Virus record (IMG/VR): IMGVR_UViG_2636415673_000002
DNA length: 16,446 nt
DNA from: a virus
Lineage: Duplodnaviria; Heunggongvirae; Uroviricota; Caudoviricetes
Reading direction: 5' to 3' (one strand)
Shown here: piece after piece, positions 1 through 16,446 of the stretch
Layout: every line of letters begins with the position of its first letter
Numbering within the stretch: the first letter of the stretch is position 1
Notes under the pieces: model-generated
The model's input: only the letters and a program-made list of their open reading frames with translations
Databases searched by the model: none
Told to the model about the DNA's origin: nothing
Program-made: the position numbers and the translations under genes

Positions 1-792
1 ATGCCATTAAATGGAGTCAGTGCTGCGATGCGCGAACGGGTATCGCAGCAGTTAAAAGAAATAGAATGTCGCTATGGCGTGAAAGTGCTGTACGCCTGCG
101 AATCAGGCAGCCGCGGCTGGGGATTTGCCTCGCCCGATAGCGACTACGATGTACGGTTTTTGTATGTCCATCCGCTGGAATGGTATCTGCGTGTAGAGTC
201 ACCGCGCGATGTTATCGAACTGCCTATCGACGACGAGTTAGATGTTTCCGGTTGGGAGTGGCGTAAGGCGCTGGGATTATTGAAAGGCGCGAATCCGACG
301 CTAATAGAATGGCTGGATTCTCCGGTGGTCTATCAACAAGATGAAGAAACGATAACGGCGCTTAAGGCAATGGTGCCAATGTGGTTTTCTTCGTTGCGTG
401 CACGCTGGCATTACTATTCGATGGCGCAGAAAAACTTCCGCGGCTATTTGCAGGGCGATGAAGTTCGACTGAAAAAATACTTTTACGTGCTGCGTCCGCT
501 GCTGGCCGTGCGCTGGGTCGAAGCGGGTAAAGGTGTGCCGCCAATGCGCTTTGCCGAGTTACTGGCGGGAAGCGAGCTTGATGCACCGTTACGTGCAGAA
601 ATAGACGAACTGCTGGAACGTAAACAGCGCGCGGGAGAAGCGGAATATGGTCCGCGCCGTCCTTTGTTACATGCGTTTATTCGCGCGGAGCTGGCGCGTG
701 GGGAAATTCCGCCGATTTTACCGGACAGTCGAGATGGAGATGTTCGGGAGCTAGATAATTTGCTGTATCAAACGGTAATGCGCCGGGCATAA
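1..792 (+). CDS. Pol-beta superfamily nucleotidyltransferase domain protein, function unknown
   Basis: 263-aa ORF with an N-terminal minimal NTase motif (ESGSRGWGFASPDSDYDV, i.e. GS-x9-DxD) followed by a helical C-terminal region. Convergent with the tail cluster and followed by a hairpin terminator. Family-level call only, from the motif. Confidence 0.6.
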   Translation: MPLNGVSAAMRERVSQQLKEIECRYGVKVLYACESGSRGWGFASPDSDYDVRFLYVHPLEWYLRVESPRDVIELPIDDELDVSGWEWRKALGLLKGANPTLIEWLDSPVVYQQDEETITALKAMVPMWFSSLRARWHYYSMAQKNFRGYLQGDEVRLKKYFYVLRPLLAVRWVEAGKGVPPMRFAELLAGSELDAPLRAEIDELLERKQRAGEAEYGPRRPLLHAFIRAELARGEIPPILPDSRDGDVRELDNLLYQTVMRRA

Positions 793-801
793 AGCCCGGC
801 G
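781..801. terminator. Bidirectional intrinsic-terminator-like hairpin between convergent genes
   Basis: Perfect 8-bp GC-rich inverted repeat cgccgggc / gcccggcg (781-788 and 794-801) with loop ataaa. The NTase stop codon (790-792) lies in the loop. On the + strand it is followed by a T-rich run (tgatttatt). It sits in the 13-bp gap between the two convergent ORFs. Confidence 0.5.
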
Positions 802-805
802 TGAT

Positions 806-1261
806 TTATTGCTGGTATTGCCAACTGCTGACTAAAGCGTACAAGTGGTTTGGAGAATAGCGCCAGCTTTCCTTCAGTTGCAGAAATTCAGCACAAAATT
901 CACTGCAAAACAGGCGATCGCGCTGTTCTTTATTACCGGTAATAATTCCTAATGCTCCGCGCCAGTCATATTTTTTGCCATCATGTTTACGGAAAAAAGT
1001 TTCCACATCCTGAAGGCTGGCCTGGAGCGGCAGCATATCCCACTTATCCGCTGGCAATGGCATTATTTTTCCGCGTACACCGCGATCGCGCAGTGATGCG
1101 GAGTAACAAAGGTAACTCTTTTCACCATGCTTAATGGCTAATTCACAGTGGGAATAATGACCACGTGTGATTTTACGGGTAAGCCAGTCAGCCAGTCGGG
1201 CAATACCACGGTGCTCTGTTCGGCCCTTATAACAAGCGAGCCAGACAGTGGTTTTACTCAT
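806..1261 (-). CDS. YiiX/YaeF-like permuted papain-fold (NlpC/P60 superfamily, Peptidase_C92-like) hypothetical protein
   Basis: 151-aa ORF whose ATG overlaps the stop of the upstream tail-fiber-assembly-like gene (ATGA at 1258-1261), so it is the last gene of the tail operon. Contains a His-before-Cys arrangement (GHYSHCEL near residue 33, then LFCSEFCAEF near residue 118) that resembles the HS-YSH and YCSE motifs of E. coli YiiX as I recall them. No signal peptide. Assignment is by motif memory only. Confidence 0.4.
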   Translation of the reverse strand: MSKTTVWLACYKGRTEHRGIARLADWLTRKITRGHYSHCELAIKHGEKSYLCYSASLRDRGVRGKIMPLPADKWDMLPLQASLQDVETFFRKHDGKKYDWRGALGIITGNKEQRDRLFCSEFCAEFLQLKESWRYSPNHLYALVSSWQYQQ

Positions 1262-1863
1262 GGTTGCCAGCCTGTTGAATAATCGTAGTCGAGCACCGCC
1301 TGAATATCGTCCAGTGCTTCCACCGCCGCGATATGGTGCTGGGCATTGGCGAACAGGCGCATATCGTGATCCATGGTGACCGATTCAAACTGGGCGGCGA
1401 TTTCGTTGGTTAACTCGATCAGACCGTTATTTTTAGTTTTCCACATTAAACCTGGAGGGATTTTTTTCTCCGCTCCCATTTTAGTGAGTGAAAGCTGTTG
1501 GATACGGCTATTTGTATCACTGTGGAAGTGATGGTTGTTGATGATGATGCAATCTACTGTTATTTCATCACGTCGATTTTTTATTTCCTGTGTAACCTGA
1601 GCCTTGGTATTCTCCAGTGCAACGGTAAATAACGTCTTGTTATACACCCATTTATCATCCTCTAAGATATAAAAGTTATCCGGAGGTGGCGTAGTGATAA
1701 TTTTGAATGGGTCAAGACATATCCAGCATGGTTTATCTTTTAACTGCCACTGCTCATCATCTACAGGAATTACTGAATCAGGTAATTCCACAGTAAAAGA
1801 GGCTGCATCTATCCAGTCAATAACCTCAAAGGTTACCGGATGGTAATACGCATATCGTGTCAT
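1258..1863 (-). CDS. Tail fiber assembly (Tfa-like chaperone) protein
   Basis: 201-aa ORF immediately downstream of the tail fiber gene with a 4-bp gap, the usual position of P2 G / lambda Tfa-type chaperones. GC content is clearly lower than the rest of the cluster (about 40 percent in sampled stretches). Call is mainly positional. Confidence 0.5.
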   Translation of the reverse strand: MTRYAYYHPVTFEVIDWIDAASFTVELPDSVIPVDDEQWQLKDKPCWICLDPFKIITTPPPDNFYILEDDKWVYNKTLFTVALENTKAQVTQEIKNRRDEITVDCIIINNHHFHSDTNSRIQQLSLTKMGAEKKIPPGLMWKTKNNGLIELTNEIAAQFESVTMDHDMRLFANAQHHIAAVEALDDIQAVLDYDYSTGWQP

Positions 1864-1867
1864 CTGT

Positions 1868-3637
1868 TCACCATAAAATTTTTATATAACCACCCAAGCC
1901 ACGACCGCCATTGCGGGCAACGTGGTTTACCCAAGTTGATCCTAAACCAGCCCCTCCCCCACCTCCCGCCCCATAACCAGAGCCGGATTGACCATCACTA
2001 TTCGCTCCTCCCAAGCCCCCTTTTCCATAAGGAGTATTTACTGCAGTTTCACCGTTGCTGGAGTATGTTTTGGGAACCTCTCCTACTGAGTTGGCGTGCG
2101 GGGAGTCGATAGTTATGATTTTACCTCCCCCCCCACCAGCACCGCCGGAAGCACTCTGTGAAGAAAAATGTGATGCTCCTCCTGGAATACCTGCTTGCCC
2201 CATTGCATCTTCGGGAATCCATCCCGGACCACGCTCTGGTATCACCTGTGTACCTCCAGCCCCTCCAGCCCCTCCGGACCCAACTGTAAAGGAATACATA
2301 TCTCCGGGTTTAACTGTGAGAGAGGCAATTATCAGTTCACCGGGTTTTCCTGCTCCGCCGCCTAGTCCAAATTTTGGATTCAGCATTGTCGAGCTTCCGG
2401 CGACTGCCCCACCTCCACCGCCCCCTCCGCCGCCTGACATTTCCAGAAGTATTTCTGTCACTCCAGCTGGCACGGTAAATGTTCCATTTGATGTATAGAA
2501 TCGGAATGAGGAATTGTTAATCCTGCTATATGCCTCACAGGCTTTATCATACGCCGCCTTCACCGCGCTCGGTGTCGCCGCCTCCGTCGTACTGTTGCTA
2601 TCCGTCGCGTTATTAAGCTTCACAATCCCTTTTTGCGACAGGGTGCCGTCTGGAACACCCGTAATCTGTCCCCATGGGTGAGTATGGTTTCCCGCAGCCT
2701 TACTATTCGCCAGGTCATATGCCGCCTTCACCGCGCTCGGTGTCGCCGCCTCCGTCGTACTGTTGCTATTGGTCGCGTTATTAAGTTTCACAATCCCTTT
2801 TTGTGTCAGGGTACCGTCAGGAATACTCGTAATCTGTCCCCAGGGGTGCGTATGACTACCCGCAGCCTTACTATTCGCCAGGTCATATGCCGCCTTCACC
2901 GCGCTCGGAGTCGCCGCCTCTGTAGTGCTGTTGCTATTGGTCGCGTTACTAAGCTTCACAATCCCTTTTTGCGTCAGTGTGCCATCTGGTATATCAGTAA
3001 TCTGACTCCAGGTATGACGATGATTTCGAGCCTCAATCAGTGCCGCTTTCACCGCTTTTGGCGTAGCCGCTTTGGTTTCGTCATCACTGTCAGTGGCGTT
3101 ACTCAACTGCGTAAAGCCTTTTTGTGTCAATGTAGCATCAGGGTGGTTAGTCGAATGTTCGTGTTCATCCAGTTGCGAATCGACGTAATCCCGTGTTGCC
3201 AGCACAATACTGGGATCAACGGTGAGTGTTACCGCAGTCGTGTTGGACACTTCCATAATGAGACGAATGCAAACTTGCTTACCGCAGCCGCCGGGTAATA
3301 GCGGTTTATACGACTCCGGGAATTTACCGATAGCAATGAGTTCACCATCGGTATCAAAAACGCCGACTTCACGTATATACCAGCCGCCGATATTTTCGGG
3401 CAGTACAAGTTCCGCAATTAACCAGCTAGGATTATTGGGCGCAACTGTTAATGTATTTAAATCACCGCGCCAGACCTCATGGCGTAATTTAGTTTGACTC
3501 GCCGTGGGTTCATAATATTGCCCACCGCCGTCTCCAACGGCCATCTTTTGCAGATGCAGTTGTTTTTTATCCGCAAGAGCACTGGCAATTTTTGCCATCC
3601 CTCTATTGGTCAGGAGGGTATAAAATTCATTATCCAT
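1868..3637 (-). CDS. Tail fiber protein (P2 gpH-like N-terminal domain, repeat shaft, glycine-rich C-terminal tip)
   Basis: 589 aa. The N-terminal roughly 160 aa carries P2 gpH hallmarks (MAVGDGGG, HEVWR, IAELVLP, ESYKP, ATRDYVD). Residues about 163-370 are 3 to 4 copies of a 56-aa repeat (TLTQKGIVKLSNATNS..TEAATPSAVKAAYDLANSKAAG.HTHPWGQIT), each with an HxH motif. Residues about 376-589 contain multiple polyglycine tracts. ATG at 3637. Confidence 0.85.
   Translation of the reverse strand: MDNEFYTLLTNRGMAKIASALADKKQLHLQKMAVGDGGGQYYEPTASQTKLRHEVWRGDLNTLTVAPNNPSWLIAELVLPENIGGWYIREVGVFDTDGELIAIGKFPESYKPLLPGGCGKQVCIRLIMEVSNTTAVTLTVDPSIVLATRDYVDSQLDEHEHSTNHPDATLTQKGFTQLSNATDSDDETKAATPKAVKAALIEARNHRHTWSQITDIPDGTLTQKGIVKLSNATNSNSTTEAATPSAVKAAYDLANSKAAGSHTHPWGQITSIPDGTLTQKGIVKLNNATNSNSTTEAATPSAVKAAYDLANSKAAGNHTHPWGQITGVPDGTLSQKGIVKLNNATDSNSTTEAATPSAVKAAYDKACEAYSRINNSSFRFYTSNGTFTVPAGVTEILLEMSGGGGGGGGGAVAGSSTMLNPKFGLGGGAGKPGELIIASLTVKPGDMYSFTVGSGGAGGAGGTQVIPERGPGWIPEDAMGQAGIPGGASHFSSQSASGGAGGGGGKIITIDSPHANSVGEVPKTYSSNGETAVNTPYGKGGLGGANSDGQSGSGYGAGGGGGAGLGSTWVNHVARNGGRGLGGYIKILW
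2528..3151 (-). repeat. Tandem 168-bp (56-codon) repeats inside the tail fiber shaft
   Basis: Near-identical DNA copies begin at 2553, 2721 and 2889 (period 168 bp), with a diverged copy near 3042. They encode the phage tail-fiber repeat with HxH motifs. Confidence 0.8.
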
Positions 3638-3639
3638 AA

Positions 3640-4272
3640 TTACTCCGGGTAAATAGATGTAATTTCAAGGCTCCATTGCCCTGTTCCGTAATAGATTGAT
3701 GTGTTTTGCTGTACTTCCCGTATCTGGAAAGGTAAAACCGACGTCAGTTCACCACCATAAAGTGCACAACCAATAACAGGAATAGCACTTTGGTTAATGA
3801 TCCAGACAATTAATGCTTCCAGTTTTGAACGTGTGTTTTTATATTCATGAATGAGTTCTACCAGATTATTGAAAAGGTTTTCATCCATGCCTTTATCCAC
3901 CAGCTCTATATCAACCTTAAAAAAATAAGCCTTCCCCCCATATTCAAACCATTCTGAAATAGTTCCTGGTAATGAGAGTATTTCCAGCACCCGCCGTACC
4001 GCCCAAATCGTTCCTTTATATTTATGCAGCTCAATGGCTTGCTTAATTAGCTCGCGCTTCTCCCGTTCATCGGTGGTAAATAACCAACCTTCCAGCCCCT
4101 GAACGTGAAATTGTTCTGCAAGGGCTGGTAATGCCGAAGCATCAACCAGGTCGACCAGATAAACCATCAACGCCGTAAGATCGAGTTGGGCAAAACGCTC
4201 GGCGGCGATATTTGCCAGAATCGAAAAACGCTCATCGCTGGCAAGCGGCGGCGGTGGCAGCAATTTATCCAT
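3640..4272 (-). CDS. Baseplate/tail protein I (P2 gpI-like)
   Basis: 210-aa ORF between the J-like gene and the fiber gene. Start overlaps the J stop by 8 nt, and the fiber ATG follows its stop with a 2-nt gap. Size and position match P2 gpI. Confidence 0.75.
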   Translation of the reverse strand: MDKLLPPPPLASDERFSILANIAAERFAQLDLTALMVYLVDLVDASALPALAEQFHVQGLEGWLFTTDEREKRELIKQAIELHKYKGTIWAVRRVLEILSLPGTISEWFEYGGKAYFFKVDIELVDKGMDENLFNNLVELIHEYKNTRSKLEALIVWIINQSAIPVIGCALYGGELTSVLPFQIREVQQNTSIYYGTGQWSLEITSIYPE

Positions 4273-5380
4273 CGCTAACTCCGGCGATCGTTACGTCTAT
4301 TGCAGTGCATTCCGCCCATTCATGCGCCTGCAAAATACGTTTTGTAGGCAAGTTCAGCACAACGTCATAGACGCCATCGACCTGTAACACTTTGATTATC
4401 TGGTTTGGCACAATGTCCTGCCCCAGATGTTTCTGCCGCTGTTGCGTCCAGAGGCTAATCGCTTTACGCGCCGCAGCCAGAGTTGTCTCCTGATCGGCGG
4501 TGGTAAACAGCGTTAGCTGCGCACGGATCTCATACGGCACTCGAAGAGCGCATTTCGCACTCACTTTGTCGGTCAGCGGACGTTTTTTCTCCTTGCTAAC
4601 CTCCTGTTCGATTTGCGCGAGCAGTTCTATTCCCGGCAGTCCGTTCAGGGTTAGCGGGTAGATCTCCACGCAGCCTTCTGGCAATCCCTCGTCCGGCCCC
4701 AGTACTGCAACGTCAATAATCGACTGGCTTACGGAAAGCGTATGAAAGCGGTAGGCACCATAGCTGCCCGCATTACTAAAGCTTTCTGGTGCCAGTTGGA
4801 TACGCTGGCGCAATGCGTCATCGCTCTCTTCACCGCAGCCGCCCGTTGACGCAGTCAGGTTGATTACGTTGATGTCATAATGACCAATCCTGTCGACCAG
4901 AGCGCTAATTTGTGCAGGCTGCCAGCCGTTACCCTGTTCACCTGCTGCGAGGCTGGTGGCAGGAACGGCGATATGCAAACTCCTGGCCGGGAGCAGAACA
5001 TCTTCATCGGTGGCGAACATCACGCTATCAGAGGCACTGGCCCGCGTCCCCTGGGGAATCAGGATATTGCTGGTATACGCACTGACAACCGAAAACTGCA
5101 ACGTCGTTTTTGCTGACTGCGCAGGCAAACGATGAACGCCCACCAGCTCCCCTAAATAATCCAGCATTGGCGCGCGGGAATACGCGACCAGGTTCTGTTT
5201 CGCCGCTTCCTGAATGGCGATGCGTACAAGGTTTTCACGATAGGCAAAAAGGTCAATCAGCAACCGCTCGGCCTGTGCCGGGTAGAGCTTTTTGCCGCTG
5301 GCATCTTCGTATTGCGCAATCATCTCGCTGGTAATTTGCGCAGGATCGCGTTCAATAAAATTGGGTTCGGCTATCGCCAT
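4265..5380 (-). CDS. Baseplate J-like protein (P2 gpJ / T4 gp6-like wedge)
   Basis: 371-aa ORF with a GGAGG Shine-Dalgarno upstream of the ATG at 5380. Positioned between the W-like and I-like genes as in P2. Confidence 0.8.
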   Translation of the reverse strand: MAIAEPNFIERDPAQITSEMIAQYEDASGKKLYPAQAERLLIDLFAYRENLVRIAIQEAAKQNLVAYSRAPMLDYLGELVGVHRLPAQSAKTTLQFSVVSAYTSNILIPQGTRASASDSVMFATDEDVLLPARSLHIAVPATSLAAGEQGNGWQPAQISALVDRIGHYDINVINLTASTGGCGEESDDALRQRIQLAPESFSNAGSYGAYRFHTLSVSQSIIDVAVLGPDEGLPEGCVEIYPLTLNGLPGIELLAQIEQEVSKEKKRPLTDKVSAKCALRVPYEIRAQLTLFTTADQETTLAAARKAISLWTQQRQKHLGQDIVPNQIIKVLQVDGVYDVVLNLPTKRILQAHEWAECTAIDVTIAGVSDG

Positions 5381-5730
5381 AACACCTCCGTTGAGTTGAT
5401 TACGCCGTCAGCGGCGCGCCATTGCACACGTAACGTCAGATGTTCACCGTCGATTACAGGTGTCACCTTCAGCAACCGGCAGCGCGGTTCCCACTGGCGG
5501 ATGGCCTCTACCGACTCCCGTACCACATGCGGGATCGCCCGCTCGATGGGATAATCGATGTAGTGCCACAAATTGCTGCCAAACAGCGGTCTGTGGGGAT
5601 CACTGCCGCGCGGTGTACGCAGAATGATGTGTATTGCCTGGTGAATATCATCCAGTCCGCAGACGTATTCTTCAGGCCGCTGCAAGGCCGGTTGCCAGTG
5701 CAGCGTTGAGGGGCGTGTTTTTGTGTTCAT
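5371..5730 (-). CDS. Baseplate protein W (GPW/gp25-like)
   Basis: 119-aa ORF containing a gpW/gp25-type motif (IHIILRTPRGSDPHRPLFGSNL). Lies immediately upstream of the J-like gene with a 10-nt overlap. The RBS is weak. Confidence 0.75.
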   Translation of the reverse strand: MNTKTRPSTLHWQPALQRPEEYVCGLDDIHQAIHIILRTPRGSDPHRPLFGSNLWHYIDYPIERAIPHVVRESVEAIRQWEPRCRLLKVTPVIDGEHLTLRVQWRAADGVINSTEVLWR

Positions 5731-5789
5731 GAGGGTATTTTCGCCCTGACCGGGCTGTGGAGATATTAAAGCGATTTAGAAAACTGATT

Positions 5790-5825
5790 GATTAAAAAGA
5801 GAAAACCCGCTATCAGGCGGGTTAA
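5790..5825 (-). terminator. Intrinsic terminator-like hairpin between the spike (V) and W genes
   Basis: Minus-strand RNA reads AACCCGC-CUGAUA-GCGGGUU followed by UUCUCUUUUUAAUC. The 7-bp GC-rich stem (plus 5804-5810 and 5817-5823) starts 5 nt after the V stop codon. Confidence 0.5.
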
Positions 5826-5828
5826 AAG

Positions 5829-6530
5829 TCAGTGTGAATGGTGGTTGGAGTTGCCACCGCTGTCCTGCAATGCGCCGCTGGCCTGAACGTTGCCGATCAC
5901 GTTGACATTGCCGGTTATCGTGGCGGCGTTACCGATGCCTCCACTTCCTGCCATCCCACCAAGCCAGGTGAGTTTTTTCATCACCGTGACGTTGCCGGTA
6001 AAGGTACTGAGCGGTGCGTCTACCGTTACAGCCATCGCTTTAACATCGACCTTACTGGCTTCAATGCTGACGTCGGTGGCTTTCACATCAACAGTGTCGG
6101 AAGTCACGGTGACGTGTTGGGCTTTAACCTCAACGTTGGGCGATATCAGGCTGGTACGGTCGATAACCTCAATCACGATTTTTTCGATACCACCGTTAAT
6201 CGTAAGCTGGTGGGTGCTGCGGTCATATTCAAACGCTGCGCCATCGGAAAACTGGACATAGCGTTTGTCGCGCGATGCTACTGGCGCGGTATCTACCGTT
6301 GAATATACTGCGCCCAGCACCACGCCATCTTCACCGTTATCATCCAGCAGAACCTCCACCTGCTCTCCCATGTCCGGTAGCCAGTAGTCTTTATTGTCCT
6401 GGGAATTGCGTTGAAGTACCGCAAGCCAGTTGCTCTTCAGATTGTCACACTCTGGAAGCGTGACTCGCACCCGAACGCTGGTTTCGTCAATATCGCTGAT
6501 AATCCCCGTTTGCCGGGTTACTCCTTTCAT
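5829..6530 (-). CDS. Baseplate spike protein (P2 gpV-like)
   Basis: 233-aa ORF with a strong AGGAGG RBS. N-terminal OB-fold-like region followed by a repetitive beta-helix-like segment (VxVxA repeats, e.g. VDVKATDVSIEASKVDVKAMAVTVDA) and a His-rich C-terminus (NHHSH), consistent with metal-binding spike apexes described for P2 gpV. Confidence 0.8.
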   Translation of the reverse strand: MKGVTRQTGIISDIDETSVRVRVTLPECDNLKSNWLAVLQRNSQDNKDYWLPDMGEQVEVLLDDNGEDGVVLGAVYSTVDTAPVASRDKRYVQFSDGAAFEYDRSTHQLTINGGIEKIVIEVIDRTSLISPNVEVKAQHVTVTSDTVDVKATDVSIEASKVDVKAMAVTVDAPLSTFTGNVTVMKKLTWLGGMAGSGGIGNAATITGNVNVIGNVQASGALQDSGGNSNHHSH

Positions 6531-6539
6531 ATTTCCTCC

Positions 6540-7580
6540 TTACTGGCTGGTCGCTGGCCCGCGTGACACGTCGATTTCAGTGGTATAGCCGCTGCGCACA
6601 AAACTGTGAGTAGATTTATCAATCAGCCACTGACCGGAAAGCACGCCAAAATCGGTCAGTTCAATTTTATTGCCCGCCGTCAGTTCCGGGCAGCCCATCA
6701 TTGTGAGCGTTCCGGTTTGCTGATATTCGTTGTGGCTGTCGAGTGCAGCGTTGGCCTTTGCCTGTGCTGCGCCAATGTCCGTCGCCCGACTGTTCAGTTT
6801 TAGCGTGTCGGCACTGGTGCCGACTCCACGGGCAGACGGTTTTTGCTGGCTGTCGTGGGTGTAGATAACCAGTTCTTTTTTCTTACTATTTTGATGCTGT
6901 ACGGTGGCGTTTTTGTAGATACGGTTAATGGTATCTTTGAAGGTGAAATGCGAAACGTCTTTGCGGTCGATCGTTTTTACCGGTGCCAGGCAGCGCAGCG
7001 TGGGTAAATGTGAAAAAATCAGCTCTTTTGTCGTCACTTTTACGGCATAACCATATTCACTGGCCAGACGTTTGAGAAATCCAACATCGGTTTCACCATA
7101 CTGCGTTACCCGGTCGATGGTGAGCGGCTCGATTTTGCCCACCAGTTTCAGACCGTGCGTTTGCGCGATACGGCTGGCGATAGCCGAAAGCGTCGTCTCT
7201 TCAAAGCCCTGGCTGTTACGCGTGCGTAGCGCCTGATTGACGGAAGTGGCGATGCCATCAATATTTACCGTAGAAGGTGGCGATGAAATATCAATTTTAT
7301 CAATAATATACTGACCACAATCGAGCAGCTTTTCCCCCTGATAACCCATATGCAGCGCCAGCGTATCGCCTTTGCCGGGATACCACTCTTTTATCCAGCG
7401 TCCATCGGTGTCATCCAGTGTAATCGCGATGGTATCCGACTCGTTTTTAATACTGTCCTGGTAACTGATGCTGGTGACATAAGGCGTGATGTCATAAGTG
7501 ATATCTTTATGCCCATACCAGAGGGTAAAAATGGGCGTGAGTGTTGCAAAGACGCCGCCAGTTACGCTTATCTCAGCCAT
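6540..7580 (-). CDS. Tail hub protein (P2 gpD-like, late control gene D family)
   Basis: 346-aa ORF immediately upstream of the spike gene. Size and position match P2 gpD. Confidence 0.75.
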   Translation of the reverse strand: MAEISVTGGVFATLTPIFTLWYGHKDITYDITPYVTSISYQDSIKNESDTIAITLDDTDGRWIKEWYPGKGDTLALHMGYQGEKLLDCGQYIIDKIDISSPPSTVNIDGIATSVNQALRTRNSQGFEETTLSAIASRIAQTHGLKLVGKIEPLTIDRVTQYGETDVGFLKRLASEYGYAVKVTTKELIFSHLPTLRCLAPVKTIDRKDVSHFTFKDTINRIYKNATVQHQNSKKKELVIYTHDSQQKPSARGVGTSADTLKLNSRATDIGAAQAKANAALDSHNEYQQTGTLTMMGCPELTAGNKIELTDFGVLSGQWLIDKSTHSFVRSGYTTEIDVSRGPATSQ

Positions 7581-7777
7581 GGTGGGATCTCCGATAAGGT
7601 TTTATTGACGGAAATGACCGGAATGATGAGCTGAATACCGGAAGGCAGTACCGGATAAATGGCGACATGTGGATTGGCTGCGATAATGCGTTCATAAGCC
7701 AGTGCATCGCCGTAGTAATGCCAGGCCAGGTTATCCCAGCGTTCGCCATCGGTGGTGATATGTTCAAGGTATCGCAT
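7568..7777 (-). CDS. Tail protein X (P2 gpX-like, LysM-like)
   Basis: 69-aa ORF with the gpX-like pattern (W-x-YYG ... AANP ... VLPSG..L.IP). Start overlaps the gpU-like stop, and its 3' end overlaps the D-like start. Confidence 0.7.
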   Translation of the reverse strand: MRYLEHITTDGERWDNLAWHYYGDALAYERIIAANPHVAIYPVLPSGIQLIIPVISVNKTLSEIPPWLR

Positions 7778-8730
7778 TACCAGCTCCTCGTAATGGTCGC
7801 GGCAGCAAGCTGGCTCACTGCGGGAGTGGTTTGTTGTACCGTTGTTCGTGCCTGATCAACCAACGTTGCGGCTTTATCAAACGTCGCTTCGGCGATGTTG
7901 CTGGCAATGTCGTCGAAAAGTGTCTGAGCATGGTCAACCAGCGTACTGGCGTCATTGGCGCAGTCCCGTATACCTGGCATGTTACCCAGTAAAGCTTTAA
8001 TCTGAGCCGACAACGCTTTTGGGAGTCCTGCCAGCATTTGCAGATCCATTGGCTGTTTAAACAGGGTTTCGATGGCGTCGATAGTCTTTTTCAACGACGT
8101 AATTATCTTTTCACACTTTTCTTTTAACGCTTTGGCCTCTTTAATCAGTGCTTTCACTTTTGCCACTGTTTTTTTAATATCTTCAATGGTTTGCGCCAGT
8201 TCATCGAGCATCTCTTTGGCTTTGCGCATACCTTCTTCAATGGCGTTCAATATCTGATACAACCAGGACTCCACCTTATTCGGAAAATCGCTCGCCTTTT
8301 CCTCGATATTAGGCTCCTGGGTGGTAATTGCCGGGGGCAGCAGTGGGTTTTTCGGATCGCCGGTATACTCCTGGAGCGACATTGTTCCGCTTTGGGCAAT
8401 GACATTGCCCCAGGGATCGGTGTGCTGGTGAGTGGCGGTTAACTCTGTAATTACAAACCAGCCGCGATAATCTCCGTTGCCAAACACCAGCGCCATTGCT
8501 TTGTGAGCAAGCATGGCTTCACGCAGTCGATTCAGCTCTGTTGTGGGTTGGCAAAACTGGCTGTGCAGGGAAAATTCCAGCGCCAGCATATCCAGCTTAT
8601 CGCCAATAAACTGCACGCCGGGTTTGCCTTCTATACGGGCATGTGTGGCGTAATCCACGCCCATTGTGCTTTTAAAGCCGTCCCAGAATGTGACAACTTT
8701 AAATTCAATCTCTCCTAAAACGGCATACAT
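7777..8730 (-). CDS. gpU-like tail protein with long C-terminal coiled-coil extension
   Basis: 317 aa. The N-terminal roughly 130 aa resemble P2 gpU-type tail proteins. The C-terminal roughly 180 aa are Lys/Glu/Ala-rich heptad-like sequence (KAKEMLDELAQTIEDIKKTVAKVKALIKEAKALKEKCEKI), predicted coiled coil. ATGA overlap with the tape measure stop. Confidence 0.55.
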   Translation of the reverse strand: MYAVLGEIEFKVVTFWDGFKSTMGVDYATHARIEGKPGVQFIGDKLDMLALEFSLHSQFCQPTTELNRLREAMLAHKAMALVFGNGDYRGWFVITELTATHQHTDPWGNVIAQSGTMSLQEYTGDPKNPLLPPAITTQEPNIEEKASDFPNKVESWLYQILNAIEEGMRKAKEMLDELAQTIEDIKKTVAKVKALIKEAKALKEKCEKIITSLKKTIDAIETLFKQPMDLQMLAGLPKALSAQIKALLGNMPGIRDCANDASTLVDHAQTLFDDIASNIAEATFDKAATLVDQARTTVQQTTPAVSQLAAATITRSW

Positions 8731-11081
8731 CAGGCATACCCCCGGCGCTGCTGCTGCGCCATTACATCGTTAATCATTCTTTCCAGTTCGCGTTTACTCA
8801 TCGTCAACACGTTCTGAATCTCTTTAGTGGTGTTTTGTCCGTTACCCTGCACGGTAATTTGTGGCGAAAAATTCACCTGGACTTTTCCCGGGGAACGGGA
8901 GGGTAGCGTCGCCGGTTTGGTTACGGATTTACCAGGTAAAGAGGCCGACGCGGGTTTTGCCGATGACGGCGTAGCCGTTTTGCCGGATGGCGCGAGTTGT
9001 TTGCCCACCGGCAGCGTTAAAATCGCACCGGCAACGCCTGGAACAACGGTCGCGGGGGAGACTGATGCGGTATTAGCCGTGCCTGTAACAGCCGCAGCCG
9101 ATGCTTCTGTGCTGATACCCATTGTGGCTTTTAGCCAGTCTGGCATGGCGTTTTTGACCTGATCAATAATGCCTTTCAGTGCGGGGAAAGCATTCATTAT
9201 GCCGTCGGCCAGGCTACCCAGTATATTGCTGCCGAACTCGCTAAAACTCGCAGGCATCTCAACACCAAACCAATTCATCACATCGGAAAAGGCGCTATAG
9301 AACAACTCCAGCGGTGACCAGTCGAGAATCAACCGACAAATTCCTGCAATGCCGCCGTCAAAGGCCGTGGTGATACGTTGCCAGATGGTCGAAAAGAACC
9401 TGGAGATAGGTTCCCAGTTGCGATAAATCAGATAAGCCGCGCCCGCAATCGCAGTGATGACCAGACCAATGGGATTCATCAATAACACCCGGCCTAGCGA
9501 GAGAACGGTTCGACCAAACAGTTTCAATGCTCCGATCAGGCCACGACCAAGCAGTTGCGTTAGCCATTTTGCGCCGCCACCCAATGACTTAACCGCCGAT
9601 AGCACTTTACTTGCCGCGCCGCCGAGGGCCAGACTTGCCCTGACTTTCAGGAAGATATCGACCAGACGAATAAACGGCGAGGCGATGAGGTTCGCGCCCA
9701 GCTTTAAAACATTAAGCGCACCGTTAAACAGCCAAATCGCCCCGACGATTTTCGCAATGTTTTGCACCAGCGCCGGATGTTCGCGTAGCCAGGCACTGAA
9801 CTGGCGAATAACCGGCGCAAGGCTTTGTGCCAGCTCGCCAATCGCCGGCATAAGCTGCAAGCCAATGCTGAGCCATAAATCATTTAACGCCAGTTGTAAC
9901 GCTTTAGTCTGTTCAATGGGCGAGGCCATTTGCGCAGAAAAGTCAGCGTTAATCAGATTCTTGCTGGTAGTTTGCATGGCAGAGGCTTTTAACTGGCGAT
10001 ATTCCTCCATATTCGCCAGCATAGGTGCCAGGAATTCCACCGTTTGCGCATCGCCGAACATTTCGCCCAGATTAAATTGCGCCACCATCGATTGCAGCGC
10101 AGTGCTGCGAGCAGATAAATCTTCAATCTGCATAGTGCGTTTGAAGGTGTCGAGGATCGCCGGATTCATCTTCTCAAGCTGCATTTGCACGATATGAGTC
10201 ATGGCTTCGCTAACACTCATACCGTTTTGCTGATGTTCAAGCAGAGAGCCTTGCAAATCGACGCCCTGGCTGGCGAACCAGCTATCGGTTTTTTTCGAAA
10301 AGGTGGTTTGCAGAAAGTGGTCAAAATTCTCAGCCGCCGCACTGGCGCTGGCCCCGTTTTTCATGGCGATCTGCATGGCGGCAGTCAGTTCAGTCATACC
10401 TTCCAGACCCTGAGCGCCGGTTTTACCTGCAAATTTGTCTATCCACTGCGTTTGCTCGGCAACGGCAGGCCCACCGCTTTTGCTAATGCCGTACATCATG
10501 TTTTGCGCGGCGTGGAAATTTTCTGGCGCAATATTCAGTCGATCATGGGTTGCGAGCGCGGCATTCGCCCATGTTTCAGCACTTTCGCGCGTGGCGGTGG
10601 CAGCTTTGGCGATCTCCGGCATATAACGGTTGAGATCCTGTATCGACGACAAATTGCCTTCGATCAGCGTTTGGGCTGCGTTCTGTAAGGTGGTCTGATG
10701 CTGGTTAAAATCCATGCTCCAGTCGCGCAGATTAAGGCTGAGCGTCTCGCGGGTTGTATCATTCATCCCACCTTTGGTCGCCATATTGACCATGTTGTCC
10801 TGGAACTCATACGGCAACTTCCAATCGGGGGCTTCAACATTGAATACTTTGCTAAATTGCCCGGCAAATGTGTGGGTTTTCTCCATCAGATTAGCGCGGC
10901 TGCGGCTATTTTCCTCCAGGCGGAGAGCAGAATCGGCAAGTTGCTGCGTTAGTTTGATTACTGTCGCTTGCTGAGAAGAGAGAGCTAACAAAGTTCTGGC
11001 GTTGAGTGAGCCGTAACGGGCTATTGCCTGCGTCAACGTCTCATTACGCGCCTGAAGCTGGGTAATAATATCGTTGGCCAA
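8730..11081 (-). CDS. Tail tape measure protein
   Basis: 783-aa ORF, Ala/Gln/Leu-rich and alpha-helical, with hydrophobic glycine-rich segments in the C-terminal half. Located between the chaperone and gpU-like genes. The first start-type codon after the upstream in-frame stop is TTG at 11081, so the exact start is uncertain. Confidence 0.8.
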   Translation of the reverse strand: MANDIITQLQARNETLTQAIARYGSLNARTLLALSSQQATVIKLTQQLADSALRLEENSRSRANLMEKTHTFAGQFSKVFNVEAPDWKLPYEFQDNMVNMATKGGMNDTTRETLSLNLRDWSMDFNQHQTTLQNAAQTLIEGNLSSIQDLNRYMPEIAKAATATRESAETWANAALATHDRLNIAPENFHAAQNMMYGISKSGGPAVAEQTQWIDKFAGKTGAQGLEGMTELTAAMQIAMKNGASASAAAENFDHFLQTTFSKKTDSWFASQGVDLQGSLLEHQQNGMSVSEAMTHIVQMQLEKMNPAILDTFKRTMQIEDLSARSTALQSMVAQFNLGEMFGDAQTVEFLAPMLANMEEYRQLKASAMQTTSKNLINADFSAQMASPIEQTKALQLALNDLWLSIGLQLMPAIGELAQSLAPVIRQFSAWLREHPALVQNIAKIVGAIWLFNGALNVLKLGANLIASPFIRLVDIFLKVRASLALGGAASKVLSAVKSLGGGAKWLTQLLGRGLIGALKLFGRTVLSLGRVLLMNPIGLVITAIAGAAYLIYRNWEPISRFFSTIWQRITTAFDGGIAGICRLILDWSPLELFYSAFSDVMNWFGVEMPASFSEFGSNILGSLADGIMNAFPALKGIIDQVKNAMPDWLKATMGISTEASAAAVTGTANTASVSPATVVPGVAGAILTLPVGKQLAPSGKTATPSSAKPASASLPGKSVTKPATLPSRSPGKVQVNFSPQITVQGNGQNTTKEIQNVLTMSKRELERMINDVMAQQQRRGYA

Positions 11082-11169
11082 AATTGTTTCTCTTATAGAT
11101 TGGTGATGGCCCGCTGGTTAGTTTTCTGAAAAATGGGCTGGGAAGAAATAAACCTGGCGGGCTTTAAAG

Positions 11170-11196
11170 GACTCGCAGACATCAGGTCTGCGAGTC
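11170..11196 (-). other. Perfect 11-bp stem-loop in the chaperone/tape-measure intergenic region
   Basis: gactcgcagac-atcag-gtctgcgagtc. On the minus RNA it is followed by CUUUAAAG, which is only weakly U-rich. Candidate attenuator, RNA stability element or frameshift-associated structure. Confidence 0.45.
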
Positions 11197-11269
11197 ATAT
11201 TCGATCTTTATTTGAGCGCTGGCTTCATCCAGCCAGTTGCTAAAGTCATCGACGGTAAGGGCGTCTATC

Positions 11270-11587
11270 TCACTGGGCGGAAAGCGAAACCATCTCGCCA
11301 GTAACGCCATTGCCTGCCATAGCAGGGGAGGATTCTGTAACCACGGTAAGCATGGATTGAAATCGTTTCTGCAATGCCTGGTAATCCAGCAAATCCATTT
11401 CAGCTAAATCTTCTGGCACCAGTCCGGTCATTGCCGCCATTAGCGGTTCATCCCACTCTTCTGGCTTTTCGCTGATCCGGCGCGCGTTGCGCATATCTTT
11501 TACTTTCAGGCGACGTAATTGCAGAGTGTTAATTACGTCTCCCGCCGCTGAAGTAAACGGGAACTGTAAGATATAATGCTCTTTCAT
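11270..11587 (-). CDS. Tail assembly chaperone (P2 gpE-like)
   Basis: 105-aa acidic ORF between the tube and tape measure genes, the canonical position of the E/E-prime (G/GT) chaperone. AAGGA RBS 7 nt upstream of the ATG. Confidence 0.6.
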   Translation of the reverse strand: MKEHYILQFPFTSAAGDVINTLQLRRLKVKDMRNARRISEKPEEWDEPLMAAMTGLVPEDLAEMDLLDYQALQKRFQSMLTVVTESSPAMAGNGVTGEMVSLSAQ

Positions 11588-11613
11588 TTTGTATCCTTAT
11601 TTATTTTGCGAAG

Positions 11614-11633
11614 TTCGGGGCCGTAGCCCCGAA
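11614..11633 (-). other. Stem-loop between tube and chaperone genes
   Basis: ttcggggc-cgta-gccccgaa (8-bp stem) directly after the tube stop codon. No U-tract follows on the minus RNA, so it is not a classical terminator. Possible RNA processing or stability element. Confidence 0.35.
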
Positions 11634-11637
11634 TAAC

Positions 11638-12162
11638 TTAGCCACCGATGTTATTGCGATAGGTACTTAATTGATCCACGCCGTTAACCCGAAAAATATT
11701 CGCCATATAATCAAGTTCAAGCAGCGTTTCACCATCGACCACTTGTTTAATATAAGTGCAACCAAAGGCGCTGCTGAATTCCGGGTTTTCATTTTGTTTA
11801 AATGTTCCCAGTGGATTCTTTTTAAACATGACAGTCAAATGAGTGACTAACGCTAATTGATTCGCTTTCCCCTGGGAGTTATAGCAATCAATACTGGAGC
11901 GGCACTGTAATGCTACCGCCTGCCACGGGTTTGCCGTTTTACGCATGACGTCCTGATAAAAGGAGTTCCATTTAATTTCCCCTTCCAGTTTATCGAACCC
12001 TGCCGGGAGTTCGATTTTGCCGACCATGCCCAGTGCTTTATGCTCCTGCATAATTAAACTGACATCCGGCAATTTAATTTCGGTTGCACGACCTAAAAGG
12101 TTATTACCATCGAGATAAATATTTGCGTTGGTAATACGGTTAATTTGAATTTTTCCAGCCAT
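11638..12162 (-). CDS. Tail tube protein (P2 FII-like)
   Basis: 174 aa. The C-terminus (ELDYMANIFRVNGVDQLSTYRNNIGG) matches the conserved VNGVD...R.NIG end of P2 FII tube proteins. TAATG overlap with the sheath stop. Confidence 0.85.
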   Translation of the reverse strand: MAGKIQINRITNANIYLDGNNLLGRATEIKLPDVSLIMQEHKALGMVGKIELPAGFDKLEGEIKWNSFYQDVMRKTANPWQAVALQCRSSIDCYNSQGKANQLALVTHLTVMFKKNPLGTFKQNENPEFSSAFGCTYIKQVVDGETLLELDYMANIFRVNGVDQLSTYRNNIGG

Positions 12163-13583
12163 TAGCTATTGCTCTCCAGAGAGACTAAATATTCAGAAGT
12201 AATTTCAGTTTCAAACGTCAGACGTTCCAGCGGCGGCGGCGGGGTGAATTTATAGCTAAGCAATAAATGCCCAGCGCTGAGTTCAGTCGGTGAATTTCGC
12301 GCCGGATCGTACCAGCACTCAAAGCCAAGCAGTGCGCCGTCGGCAATCAGCTTACGGCCCCAGGTATTTACTGATTCGGTCAGGGCATCAATCAGCGCCT
12401 GATTAATCGGCATATCAATATACTGCTGACTGAAATAACGGATTGACTCATTAATTACATCGCCTGTCCGGCGGACGTTTTCAAAGTTACGCATATGGGT
12501 CACGGTAGGCCATGCCGCTGTGCGGTTGCCCCACAAGCGCAGACCAGAGCCGTAACTATTGAAAATAGTGGTAATGCCGTTTTCGTTGAGCTGATTCACT
12601 TCGCTTTGAGGATCATCAATCATTGCGGAAAGCGAACGTTCAATACCGGTAATACCCTGAATTTCCTGGTTTGAGTTGCTCCACCAGAAACCTTTTTCGA
12701 GGTCTACTTTGGCACGTAGCCCGGCAGCGCGCGAAGAGAGCGGTTCGAGAACTTCCTGGTTAGTGATGCCATCGTAAACTTTGACGTGTGGGTAACATAA
12801 ACGCGCACGATCAGAGCTGGTATTGAAGTTGATAGCGCCTTGCGAACTGCGTCCTGCCAATACCTGCTGGAATGTCGTCCCAATCGGGGCATCAATGTAG
12901 GTAATCGCACCGAGTTTTTCCGCTTGTGCAATCAGCTCGGTAGTTACTGATTTTTGCGTACAGAACACGGGAGCAAGCAGGATTTTGGCGTAGAAACCAT
13001 ACAGGTTATAGGTGTCCTGAAGGAGTTTCATCCCTGTGCGGTCGCCTGCGGTATTTACGGCACCGATAATATCGGCTGCGGTGACCTTTGTAGGATCAAC
13101 ATAGGTATACGTCGCGTAAACCTTCGCCCCTGCCGGGATTTCAGTTCCGGTACGGGTTATAACGCCATCTGCGGCATTAACATTGTAAGATGTATTTTTG
13201 TACGTAGTGGAACTGGTACCTGGTCTTAATATTACTGAACTTACTCCCGGATGAGCTAATTTAGCTTTATCGGCACTATTGAACGTAATGGTTTCATTGG
13301 CAACATGCAGTCCATGTTTTACCGGATCCAGCACATTAATTACCACCACCGTACCGGCACCGTGGTCATAAATCGCCTTCAGCGCCTGTGGGATCGTAAA
13401 GTTAGCCTGAGTTGAGCCAAACTGCGCAGCATCGCTTTCAGAAAGGCATAATGTTGGTTTATTTACCGGACCACAGGGGGCCGTACCGATTAAAGCGATG
13501 ACGGCGGATTTTACCGCTTTAACGGGACGCTGGCCGGTTTCAATTTCAATGGTTTCTACACCGTGCAGATAATTAGCTGCCAT
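12162..13583 (-). CDS. Contractile tail sheath protein (P2 FI-like)
   Basis: About 473 aa with sheath hallmarks (N-terminal YLHGVET, GLRAKVD.EKG, LWGNRT, C-terminal YKFTPPPPLERLT). The track ORF begins at a TTG at 13589. The ATG at 13583 with an upstream GGAGAGGA RBS is the more likely start. Confidence 0.85.
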   Translation of the reverse strand: MAANYLHGVETIEIETGQRPVKAVKSAVIALIGTAPCGPVNKPTLCLSESDAAQFGSTQANFTIPQALKAIYDHGAGTVVVINVLDPVKHGLHVANETITFNSADKAKLAHPGVSSVILRPGTSSTTYKNTSYNVNAADGVITRTGTEIPAGAKVYATYTYVDPTKVTAADIIGAVNTAGDRTGMKLLQDTYNLYGFYAKILLAPVFCTQKSVTTELIAQAEKLGAITYIDAPIGTTFQQVLAGRSSQGAINFNTSSDRARLCYPHVKVYDGITNQEVLEPLSSRAAGLRAKVDLEKGFWWSNSNQEIQGITGIERSLSAMIDDPQSEVNQLNENGITTIFNSYGSGLRLWGNRTAAWPTVTHMRNFENVRRTGDVINESIRYFSQQYIDMPINQALIDALTESVNTWGRKLIADGALLGFECWYDPARNSPTELSAGHLLLSYKFTPPPPLERLTFETEITSEYLVSLESNS

Positions 13584-13770
13584 GTACAATTTCCTCTCCG
13601 TTATTTTGTTCTTCCTGAGTGATGACAGAAGTCAGGTGATTGCGGGCAATCATGGTCATGACCCACTCGTTGTCTTCTGGCAGATCAATTTCACTGTTCG
13701 GCCACAATAAGATTTCTTGTCCGTCGGCAAGGGTGACGCCGCTTGCCGGGCCGTTGTAGATGTATTTCAT
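13573..13770 (-). CDS. Small hypothetical protein of the tail module
   Basis: 65-aa ORF with a GAGGAAA RBS. ATGA overlap with the upstream gene, and its 3' end overlaps the sheath start. No recognizable motif. Confidence 0.4.
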   Translation of the reverse strand: MKYIYNGPASGVTLADGQEILLWPNSEIDLPEDNEWVMTMIARNHLTSVITQEEQNNGEEIVHGS

Positions 13771-14222
13771 TCAGTTTCCTCGTAATTAACTTCCGTAAGT
13801 AGGGGAAGATCCGTGTTTTCCTGTTCAGCGATAAACAGCGAGCTGGTCGCCATTTCCAGGATGTAGCGGCAGAAACCGCCGCTCTCACCCGTATTAATTT
13901 CTTTTTCAAGCCAAAGAAGACGATCGCAATCAGGAAGCTGAAGGCCACCCAATGCGCTGCGTATGCGGTCCAGTGCGTTTAACGCATCACAATTTTTGCC
14001 AACAATAACGGTGGCGGTTAAGCGGAGCGTTTGCTGTTGCACGAGAGCATCACTGCTTTCAGGCATGGCAAATAGAGAACCGCTATAATTAATAATCACT
14101 GTAACTTGCTGCGTCTGCGGAATATATTTATGGGTATCAACCGATGAAATAGATACATCCATTTCGGGATTCTGTTCACGTAATCTGGTCACAACAGAAT
14201 TCATTACTGATAAAATTTCCAT
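13767..14222 (-). CDS. Putative tail completion / terminator-like protein
   Basis: 151-aa ORF with an AAGGAA RBS, immediately upstream of the sheath gene, where tail completion proteins of P2 gpR/gpS size are commonly encoded. Call is from position and size only. Confidence 0.4.
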   Translation of the reverse strand: MEILSVMNSVVTRLREQNPEMDVSISSVDTHKYIPQTQQVTVIINYSGSLFAMPESSDALVQQQTLRLTATVIVGKNCDALNALDRIRSALGGLQLPDCDRLLWLEKEINTGESGGFCRYILEMATSSLFIAEQENTDLPLLTEVNYEETE

Positions 14223-14339
14223 ATAGGGTGTTCCTTAATTATCGCTGATTCGTTAACGCTCACTTCGTTATCGTTGAAATGTATTCTGACGTAATGAAGG
14301 TGGAGAATCTTTTAATCTGCTTTAGAGAAAAAATTGAAT

Positions 14340-14654
14340 TTAATAGCTACCGCGTTGTAATAGCTCTATTTTGCTATATAAGGCATCCAGCTTTGCTTCT
14401 AATACTGCCTGGCCACGAAGATAATCTTCTCTGCGGACATAATGCAGCGGAAGCTCGGCACGAAATTCGAGAAATTCTCTTTCCAGTTTCGACCAACTTG
14501 TTTCTGATTCCCGGCGCGCGTTTTCCAGAGATTCAAAACGCTCATTAAGTCTTTTTTCAATTTGCGCTAACAGCAATTTTCCGGCAGCAAACATTAATCC
14601 AACGAAGGAAAGCATAAGGGAGATCACTTCCCAAAAATCGATACTGAGTTTCAT
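14340..14654 (-). CDS. Membrane-anchored coiled-coil protein, possible i-spanin (Rz-like)
   Basis: 104 aa with an N-terminal TM helix (FWEVISLMLSFVGLMFAAGKLLL) followed by a charged coiled-coil-like region. Directly downstream of the endolysin gene, with a GAGGGG RBS. Confidence 0.45.
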   Translation of the reverse strand: MKLSIDFWEVISLMLSFVGLMFAAGKLLLAQIEKRLNERFESLENARRESETSWSKLEREFLEFRAELPLHYVRREDYLRGQAVLEAKLDALYSKIELLQRGSY

Positions 14655-14666
14655 CGGCCCCTCTGA

Positions 14667-15272
14667 TTAATGAAGACAGCTTGCCTGCCCCCAGAGTAGG
14701 TAGCGGGCGGCATGTTGATAGAGGATCATCTTCGGATAGCGACGATTTTCTCGCCAGTTCGTGGCGCTGCGCCCGGCGTTGACTCGCTCGACATGACCAA
14801 ACCAGCTAGTGGCATCTAACCCTTTGGATGCAGCCAGTTTTTTATCCCGGTTAACCCATCCCTGACCGCCGTTATAGGCGCTAAGGGTAAACGCCATACG
14901 CTGACAATCATTTTTCGCTGAGATGTTTTTCCACAAATGCTGGTCATATTGCACCAGTGCGCGAATCGCCCAGGTTGGGTTATAGGGCTTATTTTCACGT
15001 AGCTGCGGATACAACAGGCTTATCCATGTCGCTGTGGCAGGCATAAATTGCGCCATGCCTTGTGCGCCAACGGGGGAACGTACCATTGGCTGCCAGGCGG
15101 ACTCCTGGTGTAATTGCCCGGCAAAGTCGGCCACTGGGGCGTTCAGTCCCCAGACTTCTCGAGCGGTACGAATTAGTTCGTTTCGCCATGCCAGAGAGGC
15201 TCGCGGCGGTTCAGAGGCGTTAAGAGGGAAAAGAACGAAAATAATCATAGACGCGATATATTTCAGCCACAT
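14667..15272 (-). CDS. Endolysin: lytic transglycosylase (SLT domain) with N-terminal signal peptide or SAR domain
   Basis: SLT-type motifs (QESAW and GAQGMAQFMP). Hydrophobic N-terminus MWLKYIASMIIFVLFPLNA. ATG at 15272 lies 2 nt after the holin stop codon, and a GTG start one codon upstream would overlap that stop. The longer ORF to 15365 would overlap the holin gene by about 90 nt and is rejected. Confidence 0.75.
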   Translation of the reverse strand: MWLKYIASMIIFVLFPLNASEPPRASLAWRNELIRTAREVWGLNAPVADFAGQLHQESAWQPMVRSPVGAQGMAQFMPATATWISLLYPQLRENKPYNPTWAIRALVQYDQHLWKNISAKNDCQRMAFTLSAYNGGQGWVNRDKKLAASKGLDATSWFGHVERVNAGRSATNWRENRRYPKMILYQHAARYLLWGQASCLH

Positions 15273-15274
15273 CA

Positions 15275-15562
15275 CTATAGCCCTAAGGCGACGGAAAGAC
15301 AGACGGCGGCAACGATGATGGCGCGGCGAATCATTGCCGCCGCGCAGCAACGCGGTTCCTTCCATGGGCTAAAAGAGTCAGGCCGTGCCCATGGGAACAA
15401 ACTGCGATCGAGCCAGTATCCCAGCACCGCGGAAAGCGAAACCAGGCTTAGTTTATAAATGACGACCGGGATCTGTGCTGAAGAGGTCCAGCCGATCACG
15501 ACAAACAGCGCGACGGAAGCGACCAGCCAACCGGAAAGCCGGGGAAGAGTGACTTTTTTCAT
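15275..15562 (-). CDS. Putative holin (small multi-TM membrane protein)
   Basis: 95 aa with 2-3 predicted TM segments. First gene of the operon with an AGGAG RBS 7 nt upstream of the ATG. Translationally coupled to the endolysin gene. Confidence 0.5.
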   Translation of the reverse strand: MKKVTLPRLSGWLVASVALFVVIGWTSSAQIPVVIYKLSLVSLSAVLGYWLDRSLFPWARPDSFSPWKEPRCCAAAMIRRAIIVAAVCLSVALGL

Positions 15563-15858
15563 ACGGTATCTCCTGATAAGTGAGCGTTTAGTGTCGCCAG
15601 AACCCGCCAGTGAAGAATGAAAAAAGCTTTAATAAATAACTTTAAAAAATAGATTCTCTATAAATGAACATGCCCGCTAATAAATCCACTCAGCAATTAA
15701 AGAGCAAAAGGTGACCTCGCGAATAAGCGCGTCATTATGCAGGGAAAAGATGATGGTGAATCGTAGGAATAGTCAGTAGTTATTTGATTTTTAAAGTTTG
15801 TTTAAGAAAGTCAGCGACTGTGAGGGAAACGATCTTTTTACACTACAGGTAAAAATAA

Positions 15859-15878
15859 TACTGTATGTGCATACAGTA
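15859..15878. promoter_or_regulatory. LexA (SOS) box
   Basis: TACTGTATGTGCATACAGTA compared with the E. coli LexA consensus TACTGTATATATATACAGTA: both 8-nt arms are perfect (CTGT-N8-ACAG), with mismatches only in the central 4 bp. It lies in the AT-rich divergent region between the Mor-like gene and the lysis/tail operon, flanked by TTTACA hexamers on both strands (15837-15842 on +, 15882-15887 on -). Confidence 0.7.
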
Positions 15879-15899
15879 TCGTGTAAAATGATACTCCTG

Positions 15900-15930
15900 T
15901 TGACAAGAAACATAACGCAAACAATATATT
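15900..15930 (+). promoter_or_regulatory. Candidate sigma-70 promoter for the Mor-like gene
   Basis: TTGACA at 15900-15905 followed 17-19 bp later by an AATATA/TATATT -10-like element, about 170 bp upstream of the Mor-like ATG. Prediction by eye only. Confidence 0.3.
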
Positions 15931-16098
15931 TATTTAGTGAATTTATGCGTTCATTAATATTAAGAATTTATATTTCTGGTGATTGTTTATTTGTTTGTTG
16001 AATGTATTGAGTAGCAGTAATGACAACTGCTTAGCGTATATCCGTGGTTTTACACGCATCGGGTCTTATTCAGGATGCAAGATATATGGAGATGAAAA

Positions 16099-16446
16099 AT
16101 GATACGAAAATCAAAAGAGATGGTCCGGACACCGGAGATCATTAACGACCTGGCTTTTCATGCATCGCAAGTTCTGATTGAAAGCATCAATCTCGACAGT
16201 TCATCGGCGGAAAATGTGGGCTTTGCCATTGCCGACCGAATGATGCGCAACTGGGGCGGGCAAAGCATTTATTTCCCAAAAGGGATCTCCGGACGGGCGT
16301 CGGAGCGTGACTACCAAATCTATAGCGAGTGCGATGGGCGCAACTACGCCGAATTAGCGAAGAAATATAATCTGACGCTGCAATGGATTTATAAGATAGT
16401 GAAACGCGTACATGCGGAAAAGCAACAGCGCCGCAGTAATTCGTAA
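16099..16446 (+). CDS. Mor/C-family transcriptional activator (phage Mu middle/late activator family)
   Basis: 115 aa. The C-terminal region (NWGGQSIYFPKGISGRASERDYQIYSECDGRNYAELAKKYNLTLQWIYKIVKR) matches the Mor family pattern as recalled from Mu Mor (GGQ.IY.P.G ... F.GRN..EL...Y..T...IYK). GGAG RBS 7 nt upstream. Divergent from the lysis/tail operon. Confidence 0.75.
   Translation: MIRKSKEMVRTPEIINDLAFHASQVLIESINLDSSSAENVGFAIADRMMRNWGGQSIYFPKGISGRASERDYQIYSECDGRNYAELAKKYNLTLQWIYKIVKRVHAEKQQRRSNS

What the first reader, a model, noticed from the sequence alone, without database searches (positions are those of the whole stretch)
806..16446. Headless contractile-tail locus: lysis cassette fused directly to a complete P2-type tail module under a Mor-type activator
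Every component needed for a contractile tail (sheath, tube, chaperone, tape measure, U, X, D hub, V spike, W/J/I wedge, fiber, fiber chaperone) is present and apparently intact, with tight translational coupling throughout. It is preceded by holin, endolysin and an Rz-like gene. Only two small ORFs separate lysis from the sheath, and no capsid, portal, terminase or protease genes occur where a prophage would carry them. That is the architecture of R-type tailocins (phage tail-like bacteriocins). The tail genes are P2-like in sequence but arranged FI-FII-E-T-U-X-D-V-W-J-I-H, not in the split P2 order, and the regulator is Mu-type Mor rather than P2 Ogr, so the locus is a mosaic.
Basis: partly seen in the sequence, partly recalled or inferred. 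Interest (0 to 1): 0.75.

Follow-up and report, generated by a model that had tools for sequence, protein, structure and literature searches.

The report
Headless Mu-type tail cluster, E. coli
This E. coli chromosome segment encodes a complete contractile phage tail plus cell-lysis genes but no phage head, most likely an SOS-inducible, untested protein weapon (tailocin) related to carotovoricin, and it matches a Salmonella region so far filed as a dead prophage remnant.

Summary
Window 806-16446 carries 19 intact, tightly packed minus-strand genes: holin, endolysin, a full contractile tail and a fibre. A divergent Mor-family gene sits beside them. In the source genome (E. coli 2021CK-01784) the island lies between an NTase gene and lysC, and core genes flank it for 16 kb on each side. 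It has no capsid, portal, terminase, integrase or transposase.

The interpretation needs three corrections.
- **Origin:** the cluster is not P2-derived and not a mosaic. It is collinear, gene for gene, with BcepMu-like transposable phages, in which this gene order and Mor are native.
- **Lysis genes:** the "Rz-like" gene is a BcepMu gp25 homologue, and no spanin is present.
- **Small ORFs:** the larger of the two ORFs before the sheath gene has a tail-terminator fold.

The locus is the orthologue of Salmonella "Def4" (STM4198-4219). The same headless layout next to lysC occurs in Superficieibacter and Phytobacter. It is under strong purifying selection.

Three sequence features suggest a LexA → Mor → lysis-plus-tail cascade:
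- an invariant LexA box, found only in this clade;
- a phage-type late-promoter motif before the tail genes;
- a related conserved A/T-rich block before holin.

Carotovoricin is a separate, proven offshoot of the same phage family. Verdict: a probable R-type tailocin, a new member of a known kind. No particles or killing have been shown.

The parts
779..803 (.). 10-bp-stem hairpin between the convergent NTase and tail operons. It is a probable bidirectional terminator and marks the left edge of the variable slot.
   Evidence: Terminator scan. Homology with cluster-free strains ends just after it.
806..1261 (-). Last gene of the operon (151 aa). It is a probable permuted papain/NlpC-P60-like cysteine hydrolase, not a fibre chaperone.
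   Evidence: No Pfam hit. Matches phrog_1128. Invariant Y36-S-H38-C-E40 and C119-S120 across 28 homologues. AF2 model pLDDT 84; its only significant PDB fold match is 3kw0 'cysteine peptidase', E 2e-4. 77% identical to Salmonella STM4198.
1258..1863 (-). DUF4376 tail-fibre assembly/chaperone protein. Its N-terminal half varies together with the fibre tip.
   Evidence: Pfam DUF4376. PHROG tail families. Strain E50 has a different N-terminus.
1868..3637 (-). Tail fibre (589 aa): conserved N-terminal collar domain, four fibre repeats and a glycine-rich C-terminal tip. This tip type occurs at this locus in only 6 E. coli genomes.
   Evidence: Pfam Phage_tail_fib and Phage_fiber_2 x4. Only the N-terminal 36-61% is conserved in orthologues. 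Distribution.
3640..5730 (-). Baseplate wedge genes: gpI-like (3640-4272), gpJ-like (4265-5380) and gpW/gp25-like (5371-5730).
   Evidence: Pfam. Collinear with BcepMu gp51, gp50 and gp49.
5804..5823 (-). Hairpin followed by a T-run in the V-W gap. The same gap carries gtrABC in Salmonella Def4.
5829..7777 (-). Spike gpV-like (5829-6530), hub gpD-like (6540-7580) and gpX (7568-7777).
   Evidence: Pfam. Collinear with BcepMu gp48, gp47 and gp46.
7777..8730 (-). gpU-domain tail protein with a roughly 190-aa coiled-coil extension, a feature native to BcepMu gp45.
   Evidence: Pfam GpU. phrog_788 matches full length..
8730..11081 (-). Tape measure protein (783 aa).
   Evidence: Pfam PhageMin_Tail..
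11182..11587 (-). Tail assembly chaperone (11270-11587) plus an overlapping open frame (11182-11403, in the +1/-2 frame). The overlap probably encodes a frameshift extension of the E' type.
   Evidence: Pfam Phage_TAC_7. Alternative frame open, with a weak Phage_P2_GpE match, E 0.0026.
11638..13589 (-). Tube (11638-12162) and sheath (12162-13589).
   Evidence: Pfam. 69-75% and 71-75% identical to BcepMu/PhiKM.
13573..13770 (-). 65-aa homologue of BcepMu gp38. It occupies the position of Mu gp38.
   Evidence: phrog_895. Weak pairwise similarity to Mu gp38, E 0.006.
13767..14222 (-). Tail terminator (BcepMu gp37 family).
   Evidence: Pfam Gp37. AF2 model pLDDT 78. Fold matches: PDB 2gjv (S. Typhimurium protein of unknown function, 60% identical; identification as STM4215 is from memory), phage Mu terminator 9khy, pyocin R2 collar 6u5f, lambda gpU and T4 gp15.
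14283..14324 (-). Predicted Mor-dependent tail promoter: TAAAGCAGATTAAAAG, 20 nt, then CAGAAT.
   Evidence: The same motif and spacing occur upstream of the BcepMu holin and head-protease genes, in PhiKM, in carotovoricin and in Salmonella/Phytobacter.
14340..14654 (-). Membrane-anchored coiled-coil protein, homologue of BcepMu gp25. It is not Rz.
   Evidence: 46-50% identical to BcepMu gp25 and the PhiKM homologue. No match to Mu gp25.
14667..15562 (-). Lysis genes: SLT-domain endolysin with an N-terminal hydrophobic segment (14667-15272, read by eye from the translation) and holin (15275-15562).
   Evidence: Pfam SLT and Holin_2-3. PHROG endolysin and holin. dN/dS 0.074-0.075 against Salmonella.
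15590..15646 (-). Predicted Mor-dependent lysis promoter: invariant block TTTAAAGTTATTTATTAAAG (15627-15646) followed by a conserved GAYACT (15590-15595).
   Evidence: Nearly invariant in 6 orthologous regions from 4 genera (one G/C difference in two sequences). Unique in the window, 0 of 200 shuffles match. Related TTAAA half-site motifs lie upstream of holin in phages and carotovoricin.
15859..15878 (.). LexA (SOS) box TACTGTATGTGCATACAGTA, overlapped by conserved sigma-70-like promoters in both directions.
   Evidence: The only CTGT-N8-ACAG in the window. The CTGT and ACAG arms are invariant in all 6 orthologous regions, while the surrounding sequence is not. The two promoters are the only positionally conserved ones. 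The box is absent from the phage, carotovoricin, Brenneria and Chromobacterium loci.
16099..16446 (+). Mor/C-family late transcription activator, divergent from the cluster. Its stop codon lies 54 nt from the lysC stop.
   Evidence: Pfam Mor, E 6e-38. 49% identical to BcepMu gp01. 89% identical to STM4219 with dN 0.067. Context.

Best explanation
The locus is a domesticated tail module of a BcepMu-like (Mu-type) transposable phage. It has been stripped of its early genes, transposase, repressor, head and packaging genes, and spanin. It most likely makes an R-type tailocin.

Proposed mechanism:
1. DNA damage leads to RecA-stimulated LexA cleavage. This step is established SOS biology.
2. LexA leaves the box at 15859-15878 and frees the overlapping promoter or promoters, so Mor is made. 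This step is inferred.
3. Mor activates two late promoters that carry TTAAA half-site boxes. One lies before holin-endolysin-gp25. The other lies before terminator-gp38-sheath-tube-...-fibre. This is inferred from the motif shared with the parental phages.
4. Headless contractile tails assemble, capped by the gp37-type terminator.
5. Holin and the SLT endolysin lyse the producer cell and release the tails.
6. The variable fibre tip selects the target strain, which dies when the tail contracts and punctures its envelope. This step is by analogy with carotovoricin and R-pyocins.

Shown here: gene content, headless context, ancestry, purifying selection and conservation of the regulatory motifs. 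Not shown: particles, killing, LexA or Mor binding, and which of the two promoters is used.
For: **Gene content**
- A complete tail set plus lysis genes.
- A protein with a tail-terminator fold.

**Headless context**
- No head, packaging, integration or transposition genes. Core genes flank the island.
- The slot boundaries are precise and carry no att repeats.

**Ancestry**
- Gene-for-gene collinearity with BcepMu and PhiKM. The absent genes are gp02-20, gp23/24 and gp26-36.

**Conservation across genera**
- The same headless layout sits next to lysC in Salmonella (Def4), in two Superficieibacter species and in Phytobacter. Close gp37 homologues also occur in E. albertii (their genomic context was not examined).
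- ORFs are full length with no stops in E. coli E50, Salmonella and both Superficieibacter species.

**Selection**
- dN/dS is 0.035-0.24 for the 17 cluster genes for which dS could be computed, E. coli against Salmonella. dS is 0.65-1.9, similar to the flanking core genes at 0.69-1.6.
- Between the two E. coli alleles, omega is 0.15.
- The terminator diverges about 3 times faster than the sheath in this clade, against 1.5 times in complete phages. That fits loss of the head-joining constraint.

**Regulatory motifs**
- The LexA box is invariant in its CTGT and ACAG arms and specific to this clade.
- The phage late-promoter motif is retained directly in front of the terminator gene. In complete phages it sits in front of the head protease gene. 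The same retention is seen in carotovoricin and in the Brenneria elements.

**Fibre**
- The fibre tip and its chaperone are swapped between alleles, as expected for a specificity determinant.

**Precedent**
- Carotovoricin is a proven tailocin described as Mu-type and SOS-regulated. It shares 72-76% sheath identity and the same architecture.
Against: - No experimental evidence for particles or killing from this locus turned up in the searchable literature. The Salmonella orthologue is described there only as a prophage remnant.
- The Rz/Rz1 spanin present in BcepMu and in carotovoricin is missing, and no lipobox ORF exists in the lysis region.
- Only about 172-196 of 5,426 complete E. coli genomes carry the cluster. 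Some copies are interrupted by IS elements.
- The direction of the LexA-controlled promoter is ambiguous.
- The holin-proximal box has atypical spacing.
- Alleles within E. coli differ far more (dS 0.19) than the adjacent lysC gene (1.3% nucleotide difference). Transfer by recombination, rather than strict vertical descent, is therefore involved.
- dN/dS cannot by itself separate selection as a tailocin from selection in a phage ancestor if the lineages were acquired independently.
Confidence: 0.7

Rival explanations
1. It is an inert, decaying prophage remnant. A BcepMu-like prophage lost its head and early regions by deletion, and the remaining genes persist only because too little time has passed. 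This is the standard reading of Salmonella 'Def4'.
For: - The literature labels the Salmonella orthologue a prophage remnant.
- The spanin is lost.
- Distribution in E. coli is patchy, about 3% of genomes, with IS insertions in some copies.
- Phytobacter J may be broken.
- A terminator is deleted in the window allele.
Against: - Nineteen ORFs remain intact in at least three genera at saturating synonymous divergence, with dN/dS 0.035-0.24.
- The promoter motifs and the LexA box are conserved inside otherwise divergent intergenic DNA.
- Deletions removed exactly the head, packaging and early genes and nothing needed for a tail.
- Three lineages keep the late promoter fused to the terminator gene.
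Confidence: 0.2
2. It is a functional tail factory with a purpose other than killing bacteria. It might supply tails in trans to tail-less capsid-forming elements. It might drive SOS-triggered explosive lysis that releases other goods. It might act on eukaryotic cells like an eCIS.
For: - The lysis cassette and tail genes are under selection, but the target is unknown.
- An extra hydrolase-like gene ends the operon.
- Salmonella carries it in a host-associated pathogen together with gtr genes.
Against: - No effector or toxin cargo, AAA+ ATPase or Afp16-type cap gene was detected.
- The fibre is a typical phage fibre with a swappable tip and chaperone.
- The head-joining adaptor gp36 is deleted, and the terminator evolves as if freed from head binding.
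- The closest characterised relative is a bacteriocin.
Confidence: 0.07

Closest known systems
Salmonella enterica 'Def4' / BTP6 / 'BcepMu-like' remnant (STM4198-STM4219)
   Same: - It is the orthologue: same chromosomal site (yjbD ... lysC), same gene order and same divergent Mor.
- It has the same LexA box and late-promoter motifs.
- Amino-acid identity is 60-97% in non-fibre genes.
- Its terminator homologue appears to have a crystal structure, PDB 2gjv (60% identical to the window protein; STM4215 identity from memory).
   Different: - Salmonella has gtrABC inserted in the V-W gap.
- It has a different fibre tip and chaperone N-terminus.
- It keeps a terminator after the gp25 homologue that the window allele lacks.
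- The accessible literature treats it as a remnant, not as a tailocin.
Carotovoricin (Pectobacterium), a proven Mu-type R-tailocin
   Same: - It derives from the same Bcepmuvirus-like family, with sheath identity of 72-76%.
- It is headless and has a holin-SLT-gp25 lysis cassette.
- The late promoter is fused to the gp37 terminator gene.
- It is SOS-inducible.
   Different: - It sits at a different locus, between tolC_2 and ybiB.
- It forms a separate clade nested among complete phages, so head loss was probably independent.
- It retains Rz and gp26.
- It has no LexA box and no Mor gene within the fetched locus. From memory (Liu et al. 1994, cited), its control runs through RdgA/RdgB, and RdgB is Mor-like. 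This was not tested here.
Bcepmuvirus phages (BcepMu, phiE255, Escherichia phage PhiKM, Klebsiella phage KP12)
   Same: - All retained genes are collinear homologues.
- The Mor-type activator sits at the end of the early arm.
- The same late-promoter motif is present.
   Different: These phages also carry a transposase, repressor, Rz/Rz1, terminase, portal, protease, capsid and head-tail adaptor. All of these are absent here.
R-type pyocins, kosakonicin and the ST131 'tailocin' (P2-type)
   Same: - They share the contractile-tail protein families (sheath, tube, U, X, D, V, W, J, I).
- The concept is the same: lysis-dependent release and SOS induction.
   Different: - These elements are P2-derived, with the split P2 gene order and PrtN/PrtR- or Ogr-type control.
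- Kosakonicin is described as homologous to phage P2.
- The ST131 element sits inside a region described as coding for a complete bacteriophage structure, elsewhere in the genome.

Membership tests
R-type tailocin (phage tail-like bacteriocin) | Complete contractile-tail gene set, including a terminator and fibre | tested here: met
   Pfam, PHROG and fold evidence for sheath, tube, chaperone, tape measure, U, X, D, V, W, J, I, fibre, fibre chaperone and terminator. All are intact ORFs.
R-type tailocin (phage tail-like bacteriocin) | No capsid, portal, terminase, replication or integration genes in the element | tested here: met
   The island is bounded by the NTase gene and lysC, with core genes for 16 kb on both sides. 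Homologues of BcepMu gp26-36 and gp02-20 are absent.
R-type tailocin (phage tail-like bacteriocin) | Own lysis cassette for release | tested here: inconclusive
   Holin, an SLT endolysin and a gp25 homologue are present and conserved. The spanin Rz/Rz1 is absent.
R-type tailocin (phage tail-like bacteriocin) | Stress (SOS)-linked regulation | tested here: inconclusive
   A conserved LexA box overlaps conserved promoters next to mor. This is a sequence prediction only.
R-type tailocin (phage tail-like bacteriocin) | Production of headless contractile particles that kill related strains | not testable with these tools
   This needs induction, EM and overlay assays.
P2-type (Peduovirus-derived) tail module | Closest relatives are P2-like phages, with the split P2 gene order (V-W-J-I-H-G ... 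FI-FII-E-T-U-D) and an Ogr-type activator | tested here: not met
   The best phage matches are Bcepmuvirus at 71-75%. The order is collinear with BcepMu. The activator belongs to the Mor family.
Bcepmuvirus-derived (Mu-type) tail cluster | Collinear homologues of BcepMu gp21, 22, 25 and 37-51 plus Mor gp01, and the shared late-promoter motif | tested here: met
Carotovoricin orthologue | Same locus (tolC_2/ybiB) and the same clade as the Pectobacterium clusters | tested here: not met
   This element is lysC-linked. It forms a separate clade in a neighbour-joining tree of five proteins. It lacks Rz and gp26.
Salmonella Def4 orthologue | Same flanking genes, gene order and regulatory region | tested here: met
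eCIS (Afp/PVC-type) | AAA+ ATPase, cargo toxins, Afp16-like cap, no lysis cassette | tested here: not met
   No such domains were found in any ORF. A lysis cassette is present.

The most novel reading that the evidence does not exclude
An old tailocin that enteric bacteria built from a Mu-type transposable phage and then rewired to their own SOS repressor. The phage repressor and early operon were replaced by a single LexA box controlling mor. The element has been kept by selection at the lysC site across Escherichia, Salmonella, Superficieibacter and Phytobacter, roughly since those genera diverged. Carotovoricin and the Brenneria elements would be independent repeats of the same head loss. 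If true, the 'Def4 remnant' present in all complete S. Typhimurium genomes checked in 2016 is a working weapon, and its gtr insertion may serve as self-protection.
Probability: 0.45. Interest if true: 0.6.

Novelty: new member of a known kind. Interest (0 to 1): 0.45.

Why it matters
No natural R-type tailocin of E. coli or Salmonella appears in the tailocin reviews I could read. The Salmonella orthologue is filed only as a dead remnant.

If the locus works, three things follow.
- The two best genetic model bacteria would gain a native, minimal (about 15.6 kb), SOS-wired tailocin with naturally swappable fibres. That would be useful for studying tailocin ecology in the gut and as an engineering chassis.
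- It would be a clean case of a phage regulatory cascade being handed over to a host repressor.
- It would be a case of repeated, convergent head loss in one phage family that each time preserves the late promoter.

It would also assign a function to PDB 2gjv, a protein currently labelled as of unknown function.

Tried and rejected
- **Prior descriptions.** The ST131 'tailocin' is a P2-like element inside a region described as a complete phage, at another site. Kosakonicin is P2-like. Searches on lysC, tailocin, Def4 and STM42xx terms returned only remnant listings.
- **Rz/Rz1.** The 104-aa gene matches BcepMu gp25, not gp23. No lipobox ORF was found.
- **Direct similarity to Mu proteins.** None for gp25 or gp37, and only a weak match for gp38. 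The terminator role therefore rests on the fold search.
- **tRNA, Rfam families and att repeats at the borders.** None found.
- **Glycine-rich fibre tip against phage genomes.** No match, possibly because of low-complexity masking.
- **NCBIfam on the small proteins.** Nothing useful.
- **'E50 fibre is a pseudogene'.** Rejected. The ORF is open and 527 aa long.
- **Large E. coli prevalence.** The figure of 1,635 genomes was rejected. Nearly all of those hits are to the NTase gene only.
- **Direction of the LexA-controlled promoter.** PWM scoring could not settle it.

Full report
**What is there**

The window holds 19 co-directional minus-strand ORFs from 15562 down to 806, plus a plus-strand ORF at 16099-16446. 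Pfam assigns them as follows:

| Coordinates | Assignment |
|---|---|
| 15275-15562 | holin |
| 14667-15272 | SLT-domain endolysin |
| 13767-14222 | Gp37-family protein |
| 12162-13589 | sheath |
| 11638-12162 | tube |
| 11270-11587 | tail assembly chaperone |
| 8730-11081 | tape measure |
| 7777-8730 | GpU-like |
| 7568-7777 | X |
| 6540-7580 | D |
| 5829-6530 | V |
| 5371-5730 | W |
| 4265-5380 | J |
| 3640-4272 | I |
| 1868-3637 | tail fibre |
| 1258-1863 | DUF4376 fibre-assembly protein |
| 16099-16446 (+) | Mor |

Most genes overlap or abut. An overlapping open frame at 11182-11403 weakly matches Phage_P2_GpE (E 0.0026). It probably encodes the usual chaperone frameshift product.

**Genomic context**

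The window is 100% identical to the chromosome of E. coli 2021CK-01784. The order there is rluF, yjbD, slipin, NTase, the cluster, Mor, lysC, pgi. Core genes extend 16 kb on both sides. There are no capsid, portal, terminase, integrase or transposase genes.

Of the 1,635 E. coli genomes that match the window, nearly all match only the NTase gene (1-807). About 172-196 of 5,426 carry the tail cluster. In strain 165 the same slot holds a zeta-toxin gene instead. Homology between carriers and non-carriers ends just after the hairpin at 779-803 and resumes at the lysC stop codon. No att-like repeats are present.

**Ancestry: BcepMu-like, not P2, and not a mosaic**

The nearest complete phages by sheath sequence are Bcepmuvirus: PhiKM and KP12 at 74%, BcepMu and phiE255 at about 71%. 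Every gene from holin to I, plus Mor, has a collinear homologue in BcepMu and PhiKM. BcepMu natively has the order sheath-tube-chaperone-tape measure-U-X-D-V-W-J-I-H. Its Mor/C-type activator (gp01) sits at the far end of a leftward early arm.

Relative to BcepMu, this locus lacks three blocks:
- gp02-gp20: early genes, transposase and repressor
- gp23/gp24: Rz/Rz1
- gp26-gp36: terminase, portal, protease, capsid and head-tail adaptor

The 104-aa 'Rz-like' gene is the gp25 homologue (46-50% identity). No lipobox ORF exists in the lysis region.

The larger of the two small ORFs before the sheath gene is a tail terminator. Its AF2 model (pLDDT 78) matches PDB 2gjv, a 60%-identical Salmonella typhimurium protein of unknown function (its identity as STM4215 is from memory). 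It also matches the phage Mu terminator, the pyocin R2 and diffocin collars, lambda gpU and T4 gp15.

**Orthologues and relatives**

Salmonella carries the same cluster at the same site, as STM4198-STM4219. The literature calls it Def4, BTP6 or a 'BcepMu' remnant, and reports it as ancestral to serovar Typhimurium. The main difference is a gtrABC insertion in the V-W gap.

A scan of species-representative genomes was classified by tblastn with head, early and tail queries. The results fall into five groups:
- **lysC-linked headless elements.** Two Superficieibacter species and Phytobacter massiliensis have the identical layout: Mor divergent, then holin-SLT-gp25-terminator-gp38-sheath. In all three, lysC lies next to Mor. 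Close gp37 homologues also occur in E. albertii (their genomic context was not examined).
- **Carotovoricin.** Six Pectobacterium species and Samsonia have a headless version that keeps Rz and gp26. In the one Pectobacterium locus whose flank was examined (P. aroidearum L017), a TolC-like gene lies upstream. This is carotovoricin, described elsewhere as a Mu-type tailocin.
- **Brenneria.** The elements are headless but keep the transposase and repressor.
- **Chromobacterium.** These have a shorter Mor-gp38-sheath form.
- **Complete prophages.** Many other genomes hold full versions.

In a neighbour-joining tree of five proteins, the lysC-linked elements form their own clade. Carotovoricin and the Brenneria elements group with different complete phages. 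This suggests at least three independent head losses. The tree has no support values.

**Selection**

- *E. coli against Salmonella.* dN/dS is 0.035-0.24 for the 17 cluster genes for which dS could be computed. dS is 0.65-1.9, comparable to flanking lysC, pgi, yjbD and rluF at 0.69-1.6.
- *Intactness.* All non-fibre ORFs are full length without stops in E. coli E50, Salmonella and both Superficieibacter species. Phytobacter J may be interrupted.
- *Between the two E. coli alleles.* Omega is 0.15 at dS 0.19. The adjacent lysC gene differs by only 1.3%, so alleles move by recombination.
- *Terminator rate.* The terminator diverges about 3 times faster than the sheath in this clade, against 1.5 times among complete phages at equal sheath divergence. 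That fits release from head joining.
- *Fibre.* Only the N-terminal part is conserved. The tip and the chaperone N-terminus are swapped between alleles. The E50 fibre, annotated as a pseudogene, is an open 527-aa ORF.

**Regulation (predicted)**

Aligning the mor-holin intergenic region from six elements in four genera shows low overall conservation, with two nearly invariant blocks.

*Block 1* is CATTTTACAC-N-ATACTGTATgcAtATACAGT.
- It contains a canonical LexA box at window 15859-15878. This is the only CTGT-N8-ACAG in the window.
- The box is near-consensus in Salmonella. It is absent from the phage, carotovoricin, Brenneria and Chromobacterium loci.
- The only positionally conserved sigma-70-like promoters in the region overlap this box. 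One faces the late genes (TTTACA-16-TACAGT). The other faces mor (CTGTAT-17-TAAAAT). I cannot tell which is used.

*Block 2* is TTTAAAGTTATTTATTAAAG at 15627-15646. It is unique in the window and lies upstream of a conserved GAYACT and the holin ribosome-binding site.

*A related motif* is TAAAGCAGATTAAAAG, then 20 nt, then CAGAAT. It lies in the gap before the terminator gene at 14283-14324. The same motif with the same spacing occurs in these places:
- before the BcepMu holin gene and before the BcepMu head-protease gene;
- at the equivalent sites in PhiKM, and before the protease gene in a Trabulsiella prophage;
- before gp37 in carotovoricin and Brenneria, with related box variants before their holin genes;
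- before gp37 in Salmonella and Phytobacter.

So the headless elements kept the phage's head-and-tail promoter and lost the head genes on both sides of it. Most orthologues also have a terminator hairpin between gp25 and this promoter. The window allele has lost that hairpin.

The simplest circuit is that LexA represses mor, and Mor then turns on a lysis unit and a tail unit.

**Comparison and verdict**

By architecture, ancestry, selection and regulatory logic, this is an R-type tailocin locus of the Mu/BcepMu type. It is orthologous to Salmonella Def4 and parallel to carotovoricin. It is not P2-type and not a mosaic.

I found no report of particles or killing from this locus. The reviews I read list no natural E. 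coli or Salmonella tailocin. From memory, and untested here, the old 'colicin 15' tail-like particles of E. coli 15 show that such particles exist in the species.

The main doubts are four: the missing spanin, the low prevalence in E. coli, the ambiguous promoter direction and the lack of any experiment. I rate it a new member of a known kind, of moderate interest.

Noticed in passing
window 1-792; L001 14868-16792; L003 4328-5254: The RlaP-family NTase and an upstream slipin gene form a separate island found in about 1,635 of 5,426 E. coli genomes. The slot between its terminator and lysC holds either the tail cluster or, in strain 165, a zeta-toxin gene.
   Followed up: partly
window 806-1261: The last operon gene has invariant SHCE and CS motifs. 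Its only PDB fold match is a B. cereus 'cysteine peptidase' (3kw0). It is probably a permuted papain/NlpC-P60-like hydrolase. Database relatives are named 'enoyl-CoA hydratase', which looks wrong. Its role in a tail operon is unknown.
   Followed up: partly
window 13767-14222; PDB 2gjv: The 2006 crystal structure 2gjv, a Salmonella typhimurium 'protein of unknown function' (STM4215 by my recollection), is 60% identical to the window protein. It shares the tail-terminator fold of the phage Mu terminator, the pyocin R2 collar and lambda gpU.
   Followed up: yes
window 5731-5828; L002 11785-15109: The V-W gap contains a hairpin with a T-run inside the operon. In Salmonella the same gap holds the O-antigen glucosylation genes gtrABC, which could act as self-protection. 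This is speculation.
   Followed up: no
window 14223-14339 vs L004 16741-16884: The window allele lacks a terminator hairpin that follows the gp25 homologue in E50, Salmonella, Superficieibacter and Phytobacter. Read-through from the lysis unit into the tail unit may therefore be greater in this allele.
   Followed up: partly
window 15789-15805: A third Mor-box-like motif, TTAAACAAACTTTAAAA, lies on the late strand between the LexA box and the holin promoter. It is conserved in E. coli, Salmonella and Phytobacter but not in Superficieibacter. No convincing -10 element follows it.
   Followed up: partly
L010, L013 (Brenneria); L028-L030 (Chromobacterium): Other head-less derivatives of the same phage family exist. 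The Brenneria elements keep the transposase, TnpB and repressor. The Chromobacterium elements show Mor followed within about 1 kb by gp38-sheath, with no detectable lysis cassette.
   Followed up: no
L032, L037 (Arthrobacter sp. GMC3 / Y81 contigs): Low-coverage contigs (2-7x) in two Arthrobacter assemblies carry BcepMu-type tail genes that are 82-87% identical to the E. coli sheath. This is most likely assembly contamination.
   Followed up: no
L004 4463-6043: RefSeq annotates the fibre of strain E50 as two pseudogene fragments. The reading frame is open for 527 aa and ends in a His-rich tip.
   Followed up: yes
window 11182-11403: The putative chaperone frameshift extension lies in the +1/-2 frame relative to the chaperone gene, not the usual -1 frame. 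No slippery site was identified.
   Followed up: partly

Follow-up and report, generated by a model that had tools for sequence, protein, structure and literature searches.

An intrinsic transcription terminator probably lies between the spike gene V and the baseplate wedge gene W of the 16,446-nucleotide stretch of DNA analysed here (Caudoviricetes; IMG/VR record IMGVR_UViG_2636415673_000002), which we call the window. We read the terminator as closing an upstream late transcription unit directly before a Mor/C-type promoter of W. From the sequence evidence, we put the probability of this reading at about 0.65. The layout, a terminator followed at once by a promoter, is already known from phage Mu.

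We infer from the features described below how the region may work. The Mor-family activator of the cluster would switch on two late promoters. The upstream late transcript would start at a promoter-motif copy at 14338..14276 and extend for about 8.4 kb, from the Gp37-family gene through V. It would carry the Gp37-family gene, sheath, tube, chaperone, tape measure, U, X, D, and V. The hairpin and its U-tract would then act as a Rho-independent terminator, releasing the RNA around 5794-5800. The putative W promoter (P_W), with a -10 element, no -35 element, and a dyad ~42.5 bp upstream, would be a late promoter of the phage-Mu Mor/C type. It would start a new, leaderless W-J-I-fibre transcript at 5730. 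Located ~65 bp before this start, the terminator may keep incoming polymerases off the activator–promoter complex at P_W. It may also prevent the formation of RNAs in which the W AUG, lacking a Shine-Dalgarno (SD) sequence, is internal and poorly translatable.

Taken alone, the hairpin would be an ordinary transcription-unit boundary. The predicted promoter and leaderless start of the baseplate wedge operon are more useful than the hairpin itself. A by-product of the analysis is a sequence-derived late-promoter consensus for the widespread Mu/P2-hybrid (BcepMu-like) phages, and it also covers a 16-kb tail-only cluster present in ~3.6% of complete Escherichia coli genomes. Exact coordinates are given below for the terminator, the operator, the -10 hexamer, and the start site, all as read or predicted from sequence. 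These should be useful for inducing or engineering the tail particles as tailocins, and they bear on DNA recognition by Mor/C-family activators outside phage Mu. Literature searches on Mu late-transcript terminators, STM42xx transcript data, any E. coli tailocin encoded at the locus, and leaderless late genes yielded nothing directly on the V-W junction.

A tail-only cluster with its own activator gene

The window is 100% identical to a region of the E. coli strain A10 chromosome, where it lies between lysC and yjbD. The cluster is carried by 197 of 5426 complete E. coli genomes (about 3.6%). It starts with a Mor/C-family transcription activator gene (16099..16446, plus strand; PF08765, 129.5 bits), transcribed divergently from the remaining genes. 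After the activator come a holin, a lytic transglycosylase, and a small membrane protein. The cluster continues with a Gp37-family gene, sheath, tube, chaperone E, tape measure, U, X, D, V, W, J, I, the tail fibre, and two more proteins. No capsid, terminase, integrase, transposase, or replication genes were found in the window's cluster.

The Mor-family protein has 44% identity to a protein of the Escherichia phage PhiKM that is annotated as ‘positive regulator of late transcription protein C’. We presume that it activates both late promoters of the cluster.

A hairpin with a T-tract follows the V stop codon

Gene V (5829..6530, minus strand; PF04717) ends with a TGA stop at 5829..5831. A 5-nt spacer, CTTTT, separates this stop from a hairpin on the same strand, AACCCGC-CTGATA-GCGGGTT (5804..5823), with arms at 5823..5817 and 5810..5804 and a loop at 5816..5811. 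The stem of this allele has 7 bp, 5 of them G-C, and the loop has 6 nt. Directly 3' of the stem lies the T-tract TTCTCTTTTT (5794..5803, minus strand), which together with the last two stem bases reads TTTTCTCTTTTT. In the sense-strand RNA, it corresponds to the U-rich tract UUUUCUCUUUUU, the putative U-tract of the terminator. From the end of the stem to the ATG of W (5730) is 74 nt. The hairpin therefore sits where the preliminary description had placed it, 5 nt past the V stop and about 70 nt short of W.

The 43-nt hairpin segment of the window folds with -11.1 kcal/mol (z = -3.35; 2 of 200 shuffles were as good). A commoner allele, with an 8-bp stem and a 4-nt loop, reaches -15.3 kcal/mol (z = -4.66; 0 of 200 shuffles). 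Read on the other strand, the hairpin leads into UUAAAAGUCAG and lacks a U-tract, so it resembles a terminator only in the direction in which the tail genes are transcribed.

A loose scan of the window for terminator patterns gave 21 sites against 18.7 expected, which is no enrichment over shuffles. Because the loose scan was uninformative, a strict scan was adopted, requiring a perfect stem of at least 7 bp with at least 5 G-C pairs, a loop of 3-8 nt, and 8 or more T among the 10 nt that follow. On both strands of the window, the V-W hairpin is the sole site; Markov-simulated windows hold 0.017 sites per window. This uniqueness, the fold z-scores, and the constraint in relatives described below all agree with the original description of the hairpin as intrinsic terminator-like on the sense strand.

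Other kinds of element were sought in the same region. An Rfam scan of 5300..6300 at a permissive E-value returned only two sub-threshold matches at chance level (12-14 bits, E = 2.8-7.4). A search of the spacer for open reading frames found two 32-aa antisense TTG frames and no plausible ORF.

The arms of the hairpin are conserved and its loop is free

Relatives were drawn from 80 loci on viral contigs with a W alignment, 18 genome loci, and several E. coli alleles. The hairpin-bearing set among them comprises 16 distinct upstream sequences. In this set, the core arms CCCGCC and GGCGGG have 100% and 98% mean pairwise identity, respectively. The 12 nt past the right arm, which include the T-tract, stand at 82%, the 12 nt 5' of the arm at 45%, and the promoter spacer at 48%. 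Loops are of 8 kinds and 4 or 5 nt long. Past the GGCGGG arm, 7-9 of the first 10 nt are T in all 16 relatives, and the distance from hairpin to ATG is 75 +/- 1 nt in 16 of 16. The V genes 5' of the hairpin have differing end codons, and the hairpin is kept.

Conserved arms with free loops and a U-tract look like the signature of a selected stem-loop, and the signature is one of constraint, not covariation. No compensatory pair can be counted because the core arms never vary. Variation in pairing is confined to the loop-proximal and outer pairs, which are G-C, G-U, or unpaired. The stem was missed by RNAalifold when 12 hairpin regions aligned with MAFFT served as input; in that alignment, the sequences with 4-nt loops lie one column out of register. 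Segment statistics anchored on the register were used in place of this alignment.

The one deviation in the arms among the 16 sequences belongs to the window's own allele. Position 5811 is an A in the window and a G in every other E. coli allele read, where it gives an 8th pair and a TGAT loop. When the hairpin segment was compared across 195 E. coli genomes, 6 were identical to the window and 189 differed at one or two positions. Most likely, the window carries a slightly weakened minority allele, its stem shortened from 8 to 7 bp. Each of the 195 genomes has the hairpin in one place only, and this single copy rules out a dispersed intergenic repeat of the REP/BIME or ERIC type.

A conserved promoter motif begins 2 nt past the T-tract

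The T-tract stops 2 nt short of a conserved promoter-like motif, P_W, which spans -62..+1 relative to its predicted start (5730..5792, minus strand). P_W has a conserved block at -53..-31 (5783..5761) and a T/C-rich run with a dyad, TAAATCGCTTTA (5778..5767), centred at -42.5. The dyad is followed by a variable G+C-rich spacer and then by the -10 hexamer GAAAAT at -12..-7 (5742..5737). The predicted +1 is the A of the W ATG (5730). Because this motif begins 2 nt past the T-tract, the hairpin appears to mark the junction of two transcription units.

To describe the motif, the alignment was right-anchored at the W ATG and 55 distinct sequences were pooled. P_W aligns gap-free across Enterobacteriaceae, Pandoraea, and Chromobacterium. 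Its A-11/T-7 register is exact in 49 of the 55 sequences, and in the other 6 one extra base shifts it by 1 nt. T-7 is followed by the A of the W ATG at a distance of 7 nt, fixed in 49 of 55. The invariant positions are A-46, T-39, C-32, A-11, A-8, T-7, and A+1. Of these, A-11 and T-7 are the positions that matter most in a sigma-70 -10 element. A TAA-N6-TTA dyad has its centre at -42.5 in 43 sequences and, in the 6 shifted ones, at -43.5. Its best copies read TTAAAGC|GCTTTAA, and at some loci there is a perfect 14-bp palindrome, TTAAAGCGCTTTAA. Upstream of the P_W -10 hexamer there is no TTGACA-like hexamer at 17-bp spacing, and a sigma-70 scan made no call.

The conserved TTTAATATC was considered as an alternative sigma-70 -10 element and discarded: Chromobacterium and the second motif copy of the window (TAAAAG) have G as its sixth base, whereas the downstream A-11 and T-7 are invariant.

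A position weight matrix (PWM) built from Pandoraea and Chromobacterium loci only was then applied to the window. This non-enteric matrix finds exactly two sites, both intergenic and on the sense strand. P_W scores 12.0 bits, and the top match in the window, a second copy of the late-promoter motif at 14276..14338 (minus strand), scores 15.2 bits; the best of 100 shuffles scores 8.4. This second copy lies directly past the stop of the 104-aa membrane-protein gene and 5' of the Gp37-family gene, and a normal leader with an SD follows it. Its core is that of the copy before the head protease gene in PhiKM and in the Klebsiella phage KP12. With a matrix of six sequences from phage promoters other than that of W, P_W was the top match on the sense strand at 11.3 bits, a score within the shuffle range (maximum 15.0). 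A plus-strand match of this six-sequence matrix at 917..979 is probably spurious. A weak third match to the motif, 5' of the holin gene (15645..15583, -2.3 bits), was left uncounted, as no -10 hexamer lies at the proper distance.

Inverted repeats, one G-rich and one C-rich, flank the P_W -10 hexamer and end at the ATG. They are 60% paired, against 53.6% when shuffled, with a covariation of 0.216 against 0.123. None of 500 shuffles reaches either value, and registers slid by +/-1 are nearly as good. An RNA element around the -10, if there is any, could exist on read-through transcripts only.

The proximity of hairpin and promoter raises a different reading, in which the region acts as DNA and not as a terminator. 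The T-tract and a TAATCAA block, possibly together with the palindrome, would then form an upstream part of P_W, as an IHF-type bend or as a contact for a Mor/C tetramer or alpha-CTD. The block belongs to AATCAATCAGTTT (5781..5793, minus strand, from a reading of the sequence). This stretch agrees at 12 of 13 positions with the IHF core consensus, WATCAANNNNTTR, and an A/T-rich tract lies upstream of it. TAATCAA is invariant in the hairpin-bearing clade (columns T43, A44, A45, T46, C47, and A49), and some Chromobacterium loci have a similar T-rich...TAATTCAAT stretch at the same distance. The near-fixed spacing between hairpin and ATG in all 16 sequences also speaks for a role in the DNA. So does the behaviour of the activators: Mor and C bind as tetramers, filling two adjacent major grooves upstream of the -35 position and bending upstream DNA, and they make contacts with alpha-CTD, sigma region 4, and the beta flap (preprint 10.1101/2025.05.02.651988). 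However, such a role leaves unexplained why the G+C arms are perfectly conserved around a loop that is free in sequence and varies from 4 to 5 nt in length, which is typical of a hairpin and not of a protein-binding palindrome. Moreover, phages of the KP12 type have coding sequence at these positions and keep the promoter. We therefore consider it quite unlikely that the DNA-level role replaces termination, although the two could possibly coexist.

W is predicted to be translated from a leaderless mRNA

W encodes a gp25-family baseplate wedge protein (PF04965; 5371..5730, minus strand). The gene has a single possible in-frame start and lacks an SD. Its anti-SD pairing energy, -3.7 kcal/mol, is the weakest among those cluster genes that are not overlapped or abutted by their upstream neighbour; for most cluster genes, the energy is -6 to -12 kcal/mol. 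The gap between V and W is 98 nt. This gap and the missing SD exclude translational coupling of W to V. The preliminary description had called the ribosome-binding site of W weak and suggested a need for an internal promoter. Both the pairing energy and the adjacent conserved promoter motif point the same way.

Since the promoter geometry sets +1 on the A of the ATG and W lacks an SD, the W mRNA is predicted to be leaderless, starting on that A. Leaderless mRNAs occur in temperate phages, an example being lambda cI transcribed from PRM. W has in common with these mRNAs a -10 hexamer that places the start on the A of the AUG, and no SD. It differs in that the known cases are mostly regulators, whereas W is a virion structural gene with a start predicted from geometry only.

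These features of W bear on another reading of the hairpin, as a partial attenuator. A fixed fraction of polymerases would pass the hairpin, so that it would set the ratio of upstream to downstream tail proteins, and the downstream genes would depend mainly on read-through. The stem is of moderate strength (-11 to -15 kcal/mol), and the interruption in UUUUCUCUUUUU is compatible with incomplete termination. There is also a precedent in the GenBank record of Mu, which annotates an internal terminator past the major capsid gene. Against this, a conserved promoter lies 2 nt downstream of the T-tract, and W, lacking an SD, would be poorly translated from read-through RNA. The preliminary description had proposed that the hairpin may control how much sheath, tube, hub, and spike is made relative to wedge and fibre products. 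Gene content lends that proposal no support, in that the genes 5' of the hairpin mix high-copy virion components (sheath and tube) with low-copy ones (tape measure, U, X, D, and V), and the split ignores stoichiometry. On balance, an attenuator alone is unlikely.

The hairpin is confined to one clade and the promoter is widespread

The arrangement at the V-W junction differs among relatives. The V stop falls within the motif, at about -57..-55, in KP12, in PhiKM, in all phage contigs of 22-47 kb, and in a second E. coli element (L025), so that a terminator has no space at the junction. Since complete BcepMu-like phages and the second E. coli element do without it, the promoter does not require the terminator. 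The hairpin module spans about 44 nt from the V stop to -57 and is extra relative to the phage arrangement. It is limited to relatives whose W shares at least 92% identity with that of the window. These relatives are found in E. coli, in Superficieibacter, and on several viral contigs of 13-18 kb, a size consistent with tail-only clusters.

Because BcepMu-like phages keep the promoter at the same place without the hairpin, we regard the promoter as the ancient feature. By this comparison, the promoter appears old and general, and the hairpin appears confined to one enterobacterial clade. The suggestion, made in the preliminary description, that the hairpin marks the junction of two formerly separate operons holds in part. 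A junction of two units is supported by the adjacent promoter motif; that the units were formerly separate is not, as BcepMu-like phages have the same promoter with the V stop inside it and no hairpin.

Other lineages carry other insertions at this junction. Phytobacter has a REP-like element inside the hairpin module, and Dryocola has an ERIC-like element at the V-W junction. In Salmonella, V and the W promoter are separated by REP elements and an entire gtrABC operon. REP-like and ERIC-like sequences at the junction were found in these other genera only. Between lineages, homology stops at the V stop and restarts exactly at the promoter edge. Because homology breaks and resumes there and the insertions vary by lineage, the V-W junction appears to be a tolerated insertion site bounded by the promoter.

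Such a history raises the question of whether the hairpin has a function at all. It could be a neutral scar, left by insertion or recombination at a hot spot, for example as the terminator of a lost moron. The breaks in homology at the V stop and the promoter edge fit this origin, as does the presence in relatives of REP, ERIC, the gtrABC operon, or an extra small ORF at the same spot, and the module is itself an addition of about 44 nt to the phage arrangement. A scar would not be expected to keep its arms at 98-100% identity, and its T-tract too, across several genera in which adjacent unconstrained positions have drifted to 45-48%. Nor is the hairpin a dispersed repeat, with its one copy per genome. 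We consider a functionless scar very unlikely, and an origin by insertion is in any case compatible with present function as a terminator.

A broader proposal can be built on this distribution, which we offer tentatively and hold to be somewhat doubtful as a whole. Throughout the BcepMu-like phages, and in the tail-only clusters descended from them in beta- and gamma-proteobacteria, W may have a Mor/C-type promoter of its own and be expressed as a leaderless mRNA. The terminator may then have been added in one tail-only enterobacterial lineage, which is tailocin-like and apparently SOS-linked. There, it would protect the promoter against read-through, and only transcripts with a 5'-terminal AUG would then yield the W, J, I, and fibre products. 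If this is true, the cluster would contain an operon of structural genes whose translation is gated by the position of the transcription start. The case would also represent a regulatory change that accompanied domestication of the tail of a transposable phage.

The junction follows the layout of Mu-type late regions

Phage Mu has four late promoters with a -10 hexamer and no -35, all activated by C (PMC2582627). The site bound by C, an imperfect dyad of 16 bp, has its centre at -43.5, and the required bases span -52 to -34 (PMC2582627). The Mu GenBank record annotates terminators, as TransTermHP predictions, immediately 5' of Pm, Plys, and PI. For Plys, the terminator is at 10383-10406 and the promoter at 10403-10469. 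For PI, the positions are 17908-17953 and 17977-18043, respectively. Because terminators stand directly 5' of these three promoters, a terminator just before an activator-dependent promoter is normal punctuation in Mu-type late regions.

The window has in common with Mu a hairpin and T-tract right before a promoter with a -10 hexamer and a dyad near -43 but without a -35. Both also have several copies of a late-operon promoter and a Mor/C-family activator gene in the same element. The operators themselves differ. Compared side by side, the C or Mor boxes of Pm, Plys, PI, PP, and Pmom are unrelated to the operator of the window, which is of the TTAAAGC|GCTTTAA type, although the layout is alike. 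Such a difference is expected with an activator that is only 44% or less related, and it is no argument against a Mor/C mechanism. The position of the internal promoter in the tail region is also different: in Mu, the internal tail promoter PP lies inside gene N and has no terminator, whereas the internal promoter of the window precedes W. Finally, the Mu late genes shown have annotated ribosome-binding sites, in contrast to W, which is predicted to be leaderless.

With P2, the window has in common the baseplate genes V, W, J, I, and H and an activator-dependent late promoter inside the tail region, as predicted here for P_W. In P2 this promoter is PV, located upstream of V-W-J-I-H-G, and the activator is the zinc-finger protein Ogr, acting at a TGT-N12-ACA element. 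Thus, P2 has an Ogr-dependent promoter before V, whereas the window has a putative Mor/C-type promoter before W. No Ogr homologue was seen in the annotation of the window.

The window also has parallels in the BcepMu-like transposable phages (Bcepmuvirus). The tail and lysis modules of KP12 and PhiKM are collinear with those of the window. Protein identities of KP12 and PhiKM to the window are 35-75% (sheath, tube, E, tape measure, U, X, D, V, W, J, I, and H). The head, terminase, transposase, and replication genes have been lost in the window. Both phages have the late-promoter motif of the window, including a W copy with the ATG at +1, together with a homologous Mor/C activator. Unlike the window, they have a V-W gap of 54 nt, with the V stop inside the motif and no hairpin.

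The motif occurs four times in KP12 and five times in PhiKM, compared with two copies in the window. Four sites are common to both phages, all on the sense strand and each 5' of the first gene of an operon: the lysis genes, the head protease gene, the gene for tail chaperone E, and W. The fifth site of PhiKM is before a Dam methylase gene. Only the W copy has an ATG at +1, and the other copies are followed by leaders with a good SD. In PhiKM, the copy before chaperone E is itself preceded by GGGGC-TCC-GCCCC-TTCTTCTT. There, too, a terminator-like hairpin and then a promoter follow one another, as at P_W in the window.

A tail-only cluster with an SOS box

The 16-kb cluster (window 806..16446), which occupies the lysC-yjbD interval of the E. 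coli strain A10 chromosome (L001), is a BcepMu-like prophage cut down to its activator, lysis cassette and tail. No head, terminase or transposase gene remains in the cluster. The late-promoter copy at 14338..14276 has been kept although the head genes are gone. It now lies directly 5' of a Gp37-family gene, whereas in the phages its counterpart precedes the head protease gene. The cluster has the look of a domesticated, tailocin-like element, carried by 197 of 5426 complete E. coli genomes; our literature search turned up no published description of it.

The Mor-family and holin genes diverge, and the region between them holds a perfect LexA/SOS box, TACTGTATGCACATACAGTA (15859..15878; palindromic, both strands). 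The box overlaps a minus-strand sigma-70-like promoter, TTTACA-16-TACAGT (15887..15860). Its presence suggests that the whole tail cluster may be SOS-inducible, as is known for pyocins and colicins.

Next to the other end of the cluster, the same lysC-yjbD insertion holds two genes convergent to the tail genes, one with a nucleotidyltransferase domain and one of the slipin family (window 1..792 and beyond; L001 25809..27733). A strong 8-bp hairpin, CGCCGGGC-TTTAT-GCCCGGCG (779..803), separates the last tail gene from the convergent nucleotidyltransferase gene. On the tail-gene strand this hairpin lacks a good U-tract, so the point where the W-to-fibre transcript ends is less clearly marked than the boundary between the spike (V) and baseplate wedge (W) genes.

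Variation at the V-W junction

The terminator-like hairpin between V and W varies at position 5811, which is an A in the window, in six complete E. coli genomes and in three viral contigs, and a G in all other E. coli alleles read. The A allele loses the loop-closing C-G pair, giving a predicted stability of -11.1 kcal/mol, compared with -15.3 kcal/mol for the G allele.

Upstream of the W promoter, the V-W junction is a hot spot for insertions, as seen at L026 3786..4110, L027 about 2900..3062, L003 5825..6000, L004 5743..6000 and L008 5631..5979. Salmonella carries REP elements and a gtrABC O-antigen glucosylation operon here, while the inserts are REP-like in Phytobacter and ERIC-like in Dryocola. 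Pandoraea communis has an additional small ORF (MKTIRYRGYDIQPD...).

In the predicted W promoter itself, P_W, the -10 hexamer lies between G-rich and C-rich inverted repeats, which stop at the ATG (5732..5755, minus strand; alignment A3). For phages of the KP12 type, these repeats could pair into a 7-bp stem, GGGGGCA-ATAC-TGCCCCC, of about -13 kcal/mol. The possible stem is reduced to AGGG/CCCT in the window, where an alternative pairing, GCCC-GGTCA-GGGC, competes with it.

Further matches to the late-promoter motif were also found. Phage PhiKM (L021) has a fifth copy, scoring 13.2 bits, on the minus strand at 30810..30872, 5' of a DNA adenine methylase gene. This placement recalls Mu Pmom, a C-dependent promoter that drives a DNA-modification gene. 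Within the window, the six-sequence phage-promoter PWM gives a 16.6-bit match at 917..979 on the plus strand, antisense within the last tail gene, a score slightly higher than the shuffle maximum of 15.0. This match probably reflects overfitting of so small a matrix.

One contig labelled "MAG: Bacillota bacterium" (L002, JAEZCC010000043.1) encodes a W protein 100% identical to that of the window and carries an E. coli-type spacer. The most likely explanation is mis-binning of E. coli DNA into this MAG.

Follow-up and report, generated by a model that had tools for sequence, protein, structure and literature searches.

The question raised by this locus is whether a tail assembly chaperone gene and the gap behind it together encode a second, longer protein through programmed ribosomal frameshifting. 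The locus lies in a 16,446-nt stretch of DNA from a virus of the Caudoviricetes (IMG/VR record IMGVR_UViG_2636415673_000002; the whole stretch is referred to here as the window), in which a sequence-only reading had noted a 188-bp gap after the chaperone gene and had proposed a programmed-frameshift extension analogous to E' of phage P2. Tail chaperone frameshifts have been described in the -1 direction for lambda and P2, in the -2 direction for Mu and in the +1 direction for some other phages (PMC5009743, PMC3498833, PMC10885494, PMC3091744). The comparative analysis presented here lends support to the proposed extension through homology to P2 E' and a +1 frame that is free of stops in about 115 loci; the chaperone gene is predicted, with a probability of roughly three in four, to make both E and a 134-aa E-E' fusion by way of a +1 shift at CGA_UUU_C (11365-11359). 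The features discussed are collected in Table 1.

Table 1. Features of the chaperone locus and its neighbours, in window coordinates.
Feature	Position	Strand	Evidence or remark
Sheath gene	13589..12162	minus	Gene order in the window
Tail tube gene, 174 aa	11638..12162	minus	Pfam PF04985 Phage_tube, E=3.7e-56; upstream neighbour of the chaperone
Tail assembly chaperone gene E, frame 0, 105 aa	11270..11587	minus	PF10109, E=3.2e-18
Proposed +1 shift site CGA_UUU_C (R75, F76, first base of codon 77)	11359..11365	minus	Conservation
+1-frame coding stretch of the predicted E-E' fusion, 58 codons + TGA	11182..11358	minus	Translation, codon phase, substitution counts
E' domain core (MALLARWFRFPPSEIDALTVDDFSNWLDEASAQI)	11209..11310	minus	Homolog of Pfam PF06528 Phage_P2_GpE
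Perfect 11-bp hairpin, E' stop TGA in 5-nt loop	11170..11196	minus	Repeat search; arms 11170-11180/11186-11196
Gap, 188 nt	11082-11269		Between chaperone and tape-measure ORFs
Tape measure gene, 783 aa	8730..11081	minus	Pfam PF10145, E=2.7e-11

The relevant genes are all on the minus strand, in the order sheath, tube, chaperone, gap and tape measure. The tape measure, the presumed binding partner of the chaperone, starts with a TTG at 11081, a start that is identical in RefSeq, and is followed downstream by gpU-, X- and D-like proteins and then by baseplate and fibre genes. The gpU homolog (7777-8730, minus strand) encodes 317 aa with the GpU domain at residues 6-123; its C-terminal extension of about 190 aa returned weak coiled-coil-type Pfam matches and no others. 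Across the stop of the Gp37-family gene (13767-14222, minus strand) runs an open +1 frame of 95 codons, 70 before the stop and 25 after, a longer stretch than that at E/E'. The window matches the chromosome of E. coli strain A10 at 100% identity (locus L001, 4610308-4635108), where the cluster adjoins lysC and pgi and comprises a Mor-family activator, a holin, lysis genes (lytic transglycosylase) and tail genes from sheath to fibre. Because head, integrase/integration and transposase genes were absent from the cluster at the E. coli A10 locus, it is a tail-only, tailocin-like element and a candidate tailocin. The cluster was found in 195 of 5,426 complete E. coli genomes and also in Salmonella, where its counterpart is STM4210-4215, a conserved 'BcepMu' remnant (PMC7302871); its phage relatives are BcepMu-type myoviruses.

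The chaperone E scores 66 bits on Pfam PF10109 Phage_TAC_7 over residues 6-80 (gathering cut-off of 25 bits) and is named 'phage tail assembly protein' in RefSeq, which annotates the 105-aa protein only and nothing in the gap. At E, an open +1 frame of 73 codons (44 before the E stop, 29 beyond it) runs to a TGA (11184-11182) located 100 nt before the tape-measure start; the -1 frame closes one to two codons past the E stop. The gap between the two ORFs, the closure of the -1 frame two codons after E and the openness of the +1 frame were therefore as the sequence-only reading had described them, with the length of the open frame, given there as about 67 codons, revised upward. By length alone, the +1 ORF is unremarkable, as other non-gene open stretches across stop codons in the window run to 50-95 codons. 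This ordinary length and the empty RefSeq annotation would fit a chance or relic frame that yields no product, with the gap serving only as an untranslated leader of the tape-measure gene.

Past the proposed site, translation of the +1 frame (ending ...MALLARWFRFPPSEIDALTVDDFSNWLDEASAQIKIEYDSQT) begins with a linker of about 17 codons that contains an invariant Trp, followed by the E' domain. The sole Pfam family matched by the tail of the window was PF06528, at 17.6-18.3 bits (E=0.0016-0.0027) over tail residues 18-51, which is under the gathering cut-off of 23 bits; the same family was matched by the tails of 9 of 16 relatives, with a best E of 6.4e-6. Additionally, the +1 tail aligned by BLASTP with the -1-frame tail of a Pasteurella phage (45% identity, E=7e-11), and a profile built from the +1 tails matched the E' tail profile of P2 and Pasteurellaceae in hhalign (97.95% probability, E=3.2e-13). 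Combined, the PF06528 matches in the relatives, the BLASTP alignment and the profile comparison identify the extension as a genuine P2 E' homolog. No solved structures matched the E' tail profile, no NCBIfam models were found for the tail or the fusion, and the database proteins spanning the whole E-E' fusion were exclusively singletons made by indels or deletions.

The conservation of the +1 frame was assessed across phage loci, 31 loci from one-genome-per-species contigs and 80 viral contigs. The stop-free +1 arrangement was present in 36 phage/genome loci and in 79 of the 80 viral contigs, a set that takes in Enterobacterales, Betaproteobacteria, BcepMu and a Pseudomonas phage. All BcepMu-type clusters from Enterobacterales and Betaproteobacteria have the E' domain +1 to the chaperone and uninterrupted by stops. 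Scattered +1-frame stops were sought in these homologs and were absent from all loci but a few with indels. Rare in-frame E-E' fusions resulting from single-base indels were observed in Apirhabdus apintestini (L036), in IMG/VR contig L096 and in two database proteins (P0001 and P0002). In L036 the indel lies 15 nt upstream of TTT_C, and P0001 and P0002 have theirs at the C-run. Such fusions could be sequencing errors or natural fused-only alleles.

Codon-phase and substitution counts over 72 unique gap-free sequences locate the point at which the reading frame under selection changes. Upstream of codon 76, variability peaks at frame-0 position 3 (e.g., [5,6,23] and [11,3,21] for positions 1 to 3), and from about 30 nt past TTT the peak is at frame-0 position 1, the third position of the +1 frame ([20,13,13], [12,3,6], [24,10,4]); this +1-phase three-base periodicity persists past the E stop ([24,10,4], [20,11,8]). 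The ratio of synonymous to non-synonymous changes upstream of the site was 250/152 in frame 0 vs. 81/408 in the +1 frame; in the overlap it was 22/4 in the +1 frame vs. 5/33 in frame 0, and beyond the E stop 79/86 in the +1 frame vs. 23/178 in frame 0. Coding selection therefore passes from frame 0 to the +1 frame around codon 76, some 90 nt ahead of the E stop. A comparison of the window with a 95%-identical E. coli copy displayed the same pattern at close range: of eight linker substitutions (codons 80-93), seven are synonymous in the +1 frame and all eight are non-synonymous in frame 0. With about 115 related loci stop-free and carrying the same domain, the +1 ORF is beyond chance, and the homology to E' together with the substitution periodicity that extends past the E stop likewise speaks against a relic; the reading as a chance or relic frame is thus extremely improbable, being excluded on grounds of homology and conservation.

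The same data bear on whether E' might be made alone, through internal initiation from a +1-frame start such as the ATG at 11310, rather than as a fusion to E. An ATG-started ORF of 42 aa does exist (11310..11182), its ATG persists in the closest clade, with 33 of 86 unique sequences having it, and P2-type E' ORFs are annotated separately by RefSeq in some genomes. However, the family has no start-codon position in common, the ATG being replaced by CAG in other clades, and 75 of the 86 unique sequences lack a candidate start behind a Shine-Dalgarno-like 4-mer, with none of the 86 having one at +52. The conservation of the +1 frame, as seen in the invariant Trp and the synonymous substitutions, also begins well upstream of the ATG at 11310. 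Since the established chaperone model additionally needs both domains in one polypeptide (PMC5009743), separate synthesis of E' is considered quite improbable, and production of E' as a fusion to E is favored.

The position of the shift is bracketed rather than pinpointed, because the first nine or so codons past TTT_C ([14,11,16]) carry no clear coding signature in either frame. The 5' limit is given by the +1 frame, which opens just two to three codons before codon 76 in Betaproteobacteria and in phage Komp_PAO1, and the 3' limit by the invariant +1-frame Trp, which lies three to six codons after TTT (six codons after F in the window). Within this bracket, TTT_C is the only invariant slippery element. 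Exactly one in-frame TTT_C occurs at the homologous codon in 116 of 117 loci, so that the slippery site as well as the +1 frame, both of which had been suggested for comparison at homologous loci, was found to be conserved. The base after TTT is always C, though the frame-0 residue is Q, H, L or R, and TTT is kept in GC-rich Betaproteobacteria, where by a rough count about 75% of Phe codons are TTC. CGA precedes TTT_C in 79 of 81 unique sequences; by comparison, a control Arg codon elsewhere was CGC in 56 cases, CGT in 16, CGG in 2 and CGA in 1, and synonymous forms of conserved Asp and Tyr codons were split about evenly. The codon before CGA is variable (AAA, ACC, GAG, GTA, GCC, GGC, ACA, GAC or CGT). 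The corresponding sites are TCC_TTT_CGC in BcepMu and GTG_TTT_CGG in Komp_PAO1; CGA is therefore not essential, as it is absent from both.

The indecisive phase signal in the first nine codons after TTT would also permit a real frameshift at another point of the 44-codon overlap or by a different route. One such candidate is tRNA-Pro slippage, -2 or +1, at the C4 run TCC_TCC_CCT (about 11330-11322), with a junction reading ...TESS(P)LLWQ...; the run is present in the overlap of the window, and the rare proteins P0001 and P0002 fuse E and E' in frame exactly there. Against this, conservation of the run fails even within E. coli, where TCC GCC ACT replaces it in the 95%-identical copy, and the seven of eight substitutions that are synonymous in the +1 frame place selection on that frame already upstream of the run; P0001 and P0002 are singletons, consistent with homopolymer indels. 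The C4 run (-2, tRNA-Pro) was consequently rejected as the slip site. A G5 run near the E stop of phage PhiKM (+1 or -2) was also rejected, being downstream of conserved +1 residues and absent elsewhere. The other route is a Ty3-like out-of-frame reading of GAU, with a slow CGA waiting in the A site, giving ...QK-DF-NPCL.... CGA is nearly invariant, and it is said to be a slow codon in E. coli, a finding ascribed to Curran in 1995. However, the variable codon before CGA is unsuited to a special P-site tRNA mechanism, and the residue preceding F in the +1 frame changes with lineage (D, G, P or C), which is unlike translated sequence. A shift at another site or by another route is thus judged unlikely in comparison with a +1 shift at CGA_UUU_C.

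The direction of the shift follows from the same site. Re-pairing from UUU to UUC in the +1 direction is perfect, and -2 re-pairing from UUU or CAA would give GAU or UUC for the wrong tRNAs; a Mu-type -2 mechanism does not fit because -2 re-pairing is impossible at the conserved site. Of the two directions originally offered, +1 or -2, only the former is hence supported. UUU_C is an established +1 P-site slip site that is modulated by which codon occupies the E site (PMC3498833), and UUU in the P site is reported to favor frameshifting on E. coli ribosomes (bioRxiv 10.1101/2025.10.02.679949). None of the usual +1 stimulators was found in the window: a stop codon, an upstream Shine-Dalgarno-like element and a slow A-site codon are all lacking, and CAA, which stands in the A site in frame 0 (relatives have CAG or CUG), is not rare. 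A stimulatory RNA structure near the site was likewise not detected, with RNAalifold energies of about 0 to -4 kcal/mol, no shared helix and inconsistent single-sequence z-scores. A tentative reading, held with rather less than even confidence, is that CGA_UUU_C constitutes a compact, self-sufficient bacterial +1 signal in which the 5' CGA tunes the shift, and which has been kept across Enterobacterales and Burkholderiales for the E/E' pair and overlooked as a fusion in the BcepMu and RefSeq annotations. Under that reading, the tuning would be done by no stop codon, rare A-site codon, Shine-Dalgarno-like element or RNA structure.

The hairpin at the E' stop was also considered as a candidate stimulator. 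As had been described, the TGA at 11182-11184 sits in the loop of a perfect 11-bp hairpin, with arms of 11 nt each that are 100% complementary. The hairpin is not a shift stimulator because it is too far from the site, lying about 175 nt downstream; it marks the end of E'. Folding of the gap RNA gave z=-4.46, and a stem of 10-13 bp with compensatory changes was found in about 22 of 28 distinct variants of the E. coli/Salmonella clade. In the clade of E. coli, Salmonella, Superficieibacter and Phytobacter, a TGA, TAA or TAG is always in the loop, and the PhiKM/KP12 clade carries another hairpin, GC-rich, some 15 nt past the E' stop. The 11-bp hairpin lacks a U-tract and was not called as a terminator; no terminators or promoters were called in the gap, and no known RNA families were found in 10950-11650. 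The hairpin may serve message stability, attenuation before the tape-measure gene or some other role.

In the proposed mechanism, most ribosomes would stay in frame 0 and produce the 105-aa E, and a minority would shift +1 at CGA_UUU_C, where the Phe-tRNA (anticodon GAA) would pair with UUC (11361-11359). This could occur through slippage of the P-site Phe-tRNA on UUU_C or through out-of-frame binding of UUC by the Phe-tRNA with the I:A-wobble codon CGA in the P site; both routes would lead to an identical protein. After the shift, reading would resume at AAT (11358) and end at the TGA (11184-11182). The predicted fusion would consist of E residues 1-76, comprising the chaperone domain, followed by NPCLPWLQNPPLLWQAMALLARWF...DSQT, for a total of 134 aa, its C-terminal part being made up of the ~17-aa linker and the P2-E'-type domain. 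The junction predicted for a UUU_C shift reads ...QKR-FNPCLPWLQNPPLLWQAMALLAR, after K74-R75. Relative to the 105-aa E, the last 29 aa would be swapped for 58 aa; the net gain agrees with the extension of about 30 aa suggested previously, and the shift is placed some 90 nt upstream of the E stop instead of close to it. Judging from lambda G/GT and P2 E/E+E', the tape measure would be bound by the part common to both proteins and tube subunits would be recruited by E', in a ratio of E to E-E' presumably fixed by how often the shift occurs. As in lambda and Mu, the efficiency is probably low; the frequency in Mu is about 2% (PMC3498833, PMC5009743).

The locus has the layout of a frameshift-made chaperone pair, being located between the tube and tape-measure genes and having an overlapping second ORF that carries no conserved start or Shine-Dalgarno-like element and ends before the tape-measure gene; TTT_C with its CGA would supply the conserved slippery sequence inside the overlap. 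The closest likeness in content is to P2 E/E+E'. The chaperone family PF10109 is common to P2 and the window, the E' domains are homologous (PF06528), the P2 gene is likewise placed between tube FII and tape-measure T, and the P2 shift site, like the one proposed here, lies only a few codons from where the chaperone domain ends. The two differ in that P2 shifts -1 at TTTTTTG and the window is predicted to shift +1 at CGA_UUU_C, in the much longer frame-0 overlap of the window, where E runs 29 codons past the shift, and in the end of E', which lies 100 nt before the tape measure in the window and overlaps T in P2. A P2-type -1 shift was not found in the window, which has no T7G, a closed -1 frame and E' in the +1 frame.

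For Mu, gp41 is reportedly extended by a -2 frameshift at CGG_GGG_CGA, a finding attributed to a 2004 paper by Xu, Hendrix and Duda. The Mu extension is in the same relative frame (+1, equivalent to -2), its gene is likewise placed between the tube and tape-measure genes, and both sites contain a CGA codon; Mu gene 41 is named in the Pfam description of PF10109, and the two tail modules are alike in being of Mu or BcepMu type. In contrast, the Mu tRNA-Gly slips back 2 nt on a G-run near the gene end, whereas the window site has no G-run. No homology was detectable by hhalign between the Mu -2 extension and the E' tail of the window (probability 0.75%). Lambda G/GT follows a like logic, with two proteins of common N-terminus encoded between the major tail and tape-measure genes, but shifts -1 at G_GGA_AAG and thus differs in direction and slip motif; neither G nor GT is present in the virion (PMC5009743).

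The Pasteurellaceae relatives connect these systems. In Pasteurella phage AFS-2018a (L011) and two further Pasteurellaceae loci (L041, L042), the E' domain is in the -1 frame directly behind G_GGA_AAG, as in P2 it is in the -1 frame behind TTTTTTG, and the -1 shift sites of P2 and Pasteurellaceae are in about the same place relative to the chaperone domain as the window site. With G_GGA_AAG beside T7G and CGA_UUU_C, one protein family would be using at least three different shift sites.

The window site can also be compared with the proposed UUU_C class of +1 sites and with the +1 site of influenza A PA-X, UCC_UUU_CGU, at which tRNA-Phe re-pairs to UUC and the 5' codon matters (PMC3498833). 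The UUU_C tetranucleotide is common to both, and the sites of BcepMu (TCC_TTT_CGC) and Komp_PAO1 (GTG_TTT_CGG) resemble PA-X; the window differs in the bacterial ribosome, in the A-site codon, CAA in place of a rare CGN (CGC or CGG occurs only in BcepMu and Komp_PAO1), and in the conserved 5' CGA. In the GenBank record of BcepMu (24602-25363, L004/L005), gp42 and gp43 are annotated as a lambda G/T-like pair with a -1 slip. BcepMu gp41 aligns with the window chaperone, and no ORF equivalent to gp43 occurs in the enterobacterial clusters; in the present reading, the BcepMu pair would be gp41 (chaperone) and gp42 (E', +1 frame), joined at TCC_TTT_CGC. A CGA_UUU_C +1 shift was not described in the literature searched, and an earlier mention in Xu et al. 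2004 or Summer et al. 2004 is possible.

Programmed frameshifting of tail chaperones is among the most conserved recoding events in tailed phages and is itself classical, with +1 cases being few and poorly defined. The new elements suggested here are the +1 direction and a different site within the P2 E/E' family, which together would provide a comparative series in one family, the same E' domain being reached via -1 T7G, -1 G_GGA_AAG and +1 CGA_UUU_C. The +1 site is short and unaccompanied by the usual stimulators, so that the contribution of the flanking CGA lends itself to a direct test. The predicted 134-aa protein is missing from the annotation of a tail-only, possibly tailocin, cluster, and engineering or expressing this cluster would need an intact frameshift. 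If the tentative reading of a CGA-tuned signal is true, the real gp41-gp42-type fusion is missed both by the deposited BcepMu annotation (gp42/gp43) and by RefSeq in hundreds of tail clusters of E. coli and Salmonella.

Follow-up and report, generated by a model that had tools for sequence, protein, structure and literature searches.

A Mor/C-type activator gene lying beside P2-like tail genes raises the question of where this combination came from, which promoters the activator would serve, and what would switch it on. Late genes of P2 and other Peduovirus phages are controlled by Ogr/Delta zinc-finger activators, and the original prediction for this 16,446-nt stretch of DNA (the window) regarded the pairing of a Mu-type regulator with a P2-type tail as unusual and the divergent orientation of the regulator gene as a departure from Mu. 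Our main reading, to which we assign a probability of roughly 0.7, is that the window represents a lysis and contractile-tail island derived from Bcepmuvirus phages, located at lysC and gated by LexA, in which a functional Mor/C activator would be the only regulator left.

The mor gene occupies 16099-16446 on the plus strand and is complete, with an ATG start and a TAA stop that ends on the last base of the window. RefSeq has the same 115-aa product as WP_000619865.1, under the name 'Mor transcription activator family protein'. The predicted assignment to the Mor/C family held up in profile searches: the protein scored 129.5 bits with Pfam PF08765, for which the cut-off is 24.9 (E = 6.3e-38), the match spanning positions 2-103 of the 107 in the profile, and it also matched the PHROG 'late transcriptional activator' (E = 1.9e-35), and the solved structures of Mu Mor (1RR7, E = 5.6e-8) and Mu C (9L0X, E = 7e-5). 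Aligned with Mu Mor, Mu C and BcepMu gp01, it keeps the family-invariant GG..Y.P.G...RD...G.N..EL...Y residues (columns G53, G54, Y58, P60, G62, R70, D71, G80, N82, E85, L86 and Y98), and it contains both the glycine-rich beta-strand linker (GG..Y.P.G) and the C-terminal helix-turn-helix that mark the family. The recognition helix, LTLQWIYKIVKR, closely resembles that of BcepMu gp01, VSLQWIYKIIKA. The Salmonella protein is ~90% identical to that of the E. coli island, and mor is under strong purifying selection (dN/dS of 0.02-0.06 between genera, with dS saturated). On these sequence grounds the island protein is a Mor/C-family activator and is predicted to be functional. RefSeq annotation places no second regulator gene between the flanking host genes, in agreement with the expectation that the Mor-like protein is the sole regulator.

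The lysis and tail genes all lie on the minus strand, so mor and the holin gene (15275-15562) diverge, as had been stated, across a 536-bp intergenic region. The holin was recognized by Pfam Holin_2-3 (E = 4e-27) and by a PHROG holin family, and is 54% identical to the PhiKM holin. It is followed by an SLT-domain lytic transglycosylase, the endolysin (14667-15272, using the RefSeq start; Pfam SLT, E = 1e-14), which is the counterpart of BcepMu gp22, and by a membrane protein homologous to BcepMu gp25 (14340-14654; 46% identity, E = 2e-35; PHROG 462). Based on Pfam and RefSeq, the genes for gp37, a gp38-like protein, sheath, tube, chaperone, tape measure, U, X, D and V span 5829-14222. A predicted terminator-like hairpin read from the sequence (5796-5823, minus strand; AACCCGC-ctgata-GCGGGTT plus a T run) stands after V, and W, J, I, the tail fibre, a fibre assembly protein (DUF4376) and a 151-aa protein fill 806-5730 (Pfam, PHROGs, RefSeq). 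The overall order is thus gp37-gp38-sheath-tube-TAC-TMP-U-X-D-V-W-J-I-fibre. According to RefSeq annotation the island consists of a lysis cassette, a complete contractile tail and mor, lacking head genes and a transposase, and nothing else is encoded in the stretch bounded by lysC on one side and the RlaP/slipin genes on the other. Besides the transposase, the island lacks a transposition ATPase, a repressor and the genes of head morphogenesis, as well as early genes, GemA, Rz/Rz1, terminase, portal, capsid and integrase genes. No spanin genes were found in the island either, which may impair lysis by it. The earlier reading of the sequence had passed over the Bcepmuvirus type of the cluster, the lack of head, transposase and integrase genes, and the LexA box described below.

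Matches of the tail genes to P2-named Pfam families (GpU, Tail_P2_I, tube FII, tail X, GPD, V, W and J) confirmed the P2-type domains that had been expected of them. No Ogr/Delta zinc-finger activator is annotated in the island, and no phage zinc-finger regulator scored above threshold in the 20 ORFs scanned. These two observations would suit a Mu-type regulator newly joined to a P2-type, Ogr-style tail operon with a single Mor-dependent late promoter in 15563-15858, yet we consider such a recent joining very improbable, given that the order, sequence and accessory genes are of Bcepmuvirus type and that Mor is native and divergent in those phages. The sheath is 70-74% identical to those of BcepMu, phiE255, PhiKM and KP12, which are its best full-length matches, whereas Peduovirus sheath matches were all below 60%. 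The closest phage Mor is BcepMu gp01 (49.5% identity), homologues of the Bcepmuvirus gp25, gp37 and holin are present, and the tail genes follow the BcepMu order and not that of P2. In BcepMu and PhiKM, mor is the last gene of the leftward early operon and faces away from the rightward holin-head-tail operon. Bcepmuvirus phages, which are Mu-like transposable phages, natively encode the nearest Mor, divergent from the holin, so there is nothing anomalous in either the pairing or the orientation, contrary to the original prediction; judged by these comparisons, both are ancestral Bcepmuvirus features and not novel. Synteny and identity with BcepMu and PhiKM therefore largely refute the idea of a new union of Mu and P2 parts.

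The island adjoins lysC in 197 of 5426 E. coli genomes and is absent from E. coli K-12. Its Salmonella counterpart, STM4198-4219, is also beside lysC, as are those of four other genera, so that several Enterobacteriaceae inherit it at a single chromosomal position, and both site and architecture are unchanged in Salmonella, Superficieibacter, Phytobacter, Dryocola, Enterobacter hormaechei and one metagenome contig. A scan of genome contigs for related loci returned four close loci along with Pasteurellaceae Mu-like prophages, the latter being left out of the comparison. By its gene content and similarities, the island is a Bcepmuvirus derivative and not a prophage. The Salmonella region has been called a phage remnant (PMC7380047), and a reading of the island as an inert, decaying prophage remnant, with mor and its boxes as functionless relics, would be consistent with that name, with the missing spanins, and with the disruption or loss of the LexA box in some E. 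coli and in E. hormaechei. It is nevertheless improbable, since all island ORFs are intact in six genera despite saturated synonymous divergence, mor shows the low dN/dS given above, and short regulatory boxes are conserved within spacers that otherwise cannot be aligned.

We assessed where Mor might act by searching for its binding sites. Mor/C promoters have a -10 element but no -35, and carry a 16-bp imperfect dyad (5-bp arms, 6-bp spacer) near -43.5 (PMC2582627, PMC4390567). A canonical Mor box, CTAAAGCAGATTAAAAGA, was found at 14308-14325 on the minus strand, in the predicted gp37/tail promoter; it is the one match in the window (0.04 expected), and a predicted -10, CAGAAT (14283-14288, minus strand), follows after 20 nt. 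The box is kept in 7 genera, with an xAxAAT hexamer at the 20-nt spacing in 6 of the 7, and the spacing is identical in BcepMu and PhiKM. It agrees at 17 of 18 positions with the box of BcepMu gene 21, and at 16 of 18 with those of BcepMu gene 32 and the PhiKM head promoter. The underlying motif, CTAAAGCnGATTAAAAGA, has a single occurrence in the window (expected 0.04), upstream of gp37. BcepMu has two occurrences (expected 0.01), one located precisely before holin gene 21 and the other precisely before head-protease gene 32. PhiKM carries the motif ahead of its head operon, and the PhiKM holin is preceded by a related TTAA-N6-TTAAAAT box. A second Mor box, CTAAATCGCTTTAATAT, lies at 5763-5779 on the minus strand in the predicted gpW/baseplate-fibre promoter, whose predicted -10, GAAAAT (5737-5742, minus strand), is separated by 20 nt from the box and by 6 nt from the W ATG downstream. 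BcepMu, PhiKM and Salmonella have the same element (..CTTTAATATC) between V and W, at identical spacing, so that a TTAATAT variant of the box occupies this gap in each of the four elements, the island included.

The distance from box to xAxxxT hexamer was 20 nt in every copy. Taking -12..-7 as the position of the -10, the nnTAA-N6-TTAnn dyad carried by both the gp37 and W promoters is centred on -42.5, and no TTGACA-like hexamer lies 16-18 nt upstream of the -10 in the predicted gp37, W (GAAAAT) or holin (GACACT) promoters. Compared with the Mor operator of Mu Pm, located from its literature description and not from annotation, the island box has 13 of 18 bases equal. Near-identical recognition helices in the island Mor and BcepMu gp01 thus parallel near-identical boxes, and TAA-N6-TTAA.A., followed after 20 nt by a -10 and lacking a -35, is on this evidence the probable Mor operator. 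Most genera have a terminator that follows the gp25 homologue and precedes the gp37 promoter, so that the lysis and tail genes would form separate units.

Neither canonical box falls within 15563-15858, where the single late promoter had been placed, which argues further against the newly joined Mu-P2 operon. That interval does contain a conserved element of Mor geometry, a point in favour of such an operon. Block b (15612-15654, minus strand), upstream of the holin, is the most conserved non-coding block of the spacer, with a mean column identity of at least 82% across 7 genera and flanks that cannot be aligned across them. Within it lies a putative degenerate Mor-type box, TTAAAGCTTTTTTCATT (15616-15632, minus strand), 20 nt upstream of a conserved -10. 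The left half-site and the spacing are canonical, but the sequence reads TTAA-N6-TTTC, the right half being TTTC and not TTAA; this amounts to one core mismatch with a non-canonical right flank. The putative -10, GACACT (15590-15595, minus strand), has no -35 and appears as GAYACT or CATACT in 7 of 7 genera, at an invariant distance from block b, which puts the predicted start ~21 nt before the holin ATG. Position and spacing of the degenerate box are likewise kept in all seven genera, making it the sole match to the promoter grammar that is positionally conserved in 7 of 7 in the holin direction, and in a hand alignment 12 of its 17 positions agree with the box of the PhiKM holin promoter. 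A weight matrix built on the canonical box, on the other hand, gave no holin-directed match: in 5 of 7 genera, including E. coli and Salmonella, nothing in the holin-mor spacer exceeded 6 bits, and the weak matches in Dryocola (9.8 bits) and E. hormaechei (6.9 and 6.7 bits) were all mor-directed. In the interval 15563-15858, where the late promoter and its conserved dyads had been predicted, there is thus a strongly conserved TTAA half-box at 15616-15632 set 20 nt from a GAYACT -10 without a -35, and the canonical boxes lie elsewhere (14308-14325 and 5763-5779). A degenerate Mor-dependent promoter upstream of the holin is probable on these grounds, at about even odds. The half box, missed by the canonical-box matrix, is counted against our main reading.

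Other conserved or dyad-like features of the spacer were also considered. Block c (15791-15805) is a palindrome, TTAAAGTTTGTTTAA (TTAA-N7-TTAA), whose symmetry is complete or almost so in 5 of 7 genera; its half-sites are separated by N7 as opposed to the N6 of Mor boxes, and a weak mor-directed Mor-type promoter match was seen there in 4 of 7 genera. A further conserved block lies at 15997-16008. An ATAAT-GACGCG-CTTAT dyad at 15723-15738, with a TTTAAT -10 downstream, was rejected as a Mor/C site, as it is not conserved even in Salmonella. Pairing of blocks b (15627-15650) and c (15787-15810) in an RNA leader was also set aside: there was no Rfam match, and the 291-nt leader folds like its shuffles (z = +1.04; 170 of 200 shuffles fold as well or better). 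Block b did not fit a plain sigma-70 promoter or a canonical box shifted upstream, the aligned sequences showing no conserved -10 at the needed distance from the upstream TAA-N6-TTA dyad, and by eye neither b nor c fitted the IHF site WATCAANNNNTTR.

The likely input to mor lies in the same spacer. A predicted LexA (SOS) box, TACTGTATGTGCATACAGTA, occupies 15859-15878 and is near-consensus, matching TACTG(TA)5CAGTA at 17 of 20 positions (19 of 20 in the Salmonella copy). CTGT-N8-ACAG occurs once in the window, with 0.13 expected by chance. The box is kept in place in 8 of 9 orthologous loci, with intact arms and a varying spacer, and changes in an E. coli variant are confined to spacer bases. 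No LexA box was found in BcepMu, nor in PhiKM outside a head gene. At the E. hormaechei locus the box is lost and the ORFs are intact, and in some E. coli, MS 21-1 among them, an IS (ISEc53) lies inside it. The loss in E. hormaechei, the absence of spanins and the conserved blocks at 15791-15805 and 15997-16008 are further points counted against our main reading.

Promoter-like sites overlap the predicted LexA palindrome in both directions, as in members of the LexA regulon judged by sequence. Toward the holin, a predicted sigma-70 promoter, TTTACA-16 nt-TACAGT (15860-15887, minus strand), has its -10 inside the LexA box; it was the sole promoter-like site reported by a scan of 15400-16200, scores 9/12 with a predicted start near 15853, and occupies an alignment column shared by 5 of 7 genera. 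Toward mor, a predicted -10, TAAAAT (15884-15889, plus strand), has its -35 and spacer under the LexA box. The sequence GTGTAAAATG is conserved in 5 of 7 genera, Dryocola having one substitution (GTAAAGTG), and a rightward TGTATA-16-TAAAAT is present in 4 genera and scores 8/12. Because the firing direction is ambiguous (leftward 9/12, rightward 8/12), LexA might drive the lysis genes rather than mor. In the fuller form of this idea, LexA directly controls lysis through the leftward promoter, Mor acts only at gp37 and W, and block b binds something else. The leftward site is the best sigma-70 match and holds in 5 of 7 genera, the Dryocola substitution alters TAAAAT and leaves TTTACA, the canonical-box matrix has no holin-directed match in the spacer, and the terminator before the gp37 promoter in most genera separates lysis from tail. 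Such an arrangement would, however, require a ~290-nt leader and, if it were the sole LexA target, would leave mor without an identified input, while the half box and GAYACT -10 at exact 20-nt spacing in 7 of 7 genera fit a promoter at the holin itself. We regard it as possible but doubtful; it overlaps our main reading and does not exclude it.

A different view is that mor is constitutive or answers to another host signal, the LexA box being incidental to it. In Salmonella, Superficieibacter and E. hormaechei, TATAAT-type promoters are predicted between the LexA box and mor, 80-150 bp from the latter, and the conserved block at 15997-16008 would also fit. E. coli, Phytobacter and Dryocola do not keep these predicted sites in place, which is why a conserved sigma-70 mor promoter downstream of the LexA box was rejected, and constitutive Mor would mean constitutive expression of the tail and possibly of lysis. 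We give this view a low probability.

Under our main reading, the undamaged cell would hold LexA on one strong SOS box in the holin-mor spacer, over back-to-back promoter-like sites. DNA damage would remove LexA and allow transcription of mor, and perhaps also of a leftward transcript toward the holin. Like Mor and C of Mu, a Mor dimer would then bind at promoters with a -10 and no -35, here to TAA-N6-TTAA.A. boxes centred ~42-43 bp upstream of the start, and would recruit sigma-70 RNA polymerase. Two such promoters (gp37 and gpW, with predicted starts near 14276 and 5730) would be canonical and a third, degenerate one at the holin is probable, with odds near even. The output would be tail particles and lysis, in the manner of an R-type tailocin cassette.

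By its genes the island resembles an R-type tailocin, having a complete contractile-tail module with lysis genes at a chromosomal locus in six genera, and no capsid, replication or integration genes. More tentatively, and at slightly less than even odds, we suggest that a subset of E. coli, much of Salmonella, and Phytobacter, Dryocola and Superficieibacter keep under selection a Bcepmuvirus-derived R-type tailocin at lysC, in which a LexA operator has replaced the repressor and early operon, and in which LexA controls Mor and Mor controls two or three Mor-box promoters, one of them giving a leaderless gpW mRNA. If true, this would be a LexA-to-Mor tailocin circuit distinct from the PrtR/PrtN system of pyocins, and would assign a role to STM4198-4219, a Salmonella 'phage remnant' of long-standing annotation; if particles are made, major enteric pathogens would carry an uncharacterised tailocin with a simple two-step SOS-to-Mor switch. 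The presence of Mor beside P2-like tail genes is in itself ordinary, defining BcepMu-like phages and already annotated in RefSeq. What the analysis adds is a testable regulatory map (LexA box, Mor boxes and three predicted promoters) of a functionally unstudied E. coli and Salmonella island; we found no study of its regulation or tailocin role in the open-access literature. The common box is a predicted operator for the Bcepmuvirus branch of the Mor family, and E. coli strains with an IS in the LexA box are natural mutants to hand.

Among known systems, the Bcepmuviruses BcepMu, phiE255, PhiKM and KP12 share with the island the tail order, holin, SLT endolysin, gp25 and gp37, a Mor homologue 44-50% identical with a nearly alike recognition helix, mor on the strand opposite to the holin-head-tail genes, and late-promoter boxes with 20-nt spacing upstream of the head-operon counterpart and gpW. 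The island differs from them in lacking transposase, early, repressor, GemA, Rz/Rz1, terminase, portal and capsid genes, in having mor alone beside the holin, in its degenerate holin-promoter box, and in its fixed chromosomal site across genera as opposed to random transposition sites. P2 and other Peduovirus phages have homologous tail families (FI, FII, E, T, U, X, D, V, W, J, I and H), but the similarity is much lower than to Bcepmuvirus; the island has no Ogr-like gene, its sheath and tube precede the baseplate genes, and its predicted promoters are of Mor type.

The Mor and C activators of Mu (acting at Pm, Plys, PI, PP and Pmom) belong to the same protein family as the island Mor, with homology at the fold level, and Mu has separate late promoters for lysis, head-equivalent and baseplate genes, as predicted for the island. 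Identity is 25% to each of Mu Mor and Mu C in global alignment, and tblastn gives 44-45% for the C-type activators of PhiKM and KP12, two coliphage Bcepmuviruses. The island has one activator where Mu has a Mor-then-C cascade, its mor is divergent from the late genes whereas the Mu gene lies upstream of them, and its input is apparently host LexA instead of a phage early transcript.

R-type pyocins are controlled by PrtR/PrtN and are SOS-inducible. The island shares with R-type pyocins and tailocins a headless contractile-tail cluster, its own holin and endolysin, a fixed locus, a dedicated activator and, as predicted, a DNA-damage input. The two differ in ancestry, Bcepmuvirus for the island and P2-like for R-type pyocins, and in their activators, one of the Mor family and the other PrtN; damage would be sensed in the island by LexA on a canonical SOS box, and is sensed in pyocins through the LexA-like repressor PrtR.

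The complete ORF at 16099-16446 (+ strand) encodes 115 aa and terminates on the final base of the window, and its product is a 100% match to a RefSeq protein annotated as Mor transcription activator family. The HMM match spans the entire Pfam Mor profile (PF08765, E = 6.3e-38) and is accompanied by matches to a PHROG 'late transcriptional activator' (E = 1.9e-35) and to solved structures of Mu Mor (1RR7, E = 5.6e-8) and Mu C, bearing out the original prediction of a Mor-family gene. Alignment recovered both the family-invariant GG..Y.P.G linker and the C-terminal helix-turn-helix, placing the product, on these matches, in the Mor/C family. Between genera, dN was 0.02-0.13 with synonymous sites saturated, and dN/dS was 0.02-0.06 where computable; therefore, mor has been kept by selection. 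The closest phage homologue is BcepMu gp01 (49.5% identity), and the recognition helix LQWIYKI is almost identical in these two proteins and different in Mu Mor and C, which parallels the Mor-type box that the island and BcepMu have in common.

The combination of a P2-type tail with a Mu-type regulator, which had drawn attention to this gene, exists in name only, as gene order, sheath, gp25 homologue, holin, gp37 and Mor are all Bcepmuvirus-like. The genes run gp37, gp38, sheath, tube ... U, X, D, V, W, J, I, fibre, as in BcepMu and unlike P2, and the sheath is 70-74% identical to those of Bcepmuvirus (BcepMu, phiE255, Escherichia phage PhiKM and Klebsiella phage KP12), whereas all Peduovirus matches fall below 60%. 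The holin and gp37 are 54% and 39% identical, respectively, to their PhiKM counterparts. Nor is the divergent placement of mor a departure: in BcepMu and PhiKM, mor already lies opposite the late operon, as the final gene of the leftward early operon, with the holin gene as the first of the rightward late operon. Removing the genes between them gives exactly the divergent mor/holin pair seen here, and therefore both the Mor/tail pairing and the mor-holin orientation are, on this comparison, ancestral in the Bcepmuvirus group. The lack of an Ogr-type regulator is expected, and Mor next to tail genes, as originally posed, is already explained.

The window matches an E. coli chromosome at 100% identity. 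There the island extends from a 151-aa gene at 806 to mor at 16446, with lysC beyond one end and paired slipin and RlaP-nucleotidyltransferase genes beyond the other. On the lysis side are genes for a holin, an SLT endolysin and a small membrane protein, followed by gp37, a 65-aa protein, sheath, tube, chaperone, tape measure, U, X, D and V, and the distal W, J, I, fibre and fibre-assembly protein. Genes for capsid, portal, terminase, transposase, integrase and repressor are all missing, and by gene content it is a headless contractile-tail-plus-lysis cassette of R-type tailocin architecture. Rz/Rz1 spanin genes are also absent from the island, which may impair completion of lysis; the 104-aa membrane protein after the endolysin (14340-14654) is a BcepMu gp25 homologue (46% identity), not Rz. 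The RlaP-family nucleotidyltransferase gene (1-792, + strand) neighbours the 151-aa gene, with the slipin gene beyond the window. The 151-aa protein (806-1261) is without a Pfam family, its sole match being a PHROG (E = 4e-58) whose label, enoyl-CoA hydratase-like, is an odd one. Tail assembly chaperones usually have a programmed frameshift product (E/E'-like), and a 42-aa ORF (11182-11310; also annotated in related loci) overlaps the chaperone gene (11270-11587) at its 3' end in another frame, which fits such a product.

The island is carried by 197/5426 complete E. coli genomes. Equal architecture at the lysC site occurs in Salmonella (STM4198-STM4219, plus a gtrABC insertion), Superficieibacter, a metagenome contig, Enterobacter hormaechei, Dryocola and Phytobacter. 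Short island fragments (mor, sheath) also make up the GenBank 'phage' records OR851641.1, OR851449.1, OR851066.1 and OR845313.1, labelled Salmonella phage S.Kent 1-2-1 and Escherichia phage ECO95 1-6-1 (host entry of the latter, E. coli O157:H7 ATCC 43895), which suggests that island DNA was recovered in induced-phage preparations.

Alignment of seven genera revealed one sharply conserved block upstream of gp37, CTAAAGCAGATTAAAAGA, followed by 20 nt and an xAxAAT hexamer. This box (14308-14325, - strand) is the sole occurrence of its pattern in the window (expected 0.04), and the GC-rich BcepMu genome has two (expected 0.01), directly upstream of holin gene 21 and head-protease gene 32. In PhiKM, a gp37-type box (16/18) precedes the head operon and a TTAA-CGCGCT-TTAAAAT form precedes the holin, while a third form (..TAA-N6-TTAATATC) occupies the V-W gap in BcepMu, PhiKM, the E. 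coli island (5763-5779) and Salmonella. In all these boxes the right half is 7 nt long, and 20 nt further on comes a -10-like hexamer that has A at position -11 and T at -7; no -35 was found in the box-bearing promoters (gp37, W, BcepMu, PhiKM, Salmonella). Counting the -10 as positions -12 to -7 puts the centre of the TAA-N6-TTA dyad at -42.5. In Mor- and C-dependent promoters, the -35 gives way to an imperfect 16-bp dyad, centred at -43.5, whose 5-bp arms are separated by 6 bp (PMC4390567, PMC2582627), so the predicted boxes have the geometry that defines such promoters. Moreover, the BcepMu box has 13/18 bases in common with the Mu Pm sequence AGTAAAGCCGGTTAAT, where the operator was located by literature description, not annotation. 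The island promoters thus agree at sequence level with Mor/C-dependent promoters, and we conclude from the comparison that those of gp37 and W are probably Mor-dependent and equivalent to the late promoters that serve head and baseplate genes in Bcepmuvirus, which in turn answer to PI and PP of Mu.

Only 6 nt separate the end of the gpW promoter -10 from the W start codon in the E. coli island (5728-5742), Salmonella (L003, ~5287-5300), BcepMu and PhiKM (loci L002, ~30800-30825, and L028, ~17250-17274), with no Shine-Dalgarno between the two in any of the four, which implies that a leaderless, or nearly leaderless, W mRNA has been conserved. In E. coli, V is followed by a terminator-like hairpin (5796-5823). 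The Salmonella gtrABC O-antigen glucosylation operon sits in the same V-W junction (L003 5350-5410 and 8510-8560), with the direct repeat GGCCCGGTAAGCGCAGAAGCGCCACCGGGCAAA on both sides, and spares the W promoter box. The gap separating the gp25 homologue from the gp37 promoter holds an intrinsic-terminator-like hairpin (AAATCCCCG...CGGGGATTTTTT; alignment A3 columns 90-135) in Salmonella, Phytobacter and both Superficieibacter loci but not in E. coli (14326-14342), Dryocola or E. hormaechei, so that in E. coli transcription might read through from the lysis genes.

A Mor-dependent promoter had been predicted within the holin-side interval 15563-15858, yet the canonical dyads conserved in homologous loci lie upstream of gp37 and W instead, and in 5/7 genera no site in the holin-mor spacer scored above 6 bits with a canonical-box weight matrix, the weak matches in Dryocola and E. 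hormaechei being mor-directed. We also searched with a promoter grammar of TAA-N6-TTA (≤1 mismatch), 4 nt, 19-21 nt and a -10 with A at -11 and T at -7. The only holin-directed match positionally conserved in 7/7 genera was TTAAAGCTTTTTTCATT (15632..15616), within the most conserved non-coding block of the spacer (15612-15654) and 20 nt upstream of GACACT (15595..15590), with an implied start ~21 nt upstream of the holin ATG. This element has a canonical left half-site and canonical spacing, but its right half is TTTC, not TTAA; by hand alignment it agrees with the PhiKM holin-promoter box at 12/17 positions. The same block holds a full TAA-N6-TTA dyad 13 bp further upstream, for which no -10 was found at the matching distance. 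A Mor-dependent holin promoter at 15632..15590 is plausible but atypical, and we give it roughly even odds.

Other spacer elements are conserved as well. The palindrome TTAAAGTTTGTTTAA (TTAA-N7-TTAA, 15791-15805; 5/7 genera) does not have the spacing of a Mor box; it has the exact 11-mer TTTTTAAAGTT in common with the holin-side block, inverted and 139 nt apart, and a weak mor-directed Mor-type promoter match in 4/7 genera. Autoactivation of mor through this palindrome, upstream of the LexA box, is speculative. The block GTTGAATGTATT (15997-16008), ~95 nt upstream of the mor ATG, is conserved in 7/7 genera, across which no convincing promoter was attached to it.

The original prediction missed a LexA box, TACTGTATGTGCATACAGTA (15859-15878), which matches the SOS-box consensus TACTG(TA)5CAGTA at 17/20 positions and is the sole CTGT-N8-ACAG in the window. 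It is kept at the equivalent position in 8/9 orthologous loci, with arms intact and spacer variable; the Salmonella box reaches 19/20, and in a 95.5%-identical E. coli variant the changes are confined to spacer bases, toward consensus. BcepMu has no LexA-type box, and the only one in PhiKM lies within a head gene. The box overlaps two back-to-back predicted promoter-like sites, one leftward (TTTACA-16-TACAGT; 9/12, five genera) and one rightward (-10 TAAAAT, -35 within the LexA box; 8/12, four genera), and both could be blocked by one LexA dimer. LexA might thus gate mor, a long leftward transcript into the holin, or the two together. Control of mor is the most economical reading, because the gp37 and W promoters are predicted to need Mor and a terminator separates the lysis genes from the gp37 promoter in most genera. 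In E. hormaechei (L008 9496-10000), the LexA box and flanking TTTACA/TAAAAT element are lost and the holin-side block and gp37 box (TTAGAAG) are degraded, with every ORF still called intact. In ~11/197 E. coli genomes, an ISL3-like ISEc53 with a ClbS/DfsB-family gene occupies the exact centre of the box (window 15865-15872; ~2700-4590 in the E. coli MS 21-1 locus, L030), with the 8-bp target duplication ATGTGCAT; it separates the half-sites, making those strains natural LexA-box knock-outs of the island.

Sequence comparison establishes Mor membership, Bcepmuvirus ancestry, a headless island at a fixed site, the boxes with their geometry and the LexA box. In the circuit that we propose, LexA would occupy the SOS box, DNA damage would lead to mor transcription, and Mor would bind its boxes and bring in sigma-70 polymerase, so that tail particles would be made and lysis would follow. 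No literature on the function or regulation of the island was found, which is weak evidence given an incomplete library, and the predicted regulatory map appears new; the Salmonella literature names the island only as a phage remnant with gtrABC (PMC7380047). The island is derived from the Bcepmuvirus group but is not a complete phage, and its gene order and sheath similarity set it apart from P2-like elements. As a locus, and by its genes, the island can be likened to an R-type tailocin, in which case its wiring would be LexA to Mor, not PrtR to PrtN.
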